Source: Chiloscyllium plagiosum
Taxonomy: Eukaryota
Assembly: GCF_004010195.1 (NCBI RefSeq)
Contig: NC_057719.1
Location: forward strand, 40,771,239 to 40,835,238
Direction: 5' to 3'
DNA: 64,000 nucleotides
A model generated the notes under the pieces. The model was not told the DNA's origin and searched no databases. It worked only from the letters and a program-made list of their open reading frames with translations. The translations under genes and the position numbers were made by a program. The number at the start of each line of letters is the position of its first letter. The stretch's first letter is position 1. Shown piece by piece: positions 1-64,000 of this stretch.

Positions 1-1937
1 GGTTCTTCTTAGCCTTCTCTTTAGATCTTTTCTGGCTAACTTATAACTCTCAAGCCCCCTTCACGCCTCATCCTCACATAGGTCTTCCGCTTCCTCTTGA
101 CAAGAGCTTCAACTTCTTTAGTAAATCATGGCTACCTCTCTCGACAACTGCCTCCCTACGTGATAGGTATATACTTATCAAGGATCCGGAGTAGCTGTTC
201 CTTGAATAAGCTCCACATTTCAAGTGTGTCTATCCTGCACTGTGTCTACCCCTGCCCATTGCTATTGTAAACATAACCGAATTGTGGTCAGTATTGCCAA
301 AGTACTCACCTACCTCCAAATCTAACACCTGGCCAGGTTCATTCCCCAGTACCTGGGGAATGTGTTGGCCTGTCTATATACTGTGTCAGAAAGCCCTTCT
401 GCACACATTGAACAAAAACTGACCCATCTAAACTACTTGAACTATAGTATTCCCAGTCAATATTGGGGAAGTTAAAGTCACCCATAACAACTACCCTGTT
501 ACTCTTGCTCCTATCGAGAATCATCTTTGCTATCCTTTCCTCTACATCTCTGGAACAATTAAGAGGTCTACAGAAAACTCCCAACAGGGTGACCTCTCCT
601 TTTCTGTTTCTAACCTCAGCCCAAACTACCTCAGTGGATGAGTCCTCAAACATTATCTCAGCTGCTGTAATGCTACCCTTGATTAACAATGCCACACCAC
701 CCCCTCTTTTACCATCTTCTCTGTTCTTACTGAAACATCTAAATCCTGGAATCTGCAACAACCATTCCTGTCCTTCCTCTAACCATGTCTCTGAAATGGC
801 CACAACATTGAAATCCCAGGCCAACTCATGCTGCAAGTTCACCTACCTTATTCTGGATGCTCCTGGCATTGAAGTACACACATTTCAAACCAACATCCTG
901 TTTGCTGGTGCCCACTTGCAATCGACTTTACCTATCCCTGACCTCACTACCCTCAACCTCCTGTACACTGGAACTACAATTCAGGTTTCCATCCCCCTGC
1001 TGCATTGGTTTAAACCCCGCCCCCCCCCAAAGAGCATTAGCAAATTTCTCCCCACCCCCCTGGATATTGGTATCCCTCTGGTTCAGGTGAAGCCCATCCT
1101 GTTTGTAGAGGTCCCACCTACCCCAGAAAGAGCTTCAATTATCCAAGAATCTAAATCCCTCCCTCCTGCACCATCTCTGCAGCCACATGTTCAGCTCTGC
1201 ACTCTCCCTGTTCCTCGCTTCACTAGTACGTGACATGGGCAACAAACCAGAGATAACAACTCTGTTTGTTCTAGCCCTAAGCTTCCACCCTAGCTCCCTG
1301 GATTTCTGCCTTAGATCCCCACCTTTCTTCCTACCTATGTCGTTGGTGCCTATGTGGATAACGACTTGGGGCTGCTCCCCCTCCCCCTCAAAGATCCCAA
1401 AAACATGATCAGAGACATCATGAACCCTGGCACCTGGGGGGCAATACACCAATCGTGAGTCTCTCTTGTTCCCACAAAACCTCCTATCTGCCCCCCTAAT
1501 TATGGAGTCCCCAATGACTAAAGCTCTGCTCCTCTTCCCCTTCCCCTCTGAGCAACAGGGACAGACTCTGCGCCAGAGACCTGTGCCCCAGTGTCCCCCC
1601 AACAGTATCCATAATGGTATAGTTGTTGTTGAGGGGAACCACCATAGGAGATCCCTGCACTGCCTGCCAGTTCCCTTTCCTACCCCTGACAGTAACCCAT
1701 TTACCTTCTTCACATGGCTGTGGAGTAACTACCTCCCCTTAACTCTTCTCAATAACCCCCTCTGCCTCCCGAATAATCCGAAGTTCATTCAACTCCAGCT
1801 CCAGTTCCCTAACACTGTTCTTGAGGAGCTACAGTTGGGTACACTCCATCCCCACAAATGAAGTCAGCAGGGACACTAGAGGTGACCCTTACCTCCCACA
1901 TACTGCAGGAGGAACATTCAACTGGCCTAACCTCCAC
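1..1937 (-). mobile_element. CR1-clade LINE, 5' part: ORF1 (zinc finger/coiled coil + SGNH esterase) and ORF2 AP endonuclease; decayed, runs off the window edge
   Basis: ORF 339-842(-) has APE motifs AISETWL, GGGVALLI, MGDFNFP. ORF 1135-1713(-) has ALVIGDSIIR and HIGTNDIG. Minus strand 1750-1937 reads VECSSCSMWE...FICGMECTQL*LL..VRELELELNEL. Confidence 0.92.
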
Positions 1938-2671
1938 TCTTACTATTCTCCAGCACTTCCTGTTTTTACTTCATATTTTTAACATTCTTAGTATTTTGCT
2001 TTTATTTATGTGTTGCTGGCATCCAGTTTTGGCATGGAGATAATGGCAATTTAAAGGGCCACTCTACATATTGTTATTCAAATTACACCTGCTCCTCCCC
2101 ACCCCTATTGTGTTTGTATACATGTAGTGGGGGAAAGCTTACAATGGTGACAAAAATAGATTGTTTTCAACTTCCACCATCGGATTTTAATACTTGGGAT
2201 CTCCTGTGGGTGAAAATATTGTTTTAAGAAAGATAGTTGGCCTCAATTATCACCTGACCAGACTAAGCCAAGCTTCATGAAACATAGTCAGAACAGATAC
2301 TAACATATCACTGAAACCAGTCACTCAGATCTGTGCCACTTGTTTCATGGGCATACAAACATACAAATTAGCAGCAACATTGGCTCTTTGGCCCCTTGAA
2401 CCAGTTAACATTCTGTAATACCAGTTAATTGAATTACTCCACAGCCCTGCCTACCTCCGAAAATCCTTCACCGCCTTGCTTATCAGGAATCTATGTATCT
2501 CTGCCTTACAAAGCACTCAAAGACCCTTCTTTCACTGCCTTTTGAGAAAGAGAGTTCCAATGACTCAGCATCCTTGATGAGAAAGCATTTCAAGGTTTGT
2601 GTAAAGATTTGTAAACATACCCACAACCATGATGAGAAAGCATTTATCCTCATCCCTGTTTTAGGTGGGTT

Positions 2672-2711
2672 GAGTTCTGAAGAAGTGTCACTGGACCTGA
2701 AACCTTAACTC
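2672..2711 (+). ncRNA. Minimal type I hammerhead ribozyme motif (partly decayed)
   Basis: gagtt-CTGAAGA-a-gtgtc-act-ggacct-GAAA-cc-TT-aactc; 5-bp stem I gagtt/aactc. Confidence 0.6.
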
Positions 2712-2810
2712 TACTTTCGCTCCACAGATGCTGCAATAATTGTTGAGGTTGTCCAGCAATTTTTGTTTTTAGTTTCAGATTTCCAACATCTGCAGCTCTT
2801 TATGTTTTTC
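2672..2810 (+). mobile_element. Penelope-like terminal repeat fragment with hammerhead motif
   Basis: Similar to the 3' ends of the GIY-YIG-bearing copies at 26150-26283 and 39609-39740 (gatgctgc...tccagca...catctgcag). Confidence 0.75.
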
Positions 2811-3399
2811 AGAGAGGACGATGATTGACTCTCAATAGCACAACCAGAAGGCTCACTTTCTCTTACTGTGTTTCCATCCTTCAACCACTTGGAAAACAGT
2901 GCCTGGTGAACAGCTAATTAAAAACATATCCATTCACTGAGAGCTCAAATATATCCACAAACAGTTTACAGATCATTATTTAAATAAGCGTGGGCTGAGG
3001 TTAAACCTAACACTTCAAGAACTCGAAAGATGTTTGAAACTACATCTCCTTAATCTTCCTTTTTGCAATGCATGCTCTCTTCTTTTTAAATACCATACTT
3101 GTGTTTGTGTGTGTCTTTGATGCTCTAGGTGTTAGTTTGGTTTAGCAAGTCTCAAAATTCCTCTGTCTTTCATTCCAGAAAACCTATTATTTCTCTGCAA
3201 TTTTGAATTGTGATATACATCTTAATTGAGGTGGAAGGTAGCTGCCTGCTAAAAATAAATAAAAATCCTTGTTGTGGGCAGCTGAGAGAGTTAAAAAGAG
3301 GGGAATTGGTCCACCCTTCCTCACCTGGTCATTACATCACTCAACACGATGGATTTGGTGGGGAATGATATTAATTATCTCATGGTATATTGCTTCATG

Positions 3400-3900
3400 T
3401 TTCGTTCCACAAAGATTTAGTTTACAGGCACAGCAATTGATGAAGAAGCCAAATGAAATTTGTCATTTATTGCAAGGGGAATGGAACATAAAGGGAAGTT
3501 TTGTTGCAGTTGTGCAGAGTGTAGGTGTGACTACTTTTGGAGTCTCTGTTCTTGAGCAAACAAATAATTACAGTAAAAACAGTTCATAGAAGATTCATGT
3601 GACTGATTTCTGGGGTGCAGGGATTACCTTAACAGGAAAATTTTGATCTTTATCTATTGGAGTTTAAGAAGAATGAAAAATTATTTAATTGAAACATGCA
3701 AGGTCCTGAGGAGGCCCTCCCCTATCAGCTTTCCGTAGAGACCACTCTTACCTTAACAGGAAAATTTTGATCTTTATCTATTGGAGTTTAAGAAGAATGA
3801 AAAATTATTTAATTGAAACATGCAAGGTCCTGAGGAGGTTTGACAGGGCTAAAAGAATATTTCCCCACATAGGAGTGACTGTAAATAGGGGACACAGGGT
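3400..3900 (+). mobile_element. Old CR1 ORF2 3' fragment
   Basis: Resembles the CR1 3' region at 46380-46740 (gcaaatgga...tttattgcaaggggaatgga; ttggagtttaagaagaatga). Confidence 0.6.
3624..3838 (+). repeat. Perfect 91-bp direct duplication (3624-3714, 3748-3838) flanking a 33-bp insert
   Basis: Both copies read ttaccttaacaggaaa...gtcctgaggagg identically. Confidence 0.95.
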
Positions 3901-4392
3901 GTAATTTGTCCAGCCCCAAACAACATTGGCAATAGTGACACTATGTTGGTAAAATATAGTGAGAAAAATAAGATTCTCAATGTCGACAGAAAAAGTCAAT
4001 TTTCCGCCCAAACTTTTAATGACCAGATGAGAATCTTGCCAATGACGAGCAAGAGGCCTATTTTCATGCATTAACATCCCACTATTTATGTGTGGTTTGA
4101 TAATTGATCAGGCAGTAGAGGGAAACCATGTAGCAATGGTTCCTGACCTGAAATTCTGAGTAGGCATCTGGTGGCGCCAACTCACCCGCTTGATTCTCTC
4201 CATCTTGACCAGCATTCACAGACAGTCTAGGTCATGATCCATTGATAGTGATTGCCTGCACTATCTATCCATTGGAATTGTCTTCTGCAAGCACCAGCTT
4301 CACCACATCATCCTGGCAAATTTGGGACTTAACTTTCATGCAGTCCTGTACTTTAGTCTAATAATTGGAGCTCACCAACAATTTTCGTTGCT

Positions 4393-4566
4393 AAAAATCA
4401 CACAACACCAGGTTATAGTCCAGTAGGTTTAATTGGAAGGACACTAGCTTTTGGAGTGGCGCTCCTTCATCAGGTGATTCCAATTAAACCTGTTGGACTA
4501 TAACCTGGTGTTGTGTGATTTTTAACTTTGTACACCCCAGTCCAACACCGGCATCTCCAAATCTTA
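4393..4566. mobile_element. Fold-back PLE-type mini-element, family B
   Basis: Inverted arms aaaaatcacacaacaccaggttatagtcc / ggactataacctggtgttgtgtgattttt. Minus-strand hammerhead at 4442-4476 has GAAA changed to AAAA. Possible TSD cgttgc (4386-4391, 4567-4572). Confidence 0.85.
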
Positions 4567-5294
4567 CGTTGCAGTTTTGTTACCATGCTGTTTTGCATGT
4601 CAGGATGGGCACCCATCTCATGCATCAGAATAAGGAGCATTCTAAGTGCACACTGCTTTCCAACTGCACATTCTTTTGCACCACTTGAATGCTCACAGTA
4701 TCTTCACAATGTCTTGCCCTTTAGCACAGACAGCTAGCCAAGCAGCTTGTCATGATGCACTGCAATGAACTGTCAAGGGGTAGTAGTCAGATCGCTGGTC
4801 CTTTTTACAGTTAATAAAAGTGTCCCGAGTGAGTAAGAAGCACAAGAGGACAGAAAGGGGGGTGAGAGCCATTGAGGAAAGATACTGCATGTGGTATTGT
4901 GTATTGGTAGGACATTAGCCTTGGCAGAAGGTGGGTGCATTGCCAGAGTTGGAGTAAGTGTGAGGAAGAAGACAGAAGATGGTGACGTTTAGCTGTGGAG
5001 TTAGAACATCATTTACCTTTTATAAAGTATTACTGAATTCTCCTCCAGACTGTGAACACTCCATTGGTCAAAGTGACTAATTCAGACCAGGGTGACAAGG
5101 TTTGACATAGTGTACAGCTGGGTTTGGAATATGGTGCCTTTGTGTGAACAGTGAGCATTTTGCCACTGGTGAGCAGAAGATTGTGTGAAGGTCCTACCAT
5201 GGATGCATAGTGTATACGTAATGTGGACAATTCTGTGAGATAATTCACTAGAGATAAACCTCTGTAAAACTCCATGAAATTGACACTTGCTAAA

Positions 5295-5570
5295 ATGCAG
5301 CCCACAGTTTGAAAGTAAGGAGTCTTCCATTTAAAATGAGAACTTTTTTCCCCTCTCAGGCAGTCATTAAGCTACGGAATTCTCACTGGAAAACAATGGA
5401 AGTTGAATATTTTAAGGCTGAGTTTCATAGATTCCCGATTGACAAGAGAGCTTAAAGGGTATATGAGGCAGGTAAATAATTAGGGTTGAGGCCACGATCA
5501 GATCAGACACAATGTTATTAAAAGGTGGAGCAGGTTTGATGGGCAGAATGATTTAATCCTACTCTTAATT
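5295..5570 (+). mobile_element. Old CR1 3' end fragment
   Basis: Similar to the CR1 3' UTR at 46790-47030 (ccatttaa..., gggcagaatg...cctactct). Confidence 0.55.
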
Positions 5571-8500
5571 TGTGTTTTGTATGTGCAAATGTATATATGT
5601 CCCAGCAGTAATCATGTCGCTGACTTCATATTCTTCATATTGAAATATCCTTGCAGCACACAATTTCTGTTGGACAATAGAAGTACTCTGTTTAAACTGA
5701 TAGAGACCTGATTTACTAAATGCTATATTGTTCCTTTCATACAGAAGCATATTGAAATGAAAAAAATGTGCCCAACATAATCATTGTCAATTGTATCTCC
5801 GCAATCTTTCAGCATGTTTGATATTGCTAGGTGGTTGTGAAATCTCATTCTACTTTAAATCTTTATATGGGATGTATTAAATCTACTACCTCTGGAAGCT
5901 GTTATATCTCTGGATTTTTTACTTTGGGAGGTATGTTTACAGGGTCCAGTATCTCAGAGTACCCCTGTAGGTGAGTGCTTATTCCGTCTGATCTCGAGTC
6001 CATTTGTATCTGTCCAGTATCCAGGTGATTTGTATTGAGTCCGGACATGTGCCTCACATTTGGCTAAACTTGACTTTGAAGAGAACTAGAATAAACAAGC
6101 TACTAGATTGGAGTTTAATCTGGAAGCTGCCAAAACAGACATGTTAAATAGTAAATGGATAAGTAAACAGCCGCAATAGCATATTGTTTAACTGATTCTC
6201 CATGCAAGATGAAAAAAAGCATTTGTACTGATTACTGAATTGTAAAGTATACGAGACTGATAAAATGCTTCCACGAAAAGTGTTAGGACAAAGGAATTTA
6301 AATGTGCCTCATTAAATTTTCAACAAACTGTCAATCAAATATATTTACAAATTAAGCCTTGGCAATCTGAGGGAAATCGTTTACATTTACATAGCGAGAG
6401 TGGTTAGGACTTGGAATCCACTGAGTGTGTGGCAGAGGCAGATTTAATTGAGGCTTTCAAATGAAATTGAATAATTATTTCAGGGAAAAAGAAATTGCAG
6501 GCTACAGGGAAAATGCATGGGAATGGGAATAGATATGTTGCCCTTCCAGAGAGTTTACTCAGGCATGACAGGTTGAATGGACACTTCCTGCGTTGTAACA
6601 ACTCTGTGATTACATGATTCTATGAAGTAAAAGTATGAGACCTGGAATTAATCATTTGGTCCTTCCCTCTCTGTCTAATGCTGCTTTTTGATTCATGGAT
6701 CCATACTTGAACCCAATGGTAGATTTTAACTTGAAGCAAATGGATGGAAAATTTGATATTGTGGATGGGCTCTCCATTATTCACCCACCTCTCTAGTAAC
6801 TTCTACAGATCAGAATATCAGTCAAAATGTATGTTGCTGTGTCAATGGTAAAGTTGAATTTTACTCCAAGTATTTCAAATTTTGCATTCAAAACCTACAT
6901 TTTTCAACTAAAAGAGTAAACAAGAGATAAATCAAACATAATTATCATGAGAGGCAAATACTTAAAAATCCATTTCTAATGGCCTGACCATTTTTTTTCC
7001 AATTCATTTTCCTAAAATGACATTTTCCTGTCAAATTTTAGTTTTGTTTCGAATTCGTCTTCTACCTTAATGTGTGGCATTAAAATGCCTCAGTGGCTTA
7101 CTGCAATTCCAAAGGGTGGAAGTTTTGCCAGACTATCATCTCATTCATCTTCAGCCAGTTTCCTGAAAACTGAACTGAGGCTTACATAGGCTTTAGCTGT
7201 GGGAACATGAGGATAAAGTGCGACTTAATAATTCTTAAGCAGGAAGCAACATTTATTGCAGGCTGCACAATATCAAGTGAAGTACTGTTGGGAGCAACCC
7301 ATGCTGAAGGCTATGAACACAGTGCACTGTGCTCTCAAGCAATTAAGGAGAACTCTTATAAATTAATTGCTTATTTTATGTATGTTTTAATTAATAGGTC
7401 TCATTTCTGCCAGGTCTGCAAATTATTAAATTCCTTAATTTTACATTTTCAAAAAATATATCACTGGACACTTGAAAAGACACATAATTAAAAGCTGGGT
7501 ATATTTATAACAAAGTGATGATAACCTAATAGCACATCTGCATTGCTTTAGGACATGAATCTGCAATGTTTTACCAATGCTATACAAATTGCTCTGTTCA
7601 GACTGTTGTTGATAGCACTGTGGTTCAAACAACAGGAAAAATGACTTTGTTTATGTTTCTTTGATTTGTGCTCCACAGATAGTGAGGTACAATATTGATA
7701 CTCTTAATTTTGCTCTGATAGGGAGGGTTAGGGGAAAGAACAAGAATGTGAAAAGGGTCATTATTTTTCAAGCTGTCTGTTTTACTTCTTGAACATGGAT
7801 ATGTTTTATTGCACATACAAGCAAAGGGAACCAAATATATTCTAGAATAATGCATACAAATAGAAACAAGTAACTCAATAAAATACATGATATGTACATT
7901 TGTATTATGTCTCAAGATGTATTTAAGACATTTAAGGTAGTTAGCTACAAAAACATTGTTCATAACAAAATAGGGTTTCAGATGCAACCTCAACAATTAT
8001 TGCCTGGGGATCCATGTTTTAACTAGTCTGCCTTTGATGTCCTTGTTACCAGAAAAAGCTTTTACAGCCTCTCATCACAGCCATTCCCAGTGGTCTGTTT
8101 CCAATCATCAGTTGCGATAGTCCAAGGGGTGTAGATTTGAATGAGGTGAACAACTGGTTTAGCCATCTATTGCCAGATTTGACAGGACCACATGAAGCAC
8201 TCAGAAACTCTCTTCTCTGTCACATTGCTCACTGGTCCAAAATGATCCTCGTTTCTGTTTTCTACATTCTTGATGTTGTTTCTTAAAACTGATTTTGTTG
8301 CCTAATCTTTCACAATCTCTCTTCAGATCAATATTCATCACTTGCTTCACCTCCTTATAGTGCCTTGAGACATTTATTTACTAAAAAAAACTTTACCAGG
8401 TGAAAGGGTCTCTGGTGTGGCTGCACTAATTCTCCTTTATTGTTTTTCAAAAACAAACTTCAAAAGGACATTTATTTTCTATTCTAAAAACATTACACTA

Positions 8501-9410
8501 AAGCAAGTCATTTTTGCTTGTATGGATAATTGGATTAATAACTTGCATAACTTTAAAAAATACTAACGCAAAAGATAGTGTGGTTGATCTCATGGTTAAC
8601 CTAAGATTAAGAGAGATAATCTTTTCTGAGCAAAATTGATAAAGAGAAGGAAAGGTGGATTAAAAGTAACAAAGGTTGAAGAGATGGCATTGGAAATAAA
8701 ATGTGTGGCACATCTCTGATGATGGTCGGAGGGATATCACTGAGGCCAAAGGTCTGGTTGGAGCTCTGAGAGTGGGGAATCTGACACAAAATAGTGGGAA
8801 TACCACTTAATGGTGGTCATAACTGTCAGACAGAATGAAACAATTTGCAGAGATTGTTAACCAAGATCATTAAAACCAGAGGTATACACAGTGGCTTTTG
8901 TTAGCTTCATTCCTCCACTCTACGTTTCTGATTTTATTGCACTGAAGTTCACAGATCATTTGCTCCACAGGCTTACCCAATTGATTAATCTATGGGTTTC
9001 AAATACCCGCTATCTTGCTCCTTACTGTCTGTACCCCCCATGGGCTATCATTTGCATTTTATAGCTTCTTTGCTCCCTCTGCAGAGTACTTCCCCCACAG
9101 CTTTTTACACTTTGTAGTTGTTTTTACAATTTCACGCCATTGGCTTATATTTATTCTTTGTTCTCCACTGATCAGGAATCTTGTTACAGGAGACTGTCTC
9201 CATTTTCAGCATGTTTATACAAAGATTCTGCAATGTGTTAAACCTGAACTATCACAGATCACAGCGATTTATAAATGTGACATTGATTTCAGATCATCAG
9301 GAGCAACTATTGTTTGAATGTTGTAACTTTGAACTAGTAAAACAGACTTGACTATCCCAAATTTGATTCCAGTCTGAAACTTATAAAAGTGCCAGAGAAA
9401 CTCAGCAGGT

Positions 9411-9867
9411 TATACAGTTATAGAGCTGTACAGCACAGAAACAGACTCTTCAGTTCAACTTGCCCATGTCGACCAGATATCCTAAATTAATCTAGTCCCA
9501 TTTGCCAGTATTTGGCCCATATCCCTCTAAACCCTTCCTATTTGTATACCCATCTAGATGTCTTTTAAATGTTGTAATTGTACTAACCTGCACCACTTCT
9601 TCTGGCACCTCGTTCAACACTCTCTGTGTGAAAAAGTTGCCCCTTAGGTCCCTTTTTAATCTTGCTCCCTCACCTTAAACCTATACCCTCTAGTTTTGGA
9701 CTCCCCTATCCTGGGGAAAAGACCTTGGCTATTTAGCCTATCCATGCCCCTCATGATTTTATAAACTTCTATAAAATCACCCCTCTGCCTCTGGTGCTCC
9801 AGGGAAAATGGCCCCAGTCTATTCAGCCTCACTGTGTAGCTCAAACCCTCTAACCCTGGCAACATCC
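9411..9867 (-). mobile_element. CR1 3' end, 5'-truncated
   Basis: ORF 9656-9886(-) MLPGLEGLSY..RLNRLGPFSLE..RGDFIEVYKIMRG; the 3' UTR matches other copies in the window. Confidence 0.9.
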
Positions 9868-10623
9868 CGGCTCGTAAACTTCCCACTCACTCTTGAGCTG
9901 ACCCCCGAGAGTAGGTGGGTGCCAAAATCAGTAATACACCAATCAGATCTAGCTAAATAATTAAGGGTCAGTTGGACTTGTCAAAAGCCCAGTTGACTCT
10001 AATATTACCCTGCCCATACCAAACCTCCCCCATCCAATGCCCTTACTTTACTGAGTCTGAGGATTCATGGAGCCTTTTTTCTGGACTGGTTGTGGTCCTG
10101 GCGGTACCCACTGCTGAGCTCAGGTACTGCAAGGATTGTTGCAGCAGTGGGTCAAGCAGATTGGTCATCAACTCGAGAGGGTATGACATCTTCCCACTGA
10201 TGGGTGAACATAGTACTCTGCACTAACTGTGCTGGTCCACAGTCACTATGACTACATGCAGACTTGTTTGGAGTCTCTCAGCTGGCCCCAAAATTTCTTT
10301 CCAGTGTAAGGGGGCAGGGAGCAAGCCATTTTTACCCCTGAAATCTTCTGCACTGACTGTCAAACCATCATTCGACTGTGTTTGTGGCTTTGTGAGTTAC
10401 AATGTGTCTTGAGTGAGACAGATTCATGCCTAAGTTAGTAGCAGCATTGAGAATTCCTTCAGAATCTCCCTAACATGTGCTGTCACATCCGATTTGTCCA
10501 GGATGGAGTCCTTGTTTACGATGAAGGCTTGAAATTGCTACAATTGCCTTTATTCTTGTTGAACATCGGTTTGATGCTTTCCAAGTAATATCTATGTTCT
10601 AACCACTAACTCCATTTCTCTGG

Positions 10624-11149
10624 CTGGTTAGGCCACTATTGGAATACTATGTGCAATTATGGGCTCCCTGTTATAGGAAGAATGATGTGAAACTTGAAAG
10701 AATTCAGAAAAGATTTACAAAAATGTTGCCAGGGTTTGAGCTATAGGGAGAGACTGACTAGGCCAGGGGTATTTTTCCTGAGTGTCAGAAGCTGAGAGGT
10801 GACCTCATAGAGGTTTATAAAATCACGAGGGGCATGGATAGCGTAAATAGACAAAGTCTTTTTCCTGGGGTGGAGAGTGCAAAACTAGAGGGTTTAAAGT
10901 GAGAGGGGAAAGATTTAAAAGGGAATTAAGGGGTAACTTTTTGACGCACAGGGTAGTGCATATATGGAATGAGTTGCCAGATGAAGTGGTGGAGGCTGGT
11001 ACAATTGCAACATTTAAAGGGCATCTGGAAGGGTAAATGACTAGGAAGGTTTAGAGGGATATGGACAAAATGCTGGCAATGGAACCAGATTTTTTAGGAT
11101 ATCTGGTCAGCATGGACGAGTTGGACCGAAGGGTCTGTTTCCGTGCTGT
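10624..11149 (+). mobile_element. CR1 3' end, 5'-truncated
   Basis: Close similarity to 27480-28010 and 57850-58400. Confidence 0.9.
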
Positions 11150-11262
11150 TTTGCTTGAATGACTTTATCACTCAATGGTAACTGTCTGAGTTTGAACCAA
11201 GCAGTTTGCAAACCTGCCATCACTTTTAACTCCCACAGAAGGAGTTTTCAACCACCAGATAA

Positions 11263-11564
11263 CACAGTGGCACAGCACCAATGGCCTGGGTTCGATTCTA
11301 GCCTTGGGTGACTGTCTGTGTGGAGTTTGTATGTTCTCCCTTTTTCTGTGTGGGTTTTCTCTGGATGCTCTGGTTTCCTCCCATTGTCCAAAGACATGCA
11401 GGTTACGTGAATTGGCCATGCTAAGTTACCCATGTTGTCCATTGATTTGCAGGCTAGATGGATTAGCCATGGTGAATATGGGATAAAGGGGATAGGATGC
11501 TCTTCAGAGTGTTGGTGCAGACTTGATGGGCCAAACGGCCTCTATCTGCCCTGTAGGATTCTAC
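11263..11564 (+). mobile_element. HE1-type V-SINE
   Basis: B-box-like gggttcgattc; V-domain gtgtggagtttgtatgttctccc...ggtttcctcccattgtccaaagacatgcaggtta; CR1-like tail. Confidence 0.8.
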
Positions 11565-11873
11565 ATTCACCCTATTGCTAAGACTATATACTTCCCTCTA
11601 CATAACCAACTAACTCAGTTTCTGCCTCAGTTTATCTGCTTCTGAAACTCTCCTCCATTGATTTGCAGGCTAGATGGATTAGCCATGGTGAATATGGGAT
11701 AAAGGGGATAGGATGCTCTTCAGAGTGTTGGTGCAGACTTGATGGGCCAAACGGCCTCTATCTGCCCTGTAGGATTCTACATTCACCCTATTGCTAAGAC
11801 TATATACTTCCCTCTACGTAACCAACTAACTCAGTTTCTGCCTCAGTTTATCTGCTTCTGAAACTCTCCTCCA
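11438..11873 (+). repeat. 216-bp tandem duplication, one mismatch, tcca microhomology
   Basis: 11438-11653 vs 11654-11869; they differ at ctacataacc/ctacgtaacc. Confidence 0.95.
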
Positions 11874-12375
11874 CATATTTGTTATTTCCAGACTTGCCTA
11901 TTGTAATGGACACCTGAGCAGCCTCCCATGTTCTATCCTTCAGAAACTTGAGACAATCCAAACCTCCACTGCACTGACCTAGCTGTCAACAAATTCCATT
12001 CACTCATTGTTCCTCTTCTAGCTAGCTCCTGGATAAGCAATTACTTGATTTTGAAGTCCTCATTCTTGTTTTGAAACTTTTCCATCCTAACCCTTCCTTA
12101 TCTCTATAACCTTCTCCAACCTCAACCTTCGCGATACCTTTTCTGGCATTTTCAATGTAGCAAATTTTAATTGCTTCTCAACTGACACTAGACCTTAAGT
12201 TGCCAAAGTCTTAAGCTCTGGAACTCCTTCTAAAGCCTCTACACAACTCTAACTCATTTGTCTCCTTTAAGAGTCCTTAGAACCTACCTTTGCAATTAAA
12301 CTTTTGACCATCTGCCATAATGCGTCCTGATGTGGTGCAGTGTTTAACTTTACTAAGGCACTATATAAATTAAGG
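11860..12375 (+). mobile_element. Ancient L2-like LINE 3' end
   Basis: Related to 52960-53510 and 61880-62130; ends in aggcactatataaat, like the tail of the Deu-SINE at 20310-20330. Confidence 0.45.
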
Positions 12376-15300
12376 AGCATTTAATGACAGCTGCACTCTC
12401 TGGCAACAAATGAACATGTATGGTGAAGCTAAGTAGCCATCCAGTTAATGCTGCTGTGCTTGATTAGTGCAGGATAAACATCACATGGCTTACACATGTT
12501 GCTGAAAACAAGAATAGCAGAGTTTAAGGCACTGTAATGTGTACCCCCCCAACTCCCAAGAAAACGTAGAGCCTTATTTGACCCATAGTAATGTACAGAT
12601 AGACACTTTGGAGAATAGTATATTGCTATTACTGAACCATAACACAATTTAGTAAACCTTAAGGGAATGTATTGCGACACTATAAACCTTAGTGCGGTTG
12701 AACTTCAGGACATTTATATCCTCCAGACAGCTGATAATGGGAATTCCTCCCTTAGTCTTTCTCATTGACTGGCTATCGTCTGTCACTACGCTGACAAAAA
12801 GGCTTAATGTAATCTATTCAGTCTTTCTGTACTCCTTGCAATTCATCTAAAATTAGTCCTTATGTTTTGGCTGTATGCTTTCTGTGTGGCCATCCCTAAA
12901 ATGTAGAATTTGTCTTTAGGCATTTGGCTGAGTTGAGGTTAAACTAAGTTTTGTTTCTGGTGCTGAGGTGATAAGGTCTAATCATCTCAGAATTTCCCCT
13001 CCCACCCTGCTCTCCTGCTGGATAGGTGGCTTTCATTTCCTGTGTGTGATTTGTTTTTTTAGGGTTTTCATTTTGGACTTTGCATCAGCAACAGGAAATG
13101 AGCGTAGAACTTTTGAAAGGGTGGATAAAAATGTGCTAAAACCAGTTTACAAGTGTAATACATAATGTGTTGTCACAATCAGTTTAAAGGAAAATTGTGA
13201 TAAGGTGGTTGTCAGCAGTTATGTAATCTTATGTAATCTTTTTGTAATTCAGTCCATAAAAATAGGCACCACCTTAATAATTTAGGTTGAGATCACCTCT
13301 GTTTTTTAATTTTGAAAATTTTCCTATTAGTTGGTCTGAATGTTTTTCTCCACCCACCCCCATCACAACCTCTGATCTGGTATATGTGTTGAACAATCAT
13401 TTACAATTTTCAATGCAAAGTGGACTTGTAAATTATTTGAATGAAATGTATTGGTGCTAATGCGAAAAAAAAAACTGACATCTGTCATTCAGTTTTGAGA
13501 CTGTTGCTTGCTATGTAGATTTGAATGTTTCCTCCCAGTGGCATTCAAGAACTGATCCCAGATTCTTTGACAATTTAGTAGCAGGCTTAATCACTTTGTG
13601 CAACACAATGTGGCAAAAAGGCCAAATTGATCATCAAAGAAAGTCAAGTTTGTCAAAGAAACTTCCCTCATGATGTCATTTCCTTTGTGTGATTAAGTGG
13701 AATAGTCATTTAAAATGTCTTATACTTGAAAGACACTGCACCATTGTTATGTACTGCCTTGGACTTAAAGACCTTTTTTTGCAAACACAAAGAGGTGTCG
13801 TATTTCTAGTGCAGCCTAAATTTGTAGGCTGTGATTTTGGAGTTCCCGTTTAAGAACACTGACATGGGAACAAAGCGTTAGAGGAAATTCTGTTTCCACT
13901 GAGGTCTGGGACTGCAGTGTGCAATTGTTTTAAGTTAACAGCGAACTTGAAATGAAAAGAATTTCCTCTAACACATGATAGGTTTTCCTAGGTTTGGCAA
14001 AGTTGCTGGGATCTATGCAGCAGGCAATTTTCTTTCCTGATCCTATTTTGCAAATCAGGAAAACCACGAGGTCATAATTGGACACACCCAGACTTGTTTG
14101 TCAAAATGTCTCAAGGTCCTTTACAGGGCGAGTAGATATTGAGGAAGAAGGAACTAAGGGAAACATGGCAAAAATGAAGCAATTTTTAAGAAGCCTTTTG
14201 AGAAAAGGAAGGTGGGAGCAAGGCAAAAGGTTTAGGAAAAAGATTTTCTGAAACAAGAAGGAAAAAATGCTGGCAAAAGAAAGGAGAGTCCCCAGCTGAT
14301 TTAAAATGTCTCTGAGCTACGATACAGGGGAAAAAGGTGTTAAATGTTGAAGCATGACCATGGAGGTAATTGAAGATGAAGTATTTAAACTTGGTGTATG
14401 ATGAGGACTTTGGCAATGTTGTGCAGGACAGAGGTGGGATGCAGCACTCTGGATGAATTGGGCCTGTACTTGAATAGTCAGTGAGGAAACTGTTTCAAAA
14501 AGAAGAGCCTCGAGAGGATGAAGATTTGGACCACAGCTTTGGTAATGGACTAGATGACTTAGGGAAATAAGTGATTAGCTTTTAAAAGCTGAAAGCAAAG
14601 AATTTTGTTGTCTACCAGATATGATCACAAAAAACAAAAAGTTTTATTTCAGCTGAAGCTGTCCTTATGACTACGATGAAGCAAAAATATTGAAAGTTCA
14701 TACCTGCTCGTTTTATGGAATATAGCTGTCACCTTTGAACTTTAAGACTACAGGGGCAGTTAGTAGTGAATGTTTAATTAGCAGCTTTGGATGCTTGCAG
14801 TGTTGTAGAACATCAATAGATTGCCATTGCTATTTGGCCTTCTGTCAATTCACATACAACCACTGAGTTGTGACTTGAATATTTCCCAAAACTAAGGGTT
14901 GGAAATCATTATGAACTAATATTTTGATACGGTGGTAATTCAATAGTTCCAGCAGATTTATTATTAAGACAACATGTAAATTTGTAATAATCTGGACAAA
15001 CTTAGAAAGCTGAATATCTTTGATTTTTCCGCATACATGGGAGAGTGGAAGACCGACAAATTAGATACTATTCAAAGTTTTGGAGCTCCTATAAAGAGTC
15101 ATTGCAGAGGATTGTGTGAGGGGTGTGGTTGGGGATATGGAGAGAGTTACTCAATGTGGCCAATTAAGTAGAGACATTGTTAGGAACTCTCAGGCCATGT
15201 GTTATTTCAGTTCTGGATAGCCTGATGGCAAACTGGTGACAAATGTGCAGAGAAGACAAAGACATATTAGCTCAGGAACATCAAATACAGATCACAGTCT

Positions 15301-17521
15301 GGACTCTTGCAGATAACAATGAATGGATCATTTTGGCCTTCTTCTGAATGGTCTGTTTTTGTCACACCAAGTTTCCTTCTTAGAGGTTGGGTGGTAAGAA
15401 AGTGGTGACCCTACCACCCAGATCATCCAGAACTCCCAGCTTTGTAAGATGGTAGAGTGCTTGATCTGCACCTATAGCTGCAAGAGTCCTTATTGACAGC
15501 ATGGCATTAAGGAAAATCTTCTCTTAATCCTGGGTACTTACTCAATGTAGGAGTAGAGATTCCCATGTAACATGTTCAAATGCTGTCTAAAGTGCTGGGA
15601 TTGCTGACCAACATATTCTTCAGGCTGATGTAGTGACATGGAGATTGCTTATCTTGTTTCAGAGACACTTTAAGGATTAGGTTAACTAAAGTGTTCTACC
15701 TAGTTTGTTTAACAAGCCTATCTCCCTGCCTTTGTCCCGATACTGCTAAAAATGCTCAGTTAAGTTTGTCACTTAGATTGCATTTTGGAGGGTTTTGATT
15801 CAAGTGGTAGGGATGAGCCTGGCTTTGTCATCAGTACTCTGATGAGTAAACAGTATCATGTTTTTAGGTTGCTCTGATCTTTGAGCTTCCTAAGGCTTTA
15901 GGAAACTGGGCAGGCTGATAAGAGAAATTGTACCCTCGGGACACATAGTCCCAGCGAGCAAATAAATCATGCCTTTCAGGCTTGATGTAAATCATGGTGA
16001 AAATTAGTTGTTGGCTTTGTGTTGGATTAATCTTCATTAGATGCAAGTCTGTCTTGATTGGACTCAGATGAATATCTGTTTGGATTGTTCAAAGCTAACA
16101 CTTACGAACTTTAAAAAAAAGTATCCAGTCTCTTAAAGTATTCAGGTTAGTCTTCATGTACTTTTAGCTTGCCATAACATTTTTAACATTGACATTGAAA
16201 GTTTTCAGCAAATGCGAATTGTAAAATAAGCTAAGACAAGCCTCAAAACTGTCCTTTGTATAAATAATACACAGCCTCTTGGCATGTGTTGTTTGATATT
16301 CCATTGCTCAGTTTAGATGTGAAATATTTATTCAGTATTACCTGTGATTTCAAAATGTGTGTGAATGACATATTCCAATATCTGTTCTGGACAGGAATCA
16401 ATAAAATAATTCCATGTATCCTTATGTTATTGAATTAAGCCATTTTATTCTCAACCATTGCTCTGTTGTTAGAAAGACTAGTGTTCTTTTGTCAGAGAGC
16501 ACTTGTTGAGGTTTGGTTCCATTTGGTTGATTTGTCAGTTGGCTGCTCGCTTTTCTGATTCACACTGAGGACAGGTTCCTTTCTAATTATCAGGATTAAG
16601 TGATGTGATGCTTTACAAGTGTTCATTTGCTTAAGGATCTGACACTTTTTTAGTATTTGCAGATGTTTTTCAGCTGACTGTGAGACCTGGTAAGGTTTTG
16701 TCATTAGCCACTCTCCAGGTAGTTTGTGCAGAAAATAAACAAAAATTAAGATAGTTACCACACATAAACAATACTTGGGGGTGGGGTCTTCAGTAAAGCA
16801 GTGCAATAAACCTTTGAATTCCAAACTGCCGAGAGGAAGTGTAATTCCTCTTCAGGATGTTGTTATACTGTTACAATTCCTTTTCCTGTTTTTAACAACT
16901 TGCGGCAGTTCACTAGTCATTGTTTTTAGTCATATTTGTCATTCAGAGATGTAAAGCTATACTTTTATTTGCTTTGTGGAGTATCTTAACTATTTCAGAG
17001 TAATGAATCTGCAACAGCTACAAACAAAAGAAAACTCATGTATTTTATTTTGTAAAATCTTCTCCTTTCTATGTTTTTCCCTTTGTTCCTCTCAGAAAGG
17101 TGGTGACTAATGCAGTGCATGAACAAATTCCATGACAGCAATTATAATTTGATTTCACATCCAACTTGCATTTTTTAATATGTAAGTCATTGTGCTAATG
17201 GGCTATTTGGCTGTTAAAAGTATTGTAGGGAATTCTCATTCTGCATCCACTCTACGTTTGCATACTGACAGTCTTGGTAGAGATCAGTGACAATTTTAAG
17301 AATCCTGGCTAGTATAGTTTTCCAAGTCAAGTCCAGGGACTTCCTTCATTTTCAAAAGAATGTAAATTCAGAACTTGGTTGCTTGACTATCATCACAAGT
17401 TTCTTTCAGGTGAACTGTTGAATATCTCTTCCAGGAGATCAAATATTTATTATACCACTCTGCACATTATTATTGGCATTATCCCTTCACATTATTGTTT
17501 GAAGAATACTCACGTGTAAAA

Positions 17522-17720
17522 GTAAAATCACCCCAGTCCTACCAGAACATTGGACTCCTCTCTCATTAGAGACAACTGGTGATGGTCGAACCTGAGGGTC
17601 ACTATGCCTCAAGCGAAGAGAGAGGCTGAGAAGGAAAATCCTTCATAGTAACCTCAGATGGCATGGGAATTGAATCCATCATTCTACAGTGCAAACCACC
17701 CATCCAGCCAACTAAGCTCA
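17522..17720 (-). mobile_element. tRNA-derived SINE, decayed
   Basis: Minus strand begins agcttagttggctggatggg...ggattcaattccc (A/B-box-like). Confidence 0.5.
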
Positions 17721-18050
17721 CCAATTTATGTACATGAATGTTGTTTCGGGCTGCATCGTAATGCAGCCTTTTGTGTAAGTGTTTTACATTTCTCTGTATT
17801 GGCTTTGGTTCACGTTAACATTTTTGTAACGAGACATGTAAAATCGGAGTGGTATTGTACGTTTTGTTTATTTAATAATTAGGTATCATCTGAATTTTCA
17901 TTCTTTAGCAAATTTACATTTAGTGATTGCTTTTACTCATTCTTGAGATGTGTGAGAGTTACTGGCAAGTCAACAATTATTACTCATCCTAATTCACTCA
18001 TTCCTGAACCCTGGCAATCCATGTGGTGATGGTAGATCAACAATGCTAGG

Positions 18051-18183
18051 CAAAAGTGAGGACTGCAGATGCTGGAAATCAGAGTCTAGATCAGAGTGGT
18101 GCTGGAAAAGCACAGCAGGTCAGGCAGCATCCGAGGAGCCAGAAAATCGACGTTTCAGGCAAAAGCCCTTCATCAGGAATGAA
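18051..18183 (-). mobile_element. Solo PLE terminal repeat, family A
   Basis: Closely matches the 3' ends of the GIY-YIG-encoding copies at 26150-26283 and 39609-39740. Confidence 0.85.
18145..18180 (-). ncRNA. Minimal type I hammerhead ribozyme motif with intact core
   Basis: attc-CTGATGA-a-gggc-tttt-gcct-GAAA-cg-TC-gatt; palindromic ACGU stem III, GUC triplet. Confidence 0.75.
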
Positions 18184-19904
18184 GGCTAAGACAAGAGAGA
18201 CTTATGCATTTGTAAGGGACTCTGGTGATGTGGAAATGGGTGGGAAAGTGGCCCTGAGGCCATGATCATCTTGAATATATTATAACAGCTGCTTTTCATG
18301 ACAAAGGTTTCTGCAAACATTTTGTTTAAATATAGAAAGTGACAGGGTCAGGTTAATTTAATGTGTTGCAGGAAAAGCATTTTCTGGTGTTGTACTTAAC
18401 AAGGTATAGTTTAATCCACGTTAGCAACTAGTTCCAGGTTATGTTGATGTGATAGGCACTGTTACAGAGATCTTTGAGGAGGACCAGGTTTCATAATCAT
18501 TGTATTCTTCTTAACCCCTGCAGATATTGATATAAAGATAAAATATAATGAGCCATATGGTCTGTGACTGCTCGAATTTTCTTAGGAGTCTTGGTGAGCT
18601 GCGACAGATGGGGTACTCTTTTGCTGCAGTGATAGAGACAGTGACTGCTTGAATTGGAAGATGGGTGTTGATATGAGCTGGATGCTTGGTTTAGGTGGTG
18701 TTTTAGGAGCTGCACTCATCTAAAGACACTATTCCAACACATTCTTGACTTGTGCCTTAGTGAATTGTGGACAAGTTCTGGGAGTCGGGGGTTGCGGTCC
18801 AGGTATATTAAAGTTATGATTTTGTACAATTGTTTGTTTTCCAAAAGCCAAAATAAACTCCAAAATATAAGATGTTTCAACACAACCAGACCTCCTAAAG
18901 CATTTCACTAAATTACAAATCAGCAAGCAGCTATTCTCCTGCAGTTTACTTCAAATGAATACTAATATAATTCCAAGGATGCAAATGATCATTAAATTAT
19001 TTCACCCGAGCTGCATTTCAGGTTTTTAACAGCTCAGACCTATTTTAATTATGAACAGTGGTGATGAGCCACAGAAAATTGTTTTTTTTTGTTCAATTAA
19101 TCCTGAACTATAAAACATTAAATATGTTTAGAAATTGTAGCTCTGGATCATAAACCAGCTTTGCCCACAGGGTACAAATTTCTAAGAGTGCAAATGATTT
19201 TGATCTCTCTTCTTACCAACTGCATTATTACTTGAATGTAGTTGATATAATCAGATAAAAATCCTGCATGACTTTACACTCTCATAAGTTGCGAAATGTG
19301 AGGACCAGACGAAGCGATTAAGTTGGTTTGTAAATTTTCTAGATAAATGCATTTCTGGATAGCTATCAAATAAATGCAGCAACAAATTTCAAAATCTTAA
19401 CTTTTCGATGTTTTTTTCTTCTAAAAGAAAATAAATTACAGAGCACTGAGTAGAAAATATTGAAAAGATATTGCAGACCTTAGTTTCCTTCACTAGCTGA
19501 GGAGCCTGCACTTAAATTTAAAGGTTCGACTGAAACTCTGGCTGAGATCAATCTTAGCTGAATTGAAAATAAGTGCTGCTGATCCTTGTGATATGGTGTT
19601 ATACCAGCCTGACCTAATATTTCAGGGAGTCAGTATTTTACATTTTAAATTTGAATAAGTCTTTAATTTATTTCTGATTGGCACTGTGCATTGTAACCAT
19701 GAGCTTAGCTGGTAGACTCCATAGCAATATACACTGAACACAGCAGGCAGTTGTTTTCAAAACAATGCAGATGAGTTTTGTCCAATTAGAGCCTCAAAGC
19801 TTATTTTAAATTGGTGTCACCCTAAAGTATCCTACTGGCTATAGCCGGAATTTAAATGTGGATTAAATGAGTTCCTTGAATTTTTTTTCTGTGTCAGTCA
19901 TAGC

Positions 19905-20340
19905 TCTGTTGTAGCTCTTTTCCTTGTGAATCAGAGGATTGTGAGTTCAAGCTCCAATTGGAGACTTAAATCCATAGTTAATTTGGGCCGATACTAGCAG
20001 CAGATGTGGTGGTGTAGACAAAACAAGCTGCGACAGAGTCCTGCACTGTAAGTTAGACTAAGGCCCCAAATGTCCTATCAGACTCAAACCTGATGACACT
20101 AGAGATAAGCTGTGGAGCTCTAGTCGCTTGGCTAATATTTATACCTCTAGCTAAAGTCGCTAAGAATAGTTGGTTGCTTGTCTCATCAATGTTTGTGGCG
20201 CTTAGCTGAGCATAAATTGGGTGGTGAAGTTTCCTTTGTGACAATGGTGACCATGCTTCAAAAACGCTTTATTGGTTGCAAAGTGATTTTGGACATTCTC
20301 AGGTTGTGAAAGGTGCCATATAAATGTAAAGTTCTTTCCT
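19905..20340 (+). mobile_element. Deu-domain SINE (SacSINE1/AmnSINE-like), near full length
   Basis: tRNA-like head (gaatcagaggattgtgagttcaagctcc), central ttggctaatatttat...gtttgtgg...aaattgg, tail gtgaaaggtgccatataaatg. Confidence 0.65.
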
Positions 20341-22064
20341 TTTCTGGTAACCATGTCAACTTTTATGGCACTCAGTTCCTGAGATTTTCTTCTGGTTTGA
20401 CATACTTGCAGGTTTATTTTCTGTAATATGTTTTAAAATATCATTCTAGATATTGCAGTTCACTTCACAGCGCTCCTAAGCTTTTACTTTGTGAAAAGAA
20501 CATTTTGCATTTCTGCAGTAGTATCTCTTATATCCAAATTTCTTTGAGTCATATTGTCTGTTTTTCTCTCAACAATTGCTGACAGACCTGCTGAGTTTTT
20601 CCAGCAATTGTAATGCTTCCATTCCAGATTTTCAGCATCTGACAATGTTTGCTTTTATCCAAAAACAAATTACTTCTGTAGCAAGCTCACTGTAGGAAAA
20701 AGAGTGGCCAATTTCCATAGGTTCACAGCTTGCAAAGAATAGATGTTCAGGTTGGTGGTGATGGTGGATTTGGGAGGTTAAATTTTAGCTCCAATAACAC
20801 TAGAAGCATTCTGTTCCCTACTGTATTGTTAAATGTGCCCCTATTGGTTCTTTAATGACTTTCAACAGTTGAAAGAGCCCTTTTTAAACATATCACAAAA
20901 CGCTGTAACAAGTAGCACACCCTCTGTACTATATCAAATGTCAGCCTGAATGATATGTTGAAATCCTGGAGAGGCATTTGAACCTATAACTCCCCAACAT
21001 AAGGGGCAAGAGTATTACTGCTGAACCAACAGAATACAATTTTTAGTGAATAAAGTAAATAACTTTTATGAAATCTAATTCTGAAGTTTCCTATTCACTC
21101 CATGGAGTGAATAGGAAAAGCTAAGATGGGGGCTTCTCTAAATCACGGAAGTTGCAGCAAAATTGTTTAGTACATTTAGAGTAGATCGGTAGTTCCATTC
21201 CTGAAGAGTAATAGCCACTTTAATGTGTGCGACTAGACTTAGTGGTTGTTGTTTAATTACGCCAAACTTCTCTGCCCATTTGTACTTTTCACTGATGTGC
21301 AACATTTACTTGATCAATTTACAGCTTCACGGAGGGAGGAAGGAAGTATAAAACTGCATCAGAAGGATAGAAGTTTAGTGGGAATGGGCAACACATTTTG
21401 TAACTCTTGATAGCATTTACAACGGAAGTAAGTTAGTTTTCTTATCATTCTAAAGAATAGTGCAACATTAACATGCTATTACTTCTTGAAAATTAGTTCT
21501 TGTATAATCTCTTTAGAACAGTTTTTGTTCAGAAATTGCACAATTAGATTCAAATAAAATGCAATTTTGTTGCTTGTGCCTCATCATCAGAACCTTCAGA
21601 ACAACTTGTATAAAAGATGACAATTTTCCAATATTATAAAGCACTTACATAGACTATAGTCTAATCAGATGCAATTATATTGTTATATCCTAGTCTTCCA
21701 ACTTCCAAGTGCAAGTAATATTGGAAAAGAATGATTGTCAAGAATAGTGGAAATCCTGTCGTGTACACAAAACTAATTGTGTAAAATGTGATTTCATATA
21801 AAATCGCATTTGTGAAAATCAGATTTTTGATAAAATTGGAATTAAACTCAATGCAACAAATTGGTAGGTTATTTGCTTTATCGAAAAGTAATACATTTTC
21901 AAAATTAGGTCCCTAGTGAATGTTACTATATTTTCATCTCAGGAAAGGTGTGACATTTGGTTCTTCTCTAAAAGTAGGTTGTCTCTGTACATTGCTGTGA
22001 CATTCGTGTAAATTTAAGGTCTTCAGTATAATTTCACAACTTTTAAAAGCTTCAGTGATCAATT

Positions 22065-22690
22065 CTATGATAGAGCCATAGAGTTGTACAGCATGCAAAC
22101 AGACCCTTTGATCCAGCTCATCCATGCTTACCAGATATCCTAAATTAATCCTGTCCCATTGCCAGCATTTGGCTCGTATCCCTCTGAGCCCTTCCTATTC
22201 ATTTACCCACCCAGATGCCTTTTAAATGGTTTTCTCCCACAGTCAAAAGATGTGCAAGTTAGGTAGATTGGTCACGCTAAGTTTTTCATAGTGTCTAGGG
22301 ATGTGTTGGTTAAGTGTGTTAGTCATGGGCAATGCAGGGATCGGGTAGTGGGATGGGTCTAGGTGGGATGCCATTCGGAGGGTTGGTGTTGACTTGTTGG
22401 GCCAAATGGCCTGTTTTCACACTATGGGGATTCTATATTGATGATGAAGTGCATAGCTCAGACTCTGGCTATTTTCCCTGGAGTGTTGGAGGCTGAGGGT
22501 GAAGTTTGTAAAATCATAAGGGGCATGGATAGGGTGAATAACTAAGGTCTTTTCCTTAGTGCGGGGAAGCCCAAAACTAGAGGGGTAGGGATCAGATGAG
22601 AGGGGAAGATATAAAAAGGACATAGATGCAACGTTTTCAAGCAGAGGGTAGTGGGTGTATGGAATGGAGGAGGTGGTGGAAGCTTGTACT
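22065..22690. mobile_element. Mosaic: CR1 3' end (-, to ~22228), HE1 SINE 3' half (+, ~22229-22445), CR1 fragment (+, ~22455-22690)
   Basis: Segment-wise similarity to 9420-9570, 11370-11560 and 10760-11000. Confidence 0.75.
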
Positions 22691-24694
22691 GAATTCCATG
22701 TTTATTTTGTTATTATATTCCTCATTCCTTTTACTTCAGATATTTTTTGATTCTGTGTTTTAGGCAATTCTCAACCTTAGCAATACATGTCTCAGAAAGC
22801 ATTCTTACTTTGAAACTCAGTTATGATTCCTAGTGTGTGCATGAATGACCTGAGAAACTTAATCTGATTATTTCAATTGCTGGTTCTAATCTGTACTCCA
22901 TGATGGCATTGACAGTGACTGGCAAAGTATAGCCACTTACACCAGCAAGAGGCTGGTTCTGGTGCAGGAAGAAGTCTAGATCAGTGACAACTCGCATAGT
23001 GAAGCACAGCATCCTGATACAATGTGCCCTGATCAAATCTATGAAACCAACTCACAATTTACACTTCTAGAGTTTGTATAAGGACTTGGAAGAGCACCAC
23101 CTTTATCTATGGCTGCTTGATATTGCTGCTGAGCCTGTGGCTGTTGTTCTTCTCCCACTGTTCCTCTGACCTAAATAATGAAGTAAAATGCAACACCAAT
23201 CATAACACTGTTTAATCAGGGTGAGGGAGGCAAAGTCAAAAGAATACCAAAAATGTAGAATGTGCCAGCCAGAATGTTCCACAGCCATCTAAATGAAGTC
23301 AGCGGTTAAACTGGCAGCCGGCAGCATTACAGCAAGAGTAGGGAGGTACATTGTTTTAAATCAATTTTAATAGCATCTATTCCCTGTTCCTGCTTGGCAC
23401 CAGAAGTGAAAATTCATGTATTCACTGTCTTGAGACGCTCGTAGAACATTAAATAATTCAATCGTGCAGCATGTTGAAACCAGTAAGGAGTTGTAATGCA
23501 GCCAATTTCATCTGAAATTTGTAATGGACCACCCAGGAAATGCGATGCAAGTTGGAACAAGCTTCAAATGATTAGAAAGAAACCCTCTTATATTCTTAGT
23601 ATTTGGGGAGTTCATAGATGCCGTTTACAGCTAGAGCTATGGATTTCGGATGATTCTATTCAAGGTTGTTAAACCACATTGACTATATTGGTTTTTGACA
23701 GCAACTCACAGTGGACAGTAATTTTAAACATTGTTCAAAGTCTTATTATATGACAATGTGATTTTTATTTAGGACAAGGATCTCAGAACATCAAAATGCA
23801 GGTTATAACCAATTATTGCAAATAGGAATGTTATTACTAAATCTAAAAACTAGCACTCGTGAACCAGCAACTTCAAAATAGCCTAAAAGTTGACAACATG
23901 AACAGTCCTGATATGAGGAAGATTGTTATATAGAATTTTAAAGAAGCTTTTCGAATAACAGATATCCCTTCAATACCTGCTTTACTGGATAGGAGAAGTA
24001 AGTACAGGAAAGTGAATTTAAAGAAAGCTAAGTGTCAATTTTTGGGAATTTTGTGGAGGCTTTCTTTCCATGAGCTCTCGTGGTTTATCTTAATAAGGTG
24101 AGCCCACCTCATTATCTAAGCACCATGCCTCAATGGCACCATTCTAGCAATCACCATTGTCAGCACTTTTGGGATTTCTACCATAACTATGATCATGAAG
24201 CATGTTAATGCATGCAAATGGCTTCTCACTGCTCAATAACGAGATTCTCATCATGCCGTTCAAATCTTGGGTACAAAATTAGACTTTTTCTTCTTGACCA
24301 AGAATCTCATTTTTCCGATCTTGCCATACTTTTCTGTTCAATCCACCATTGCCTATGTCATTGGAAAAGTTCACTCTGTGTACTTCTAGGGAGTTTAACG
24401 GTATGGTTTGCTCTGCACATTATTTTAATTTAAATCATAGAAGATCATCCTATTTAACTTTACATCTGACAATGGAGAAATGGGAACTGCCTAAATCTGC
24501 TCAATCTGTCTCAAACACTGGTGACCTTTAATACCTTGTAAAGAACTATGTTTCATTGATCGAGTTAAGTTAAAAGGTGTCAGCAGTTTATTTCACCATG
24601 TAATATTATAATCAGGCCCAATCCTGTACTCCCCCAATGTCCGTGTATGCCTACATTGGCTATCATGCCTGATTTTCTTTCCTTTCTTGGTTTC

Positions 24695-25380
24695 ATCCTT
24701 GCTAACACTCAACACTGGAGACCCCCAGGGGTGGGTACTCCGCCCCCTACTGTACTCACTGTATACCCATGACTACATCGCTAAATGCCAGACTAATGCC
24801 ATTTACAAGTTCGCTGATGACACCACCATAGTTGATGATGAAACAGACCACAGACTACATGTGGAAGACCTGGAAAAATGGTGCACTGAGAACAACCTAG
24901 CTCTCAATGCCAGCAAAGCCAAGGAACTCATTATTGACTTTCGGCGGGATGTTACTCATGCCCTCCTTCACATTAACAGCACAGAGGTGGAACGAGTGGA
25001 GTGTCAAGCTTCTGGGAGTGGTCATCCATACTAAGCTTTCTTGGACTCTTCATGTGGATGCACTGGTTACAAAGGTCCAACAATGTCTCTTCTTCGTCAG
25101 GCAGCTGAGAAAATTTGGCATGATGGTGAATACTGTTGCCAACTTTTATAGGTGCACCATTGAGAGCATTCTGTCTGCATGTCTCACTACCTGGTATGGC
25201 AACTGTACCATTCAAGATTGGAGACGATTACAGAGTGGTGAACTCGGCCCGGACAATCAGAGAGTCCAATCTCCCATCTATAGAATTCATCTACCAGGCC
25301 CACTGTCAAGGAAAGGCCGCCAGCATTCTCAAAGATTCATTCCACCTGGCAATGCTTTTCTACAACCTCTACCATCGGGG
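24695..25380 (+). mobile_element. Rex1/Babar-clade non-LTR retrotransposon RT fragment
   Basis: LNTGDPQGWVLRPLLYSLYTHD, KFADDTTIV, and FVRQLRKFGM..NFYRCTIESILSACLTTWYGNC; frameshifted. Confidence 0.85.
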
Positions 25381-25757
25381 ATTTCTATAACCTCTACCAA
25401 TGCATTTATTGTATCCATTGCTCCTGATGCGGTCTCCTTTACATTGGGGAGACTGGACGCCTTCTCGCAGAGCGCTTTAGGGGACATCTTCACAACACCC
25501 ACACCAATCAACCCCAACGCCCCATGGCCGAACATTTCAACTCCCCCTCCCATTCTGCCGAGAACATGCAGGTCCTGGACCTCCTCCATCGCCACACCCT
25601 CACCACCCGATGCCTGGAGGAAGAAAGCCTCATCTTCCGCCTCAGAACGTTTCAACCCCCAGGCATCAATGTTGACTTCACTAGTTTCCTCATTTCCCCT
25701 CCCCCCACCTTACCCCAGTTCCAATCTTCCAGCTCAGCACCATCCTCCTGACCTGTC

Positions 25758-26069
25758 NNNNNNNNNNNNNNNNNNNNNNNNNNNNNNNNNNNNNNNNNNN
25801 NNNNNNNNNNNNNNNNNNNNNNNNNNNNNNNNNNNNNNNNNNNNNNNNNNNNNNNNNNNNNNNNNNNNNNNNNNNNNNNNNNNNNNNNNNNNNNNNNNNN
25901 NNNNNNNNNNNNNNNNNNNNNNNNNNNNNNNNNNNNNNNNNNNNNNNNNNNNNNNNNNNNNNNNNNNNNNNNNNNNNNNNNNNNNNNNNNNNNNNNNNNN
26001 NNNNNNNNNNNNNNNNNNNNNNNNNNNNNNNNNNNNNNNNNNNNNNNNNNNNNNNNNNNNNNNNNNNNN
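25758..26069. other. Assembly gap (312 N)
   Basis: Run of N. Confidence 1.
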
Positions 26070-26150
26070 CACCTATTGCACTCTTAGCTACCTTCTCCCC
26101 AGCCCCACACCCCTCCCATTTATCTCTCCACCCCGGAGGCTCCCAACCTC

Positions 26151-26186
26151 ATTCCTGATGAAGGGCTCCTGCCTGAAATGTCGATT
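26151..26186 (+). ncRNA. Minimal type I hammerhead motif in PLE terminus
   Basis: attc-CTGATGA-a-gggc-tcct-gcct-GAAA-tg-TC-gatt. Confidence 0.65.
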
Positions 26187-26284
26187 TTCCTGCCCCATAG
26201 ATGCTGCCTGAACTACTGTGCTTTACCAGCAACACTCTAATCTTGACTCTGATCTCTAGCATCTGCGGTCCTCACTTTCACTCC

Positions 26285-28031
26285 TCAAAGATCAGCAAGG
26301 CAACCTTTGTGTGGAGCTGCAGGAGGTGAGAGAGATACTAAATGAGTATTTTGCATTAGTGTTTACTGTGGAGAAGGACATGGAAGATATGTAGGGAAAT
26401 AGTTGGTGACATCTTGAAAAATGTCAATATTACAGGGGAGGAAGTGCTGGATGTCTTGAGATGCATAAAAGTGGATAAATCCCCAGGACCTGATCAAGTA
26501 TAACCTAGAACTCTATGGGAAGCTAGGGAAGTGATTGCTGAGACCCTTGCTAAAATATTTGTGTCATCGATAGTCACAGGTGAGGTGCCGGAAGACTGAA
26601 GGTTGGCTAATGTGGTGCCACTATTTAAGAAAGGTGATAAGGACAAGCCAGGAAAATATAGATCAGTGAGCCTGATGTTGGTGGTGGGCAAGTTGTTGGA
26701 GGGAATCCTGAGGGACAGGATTTATATATATTTGGAAAGGCAAGGATTAATTAGCGATAGTCAACATGGTTTTGTGTGTGGAAAATCATGTCTCATGAAC
26801 TTGATTGAGTTTTTGAAGAAGCAACAAAGAGGATTGATGAGGGCAGAGTGGTGGATGTGATCTATATGGACTTCAGTAAAGCTTTCAACAAGGTTCCCCA
26901 TGGGAGATTCAAGGTTAGATCTCATGGGATACAGGCAGAACTCACCATTTGGATACAGAACTGGCTCAAAGGTATAAGACAGAGGGTGGTCGTGGAGTGT
27001 TGTTTTTCAGACTGGAGGTCTGTGACCAGTGCTATGCCACAAGGATTGGTGTTGGGTCCTCTACTTTTTGTCATTTATATAAATGATTTGGATGTGAGCA
27101 TAAGAGGTGTAGTTAGTAAGTTTGCAAATGACACCAAAATTGGAGGTGTAGTGGACAGTGAAGATGGTTACCTCAGATTACAATGGGATCTTGATCAGAT
27201 GGGCCAAATGGGCTGAGGAGTGGCAGATGGAGTTTAATTTAGATAAATGCGAGGTGCTACATTTTGGGAAAGCAAACCTTAGCAAGACTTATACACTTAA
27301 TGGTAAGATCCATTAAGGGAGTGTTGCTGAACGAAGAGACCTTGGAGTGCAGGTTCATAATTCCTTGAAAGCGAGTTGCAGGTAGATAGGATGGTGAAGA
27401 AGACGTTTGGTATGCTTTCCCATATTGGTCAGAGTATTGAGTATAAGAATTGGGAGGTCATGTTGCGGCTGTACAGGACATTGGTTAGGCCACTTTTGGA
27501 ATATTGCGTGCAATTCTGGTCTCCATCCTGTCAGAAGTATGTTGTGAAACTTGAAAAGGTTCAGAAAAGATTTACAAGGATGTTGCCAGGTTTGGAGGAT
27601 TCGAGCTATAGGGAGAGGTTGAGTAGGTGAGGGCTGTTTTCCCTGGAGCGTCGGAGGCTGAGGGGTGACCTTATAAAATCATGAGGTTTATAAAATCATG
27701 AGGGGCATGGATAAGATAAATAGACAAAGTCTTTTCCTGGGGATCGGGGAGTCCAGAACTAGATGGCCTAGGTTTTGGGTGAGAGGAGAAAGATATACAA
27801 GAGACCTAAGGGGCAACATTTTCACACAGAGGCTGGTATGTGTATGGAATGAGCTACGAGAGGAAGTGATAGAGGCTGGTACACTTACAAAAGGCATCAG
27901 GATGACTATACGAATAGGAAGGGTTTGGAGGAATATGGGCTGGGTGCTAGATTAGATTAGGATATCTGGTCGGCATGGACGAGGTGGACTGAAGGGTTTG
28001 TTTCCGTGCTGTATACCTCCATGACTCTATG
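26285..28031 (+). mobile_element. CR1 ORF2 reverse transcriptase region and 3' UTR, 5'-truncated, decayed
   Basis: KSPGPD-like motif, ANVVPLFKKG, QHGF, YMDFSKAFNKVPH, PQGLVLGPLLF, KFANDTK, LVRPLLEYC; ends in atgactctatg. Confidence 0.95.
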
Positions 28032-30794
28032 GGTGGATAGAATGTGGAATGCAGTACCTGAGAGTGTATCTTTCCAAAGGGAATTGGTTAAGCACCTGAA
28101 GAAAAGAAAGGCAATGTGGTCTATGAGGGAAAATAAAGTTAAGAGTGAGACTGAATTGCTGTCGCAAAGAGCTGGCACAGGTACAAAGGACAAAACAGCC
28201 TTTGTTCAGTAGCTACTCTGAAAGTTTGAATCACATGAAGTCAGAAGGCCTCCTTTGCTAAAAGATGTTAATGAACCAAAAGCTCGTGGTTTCCTGGTCA
28301 ACATTACTGATTCTAACACTTTAATTCTAGATTTTGTTTAATTCATTCAATTTAGATTCTTCAGATGTCTTTAGATTTGAACTTATTGTTGTAGGTTTTT
28401 TATATTATTAAGCTAATCTAACCACTACGCTGCAGTGTCCCTGCAATGCAGAGCTGTTGGGCATTCCTTTGACCAAGACGATGTGTTAGGAATGGGTTTT
28501 TCCAGTAAATGTTAATCCTTCGGGTTTTACATTTGGCTTGTATCCTGTTAAGCGATTCACACTTTGGAAATCTAGCAGCATTCTAACAAGTCTTGTATAA
28601 TACAAAAATAGTTCATTTCACCATAAGTTTAGTTTGTGTCTTCACCCTGTGCAGCATCATCTTCAGATTTTATAATAATAGCAAGATTGAAATCAGAACA
28701 AGTAAGCAGATTTTTAATTTAAAAAATCTGGATGTGAGATAAAATGTTATGGGCTGTTTGGTTTTGCAGGTCCGTTCATTTTATTACTACCTTTGCGATC
28801 AGTTTTAGTTTGTGTTGGTAGTGTGATTATAAATTTTATTCTTTACAACCCTTCGTGATGATGGTTTGAGCAGGTGAGTTATTAATCAGCTTTCCGTGCA
28901 CAGATTCCTAGTCACAATACTTTGATCAATAGTTTTTCAACTTAATGCATCAAGATAATAAATGCATGTGTCTAGATTAAATCACAACAGTTTTGTCCAG
29001 CAGGTTGTGCATTTTGTTAACTGTTTGAATCAGATATGTGTCTTCAATTTAACACATACAAAAATGAAGCCTTGGAGGAGCCAAATCCTGATGGGTAATA
29101 AATATACATATAAATATGTCAGCCTTTCCCTATTCTGCTGCAAACCATTAGTCGGTTTGAGGCTTTGCATATCACAATCCTTGCAGAGCTACATTGAGCA
29201 GAGTTGTGTATGAAGCTGCTAAGATCAACTGTATATAGGTAGAAGTGATGACAGAATGACTGATCAGTGATGATGAAGGTGGTTTTGGGGATTCAACGTT
29301 AATGGAATACAATCCAAAGACATTATAAATCTTTAAGAAACCTGGGTACACAGGAGTCATTTGTTTTATGTTGAGCTGAATTCTATTCAGATCTTGTTTA
29401 GCAGTGATTAACCAAGTGAAAGTAAATTTCATTTATAGTCAATTATTAGAGGTCACTGAATCTTTGAAGAATTGTTGTGCTTTGTCAGTTACTCAACAAT
29501 GGCATTGCTCAGGCTTCTGGGATTTAACTTTCTGAGAAGTTGATGGCCTATTGGTTGTGAGGGTTATTTTCACTTGTTACATGGCTATGTTTTAAAGAAA
29601 TGGTTACTAACGTGAGACTCATAACAAGCACTTTAGTGAAATATTTCATCATCTGGAATCAACAACAATTATGTATATTTGTAAAGAGCCATTAACTCGT
29701 GAAATATGCCAAAGTGCTTCACAGTTGAGTTCAGACCCAAGTTTGAAAAGGAACAACATGAGAGTGTGTGAAAGAACGGTCAAAGACGAAGGCTGTAAGA
29801 AGAGTTTTGAAGATGTGAAGCAATGTATCAAGAAGGAGAGTTTTATGAAAAAAAAGTTCTGCGGTGTGAAAAGGCAAATTGAATGCAAAATTATATATGT
29901 GGGTGAATAGCTGTAGGACTGGAACTGGAGAAGGGAAAAGTGTGACCAGGCCTGGGGAAGGAGGAAGAATGAAGTCTGACTTGGAGAAACCTCAGGTTTG
30001 AAATTCCTTTCTGTATTAGCAGTCCTTCCCATTCAGTGGAAACACCAGCTGCCTCCACAAAACAAACCTCAATCTGTTTGAAGTCACGAAGCCTTGCCTA
30101 TGTTAACCATCCAACCACCCTCCCCCCCCCCCATTACTACTTTACCTCTATTAACCTTCCATAGTCCACTCATGCATTTCCTCAATCCACTCACTCACGT
30201 TCACTTACAAACAGAATTCACAAATCTTCTAACATTTGGAAGTCTTTGAAAGCTCATAAATTTGTCCAAAGTAAACAAGCTAATATTACCCTTGAGAGAT
30301 GTGTCAACAAACCCTGCTGAGCAGAATCCATTAGTGCTTTGGAAAGCAGCCAAGCATTCAAATTGACATTCCCCTGAACAATTACATAAACAAAACCTTA
30401 ATAACAGAATCCCTCTGAGGCTTTGAAGATAGGCAAAATCTCTGGTACCTGTCAGAACTTTGAAGTAGGTAAACAGATATGGGGTAACCAGCAAACAATG
30501 TAGAGAAACAAATACGGAAGTGATAGGTAACTTGTATAGTGTAGGCTACAAGTAACATACTTTTGGTTGGCAAAGTTTATGAAGAGTGGATTGAGGTCCA
30601 AACAGGAAAGCATTGTAGCAATAATGTCTGGAGGTGACAAAAGCATAGGTGAAGATTTCAGTGGAAGATGGGCTGAGTGTCTGCCAATGGAAGTGTACAA
30701 TACTTGTGATTTAACAAAGGTATAGTCAGAAACTGAGCTTTGGGTCAATTCGGTTGCGGAGGTTGCGAATTGTCTGGAAATGTCATGTCATTAA

Positions 30795-33700
30795 AGATAA
30801 TAAGACCATAAGACATAGGAGTGGAAGGAAGGCTATTTGGCCCATCGAGTCAGCCCAATCATGGCTGATAGACATTTCAACACCACTTACGCACACTCAA
30901 CCCATATCCCTTAATTCCTTGCGAGATTAAGAATTTATCAGTCTCTGCCTTGAAGACATTTAACATCCCGGCCTCCACTGTGCTCTGTGGCAATGCATTC
31001 CATAGGCCCACCACTCTCTGGCTGAAGAAATGTCTCCTCATTTCCATTCTAAGTTGATCTCCTCTAATCTCAGGCTGTGCCCACGGGTCCTCACATCCCC
31101 GACTGACGGAAGCAAATTCCCAGCATCCACCCTTTCTAAGCCATGCATTATCTAGTAAGTTTCTATTAGATCTCCCCTCAACTTTCTAAACTCTAATGAA
31201 TACAATCGCAGGATCCCCAGCTGTTCATCATATGTTAGGCCTACCATTCGAGGGATCATCCGTGTGAATCTCCCCTGGACACGTTCCAGTGCCAATATGT
31301 CCTTATTGAGGTGTAGGGCCCAAAACTGGACACAGTATTCGAAATGGGGCCTAACCAGAACTTTATAAAGTCTTAGTTGCACATCGCTGCTTTTACATTC
31401 TAACCCGCTTGAGGTAAATGACAACATTACATTTGTTTTCTTAACTACAGACTCAACCTGCAAGTCAACCTTTAGAGAATCCTGGACTAACACTCTCAGA
31501 TCCCTTTGCTTTATGAATTTTCTCACTGATTAGAAAATAGTCCATACCTGTATTCTTTTTTCCAAAGTGCAAGACTTCACATTTGCTCACATTGAATTTC
31601 AACAGCCATTTCTTGGACCACTCTCCTAAACTGTCTAAATCTTTCTGCAGCCTCCCTACCTCCTCAGAACTATCTGCCTGTCAGCCTAACTTTGTATCAT
31701 CAGCGAACTTCGCAGAATGCTCCCAGTCCCTTCATCCAGATCATTTATATATAAAGTGAACAGCTGCAGCCCCAACACTGAACCCTGCAGAATACCACCT
31801 GTCACTAGCTGCCCTTCCAAAAAAGACCCTTTTATCCCAACTTTCTACCTTCTGTCAGACAGCCAATCCTCAATCCATGCCAGTAGTTCACCTCGAACGC
31901 CATGGACCCTTACCTTATTCAGCAGCCTCCATGAGGCACCTTATCAAAGGCCTTTTGGAAGTCTAGGTAGATAACATCCACTGGGTTTCCCTGGTCTAAC
32001 CTACTTGTTACCTCTTCAAAAAATTCTAACAGCTTTGTCAGGCACAACCATCCCTTACTAAATCCATGCTGACTTGTTCTTATCCAACCCTGCACTTACA
32101 AGAATTTAGAAATCTCATCCTTATCTATGGATTCTTGAATTTTACCTACAACCGAGGTTAGGCTAATTGGCCTGTAATTTTTCATCCTTTGTCTTGATCC
32201 TTTCCTGAACAAGGGGATTACAACAGCAATGTTCCAATCATCTGGGACTTTCCCTAACTCCAGTGACTTATGAAAGATTCCAACCAACACCTCTGCTATT
32301 TTCTCAGCCACCTCTCTCAGAACTCTGAGATGTAGCCCATCAGGGCCAGGAGATTTATCAATTTTGAGACTTTTTAGCTTTTCGAGCACTTTCTCTTTTG
32401 TAATGGCTACTATACTCAGCTCTGCTCCTTGACTCTCCTTAATTGTTAGGATATTACTCATGTCTTCCATTGTGAAGACTGACACAAAGTATTTATTAAT
32501 TCTTCAACTATTTCCTTTTCTCCCATCACTAGCCTTCCTGCATCAATTTGGAGTGGCCCAATTTCTACTTTTGCTTCTTGTTTGTTTCTTATGTATTGAA
32601 ATAAACTTTTACTATCATTTCTAATATTACTGGCTAGCTTACCTTCATATTTGATCCTCTCCTTCCTTATTTCTCTCTTTGTTATCCTCTGTTTGTTTTT
32701 GTAGTCTTCCCAATCGTCTGATTTCCCAATGCTCTTGGCCACTTTATAGGCTCTCTCTTTTTCTTTGATACATTTCCTGACTTTCTTTGTCAGCCTTGGC
32801 TGTCTAATCCCCCTCCCCGGATAATCTTTCTTTCCTTTGGGATGAACCTCTGTACTATGTCCTCAATTACACCCAGAATCTCCTTCCATTGTTGCTCTAC
32901 TGTCTTCCCCACTAGGCTCTGCTTCCAATCGATTTTCGTCAGTTCCTCTCTCATGCCCCTGTAATTACCTTTATTTAACTGTAACACCATTACATCCGAT
33001 TTTGCCTTCTCTCTTTCAAACTGCAGACTGAACTCTACCATATTATGATCGCTGCCTGCTAAGTGATCCCTTACTTTAAGATCTTTTATAAAGTCTGCCT
33101 CATTACATAGCACTAAGTCCAGAATAGCTTGCTCCCTTGTGGGATCCATCACAAACTGTTCCAAAAAGCCATCCTGTAAGCATTCCATGAATTCCCTTTC
33201 TTTGGGTCCACTGCCAACAGTATCCACCCAGTCCATTTGCATATTGAAATTCCCCCATGATCACCATGACCTTGCCTTTCTGACACTCCCTATCTATTTC
33301 CTGGTACATCTTGCGCCCCTGGTCCTGACCACTGCTGGGACGTCCATACATATCTCCCATTATGGTTTTACTTTTGCCTTTGTGGTTCCTCAGCTCCACA
33401 CAGCCTCCACATCATCTGATCCTATGTGATTCAGTGCCATAGATTTAATTTCACTCTTAACTAACAAGGCAACTTCGTCCCCTCTGCCCACCTCTCTGTC
33501 ATTTCGATAAGTTGTAAATCCTTGGATGTTTAACTGCCAGTCCTGAGCCCCCTGCAACCACATCTCTGTGATGCCTACCACATCATAATTCACGATGATT
33601 TGTGCTGTTAATTCATCTACTTTGTTACGAATACTACAAGCATTCAGGTAAAGCACCTTAATGCTAATTTTCTTGTCCTCATGATTTCCATCACCTCTTG

Positions 33701-33965
33701 TAATATGTCCTCAGTTAGCTTTCCTTTTTGCTTCATTCCTGGTTGCCTTGAACTTAAACCCTGCACACTTGCTAACCTGCAGCTTATCTTTCTACTTGAC
33801 TCCATACTCCTTGTTGCTTTCCCTTTCCCTTCCCCCTCGAATCACGCATTTAAAGTCCTAGTGACCACTTTTTTTATCCTTTTTACCAGAACACTGGTTC
33901 CAGATCGGTTCAGGTGGCGATTGTCCCATCGGTACAGATCGCTCCAGTTCCAAAACTGATGCCAG
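30795..33965 (-). mobile_element. CR1 (second subfamily): near-complete decayed ORF2 (EN+RT) plus end of ORF1
   Basis: LYLNACSIRNKVDEL..GITEMWL, PTREQAILDLVL, SDHNMV, KSPGPDGLH, NYRPISLTS, LVRPHFEYC; tail tcttatggtcttat on minus. Confidence 0.95.
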
Positions 33966-36084
33966 TTAACGGATAATGGAATAGGCATGAATTTTAAAAT
34001 ACATTGTCAGGGTGTTGCCATCATAGGCCAAACTGACAATTATTGTCCAGCCACAGTTTTCCTGAGAAAGCTTGAATGAACTCTGAAGGTTTTAGATGGT
34101 CTTTAAGAATAAACCACATTGCGGTCAGACTGGGTCTGGATAGCAGATTTATTTGCTTAAAACGCATGATAGTAGTGAAGCAATTGGATTTCTACCATGA
34201 ATACTCACTCTTTTATGGACACAAGCTTTTGTTTCCAAATTTTTAAAAGCCTGAATTAAAATTATCGAATTGCAAGTAGCATTTGAATTTAAGTATTCCT
34301 GGATTATTTATCCAGGTTTCTCCATTATCAGTCTTGTAAACTAACCACTACACTACCACACCCTGATATTATATTGTCAAATATAATTCCGACTGTCACC
34401 ACTGACTGTAATTTCAAGCCACTGACAATTTTTCTTCCACTGTAGTGCACCACTGAATAATGTAAACTGACACTGGTGGCTTTACCACTTAAGTTTAATG
34501 CCTGATTGGTTCTTTCAGTATTCCCTTCAAATTTTGTTCATGCCCTGTGCTTTTTCCGCTTGCCTTCTCCTCTCACCTGGCATCCTGGTAATGTTCCAGT
34601 TCTTCGTCCTGCAATATTTGGTCTGTTTGTGAAGTCTCATGTTCCTCACTGCCCAATTCACTCATGCTGTGTTGTCGAGAACTATGCAAGTTTACTCACT
34701 GGAAACGAAGATGTTATCTGCTTTGCATGAGATTTCTTTGACATCTCAACAGATGCTCATATTTCCACTCATGCTATGTCTTTTAAGCATGTGCGATTTT
34801 TCCTGCCTCAGTTAAAAGCAAGTGCTGTAAAATAAATACTATAGATTAGCAGAAAATTAACAGATAGTGTTGTATTTCTCCTTTTGCATGGCGAGAGGTT
34901 TGTTGAATATATTAGAGTTTTCAGTATATGGTCTTTTTATCTCAAGTATATTCCATTCAAAACCAGCTTAGCTGATGGATTTGTCTCCCGGTCAGCCAGA
35001 TAATGTGCCAGAGTTGGAATACGGTCAGGCACATGGAGAAAGCAACTAGATTAATGACAGCACAGGATGTGTGGGAGTGGTTATTAGGAGGTAGGTGGGA
35101 TGCTTTAAAATCCAGAGTTGTGAGGGTTCCCAATAGGTGGGTGGGCACCTGCTCAGGTATCATGGGACAGGAGCTTGATTTCCAATCCTAGGAAGAGTGC
35201 AGAAATTTGAGATTGATGCTGGGTATCACAGCCTGACTTACACTTCTGAAATGTCAGGTTTCCTGGATAGGAGCACTTTGGGTCAGGAAGAGGCAGTAGT
35301 TGGCTAGGGAACAGGGGACTATGTGGGGAGGAGTCTAATGCTGGACATGTAAGTCAGCACTCCTATTCATCTTGGTTCCACAAACTGTGCTGAAAGGGCA
35401 TCTTTTCCTTGAAATACCCCTTGCCTTTCTTTAGCTGTTGGGTTTTCTGAAGTCAGACAAACCTTAATGACCAGGAAGCATTGGAAGATCGATCTGCTAT
35501 GAAGGAAACAACCTAATGATAATAAATCAGCAACATGCCACCGAGGCAAGAATTGCTTGCCTCCCACCCCCAAAGCAGTTCCACCTCCTCTGGCATAAGT
35601 GGATTGAGGACTGGTTAAACGTTTTTTTAAAAATTGACATTTTTGCATGATTAAAAATTAAGTTTGCGCCCCAGCCAAATTGTTTACTTTAGCTGTTTAA
35701 AGAAATTGAAGTAACTGCAAGAGAAAGCAAAAATATATTGATGTTAATTATATTGCTTTTTAATTATTCAACTTTGAGATGTAGACATAATTGGTCAAAG
35801 CCCCTCTTTCAATTATATTTCACAAAATATAAAATTGGTGATGATGTTAGGCCTATGCAAAGTATTGTGTATGTATATTGAAGAAAAAGTTTTTAAACGT
35901 GACTAAATTTTACTTGTCTTACTCTGTAGCGGGTATAAAAGATTGGAATTCCCCATTCTGAGATTATTTTTGTCATGATCAGGTACAAGTAGTCAGCATA
36001 CTTTGACATGATCAATCAAATGTGACAATCTTGGTTAGGATGATAACAGTCATATGGTTTCCTTAAGAAACTTAAATTAATGGG

Positions 36085-36270
36085 TGCAGAGAAAGTAGTG
36101 TCAATGTTTCAGGACCAATGACCCTTCATCAGAACTATTAGTCCTTCATCAGAAAAGTGTCGCTGATCCAAAATGTTGACTCTGCGTTCTGTTCTCAGTT
36201 GCTGCCAGACCTGCTGTATTTCTCCCAACTATTTCTATTTTTGTTTCAGGTTTCCAGAATCCAGAGTTTT
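36085..36270. mobile_element. Old fold-back PLE terminal element with hammerhead motif on minus strand (36098-36136)
   Basis: Minus: agtt-CTGATGA-a-gggtc-att-ggtcct-GAAA-ca-TT-gac. A decayed plus-strand arm similar to 2680-2800 follows. Confidence 0.65.
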
Positions 36271-39200
36271 TGGTTGAATATAAATTAATGGGGTTCATTT
36301 GACTCTCTTGCTCAATGAAAATAATGCCCGACAAAAAGTGGCCAATGGGCTACCACCTCATTGCCACCAAAGCTTTGGGTAGCCCACTCTACCTCCTAAA
36401 TCAGACGTTAAGGCTTTCTATTGCAAATTCTGGTCTGTTTACGTCAAGTCCTACCATTTCAGTGCTGATAAAACTTGGTCCTTGATGATGGGCTAGACCT
36501 CCCCATTGGGACAGCTGGATGGCTATGGAATTTCACAGCATAAATGAATACCCCAGGGCTGGTTCTGAAAGACCTGCCCAAGTAGCTCCAATCACCAACT
36601 CCTGCCCTGCAACCTTTTATCCTTTTAACTAACTTTTTAAGATATCATGGATTTTGCTTGAAACCTATTTCTAGTGGGATCATTACAGATCTAACATTCC
36701 TGTTGGCTGAAAACTGTCTAAGTCTTTCCATTAGCTTTCATGCTGAGGATCTTAGTCACAGAAAAGGTACTTAGTGTGCCTCCACAGAATATATGTGTCA
36801 CTATAGTACAGACCACACCTAAAAATTTATGTACGTTCACACTGTTGATGAATGACATTGAAGTTAGATCCCTAATATGGAACAGCTCAATTTTAATACG
36901 TAAAATATTAAAAATATATCAGCTGAATCTGTCCAGTGATTTATATTTATTAAAAGAGCATGCATGAAGCCACTGTTTTTTTCCCCATTGATTAAACTAT
37001 CAGGTTTGGTGTGAGAATAAATCACTCCTGTCCAAATGTTTACTGTGTAACTGCAGCAATCATTATATCTTTCAGTCTGTGCATCGCTTGAAGGAAAAGT
37101 AATCTGAGAAGGAGACTCCCCTTGACAGTGAAGCCTTGATTTATACGCCAGCAGCCTGAAGTGTATTTATTTATTTCAGAACTTTGATACCATTATTACT
37201 AAACTTTTCTTTATTTTTGTGCAGGCATAAAGGTTGTAGTTATTCATCTGGGTGTCGAAACGACATGCGAGACATGTTATTGAATTGCTATCAGGCCATT
37301 TGATCAATTGTTTTTTTGATTAATCTCCAAAGTTCACAAAGTGAGTACTAAAGAGCCATCTGTAATTGTTATCATTTTCCTAAGGGAATTTGGAAGGGAA
37401 TTGATGCTGATTGATTTCCTTCTTCAAAGTTTTCTGTCCTTTCCCCCCACTTTTCCTTAAGGTGCCGGCTAACGCTAGGTTTTATTGGCATCAGGTACCT
37501 CTCAGTACGTCACTCAAATGGCCATTTTTCACCCGTTATAGACCATGAATGTCTGCTTGGCATTTCATTGTGCATGTCATCACATCTAAAGCCAATCCTG
37601 TCACTACTTTAACTCAGTTCTCACAGAGAGCATTTGCCAGGTATTTTCTGTGTGCAGTTTAGTCTTATGCTAATACCAGCACCTGAATTGCTGTTTCAGC
37701 TGAAGACGTAATGGGCTCACATTTATATTTGCTATCCTGAAGTAGTCTACATTGTACAGAATGCATATCTGGAGCAGTGCCAGTGCTCTATCTGCTTGAA
37801 TCATTACAGTTCTAGATGACAGTATTCCACAGTGACAAATTTAGGAAATTCGTGAATATTGACATGGGGTGGAACCTTATACGGGTCTGAGTGATGTGGA
37901 TTATGGCGAGATTAATGGCAGAATCAGAGACAAGTCTGGCAAGGTTACCTCAACGTCAGGAACATTGTGCTCCATCTTTTACATCTTTGTGGATTGGTGA
38001 ATGAGCATTGGTATCTGACATGTGCCAGTCTCTAAGAACCCACATGGCACATCTCCGATCGACTTACTTCAATGCAGCACCTTGGGTTGCACCAGCAAAT
38101 GCAGCAGCAAGGACACTGTGTGCTCAGGGACGTGCACCCAACTCATGGACTGGTTGCACCCTGGTGGGTCCTGCAGAGTGGTGATCTGTTTCAGTGTCTT
38201 CAGCGTAGTGGCTCCATCCTGGGACAGCAGCAGTCTTGGTGATGAGGTGGGCCTGGCCTAGGATCCCAATGACCCGAGATTCCTAGGCAGCTTCTGTGGA
38301 ATCTTGTGGCCTGGGATCCCAACAGCCCAGTGTGATGGTCTGCTTCAGTGATGGCTTCGATGTTGGCTTTCTGCAGCGGTGGAGAATAGGGTTCCTGTCT
38401 TTTCCTCAACCTTGGGAACCCATCAACTGTGAATTGAACAAAGGTGGACTTTGTCTTAATTTTTTAAATATATATGATTTCTGTTATTAATAAAGGCATC
38501 TTAAACACTTTTCATTATATTTTTACAAAGAATACAAGTGACAATAAATGAATATTCTGCTCTGTTTAGCCTTCATTCAGAGGGGTTCAGGCACAGTAAA
38601 TCAAGGACATCCTCTGATACCAGTACTGGGGCTTGGGTGCAGTCAGTCAGCCAGCAGGGTGATTAATGTCAGGGTGCTCTCTACATAAATTGAGAGAACC
38701 TCTATAAGACCTGTTGCCTGTCTTGACTCTTTCTGCACTACTTTGGTCTGTCTTCCTCCTGGAATGAAAGGGACGTAGGCATAAGGTGACATGAGAGTGG
38801 GTGGCACAGTTGTTACTACTGGTGCAGGGGGAGAGGTGACCCAATTAAATGAGTGGGCAGCACAGAAAGGTAATGGTGCAAAACAATTTTCACCCAGTGC
38901 AACAGTAAGCAATGCTGGAGGCAGCACCCGTCTCAGTGCTTGTCTGGGTGCCTTGCAGTGTTTTAAGTTTGGGCCGGTGCCAGGGATAGTGGTCAATGCA
39001 AAATATCTTAACAGTGCTGAGTTATTCTCGGATTGTGCGAGATAAGATGGGGCTAGAATTGGACAAGAGAGATGCCATAAAAGTAGGGTAGATAGTTAAT
39101 GAGATGACTTTAGCAAGATATAATAAGTAACTCACAAAACTTGTGGTGAGAATCCTCCAAATGATTCTATGCAACTTGCATTTGAACAAAAATATGTAAG

Positions 39201-39608
39201 GTTCAGCTCTTTAGGATGAAAAAGAAAGATAAAAGATTGGTCTGTGAATTGGAGGGGGAATTGTTGGCATTTCCATTATTCTGTTACTCTTTTTATTCTT
39301 TGTGGTATATGTTGCAGGGGGGAAACGCTGTTCAAATAGGATTGACAGCTGCTGTGAATGTTATAGAGATTATGTAATGTAGCCTCCGCAGCAGTAGGTG
39401 GATAGTTATTAGGTTTGGTAGCTAAGGCACTAACCGAATGGATTGCATTTCCCTAGATGATAGTAAATTCCTTGAGTGTTTTTGTGTCTGTATGGTATTC
39501 CATTACATTCCTGCCTTGGACCTTGTAGATGGTGGAGCAACAACACGGAGTCAGAAAGTCAGCTATGCAGTGACTAGTCCTCTTAGGTTGTCCCTTGGGA
39601 TGAAAAAA

Positions 39609-40421
39609 AGGAGAAAGTGAGGACTGCAGATGCTGGAGATCAGAGCTGAAAATGTGTTGCTGGAAAAGTGCAACAGGCCAGGCAGCATCCAAGGAACAGG
39701 AGAATCGACGTTTCGGACATAAGCCCTTTTTCAGGAATGGGGAAAGTGTGTCCAGCAGGCTAAGATAAAAGGTAGGGAGGAGGGACTTGGGGGAGGGGCA
39801 TTGGAAATGCGATAGGTCTTCCTCCAACCGTCGTGTTGCTATGGTCTGGTGATGGAGGAGTCCAAGGACCTGCATGTCCTTGGCGGAGTGGGAGGGGGAG
39901 TTGAAGTGTTGAGCTACGGAGTGGTTGGGTTGGTTGGTCCGGGTGTCCCAGAGGTGTTCTCTGAAACGTTCCGCAAGTAGGTGGCCTGTCTCCCCAATCG
40001 GGTGCAGCGGATGCAATAAATGATGTGTGTGGAGTTGCAGGTGAATTTGTGGCGGATATGGAAGGATCCCTTGGGGCCTTGGAGGGAAGTAAGGGGAGAG
40101 GTGTGGGCGCAAGTTTTGCATTTCTTCGGTTGCAGGGGAAGGTGCCGGGTGTGGAGGTTGGGTTGGTGGGGGGTGTCGACCTGATGAGGGAGTCACGGAG
40201 GGAGTGGTCTTTTCGGAACGCTGCTAGGGGAGGGGAGGGAAATGTGTCCCTGGTGGTGGGATCCGTTTGGAGATGGCGGAAATGATGTCGGATGATACGT
40301 TGTATATGGAGGTTGGTAGGGTGGTAGGTGAGGACCAGTGGGGTTCTGTCCTGGTGGCGGTTGGAGGGGCAGGGCTAAAGGGCGGAGGAGCGAGAAGTGG
40401 AGGAGATGCGGTGGAGGTGAA
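39609..40421 (-). mobile_element. Penelope-like element 3' part (linker, Cys motif, GIY-YIG, terminal repeat), internally deleted
   Basis: QDRTPLVLTYHP, IGETGHLLAERFREHL, AQHFNSPSHS. Hammerhead at 39702-39738 has the core changed to CTGAAAA. Confidence 0.9.
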
Positions 40422-40661
40422 GATGACCTGTTTCCAATTTGATTTGATAGATTCTGAAATGGCTGATAAATCCACTGGGCAATTTGAGACTCTGCAGACA
40501 AATAGAACAGTTGGTACTGAAGGATTGCTCAAAAACATTATTCAGAGGTTTGTACACTCCCTCTGACATCTTGACCCTGCCTCTGCCTGCTTCCAGACAT
40601 ATCTCTTAATGTGTTCCATGCCTTCCTCAATAGACCTTCTCATTTTGTTCAGTCACAGCAG

Positions 40662-40985
40662 GGTCTCCCATGAATTAAGGTAAATAGACAAAGTATTTTC
40701 CCCGGGTGGGGGAGTCCAAAGCTAGAGGACATAGGTTTAGTGAGAGGGGAAAAATTTGAAGAAGACCTAAGGGGCAACTTTTTCATGCAGAGAGTGGTGT
40801 GCTTATGGAATGAGCTGCCAGAAGAAGTGGTGAAGGTTGGCACAATTACAACATTTAAAAGGTATCTGGATGGATACATGAATATGAAGGGTTTAGAGGG
40901 ATATGGGCCAAATGCTGTCAAATGAAAGTAGATTTATTCAGGATATCTGGTCAGTGTGGATGAGTTGAACCAAAGGGTCTGTTAA
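40662..40985 (+). mobile_element. CR1 3' end
   Basis: DLRGNFFMQRVVCLWNELPEEVV..FKRYLD; shared 3' UTR. Confidence 0.9.
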
Positions 40986-42561
40986 AGGATATGTTTGATC
41001 TCTTCAGAAATGCTTTGAAGAATTACTAAAGCATTTCCATTTTACTGTCAGGCAGTAGATAAGCACCAGGAGCAAAAGTAGGCAATTCAGTCCCTTTAAT
41101 CTGCTCCACTATTCAATTCAATCAAGGCTAATCTCACCTTGGCCTCAACTCCACTTTCCTGCTGAGCCTCATAGCCGCTTAAATCATTACAATTTCCTCC
41201 TTAAATTTATTCAATGTCTCAGCTTCTACCATACTCTGATTCTTTTAGAGAAGTAATTTCTCCTCGTCTCTGCTTTAAATCTACAATCCTTATCCTAAAA
41301 TGATGACATCTCTTTATGGACTGTCCCACATGAGGAAGCATCCCTCTATATCTACTTTTGTTAATCCCCTTTATGCAATTGAGATGTCCTGCCCAGCGAA
41401 GCTGATTTAGAGCCCCTGCTTTGGTCTTGCAGATACAGTATGGATATTGTTAATCCAGTCAAAAGTCTGGACTGCTTCGTTATTGGGCAAGTTGTGAATG
41501 GTAATGAAGAGTGTAGAATCTCAACAATCACCTCCACTTCTGATCTTTCGCAGACAGTGTGTTATTCATGGAGTAGCTGAAGCCAGCTAATTTGAGTAGA
41601 TCAAGGACAAACAAAGACCACATCAGGGAACAACAATTTAATCAGCTTTTGGTGGCTTTGGCTGAGGGACTGGTTTCGAATTAAAAACTTCTAATAAAAT
41701 AAATAGAACATCATCTTTTCTTTCTGAGAATGCAGTGATCACTAACTGAATATTGTAAATCAGAGCATAGTAATGATGACTCACACAAAGCATGGTCATT
41801 TGCATCTTTGGTTGGAATGTTTTCTTTGCTGAAGAACATTTTCTGTGAGTGGACTAATATTAAATTGGGATTAAGTTTAAATTTAAATGGCTGAAGATTT
41901 ATTTCACAACTAAATTTTCCCAATGAACTGTTTTGAGTCTGTTCTCAGATGAATATGATTGGGTAGACCTCACACGAGAATGGATTGTAAAAGATCTGCA
42001 GGTGGAATTTGCTTGGTGGGACTTCTTTATCCATGTCTTTGTGTATTTTAATATGTTTCTTTGTAATGTTTTTACTACTCGTTGGAAATAAATGCAAAGG
42101 CATGCTGTGCTATCTTTTGCGACAGGGCTTCTTGTGACACCTTGAACACTCATATTTACCTAACGTCACCTGCTACATTTCTTTTTCTTTACTGATGACT
42201 ATTTTCCATGTAATGGAAGCCCAAAGATAAATTTCCATTTGGAATTGGAAATAAAATTTGAAACTTTGACATTTTAATGTAGCTGCATTTAGCCTTATCC
42301 TTCAATATACTATTGTAGCTGTATATTATAATCTCATTTATCATGTTTCTGGGCATGGTAAGATTTAATCCAATATATTTATTTATTCTATATTTATTCT
42401 AATAATTCTGTTCTGCAATTACATTAGTTTTATAAACATAAGCCTTTCATATGGCAAAATGCATTTCTTTCATCAGTATCAATGGTACAGGGGCTTTTAT
42501 TGGATGGTGAAATATTGATACTACATGGAACCTGAACACTATACTTGGGGTCAGTGCCTAT

Positions 42562-43455
42562 CATAGAATCTCAGAGTCAATCACCATGGAAACAGACCTT
42601 TCAGTCCAACCAGTCCACATCAACCATGTTCTCAAACAAAACTAAGGTTCCTCATGGGAGACTGGTTAGCAAGGTTAGATCTCATGGGATACAGGGAGAA
42701 CTAGCCACTTGGTTACAGAAAGGTAGAAGACAGAGGTTGGTGGTGGAGGGTTGCTTTTCAGACTGGAGGCTTGTGAAGAGTGGTGTGCCACAAGAATCAG
42801 TGGCAAATGGGACTGTTTCTGTGGTGTACATTTCTATGACTCTATGATTCTAATCCCACCTGCCTGCACTTGACCCATATCTCTCCAAACCTTTCCTATT
42901 CATGAACTTATCCAAATGCCTTTTCAATGTTGTAACTTTACCCGTATCCACCAGTTTCTCTGGCAGTTCATTCCACATATGAACCGCTCTCTGTGTAAAA
43001 GAGTTGCCCTCATGTCCTTTATGAATCTTTCTCCTCTGCCCTTAAAAATATGTCCCCTCATTTTGAACTCCCCCACCCGAGGGAAAAGACCCTCGGCATT
43101 TGCCTTATCTATGCCACTCACGATTTTATAAACTTCAACAAGGTCACCCCTCAAACTCCTACGCTCCAGTGAAAAAGGTCCTAGTCTTTCCAGTCTATTT
43201 TTATATTTCAAACTGGCTATTCCTGGCACGATCCTGGAAAATCATTTCTGAACCCTCTCCTGTTTAATAAGATCCTTCCTGTAGCAATGTGACCATAACT
43301 GCACACAGTACTCCATAAGAGGCCTCACCAATGTCCTGTACAACCTCAACCTGATGTCCTACTCAACTGGCTGAGCAATGTAGGCAAGCATGATAAACAT
43401 GTTTTTTTAACAACCCTGTCTATCTGTGATGCAAATTTCAAAGAATTACGTACCT
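42562..43455 (-). mobile_element. CR1 3' portion with a short plus-strand CR1 nested at ~42644-42852
   Basis: ORF 42924-43229(-) RLGPFSLERRSLRGDLVEVYKI; the insert encodes KVPHGRLVSKVRSHGIQG and ends in ctatgactctatgattcta. Confidence 0.85.
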
Positions 43456-43609
43456 GCGATAGGTGGCAGACTGGATTTCCATGCCTGTTCACTTACATTG
43501 ATATTGTGAGATTGACCAATATTAAGTCCTCAGCAACGTGAAGGTTGATTCCCTTAGAAATGGGGTCAGAGTTGCAATGTTAAAATGTTGCTTTGGGACA
43601 GAAAGAGCC

Positions 43610-44045
43610 TTCTGGACTATCTCGACAGAAACAAATACAGAGTTATGAACACAGCCCAGTCATCACACAAACCAGTCTTCCATTGACTGACTCCAGCTAC
43701 ACTTCCCACTGCCTTGGAAAAGCTGCCAATAAAATTTATAGACCTCTCTCATGCCGGTTATACTGTCTTCCACTGTCTTCCATCAATGGGCGATGTAAAA
43801 GTTTGAATATACTATTGAGCAGATTCAAAAACAGCTTCTTCCCCACTGTTTCAGACATTTGAACGGAGTTCTCAAATGTTAATATTGATCTCTGTCTCTG
43901 CGCCCTGTCTGTGCTGTAACACTGTATTCTGCACTCTGTTCTGTTAACTGTTGCACTTTGCATGGTTCAGTCTGCCGTAGAGCACGCAAAACCAACACTT
44001 TTTACTGTACCTCAGTAAATGTGACAACAGTAAATCAAATCAAAT
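43610..44045 (+). mobile_element. Rex1-like LINE 3' end
   Basis: HCLGKAA and SRFKNSFFPT motifs, related to 25230-25380; tail aaatcaaatcaaat. Confidence 0.6.
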
Positions 44046-45817
44046 TAAAAATCATCTGATGCTGCCTAGTTAACACTGAATCTGCATCAATACTGGTTCA
44101 TTGGCTGATCCAATGTCATTTGCACTTTGGACCAAGTCCCCCAAACCAGCATGACCTCCTCTAACAACAGACACTAATTCACTTCCACTATCTTGAACTC
44201 TAAAGGTAGTGTTTGCCCCGAACTCACTCTGGCACATGAAGAGTCAGAACTACTATATAGTATCCATACACTATAACCAGAAAATAATCCCGTGGTTTTA
44301 ACCAGTCTGGTGCCATCATCACTGTGGATGGGACATATAGTGCCAGCTCTCTTGATAGCACAATTGGCAAATTCTGAAGGATGTTGAATGTGTAGAGGTG
44401 GCAAAGGTGGGCTGAGGGATCCTGGATGATGATTTGATGGATAATCCTAGGGGGCATAAGCTGACATGGGAGTTGAGTGGAGGATGAGGAGAAGGGTTTA
44501 GCTGGCATTTAAAAACTGTCAGGGGACCAAAGTCCACTTCCTTAAGCACCCAAGTGCAGCTCAAAAATTACATTGTGAACTAAGCCCCAATGTAAAAAGA
44601 CCAACATTATGAAGTCAAACTTGAATCAGGTGTGTTATTTGTAATCTGCGAAAATGTGCAGGCCTCATTTTCCTAAGCCAACAGGAAGGTTTGGTCCTTT
44701 TTGTCTGGTTGTAAATTTTAAAGTCCCATATCTGATCTGAGGTGATAGTGATTTGCCTGCATGTATAATATTACGGAATCACCTTCACATCAACAGAAAA
44801 TGTACAATACACTGTCTGAACGTTAAATTCCTCTGATCTTATAAATATTGAACCCAGTGCAGATTTTAAAGAGAATAGTTTATGTTGTATATATTTTTAT
44901 AATAGAAATATTGATTATTTTGAAATGAGACAGCCTCATGTTATAATAGAATGAACAAAATAAAGGGTCAGATGTAACTCTTCTGATGTGGTTTTTAACT
45001 TCTGATGTGAACTGGAGGGAAATTCTTACATGCAGCGGAAGGATTGAATCAGATAAGGATGTGGATTTTAAATGACAAAGAAAGTCATTTTCAGGGTCTT
45101 TGGAGTGGTTTTCTATTCAACTTTGTAGAGTCTCACTGAAAGTTTTTAGTCAAAGTGAAGCTGTTATCAACAAATATAGTCAAGTAATGGGACGTATCTT
45201 AAAGACATTTGTATCTAAATCAAAGAACCCTTTTTCTAATCTTGTATAGATCAGTAATATTAATAAGAAATTTATGGCATTCCACTTTCAAAAGGGCCTT
45301 AAAGACTTTGAACTGGTTCATAGATCAGTGAAGTTTCCAAAATGTTGAGGCAAGTAACAGAATTAAATTTTCAACAAACCAAAGACATAGGGAAAAAGTA
45401 AAGCATTTTTATTTTGGGGCTTGAGTTTGGGAGCTATACAAACACTTTGCTGATATGCAATTGTAACAGGGAGCCTTGCCCATTTTCAGCAGCTTTTGTA
45501 AAATGGCAGTCACATTTCAAAAAAGAGGTAACTACTTGGTGAGGAATCAACTTTGAAGGGATAATTATAGACTGAGGTGATCTGATGCTGTGCTGGCAAG
45601 TATAGGTCTGCTGCTGCTGGGATTAGGTGGTAGATCCTGCAAGTATCGTGTCATGAATAAATGCTGGAAATGCATAGAAAATCATCACAGGAGGTTTGAT
45701 ATGTGGTAAAGTTTGTGACACCATGGATTGTACATGGTCAGTGCAAACCTTACCTTATTCTATTTTGCAGAACAATTTAAATGAGATTTGTTAACTCGTA
45801 GCACTTAAGCTGTTCTA

Positions 45818-45891
45818 ACCTGGTTAGCTCAGGAGGTAGAACAGGAGATTCTTACATTCCAGGGTGGTGGGTTTGAGCCTGACTTTGGGTA
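45818..45891 (+). pseudogene. tRNA-Lys(CTT) pseudogene
   Basis: Colinear with vertebrate tRNA-Lys-CTT (tagctcag..ggtaga..gaga.tCTTa..cagggt.gtgggtt.gagcc..ac.ttggg); anticodon 45851-45853; stem and T-loop substitutions. Confidence 0.75.
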
Positions 45892-45984
45892 TTATGCCTT
45901 ATCAAGTATATTTTGTAAATAAAATAAGTATCACACATAAAACTACCAATAAATAAGAGCCCATGTTGCTGTGGCATTGATATT

Positions 45985-47035
45985 AATAAATAATTGACAC
46001 ACTAATAGAAAATCGAGGTTTGGAATAAAGGGGGCATTTTCAACCTGTTACTCGTGGAGTACCACAGGAGTCAGTGCTGGGCCAGAATTACTTACAATAT
46101 ATTTTAGTGACTTGGCTGAGCATATTATCTATACATTAGTCAGGTTTGCAGATGGCACAAAGTAAGTGGGAAGGCAAGTAGCCAGAGTAACAGAGTCTAC
46201 AGAGGGACGTAACAAGGTTAGATGAGTGACCAAAAACTTGTCAGATAGAATATCAACTGAGACAATATGAAGTGATGCACTTTGGCAGGAAGAATGGAAG
46301 AATGAAATATTATTTAAAAGGGAAAAGACAGCAGAAAGCTGCAGCACTAATGGATTTGGGAGTGCCCATGTGTAAATCACAAGAGCAAACATCCAAGTAC
46401 AATGAGTAATAGGCAAGGCAAATGGACAGTTGGCCTTTATTTCAAAGGGAATCGAGTAGAAGAATGGGGAGGTTTTGGTAAAACTATAAAAGGCACTACT
46501 AGTTATATCATGCCTGGAATACTGTGAACAGTTTTGGTCCCCTTATCTAAAGATATACTGGCATTGGATGCAGATCAGAGAAGGTTTACAAAGTTAATTC
46601 TGGGTTTGGAGGGATTTTCTTATGATTGGAGGTTAAGTAACTTGGGCCTGTACTCATTACAGTTTAGGAGAATGAGAGGAGACCTTATTGAAACCTTATT
46701 AAGATTCTTAAGGAGCTTGACAGGATCAATGCAGAGCAGATGCTTTCATTTTTGGGAGACCCGAGGCCACAGGGCATTCTGTCAGAATAAAGGGTCTCCC
46801 ATTTAAGACAAAGATGAAGAATATTCTTTTTTCCTCCCAGAGGGTAATGTATCCCTGAAATCTTTACTGCAGAGGGCTGTTGAAACTGGATTGTTAAATA
46901 TATTCAGAGCTGGGATAGATTTTTAATCAGTAAGAGAATTGAAGCTTGTGGGGATAAGGCAGAAAAGTGGACATGAACAGAGAACAGACTTAATGGGCTG
47001 AATGGCCTAATTCCACTCCTATGTTTTTGGTCTTA
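45985..47035 (+). mobile_element. Older CR1 RT/3' region
   Basis: GVPQESVLG-like motif, RFADGTK, DILALDADQRRFTKLI, LYSLQFRRMRGDLIET. Confidence 0.85.
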
Positions 47036-48540
47036 AGGTTTTTGAGTTAACAAAACAGCTACCGGACCATTTCTCTTCACTATTTTCTGTTAAAGTAATT
47101 TATGCTTCTGCTCTGAATTAGTAGCCTACATTTTTGAACTAGAATTTCCTGCCTATTGACTGTAAAATTAATGTTAACCAATCTGACTAAGAAACAGTGT
47201 GTTCTCGCTTTATAGATGTCTGCCAACATGTGGCTTAGAGAAGCTCCCAGGAGCTAATTTTTACTCAACTTCCGGCCTTTCCTGCCCTGCTACGTTTTCT
47301 TGTTTCTTTAAGAACCTTCAATCATGGAATGGCTAGTTCTTTTTTTCCCAAGTCTGAAGGAAAGATAACACCTGCAGTTGAAAGCTTCAAATTTCTGCCC
47401 CTTCTAAATAGGCAGAGTAATTTTTATGGAAGACACAGGCAGATGTTTTTACATGGTTGGAGATGAGGTGAGATAACATCCTTTCAGAGGCTTGTAAAGT
47501 GGAGTATATAGGTTGTTCAGCAAGAATGTTGCTGTGATTTTTAGTTAGCATGGATCTACTAACAGCTGTCTGCATTTCTTCCTTCACACATCCAGTCTTT
47601 GAGGTAGCTGCTAATATCCCTCAAAGTGGAAAATGCAAAGTGAGTTTACTTCACAGCAGGCAAGCAGTGGGAAAATGCTTGTGAAATGTAGAAATGATTG
47701 AGCAGAACACTTCTCAACCTTGCATCAAAATTGTCAAACTGTTTTTTGTATGGAATTGGTGCTTTGATCCAGCAGAAAACAATTAGGTAACAATAGTGCA
47801 ACAAGCATTTACAAGGCACACAAAGAGGTGTGATCAGGATGTGGATGGCAAACCACAGAAGGAGGCATTGGAAAGTGCCCAAAAGGGGAAAATTTGACTG
47901 TAGTCATGGCAACTAAATAGGTAGTCTTCACTTTAATGACAATGATGTTCACACGCTCCTCACACTTAATGGGGAAGAAGGGTTTCAGGAGGTGGTTTGT
48001 AGTATAAAAAAGAAGTTGGAAATTCCCATTTATTTTTCAGAATGACTTTGAAGAAGCAGACATCCATGGAAGCACAAGTCAGGCAGAGCCCAATGTGATA
48101 TGATGGACTCTAATAAGGTTTCAATAAGGGAAAATGTTGGCTCCGGAGGGACTTTGGTGACTGCAGGGACAAAGGGTATTCAGTTACGACTTTTCATTTG
48201 CAATCATGCATGACTTGTGATGACATGTTGCTGGTGAGGGATATAAGAAATTGGTCAAGTTGGTGATGAAGAGAACAGTGTTTAGAGAGGTTTCTAGAAA
48301 CGGTAGAGTTGAGGAGATGGCGATAAATAATTTGGAGAACTTGCAAAGATATCTTGTCCAATTGACCATACAAAATGAGTGAACTTAGAAAGTGTATGTG
48401 ACAGATTTGAAGAGATAAGACACCTTATGCAAATATATGGAAAGTTAAAGTATTTCTGTTAACTTAACTGTATATGGAAATAGGTACTATGTGCAAGGGC
48501 AATGATTTACAGCTATCAATTTGAAATTTTCTTGGATAAA

Positions 48541-48706
48541 CATGATGTGGAGGAGCTGGTGTTGGACTGGGGTGGATCTTTTGCTATAAATTCTGTGTCT
48601 TATGATCCTGCCCCACTAGTCACCTGATGAAGGAGCAGCACTCTGAAAACTAGTACTTCCAAATAAATCTGTTGAACTATAACCTGGTGTTGTGTGATTT
48701 TTAACT
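48541..48706. mobile_element. Family B PLE-type mini-element: inverted ~36-nt tail plus forward terminal repeat, 9-bp TSD
   Basis: TSD ttggataaa at 48532-48540 and 48707-48715; decayed hammerhead at 48621-48655. Confidence 0.85.
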
Positions 48707-48741
48707 TTGGATAAATATGGTAGCATTATTAGTCAAGTGTA

Positions 48742-48945
48742 CATGATTTGGAGATACCGGTGTTGGACTGGGTGTACAAAGTTAAAAATCACACAACACC
48801 AGGTTATAGTCCAACAGGTTTAATTGGAAGCACACTAGCTTTCGGAGCGACACTCCTTCACCTGATGAAGGAGCGTTGCTCTGAAAGCTAGTGTGCTTCC
48901 AATTAAACCTGTTGGACTATAACCTGGTGTTGTATGATTTTTAAC
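48742..48945. mobile_element. Family B fold-back mini-element, 13-bp TSD
   Basis: About 80-bp near-perfect inverted arms; TSD ttagtcaagtgta at 48729-48741 and 48946-48958. Confidence 0.92.
48859..48893 (+). ncRNA. Minimal type I hammerhead ribozyme motif with intact core
   Basis: cac-CTGATGA-a-ggagc-gtt-gctct-GAAA-gc-TA-gtg; palindromic AGCU stem III, CUA triplet. Confidence 0.8.
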
Positions 48946-49530
48946 TTAGTCAAGTGTAATAGACTAGATTATAGCTATTTAAAAAGTGATCCTCAGTTGT
49001 TAGTTCTGAAATTTCATCACAGGAGAGGGTTATTTAGTTGACATCAGAATATTGACAGTAACCAATCTTCATTATATGAATTGCAATAAGATGGGATCAA
49101 AATGATTGCAATATGTTAAAGATACGATGTTAACCATACAGTATGTTCTTTAATTTTGTACTTAAAATATAGGCTGTGGGTTTACAACTGCGTAGGTATT
49201 TTTCCAATTCTTTCCCACTTTGTACTGAATATTTTTGTTATTATATTGCTCTTTCAGTGATAAGCCACATCCATGAATGACTGAGAGCTATATCCTTGAC
49301 CAAATCTTTCCTTAGCAAAAGTCACCACACTTACAGCATATTCACTTAAAAATATACTGTTAAAGTCTAATATCATTACTAATATTATGTAAGCCATTGA
49401 AGCAGAATTATATAATTCTTTAACTCCTTAATATAATTCCTTAATTCTTTCCCTGTTTGTAATCAGATTTTTTGTTATATTGCTACTTTTTTGAACAATA
49501 ACAGCTTATATTTACGTGACCATTTCTTTC

Positions 49531-49801
49531 TAGAAGGGCAAGGGCAGCAGATACACGGGAACACCACCATATTCAAATTCCCCTCCAAGTCACTCACCAT
49601 CCTGACTTGGAAATATATTGCCGTTGCTTCACTGTCACTGGGTCAACTCCTGGAATTCCCTCTCTAATGGTATTGTGGGTCAACCCAGGGCAGGTGGACT
49701 GCAGCGGTTCACGAAAGCAGCTCAGCACCACCTTCTCAAGGGCAACCAGGGATGGCTCAGCCAGCGGCACCCACATCTCACAAAATGAATAAATAAAAAA
49801 A
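49531..49801 (+). mobile_element. LINE 3' end (CR1/L2 group)
   Basis: Ends in aatgaataaataaaaaaa; a related decayed minus-strand fragment lies at ~17935-18050. Confidence 0.6.
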
Positions 49802-52003
49802 CTTATGGAACATTTAATACAACAATGTGCTCACATTTTGATTGGGAAGTGGAGCTTTATTTTGCTGCTATTCTCACATCATTCCCTCCAGAATCAGTGA
49901 CTCATGCTGGGCATAGTCTTATATCATTTGAACACTCCAGTAGCCATTCCTCATGCTAGAGCTGACCGTAAAGAGGTAGATTTCCAATCTGCGGTCATGA
50001 GCCTGAAGCATACATAATTTTTGGGAATTGACCCCTCGCCACATCTGCATTGCTCATACAATGTGATTTTTCAATATAAAAATATCTCCAAATTGTGGCA
50101 TTGTTGAGCTTGAACACCCAATTACTGGCACTGGGCATTAACAAGGAAGTGGAACCTGCCTGGAAGCATGATCACTAAAGATACATGACAGCCAGGATGA
50201 GGTCTGCCAGTGCCTTGCAGAAAGGAGGAAGCAGTGCATCAAAGTGTCAGTAGCATAAATTGGCATGTGAGTGGTCAGATGGTCCAATGTGAGGTGACAC
50301 ACATGAACCAATGCAAGATCCTGCAGGTACTGAGATATGCTATCCCATAAAAATAATTTTAGTATCTCTCCACATTAAGCCTGAAAGCTCTGCGCTGACA
50401 TGCAGGAGACTGGATTCAGTGATTTGCATATTGAAAACTGTCTTCTTATCCTGTCCCAATAACACACTCCACAAAGAGCTTAAAAAGGCCATTAATTGGA
50501 GACAAGCAGGTGTCTGACTTGCTTCACTGCACTTTGAGAATCTGTGCACACCCTGTCAGCAATTGACAGTCTCACCCATGTGAGTTTGAGCATGCTATTG
50601 ATCTTGTCAGAGTGTCATTGCATCAGCATCCCACATGTTTTCCAGCATGACATTCTGGCTATTGATCAGGAACAGGAATCTTCCCTGATATCCTCCCTAA
50701 CCTGGAGTCATAGATGTGCATGGCTACACCCCAATGACTTCAGTGACTCAAATCAACTAACTCTGTCGATATGCAGAATTGAACCTAGGTCAAATAACAA
50801 CTGAAGATGTCCTTATTGTGGTAATTATAACAAAACATAGCTACTCTTACATAATGCTGCTTCAAATGCTTATAAATTAGTAATGTTACTGGACTTTGTA
50901 ATATATTTTAACTCTAGCCATTGTGACCTTTGCTAAGGGTAGATTTGGTCAAGGGTATGGTACCCAGTATTAACACTGCTTACTGTTACCTTTAATGCCC
51001 AGTGAATGGTTTAAATATTCTCAGCTATACTCATGATCATCTGTGGGCAATAATTGTCTTGGGGCATAATAAGTGAGCCATAGTTTGGGCAGCTTCCATG
51101 TGAAGCATTAGTTTCTATTGCAGGACTTAATCTCCTTCTAAACCATATACCAGCATACACAGGGGGCTAACTCTTGAATGTTTTTGTACTGATAACTGCA
51201 ATATTTCTGCACTATGGAGAAGTAATGATAGCAAAGGGCTTTGGGACCCGAAAAGCTGAGCATCCATGAAACAAGTTTAAAGGGATTGTATTGCTAAGAG
51301 AAAAAAATAAATAATCTAACTGTAAGGAAGAGGCATTTGTCTGTGAATCATATCCTGAGTGGGAACATTTTCACACTTCAGAAGGTAGCTATGAACTGAG
51401 ACTATGACTGATGGGTTTCCGATTCATAGACATTGCCACAACAGTCTAGGTCAGAACCACTTAAAATTTGGTCACTGTGCCCTGGCACAGCAGGAAACCC
51501 AAGTGTATTCTTAAAACAAGCTCTTTGTTAATGGATCTGGCTGATTATTCATTGTTAAGGGCAAGGGCTATAGCGTTGCAATTTATCAGTTCACATTAAA
51601 ATGTTCAGGATGCTGCAAAGCTTATTTTTCCTCTGATGAGATTTTGCAACAATAGAGTTCCTTTGCGATGTATTAATGTTTCAGTAATACAGCTCAGTAA
51701 ACCAGACCATCTCCTGAGCATTAAAAGCATAGGCACATTCAGCTCTTTGATGTTTGTTTAATTACGAGTCTATGTAGTTAGGTAGTTATCAAGTGCACTA
51801 CCAACCTCCTGGTTTGTTTTTGATAATTGTTTTCATGCTGCGTTTTTGCATCTGGAAATCCGTATGATTTGTAAATCAATTTTACTCCGCAAGCTTAACC
51901 TGCTGTATTGAAGGGATTTAATAACATCAAAATGGTAACTGCTGAGCTAATAAGGAGCATTTGAAATTAATCCAAGTTGGCTAATGATTTGCTTTCTTTT
52001 CAG

Positions 52004-52513
52004 GATCCAGGATTTTCAGCTTTTATTTTTGACAAGCTTCAAGTACCTGACTCTTCAAAACGAGGTCAAAACGAAGGTGAGAGCCGATGTGAGATTTGTG
52101 CAACACACCTGAATCAGCTGCGAAAGGAAGCCATCCAGATGGTGCACGCACTCGGCCAGTCAAGTCAGGAAATACCTGAGCTATCACAAAGTTCCATTGC
52201 AGTGAGCGGTGTTTCATCAAGAATTGCTTCTCAAAATATGGTCACCCTTTCATCACAAAGAGACTGGCCCCTGGTCACAGTACAAGGAAACAGACAACCT
52301 GGAAAATCAGGAAATGCAATCTCGAGCACAGAAAGAAGGAAGGGCCTTGGCTGGCCTCAGGCAGGCAGTCTTTCGAAGTCTAGTGTTCAAGTGACTGTTG
52401 GTTCCACTGGTCTTAGCAATGCCCTGAACTCAGTCACCATTCAGGCTCAGCAGTACCTTGAGGGTATGTGGAGTATCTCTAGAGTGAACAACTTTCTTCC
52501 AAATGCCTATTTG
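52004..52513 (+). CDS. KIF26A: Internal coding exon (170 codons, phase 0-0) of kinesin-11 family member KIF26A-like, N-terminal region
   Basis: DPGFSAFIFDKLQVPD..RCEICATHLNQLRKEA..KGLGW..SVQVTV..SVTIQAQQYLEGMWSISRVNNFLP recalls KIF26A more than KIF26B. Branch-like ctaat at 51981, acceptor tttcttttcag ending 52003, donor gtgagt at 52514. Confidence 0.88.
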
Positions 52514-52859
52514 GTGAGTATTTTTACAGCTTTTATCAGAAAGAGCATAATACCTGAAAATCTAAAACTTGGCAATGTGCATATTTACTATTAACTAACG
52601 TGAACATTACCGCAATTGAGGAAAATAAAGGAGTTATTTGATACTTTTGAAGTTTCATGTGTAATCAAATTACAAGAATAGAAATGCAGAATACTGACCT
52701 GGCATCACATTACCTTGCTTGAAAGATATCCAATTCTGAGGGCAGCCACATTTTCCTTGAGTTAAACTTAGGGGTGCCTGAATCTGTTGTTTTTGGCCCT
52801 CCCTACCATTAATTCTTTCCTTTTCTTCAGCCATTGTCTTAATTTGACAAAAGACCAAG

Positions 52860-53510
52860 CTAAGTTTCCATCCAATATCCTTTCCATCCTGAAGAATTGC
52901 ATCTTTTCACCTCTGTTGCATTACATGTCTCGATGCTCCTGTACCTACCTCAACTGAACTGTTGCTAAAACCCTCTTCCATGCTTTTGTCACCTTCAGAT
53001 CTGTCTATTCCAGTGCTCTCCTGGCCAATCTCCCATGTTGCACTCTTCATAAATTTGACCTCATGCAAAATTTAAAAATCGACTACTAACCTGTTCACTC
53101 ATCACTATTGCACTCGTTGGCCAGTGTTGACATCTGGTCTAGCAGCGACTCAAATTTAAGTTTTTTGTCTGTGTGTTCAAATCTCCTGATGACCTTGCCC
53201 CTTCCTATCTCTGTGAAACCCTGCAGCTCTCTGAGAACTCTGCCTGTTTTCCTTCTGGTCCATTACACATCTACGACATCCTTCACCACACAATTAGTGC
53301 CACTGCCATCAGCCTAAGCTCTCAAATTCTCTCCCATAAACCCTTTGCTTCTGAACTTATTTCCTTCTTTTAATACCCTTTGTGAAACTAACCTCTTTGA
53401 CCAAATATTTAATCACCTTTTTTAATATCTTCTACTTTGGCTCAGTGTCAATTGTTCTTTGATTACACTCCTGTGAAAGTGCCTTAGGATGTTTTCATAC
53501 TTAAAGGTGA
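52860..53510 (+). mobile_element. Ancient L2-like LINE 3' region
   Basis: aaaccctcttccatgcttttgtcaccttcagatctgtctattccagtgctctcctggcc (TLFHAFVTFRSVYSSALLA, like the L2 motif HAFVTSRLDYSNALL). Confidence 0.6.
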
Positions 53511-53989
53511 TTGTTATGGGTTACTTTGAGTTTTGACAGGTAAGAAAATAAATTATCCCTTAGGCAATAGTTGGAAAAAAATGTGTTAAGGAACCTACCA
53601 CAAATCCAGCATTAATTTTTACAGGTACAATTACAAGTACAGGTACTTCAATTTGCCTTCATTCAATTCCCTCCCTTTATACCTCCTGTCCTGAAGGTGG
53701 CAGCTAACACTGAGATATGATTATTTTGGCTCTTTTGATATTTTGTCTGAGTGGTTATTCACACCCCAAAATGGGCAATGAGTGTCAGCAGTTTAGTCAA
53801 TTGTAAATACATAATTGTTGAGCTTTACAACCATACACATTAATGTTCTAGCAGGAGTCACTTGATAACAATTATCAGTATGACCGCTGGTTATTATACC
53901 ATTCAAGTCCTGAGGTATTGACAATTATAGAGGGATCTTCGCAACTTGACAGAAATCAGTCTGAGTTGAAAATGACACCATCTTTATTT

Positions 53990-54313
53990 CATAAAATTCC
54001 GACAGCCCAGAAAGAGGCCATTCAGCCCATCAAGTCCACACCAAACCCTCCAAAGAGCATCTCACTCAGACTCAGATTTCTACTGTCTTCCCATTACCCC
54101 ACATTTATCATGGCTAATCCACCTAGTCTACACATCCCTGGACATGAGGGGACAATTTAGCATGGCCAATCCACCAAACATCTTTGCACGGTGGGAGAGA
54201 ACACGCAGAGAAAAGCCCTGCAGACACGGGGAGAATGTGCAGACAGTGACCCAAGGCTAAAGGCACTGGCACTGTGAAGGAGTAGTGCTAACCACTGAGC
54301 CACTGTGCCACCC
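53990..54313 (-). mobile_element. HE1-type V-SINE
   Basis: Minus strand starts ggtggcacagtggctcagtggttagcact; V-domain and tail match 11263-11564. Confidence 0.8.
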
Positions 54314-57300
54314 ATTTTTATATTCACATTGCCTCCCACATATCCTAAAGGAAGCTTGCCTTAAAGGTTAACTTTTAATAATTTGTAGGGTTGATGAAAT
54401 TAAGAAACTAAAGATTCATTTTGGTATTTAAATACTTGACCCACAACCAGGTTTGGGTCATGTCTGCTGTTGCCAGCACGAAGCCATTTGCAGTGCTGTT
54501 AGTTTGGAGTAATATGGCCAGATAAACTGATTGCAAAGTTGAACTCTGAAAAGTCTGCAGTTTCAGTTCAGCTGATGCTGTTTTTATGAGCAAAGTAGTA
54601 TCTGTGCCACTCCTGCTGACTTCCTTTCGTTCTGTGACTGTCTGCTATTCCCTCAGCATTATTAGAGCCATTATATCAAATCAGAAGGTGACTGAGTGTT
54701 CAGTGACCTAGCGAAATGTCTCTGCTCCCCATATCAACCAAACATGATTGTTATGAGACCCTGAAAGCCCCTCTGAACACCAGTATCCACAGCCATGATA
54801 TCAGCATTCTAAGTCAGCATGACAACAGTTTAGAATTTCTGAGCTTCCACCTCAGAACTCAGACACTGGGTAACAGTAACAGACGCATGATATTAGTGAC
54901 CATTCATTGCATTATGGGGTCTACATGTGTGCTGATTGAATTGACCAGCACTTTGATGCTGGAAAATTTGAGCTCCAAGCTCCACACAAAACTTCCTATC
55001 AAGTTAGAGCCAAGCAGCGTCATGATCCTTGACAGTGACAAAAGGTTCTCAGGCAAATCTGCCAATGCAGCAAGCATTTAATTGTGCATTCCCATCACCC
55101 TTTTACTCTCAAACCATCAATCTCCTCAACAGTGCCATCTGGGGACCTGGCTATCCCTACCAATGGTGCCCAATGACACACGACCTGCAGATTGTATTCT
55201 ACCCTCTAATTTACATGTGATGCTAGCATCTCAGCTACTGAAATTGAATGACCATGCTTCTTCTTCAATATTCTGTTGTTCCTTTTGGAATACAGGCTCC
55301 CATTTTAGTGCTTGACCAGGTGAGTGATGTGAAAGTGCTTTCAACAGGTTAGCCCGTGTCATGTATACCATAGAGAATTAGATTTATATCAAGACAGATA
55401 TCCCAAGGTTTATTAACAGCCATGTACTGGCATCTCAGACCTACATGTCCAAGTAGATACTTGAATTACTGTTGCATTAGATACATTGTTGTCTCACTGA
55501 GTAATGGCTGGCTGCCATTAGACTGGCTGCTTATCTAACTGATTAACTTATATGGAGTAAGATTAAGACCTCTGTACTAGAATGTCACATGTGGAGACGT
55601 AATCTAGTTGGCCTAAAGATATACCACCCTTGAGACCTGTGCAACAAAACAACATCCCCTCTTTTCCCTTTGGTGAATGGGAAACCTGCTCTGATAAGTT
55701 TATACAAGGACACAAAAAAGTACATTATCTTTATTCGGTAAGATGACACTTTGGCAGACATACAATTTGACCAAATCTAGACCTTACACACTTACCATGA
55801 TCTGGCTGTTTTGCTATGTTGTGCTGACTATCATTGTGGATATATGTGTATCAACTATCAGAGATCTAGGGTTGTTGTATGATATGATGCTTTCAGTATC
55901 AGAGTCACCATCTTATCTGAGGGATTGTTAGTCATGAATAACTTGAGTGTGTTATCTGTTTCATTGCCACATTTGACCACCATTTGTGACAATGTCATAT
56001 AACCTGGGTGGACACGATGTAATGGCATCTTCTCTCAAACTCAAACAGGAGATGTTGAGGTTGTAAGTTGGCGCGCTAAGCTGGAAGGTTTGTTTTCAGA
56101 GGTTTTCAGATGTTGAACTCTGATTCTTTGTCTTGGTTAAAGTTGGGATAACTGACAATATGCTTGTTTGTTATGCTCTTGCATCTTTTTTCTCACTTCT
56201 TTCTAATAATGATTGAGTGTTAAGAATGTGTGAGGGAAGGATCATGTGATCTATTTGCTAAACATGAGCGCTGCAGTGAGGGTAAACCATTGCTTTGAGG
56301 AGTAGCACATAGATTTAATACGTTTATCAGAAATCTTTGGCAAGTAGTTTTCCATTTAATGATCATGGACTTTACTCCATGAACAATGCATTCTGTGAGA
56401 GGATTGGAATGAGAGGAGGAGGTAATGTGTTGAATAATCCTGCATATGTGTTGGAAGGATTACTAATGTACTGTGAATGATTATCAGACACAATTTATTG
56501 GAGGAATACCAAATATACTGAAAATGGTGATTAAGGTATCAACAATTATTGCACTAATGCTATGTTTCACAAAAGAGAGTTTGGTGAAATAGTCAGTCAT
56601 TAGGATGTAGTCATGTCTGGCTTATAATGGTGCACCATGACTTAGAAGAATTTCATGTGGGCGTGAAAATTTTTTATAATTGTTGAGGTTGATAGAATTG
56701 AAATGTTTCACATAACCTTTGACTGATGTCCTTATTGATGCCATGTCAATAGATGGACTCACATGCCAGTCTCTTGTTTTATTCAGTGTGCATGTGACCT
56801 GTGTGTATATAGTCAAGTATATCATGAAGTAAAATCATGATAGTCATGTATTTGATTTTGAAAATAACTTTCTAGAGAGGCCAAATGCATCTTTGCGTGA
56901 CCTGAAAGAGTGTGTTTGCTCAAGGACCACCCACTGATGATGATTTCTTTGAGCTATTCCAGCTGTACATCATCAGATATAGTTTACTGAATCGGCTTTA
57001 TTCACTATAGCCAAAATGAATGAAAGCATTGTGGAGACTATCTTCTAACTCTACTTTCACAATATCCACTTGTAGGTATGGAGGAATTTCTTACTTCCTA
57101 GTTGGATTTGAAAATTAGCCATGTGTATCGAAAGTACTCATCTCTGAGCCTGGTCTGCATTGCACTTTGAAATTGTACTCGGATCTTCACAAATAGATGT
57201 TGTAGTCTTGGAAGTGTACTTGGAATGTTTTTTAACAGATAATTTCCTATGGTTTGTGTTCGGTATGCACCGTGAAATTCTTTTTGAGTAAGTAAGTGTG

Positions 57301-57638
57301 CAACCTTTTGCATTCAAAAGACCAGAGTGAAAGTTGTCCAGAGTTGAAACAGTTTGCCTGAGCTGTTGTAAAGATTTTAGAGTCAAAGAAAAGGACCTTT
57401 CATCTTTAATTGACAGGCTTTAAGGTTTCTGGGATGCATCTAGTTCCAATGTGACAAATTTGGAGGAATTAAAATATTAAAGAATACACTTATTGGATGA
57501 TAAAGCATTTTCGAGCAATTAAAGTATATGTTGGTGATCTTCCTGCTGTACGTAAGGCATATCTTACTGGAGCAAATCTCAAAGAGGAGATACATTGGTT
57601 GCAACATTTGGAATATACAAGGATAAAAAATTAAATAA

Positions 57639-58401
57639 TTGGAAAACAAGTCAGGATAAGACTTTTATTCTTAATGGTAAGGATCTGGGGAGAGTTGCTG
57701 AAAAAAGAGACCTTAGAATGCAGGTTCACTGATCCTTGAAAGTGGAGTTGCAGATAGATAGGATAGTGAAGAAAGCATTTGGTATGCTTGCTTTTATTGG
57801 TCAGTCCATTAGGGTAGGGGTCGGGAGGTCATGTTCCGGTTGTACAGAACATTGGTTAGGCCACTTTTGGAATACTGTGTGCAATTCTAGACTTCCTGCT
57901 ATAGGAAGGATGTTATGAAACTTGAAAGGATTCAGAAAAGATTTACTAGGATGTTACCAGGGTTGGAGGGTTTGAGCTATAGGGAGACACTGAATAGACT
58001 GAGTCTATTTTCCCTGGAACGTTGGAGGCTGAGGGGTGACCTTACAGAAGTTTATAAAATCATGATGGGGTAAATAGACAAGGTCATTTCCCTGGGGTGA
58101 TAGAGTCCAAAACTAGAGGGCATAGGTTTAAGGTGGGAGAGAAAGATTTAAAATGGACCTAAGCAGCAACGTTTTCATGGAGAGGGTGGTGTGTGAATGG
58201 AATGAGGTGCCAGAGGAAATGGTGGAGGCTGATATAATTATGACATTTAAAAGACATTTGGATGGGTATATGATTGGGAGGGTTTATAGGGATATGGGCC
58301 AAATGCTGGAAAATAGGGCTAGATTGATTTAGGCAATCAGGTTGTCATGGATAAATTGGACCAAAGAATTTGTGCCTGTGCAGTACAGCTCCATGACTCT
58401 A
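57639..58401 (+). mobile_element. CR1 3' portion inserted in the Gypsy pol
   Basis: QIDRIVKKAFGMLAFIGQSI; shared 3' UTR ending ccatgactcta. Confidence 0.9.
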
Positions 58402-60001
58402 AAAGGAGATATATTTGTCGCCTTTGTCTTGCAGTGTAGACACCTTCCATTTTGATAAGGTCTGGTCTAATGCCATTTGACAAGTTGACTGACCTGAAGA
58501 AATTAATTTGGCTCATGTTGATTTGGCATTTTTTGCTGTTGAAAATTAAGCCTCCTGTTCTTATTGCTGCAATGTGCAAATGGAAGTTTTGTGTCACCGT
58601 CATGTTTAGTTTTCTCAGGAATTGCAATGTTAAATGTGATACAGAGACAATGTGGTAGTTATTTTATGATACAATCAATATATCATTGGAATATATCATG
58701 GCTGACAGATAATCCAAATGGTATTGAGAAAACGATATCTACCAAATGGGTTCCCAAGTTGTCACTTCCTATCACTCTGGGAAGAAGATACCGACCAATA
58801 TTAGTTCTTCACAACCAATTCAGAGAAATGCTTGGCACATGTGAACTTAGAAAAATACTCTTTTAGGGAAAGAATCTTGTGTGGACATTTTAGTGCTATA
58901 TTCAGTTGCTTTGAATCTAGATATACGTGTAGAAATGCTACCTTTTTGCCAAACCTAAGTAATGAATTGCATCAGTCTAATGCTGAACGTTGCAAATAAT
59001 GTTGATTTGTATCTTGGAAACCAATTCTAATTTGACCTTATCATCAATGTGAATATTATTCTTAGGAGGAGGATTATGATGGGTTGGACATCAACTTTCA
59101 GGTGTAACGTTGCATCAACTTTTAAAATTATCAAGAGAATCAAGCTGCACTGATAGAGGTTCATCAGATCAATGTTGTGGTCAGGAATTGGTAGCTTTGG
59201 AATTGCGGTATCTGTTAACTTGTGGATTGTAATTAATTGTAGATCAGTGCAAACTGTTAGACCAATGATTGATGGTTTTACTGTATCATTGATATAGAAT
59301 GTTTCAAGTGTCCATCCTGAGGAGCCACATTGGCATTGAAGGATGAAAGCAATGCAATGGGATGTCAGACCCATTGTAAACGGGTAATCTATTGTCTGTG
59401 GAGTGCACCACATTGTGTCAGCTTCCTGATGATATCTCAAGTCTGTGGTGTATCAGGTTGACCAATTGTATTTTTTGACTGGGATCTGCAAGCTCTAAAA
59501 TTGTAGTTATCTCTTTGCTTGATAAACCTTAGCAATGTTTTGAACAATTTTATCTAGCATTTTAAGCTGTATTTCATTTGGAAGTCACTTTTCTGAATCT
59601 GAGCTGTCCTCAGCTCTTGTAAATTTTTTTTCAAAATTGGACACAATTATTCCTGTCTTTTAACAAAGACTGTATTCACAGTCGTTCCTTCCATGTACTT
59701 ACCATGCCTCCATGCATTTGTTGCCTGTGGTCTCGGTTGCTAGACGTGACCTTTAGCTCTGAACTCAGACCTATGATAGGTGACTGTTAGGGAAGTAAGT
59801 TTTCACAATTGCCATTCCTGTTTTCTGTCCTTCAGTCTTTGGTACAATTGTGCTGTCATTAGGTTCTGCCATCATGATGTGGTATGATTAGCCCGTATAG
59901 CTTAAATCACAGAGATTCAGGTGCTTACTGAGACTGATATCTGAAAGTTTATTAACAACTCACTGTGTACACAAATATGACTGTCACACTTACATATACA
60001 G

Positions 60002-60175
60002 GAGGAAGTGAGGACTGCAGATGCTGGAGATCAGAGTCGAGGATGTGCTGGAAAAGCACAGCAGGTCAGGCAGCATCCGAGGAGAATCTGATGAAAGACT
60101 TATTCCCGAAACATTGATTCTGCTGCTCCTTGGATGCTGCCTGACCTACTGTGCTTTTCCACCACCACACTCTGG
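60002..60175. mobile_element. Family A fold-back PLE mini-element, 16-bp TSD (15/16 identical)
   Basis: Inverted arms ggaaaagcacagcaggtcaggcagcatcc / ggatgctgcctgacctactgtgcttttcc; TSD acacttacat[a/g]tacag at 59986-60001 and 60176-60191; decayed hammerhead at 60088-60120. Confidence 0.9.
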
Positions 60176-60999
60176 ACACTTACATGTACAGCCTGGGTTG
60201 AATGCTTACTTTTTTTGACAATTAGAGCATATACATAGTTGGCTGACCCATTAGCTAACAGACTAGCTGCATGTCTAACCATTTCATTGACTGTGTACAC
60301 ATAATACTTCTTATACTAGAATGTCATGTTGTGACTTCATCTCATCTTTAAATTTATATTTAATATTAACTTTAAATTTATAATGCCTTTCTGAGATCTG
60401 TACAATAGTACAACAGTGAGTATTTCAAAGGAGAAAGGCACAAAGTTGGATAGTGGCTGTGGAAGTTGGAAGTTGGAAGACAATAAGAGGTTCATGCGTG
60501 AGCCAATTGCAGCTTACAAGTCAGAAGAAATTGTGGGAGAACAGGGAAGTGGAAGGTGAAAAGGTGGAGTCCTTAGGAAAATATTGCCATCCTTGATATT
60601 TTCAACCCCACCACCAGCCATGGCCTTCCTCATGGTCACTTTTAATGACAGCCAGCACTAGTGATCTCATGGGAGTAAGGACATGCAGCTGTACCTGTCT
60701 CCTGTTGTGAGCTGATGCTGCAACTGTTAATGGGGCTTGTGGTCCTCCTTAAAGAGGGAAATGGGTTTGGATAATGTGCTGTCATGGTTGAATAGTTAGC
60801 AGTGTGCGCAAGTTCTGAGATATGACTGTGAGGTTCGTAACAGTGCTAAATGTGTGAGGGTGAGGTGAAACTATGAATGTGGAGCATGAGTCATGCTTGA
60901 TAAAGATTGGTGGTTGACGGAAAAAGGGCATGTGGTGAATTGACTGGTGTGTGAGGCGTTGATTTGTAAGGATGATGTGTGAAAATGCTTGCACAAATT

Positions 61000-61210
61000 T
61001 TGGCCATTCATATGAGATCATCGACTTGTGGCACTGCATTCAGGTCCATAGTTGGACTGTTGACTTTGACCACAATGGCTATCTCCTCCAGCTGTCTCCT
61101 TAGTTTTTATTTGGAGGGTGTCTGATGCCCTGAGGGTAAAGGATCTCTCCCTCCCTGTCTTCCTGTCCACTTTTTGCAGGAAGGCCTTCAGTGATGTCTC
61201 GGAGAACTTT
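61000..61210 (-). pseudogene. Myb/SANT-like DNA-binding gene remnant, probably from a PIF/Harbinger transposon
   Basis: Across frameshifts: KFSETSLKAFLQKVDR / EILYPQG / LRRQLEEIAIVVKVNS / WT*MQCHK / DDLI*MA. Confidence 0.55.
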
Positions 61211-62132
61211 ATGCACAAGCTCTGGTCTGTTTCCCCATTTCCATTCCTCCTCCTGTTTGCAAACTCTTCAACCATTTCCAGTATTTGCCTCAGCCAGAAT
61301 GCATTTTGCCTTCAATAGACTACGTGCTGGCTGTAAATGGTGACAACCCTGCATGAATTTGGGCTCCTTGCTGAGCTCTTTAGCATCTTCTGTCTGCACA
61401 CTGCAGACATTTCAATTAGCAAGGCAGCACAATGATTGTGTGCTGCGAGCATTCCATTGAATGGGTGCAGATTAATTACGCATTGAGATATCAGTACTTG
61501 TTACTGAATTTGATCTGACCTCATTCGCCCCCCACCCAGTTTGACACATCTTGAGTGCAACTCAGTTTCTCTAATGCAGTATAAACGTAAATGCAATAGA
61601 TAATGAGGATGATATTATTCTTTATACAACAGTAGAGTAACCAGGTCATTACATGATGTTGATGATAAACCAGATATCATATGTAGGGATCTTTTGCAAT
61701 TGTAGTGTCATTAGTGAACCATAATGTCATTAATGCAATAAAGACATTTTGGATTGCCACGGCTCCTACCATCTGCTAACAAAGGAGAAGCTGCATGTAT
61801 AATTTTTTAAAAATGTTCAATTTTCTTTTCCTGTATGTAAATCTTGCTGACATTTTTTTTTAAATATTGTAGAGCTGTGCATCCTATATTCTAAATGTCT
61901 TGATTTAAAACTCTTCATTCCTGTGTTCAAATCCCTTCATGCATTTGCTCATCTTTGTCCTTTTTTTAAAAAACAATCTTCAAACTATAGAAACCTCCGA
62001 TGCTCTTGTATTCCTTCAACTCTGGTCCTTTACTCATTTCTCACTTTCCTCACCTACCATTGGTGGCTGAGTCCTTAGCCGACTGAGTCCCATATTTTGG
62101 AAATCCCTCCTGAACAATTTCTTGCTTCTCCT

Positions 62133-62372
62133 CCTTTTCACGCAGAGGGTGGTATGGATTGAGCTGCCAGAGGAAGTAGTGGAGACTGGTACAATTGCAT
62201 CATTTAAAAGGCATCTGGATGGGTATATAAATAGGAAGGATTTAGAAGGATATGGGCCAAGTGCTGGCAAATGGGACTAGATTGGATTGGGATATATGGT
62301 CAGCATGGATGAGTTGGACCAAAGGGTCTGTTTCCATGCTGTACATCTCTATGGCTCTAAGACTCTATGACT
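62133..62372 (+). mobile_element. CR1 3' end
   Basis: Shared 3' UTR with ctctatggctctaagactctatgact tail. Confidence 0.9.
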
Positions 62373-63179
62373 CCTTTGTCTATAAAAATCTGTTTAACTC
62401 AACCTCGAATAAATGCAATGACCCAGCTGTTTTCTGGGAGAGAGAATTTCATGGGCTTATGACTAATATGGAAAAAAAATTCTCTTCATCTGTATTTTAA
62501 AAGTGAGATTTCTGATCTTCAGAATTGTGTCACCTAGTTTCTCCTATAAGGGGTATTGTCATGTTCCCTCAGGATCTTGGGACACCCTTGGGCATTTTAT
62601 TACATTAGTGGCATTACATAAATGCAAGTTGCTGTTGGAACCCCTTTCTGTTTATCAGTGCTCTTTCCAATAATATGAGTAACAACACAGACTTTCTTTC
62701 CTCATGATTGATGAAGGTGATCTTTGAGATAACTGAAGACGTAGGATCTATCACCCAGGTCAGCTACCTTCAAATACTGAGTGCAGCATTTGAGGAGATT
62801 ACACATGTTGACAGATGGCATTGCTCATTTGCACCCTTCTCCACAATAACCTGATGCTTTGCGCATTCCCTTAGCAGTCCCCCTATCTGTAACGTCAAGA
62901 TTACTATGGTGCATATTTACTCATTTGGATTGTTCCAGGGATCAGCTGCAGAACTGGATCTCACAGCTTGTACCTTGTTATGCTATTGGGCAGGTCATGA
63001 ATGGCCTATTCCAGAAGACATGTGGCTACATCTATTTTGAGCCAGATAGATAAGTGCAGGCACAAAGGGTGTTATTGGGCTTTGCTGCTACTGATGGATT
63101 TCCTTGGATCGTGGTTGTCTTTATTGTGGCACCCTTTAACTCAATTTCCTAGTTCACATTAGCCAAATCTGTGTTCATA

Positions 63180-63900
63180 TTCTTGCAACTGCTTTCATTT
63201 AAGTTTAAAACACTATTCTTAAGTCAATAATTCTCACCTTCCAACAGAATGTGCAATTCAATCATGTTGTGACCACTGCTACCAAAAGATTCTTTTATTA
63301 TGAGGTTATTAATTTATCCTGCCACATTGCACCTGACCACGTCTTAAATTGCCTATTGTTTGATTGGCTCTGAACATGCTGCTCTGTGAAATTGTCCAGA
63401 AAGCACTCTATGAACTTAGCTTCTAGGCTGGCTTTGCCAATCTGATTTGTCTAGTCAGTATGTAGATTGAAATCATCCATGGTTTAATGCAGGACCTTTC
63501 TTACAATTCCCTTCATCTCTTCTGTTTTACATTGCAATTATACTGTTGAGGAATTTATAAACTACTTTCACAAGTGACTTCTTAGTATTGTTATTTCTTA
63601 TCTCTTACCAATCTGATTATACAACATAATCTTTAGAATTAAAGTCACATATCACTATTGTATTGGTATCATCCTAAATCAACGGATCTACCCACAACAT
63701 TTCCGAGCATTCTGCCCTTTCAAAATGCCAGCTATTCTTGAATATTCATAATCCAACCTTGGTCACCTTTTTAAGCACATTTCTGTAATGACTATCAGGC
63801 TCAGTTTGACATAAGCTGACAATTCATACATTTTATAATGAATGCTACACACATTCAAATATAGAGCCTTTAATTCTGTCTTTTTACTATATTTGCAAAT
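63180..63900 (-). mobile_element. Old CR1 endonuclease-region fragment
   Basis: LKALYLNVCSI..ELSA..IVITEMCL; sgtgg-type SDHNM equivalent (agtggtcacaacatg) near 63265. Confidence 0.7.
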
Positions 63901-64000
63901 TCTGCTGTAATACTGGTAAGTTTCTATGCTCTGTCGCTTTCTGCCATGTCCTCTGGTTATCATTGCCGAAGATTACTAACTTGTCATTTCCCCTTAATTA

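Follow-up and report, generated by a model that had tools for sequence, protein, structure and literature searches.

Mutated minimal type I hammerhead motifs from the 3' terminal repeats of three shark repeat families, one Penelope-like and two likely so

Metazoan Penelope-like elements (PLEs) carry terminal minimal hammerhead ribozymes (min-HHRs; Cervera and de la Pena 2014, PMC4209133) whose consensus comprises CUGANGA followed by an extra base (A), a G10.1-C11.1 pair, GAAA, a palindromic NN at 15.2/16.2, UH and a short helix I of 3-7 bp, reduced to 2 bp in published variants such as that reported from D. virilis. They occur mostly as solo truncated copies, with several consensus families per genome and pairs on opposite strands, and reach ~4,000-9,000 copies per genome in coelacanth and Xenopus when counted with a strict descriptor; none of the 40 species in Fig. 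S3 of that study is a cartilaginous fish. The nine motifs described here, from a 64-kb stretch of Chiloscyllium plagiosum DNA (the whole sequence analysed, hereafter the window), match the consensus of that figure, share its sequence elements, a short helix I, the mostly solo truncated state, the multiple families and the opposite-strand pairs, and are near-identical in layout to the listed cnidarian and crustacean motifs, at a local density of ~one per 7 kb. They differ in a short helix II of 4-5 bp and, in one family (A), in a helix I made of 2 bp, a U·U and 1 bp. Unlike the canonical type I hammerheads of the Rfam models, with their 6-bp helix I and looped helix III, they have no loop III.

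Three further systems bear on the locus. The endonuclease-positive PLEs of the Neptune clade (Craig et al. 2021, PMC8557442; Arkhipova et al. 2013, PMC3846280) share with it a C-terminal GIY-YIG domain preceded by a CX2-5CxxC linker (common to the Neptune and Nematis clades) and insertion units with 5' truncation, an adjacent inverted copy, a one-sided 30-40-bp tail and target-site duplications of ~9-13 bp; the window, by contrast, holds fragments only, with no RT core among them. The best experimental model is PAc (Poseidon) of Anolis carolinensis (Frangieh et al. 2024, PMC11167929), with a PLE-terminal hammerhead, protein-assisted cleavage, priming on both target strands and an internal RT start that accounts for the tail, although it is an intact element of a different clade and the window copies are decayed. 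Non-LTR retrozymes (bioRxiv 10.64898/2026.07.22.740005) also carry PLE-derived type I hammerheads and are reported from one chondrichthyan genome; they form tandem arrays, whereas the window units are dispersed monomers or head-to-head pairs, and neither of the two arrays that TRF detected in the window contains a hammerhead.

A preliminary description of this DNA, which located each motif by its low end or by its C3, had counted about nine hammerheads, and all nine were found, with C3 at 2677, 26155, 48624, 48862 and 60088 on the plus strand and at 4473, 18176, 36132 and 39734 on the minus strand. Its proposed search with a type I hammerhead descriptor, run here in a strict version (perfect core, at least 3/4 helix II pairs and at least two helix I pairs), returned six matches against a mean of 0.08 and a maximum of 1 in 25 dinucleotide shuffles. 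Allowing one core mismatch gave eight matches against a mean of 1.36 and a maximum of 7, so that this relaxed version separates poorly. The 60088 motif fails both versions and is retained as a homologue, at 82%, of the 18176 copy, and a perfect core at 31667 on the minus strand, devoid of helix I, was treated as a chance match. No hammerhead appeared among the 11 Rfam matches to the window at E<=10, those of miRNA type being due to fold-back hairpins, and profile searches with the three families retrieved no additional core-bearing copy. All nine motifs are found at an equivalent place in the three repeat families. We consider it highly probable (about 85%) that they are mutated copies of minimal type I hammerheads lying in the 3' terminal repeats of three families, one Penelope-like and two likely so, and that almost all are inactive, as predicted from their present state.

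At least two PLE families had been proposed; the plurality of families stands, there being three (A, B and C, of which A and C are related, with 64% identity over 126 nt), while the PLE origin is established for A and only likely for B and C. Family A comprises a linear copy at 18053..18185 on the minus strand (hammerhead 18145-18180, C3 18176, predicted cut 18149/18148), which retains an intact core, a GUC triplet and the ACGU palindrome but has G·U at 10.1-11.1; two pLTR ends, one at 26147..26279 on the plus strand (hammerhead 26151-26186, C3 26155, intact core, C11.1>U and C15.2>U) and one at 39613..39742 on the minus strand (hammerhead 39703-39738, C3 39734, G8>A); and a fold-back unit at 60000..60175 on the plus strand, with a 10-bp target-site duplication, a hammerhead remnant (60088-60119) broken in helix II and palindrome, and its fold-back junction at C3/helix I. 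Two motifs had been described as attached to GIY-YIG ORF remnants. This holds for 39734, which is contiguous with, and 82 nt away from, a PLE ORF remnant in three frames (39816..40416, minus strand) running from the RT-EN linker to GIY-YIG; at 26155 a 312-N assembly gap (25758-26069) separates the hammerhead from a GIY-YIG endonuclease remnant with one stop codon (25404..25712, plus strand), and the link is therefore likely but lacks continuous sequence. Both GIY-YIG remnants (25404-25712 and 39816-40126) align to the proteins P0001/P0002, which carry a PLE-type RT, a CX4CXXC linker and GIY-YIG, the Pfam match of the latter falling slightly under the cut-off. Identity of the 39816..40416 remnant to these sequences is 77-89% in most segments, with 57% and 72% in two, and its linker motif, complete in P0001, is split by one frameshift (~40090-40140). 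The family A pLTR sits behind Neptune-type linker and GIY-YIG remnants, in agreement with the earlier placement of these minimal hammerheads at PLE termini.

Families B and C have no attached ORF within the window; their copies show the anatomy of PLE insertions, and a PLE origin is likely for both. Family C is represented on the plus strand at 2672..2711 (C3 2677, H17 2706) by a hammerhead with intact core and 5-bp helix I, followed by a pLTR tail of ~90 nt (to ~2800), in which 10.1-11.1 is a G·U, 10.2 a U·C and the palindrome (ACCU) broken, and on the minus strand by a fold-back unit at 36084..36261 (hammerhead 36098-36135, C3 36132; 12-bp target-site duplication) whose hammerhead has a G·U at 10.1 and a U·U at 10.4 and has likewise lost the palindrome. 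Family B includes a head-to-head fold-back unit at 4392..4563 on the minus strand (hammerhead 4442-4477, C3 4473, G12>A) and two plus-strand units: 48544..48707 (hammerhead 48621-48655, C3 48624; 9-bp target-site duplication), whose hammerhead has a G·U at 10.1, a helix I of 2 bp and a palindrome broken to AACU, and the fold-back unit 48745..48947 (hammerhead 48859-48893, C3 48862; 13-bp target-site duplication), whose hammerhead keeps its whole core, has a CUA triplet and a G·U at 10.1, and is sequestered in a hairpin.

Five of the nine units (4473, 36132, 48624, 48862 and 60088) have an inverted partner, and target-site duplications of 9-13 bp surround four. The inverted arm of the 4473 unit begins at helix I, which it lengthens into a long stem, and alone bears the tail extension; the 48862 unit forms a 175-nt inverted repeat (93%), again with the tail on the arm only, a one-sided tail being common to the family B arms. 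The 48624 unit keeps a short inverted tail piece, and the 36132 unit a duplicated partial core at 36152 within an inverted arm spanning 36149-36261. Both the starts of copies and the junctions of fold-backs are concentrated at helix I: counting the 36152 partial core, 6 of the 10 core-bearing starts in the window fall within ~5 nt of C3, and in each of two public DNA runs ~500 contig pieces stop at 18180 with heterogeneous flanks. Private changes of the reference copy at 18140, 18141 and 18144 clip alignments at 18139, which limits the precision with which the arm ends of the fold-backs can be placed. Such ends could suggest that the short units derive from an independent, non-autonomous SINE- or retrozyme-like RNA starting at helix I rather than from truncation of full-length PLEs. 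This origin is improbable: two family A copies extend back into ORF remnants, 439-470 pieces run on at 18182 into upstream family sequence, the tandem array of units that a non-LTR retrozyme requires is absent from the window, and the ends are also explained by a PLE transcript start or by splicing just before the motif.

Every invariant core letter is intact in seven of the nine copies, the other two having lethal changes (G12>A in the 4473 copy, G8>A in the 39734 copy), and no copy is flawless. The extra A after A9, singled out earlier as a trait of some natural hammerheads, is present in 9/9 copies and is no oddity, being a defining trait of the published PLE class. The 10.1-11.1 pair is G-C in two copies, G·U in six and A·C in one; since the family A majority at 11.1 in public runs is C (66-76%), with an intact majority core, U at this position is attributable to CpG decay. 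The four-nucleotide palindromes ACGU or AGCU, reported for the best copies, are indeed there and intact in 4/9, the remainder being one substitution off. Helix I measures 3 bp in two of the three family B copies and 3-5 bp in family C; the two contiguous pairs of family A fall short of the three that the published descriptor needs. Neither motif singled out as best preserved, at 18145 and 48859, is intact, both carrying C11.1>U against the family A majority C.

Predicted folding is unfavourable as well. Helix II formation reaches at most P=0.41 in the seven core-intact copies, being 0.07 for 18176, with its 2-bp contiguous helix I, and 0.00 for 48862, enclosed in its 175-nt fold-back; helices I and II are predicted together only for 4473, the copy with G12>A. 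Monomer folding did not adopt the hammerhead fold in 7/9 motif regions, folding z-scores of the six linear regions were not favourable, and those at 4473, 48862 and 60088 are low on account of their inverted arms. A tandem dimer of 48624 and 48862, the only close same-strand pair, was rejected at +71 kcal/mol. Energies are uncertain for motifs this small, and a copy with G·U could be rescued by a bound protein; predicted folds and decayed pairs do not support the earlier view of these genomic copies as working self-cleaving RNAs. As they stand almost all are predicted to be inactive, whereas the ancestral motif probably cleaved, judging from its homologues. It is doubtful that 18176, 26155 and 48862 still cleave when transcribed, through trans-dimers with the abundant sister copies or with protein help, and could thereby cut host pre-mRNA such as that of KIF26. 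The conserved cores, the presence of family A sequence in RNA reads in both orientations and the anole PLE hammerhead, which cleaves only with PLE protein added (PMC11167929), would be compatible with this. Against it, besides the helix II predictions, G12>A amounts to 16% in RNA reads, as common as other CpG changes and hence without sign of selection on the copies; the motifs, 5 on the plus and 4 on the minus strand, favour neither orientation relative to the KIF26 exon; and of nine genomic Xenopus dimers assayed eight failed to cleave (bioRxiv 10.64898/2026.07.22.740005). RNA ends did not pile up at the cut site among 3948 mapped reads, from a library type that could hardly show such a pile.

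Public runs mapped on a family A copy revealed how this decay is distributed. Among the 40 best-supported variants, core and stems are avoided except at CpG sites: non-CpG core or paired positions account for 0/23, free hammerhead positions for 3/7 and tail positions for 18/85 (core/paired versus tail, Fisher p=0.009), while G12>A, at 10-16%, lies within the 8-21% of other CpG G>A changes. As the top variants spare core and stems and G12 decays like other CpGs, this pattern points to a constrained master element whose copies decay neutrally. Elsewhere, a metagenome scan found no copy of the shark families, similarity being confined to at most 38 nt of the motif, and none of six loci from a viral-contig scan belonged to families A-C.

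The stems quoted in the preliminary description (gagtt/aactc, cac/gtg, gggc/gccy and ggagc/gctcy) match the sequence, and its claim that they pair despite differing between families is borne out, 6/9 stem columns being altered on both sides. In the three-family comparison 63/81 cells are paired against 52.0 after permutation; with three families only, two of them related, this covariation amounts to some two independent comparisons. When strands were swapped between families, one of the six combinations, the C 5' strand with the A 3' strand, paired at 0.93, above the within-family 0.71-0.77. Within family A no two-sided change was seen among the 40 best-supported variants, in data whose depth drops towards the hammerhead end. 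Paired stem changes with catalytic positions and dimer palindrome kept across three families are the pattern expected under selection on a ribozyme fold, and they make it unlikely that the motif was conserved for a promoter, splice or protein-binding role, or that catalysis was lost before the families expanded. Some observations do lean that way: min-HHR dimers are poor cleavers in vitro (PMC4209133), hammerhead mutants left PAc insertion in vitro unchanged and no reads ended at the PAc cut site (PMC11167929), helix I is very weak in family A, and in two copies of that family the core is preceded by a pyrimidine-rich tract ending in AG. Fortuitous matches to a short motif, despite the seven relaxed matches in one shuffle and the Rfam result, can be practically dismissed, being refuted by the strict-descriptor excess and by the family structure itself.

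In the reading that we favour, of decayed PLE hammerheads, active master elements would cut their RNA after a GUC, CUA or GUU triplet, acting as a dimer in which two motifs pair through their 4-nt palindromes, thereby gaining the helix III that each lacks, and swap their helix I strands, probably assisted by the element protein, by analogy with the anole PLE. Target-primed reverse transcription from the 3' tail would then generate many short, 5'-truncated and head-to-head copies with the motif as passenger, to be followed by neutral decay, chiefly at its three CpGs (C11.1-G12, C15.2-G16.2 and C17-G1.1).

This class of motif is already known, and the three shark families extend it, at very high local density, to shark-type PLEs without altering any mechanism. 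On the in vivo role of PLE hammerheads, a question left by earlier work (PMC8557442, PMC11167929), a genome this copy-rich makes it possible to ask statistically whether the junctions of insertions coincide exactly with the cleavage site. It is tempting, albeit quite speculative, to regard helix I as a hot spot at which reverse transcription ends and the two arms of PLE insertions are joined, a feature not reported in the available parts of the Neptune-clade studies (PMC8557442, PMC3846280). One cDNA would stop at the 5' strand of helix I and the other at or just past the cleavage site, both being joined through helix I complementarity. If so, tens of thousands of genomic junctions would preserve fossil traces of hammerheads that folded or cleaved in vivo, which RNA-seq has so far missed, and fold-backs would hold the weak helix I within a long stem, with the junction pre-folded as is predicted for 4473, leaving a large pool of latent ribozymes within shark introns.

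The nine minimal type I hammerhead motifs, each named here by the window position and strand of its C3 (2677+, 4473-, 18176-, 26155+, 36132-, 39734-, 48624+, 48862+ and 60088+), are real and were rightly recognised in the preliminary description, which placed all of them by their low ends or by C3; the motif class is already known from published work. A strict descriptor, which required a perfect core with no fewer than 3 of the 4 pairs in helix II and no fewer than 2 in helix I, retrieved 6 matches against a mean of 0.08 (maximum 1) in 25 dinucleotide shuffles, and a relaxed one allowing one core mismatch retrieved 8 against a mean of 1.36 (maximum 7) in 25 such shuffles. The 60088 motif escapes both descriptors and was kept because it is homologous to the others; none of the 11 Rfam matches at E≤10 is a hammerhead. 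Self-comparison and profile searches resolved the proposed "at least two" families into three, A (18176-, 26155+, 39734-, 60088+), B (4473-, 48624+, 48862+) and C (2677+, 36132-); the tails of families A and C are 64% similar. The same searches found no additional core-bearing copies in the window; what they added was a core fragment at 36152 (-) and, at 20562-20641, a piece consisting of tail alone.

The covariation previously claimed for the stems was borne out, since in a structure-based alignment both partners differ from family to family in 6 of 9 columns, namely the first three pairs of helix I, pairs 3 and 4 of helix II and the centre of the palindrome. Paired cells amounted to 63 of 81 versus 52.0 after permutation, and 3 in 20000 permutations reached 63, a count that is no probability because the copies are related. 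Strands swapped within families pair at 0.71-0.77; across families five of six swaps pair at 0.21-0.54, the sixth, 5' strand of C with 3' strand of A, at 0.93. For an external control, metagenome contigs were scanned with a pattern in which the core and the helix II base are fixed, and 11 of 64 parts yielded at least 117 loci. In 90 unique motifs from 118 matches, with counts inflated by related copies, pairing at positions 1-4 of helix I, which the pattern left unconstrained, reaches 0.54, 0.67, 0.50 and 0.43 versus 0.26-0.32 when permuted, position 5 lacks any pairing excess and the centre is palindromic in 74; no member of the window families occurs among these 90. The control shows that the minimal hammerhead architecture is general and is silent on whether the window copies work. 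Two metagenome loci (L101 and L102, around 201-228) have a helix I of 11 bp, far longer than in the remaining 88 unique motifs, and at four others (L027, L032, L078 and L091), on non-shark contigs, complete minimal hammerheads are paired head-to-head on opposite strands.

The consensus published by Cervera and de la Pena (2014, PMC4209133) reads CUGANGAH, G10.1...C11.1, GAAAN, palindrome and NUH, and the four recurring traits described there (consensus families that show covariation, a base inserted between 9 and 10.1, a G10.1-C11.1 pair and a palindromic 15.2-16.2) are all present in the window motifs. An extra A is likewise described in a viroid hammerhead (PMC1636495). The 40 species of Fig. 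S3 in PMC4209133 include no cartilaginous fish. A 2026 preprint (10.64898/2026.07.22.740005) reports one chondrichthyan with hammerhead tandem units, and we found no shark-specific description of such hammerheads in a literature coverage that excluded most subscription papers.

None of the nine copies is flawless. G12 is replaced by A in 4473 (-) and G8 by A in 39734 (-), six copies carry G·U at 10.1-11.1, helix II is lost in 60088 and the palindrome is broken in five; core mutations reduce or abolish hammerhead cleavage (PMC2837043). The copies singled out earlier as best preserved, 18176 and 48862, are indeed the best by sequence, but their predicted helix II probabilities are 0.07 and 0.00. 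Just one pair, 48624 and 48862, lies close together on the same strand (238 nt); its dimer would form at a predicted cost of +71 kcal/mol, since a 175-nt hairpin locks up 48862. Helices I and II are predicted together only in 4473 (P=0.71 and 1.00), which lacks G12, because its inverted arm lengthens helix I. The nine candidate ribozymes are relics, almost all of them predicted to be inactive. PMC4209133 reports low cleavage of dimers and none of monomers in vitro, the 2026 preprint one cleaved Xenopus dimer out of nine, and the review PMC6765202 attributes dimer cleavage to Lunse et al.; the anole PLE hammerhead is described (Frangieh et al. 2024, PMC11167929) as cleaving only with the PLE protein, dispensable for insertion in vitro and devoid of read ends at the cut site.

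Family A is clearly very abundant. With 17980-18279 (the 18176 copy) as reference and four public runs aligned at 80% likeness, 93,885 and 87,248 contig pieces matched in two large contig runs from two organisms, piece counts that are not copy numbers, the library type being off record and taken as DNA; 3948 reads matched in one RNA run and 0 in the other. Among the best-supported 40 of 88 variants, those within the hammerhead affect N7, two positions of loop II and each of the six CpG positions, and 0 of 23 other core or paired positions vary versus 18 of 85 tail positions (Fisher p=0.009, CpG positions and private changes of the reference copy dropped, depth being lower toward the hammerhead end). 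C predominates at 11.1 (66-76%), and G12>A, at 10-16%, lies within the 8-21% seen for G>A at other CpG sites. These data point to a constrained master sequence and unconstrained inserted copies. No pile of RNA ends was found among the aligned reads, weak evidence from a poly(A) single-cell library.

Of the two motifs reported as attached to GIY-YIG remnants, 39734 is contiguous with its remnant and 26155 comes after its own with a 312-N gap in between. The former remnant (39816-40416) aligns in three frames to two PLE-type proteins (P0001/P0002) and holds the RT-EN linker, a frameshift-split CX4CXXC motif and GIY-YIG; the RT and GIY-YIG matches of P0001 are both below Pfam cut-offs. The latter (25428-25748) best matches Chiloscyllium punctatum proteins at 68-70% identity (6 matches among 135 candidates). 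It is abutted by an RT-bearing LINE remnant at 24612-25400 (+), with RVT_1 and ALKBH8_N matches, probably a nested insertion. Judged by its ORF remnants (linker, CX4CXXC and GIY-YIG), family A is a Neptune-like PLE; a CX2-5CxxC linker is given as a feature of the Neptune and Nematis clades by Craig et al. (2021, PMC8557442) and Arkhipova et al. (2013, PMC3846280), which also describe inverted truncated partners, 30-40-bp tails and target-site duplications for PLEs. Penelope is present in whale shark (PMC8455134). An inverted partner accompanies five of the nine units, target-site duplications of 9-13 bp surround four, and the family B tail occurs on inverted arms and is absent from the forward copy. 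No ORF is attached to families B or C within the window, and their PLE origin is likely by inference. At 48544-48947, two family B units 37 nt apart each have their own target-site duplication, suggesting two insertions at the same AT-rich spot.

The AT-rich vertebrate DNA of the window contains LINE debris and a single host exon, of the KIF26 family (about 51995-52513, +), best matching two shark KIF26 proteins at 88-89% (residues about 98-271 of a shark homologue); the closest proteins are named KIF26B in shark databases and most other matches KIF26A. Because four homologues used as queries found no further KIF26 exon in the 64 kb, the window is likely mostly intron and the nine motifs likely sit in KIF26 introns. 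Two tandem 216-nt copies at 11438-11873 (99% identity) are possibly an assembly duplication, and at 3624-3838 two identical direct repeats of 91 nt lie on either side of about 33 nt, perhaps through recent duplication or as an assembly artefact; a short stretch across them is similar to the linker region of PLEs (tblastn E=0.009).

Junctions cluster at helix I. Of the ten core-bearing starts, six are no more than about 5 nt away from C3. All four long fold-backs, head-to-head units with an inverted arm (4473, 36152, 48862 and 60088), join at or inside the motif. Among 15 listed of 113 joints in the public runs (18176 reference), ten change strand; of these, nine place one side at 18176-18185 and eight place the other at 18132-18147. 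Contig pieces ending at 18180, the first helix I base, number 511 and 552, with heterogeneous flanks. Junctions farther upstream are invisible because the family likeness of the reference stops near 18182-18185, and private changes clip the arms at 18139, masking their ends relative to the cut site (18148). In the metagenome, 14 loci among 115 matches have an inverted arm, the symmetry centre lying at most 17 nt from C3 in 11, as counted by hand and biased by 200-nt flanks and the intact-core requirement. At 36132-36152 (-) a second copy of the first ten core-region bases stands 20 nt upstream, where the fold-back joins, as though the polymerase had begun anew at the hammerhead. Upstream of the family A core, at 18186-18200 and 39760-39790 (-), a pyrimidine-rich tract with a terminal AG resembles a 3' splice site; the Drosophila Penelope intron reportedly ends at helix I.

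Three readings of this clustering remain. The template RNA may begin, or be spliced, just before the motif. Alternatively, the microhomology of helix I may be selected during joining, or cleaved RNA may be the source of one arm. This origin of an arm from cleaved RNA, if true, would be the sole reading of the three both new and important.
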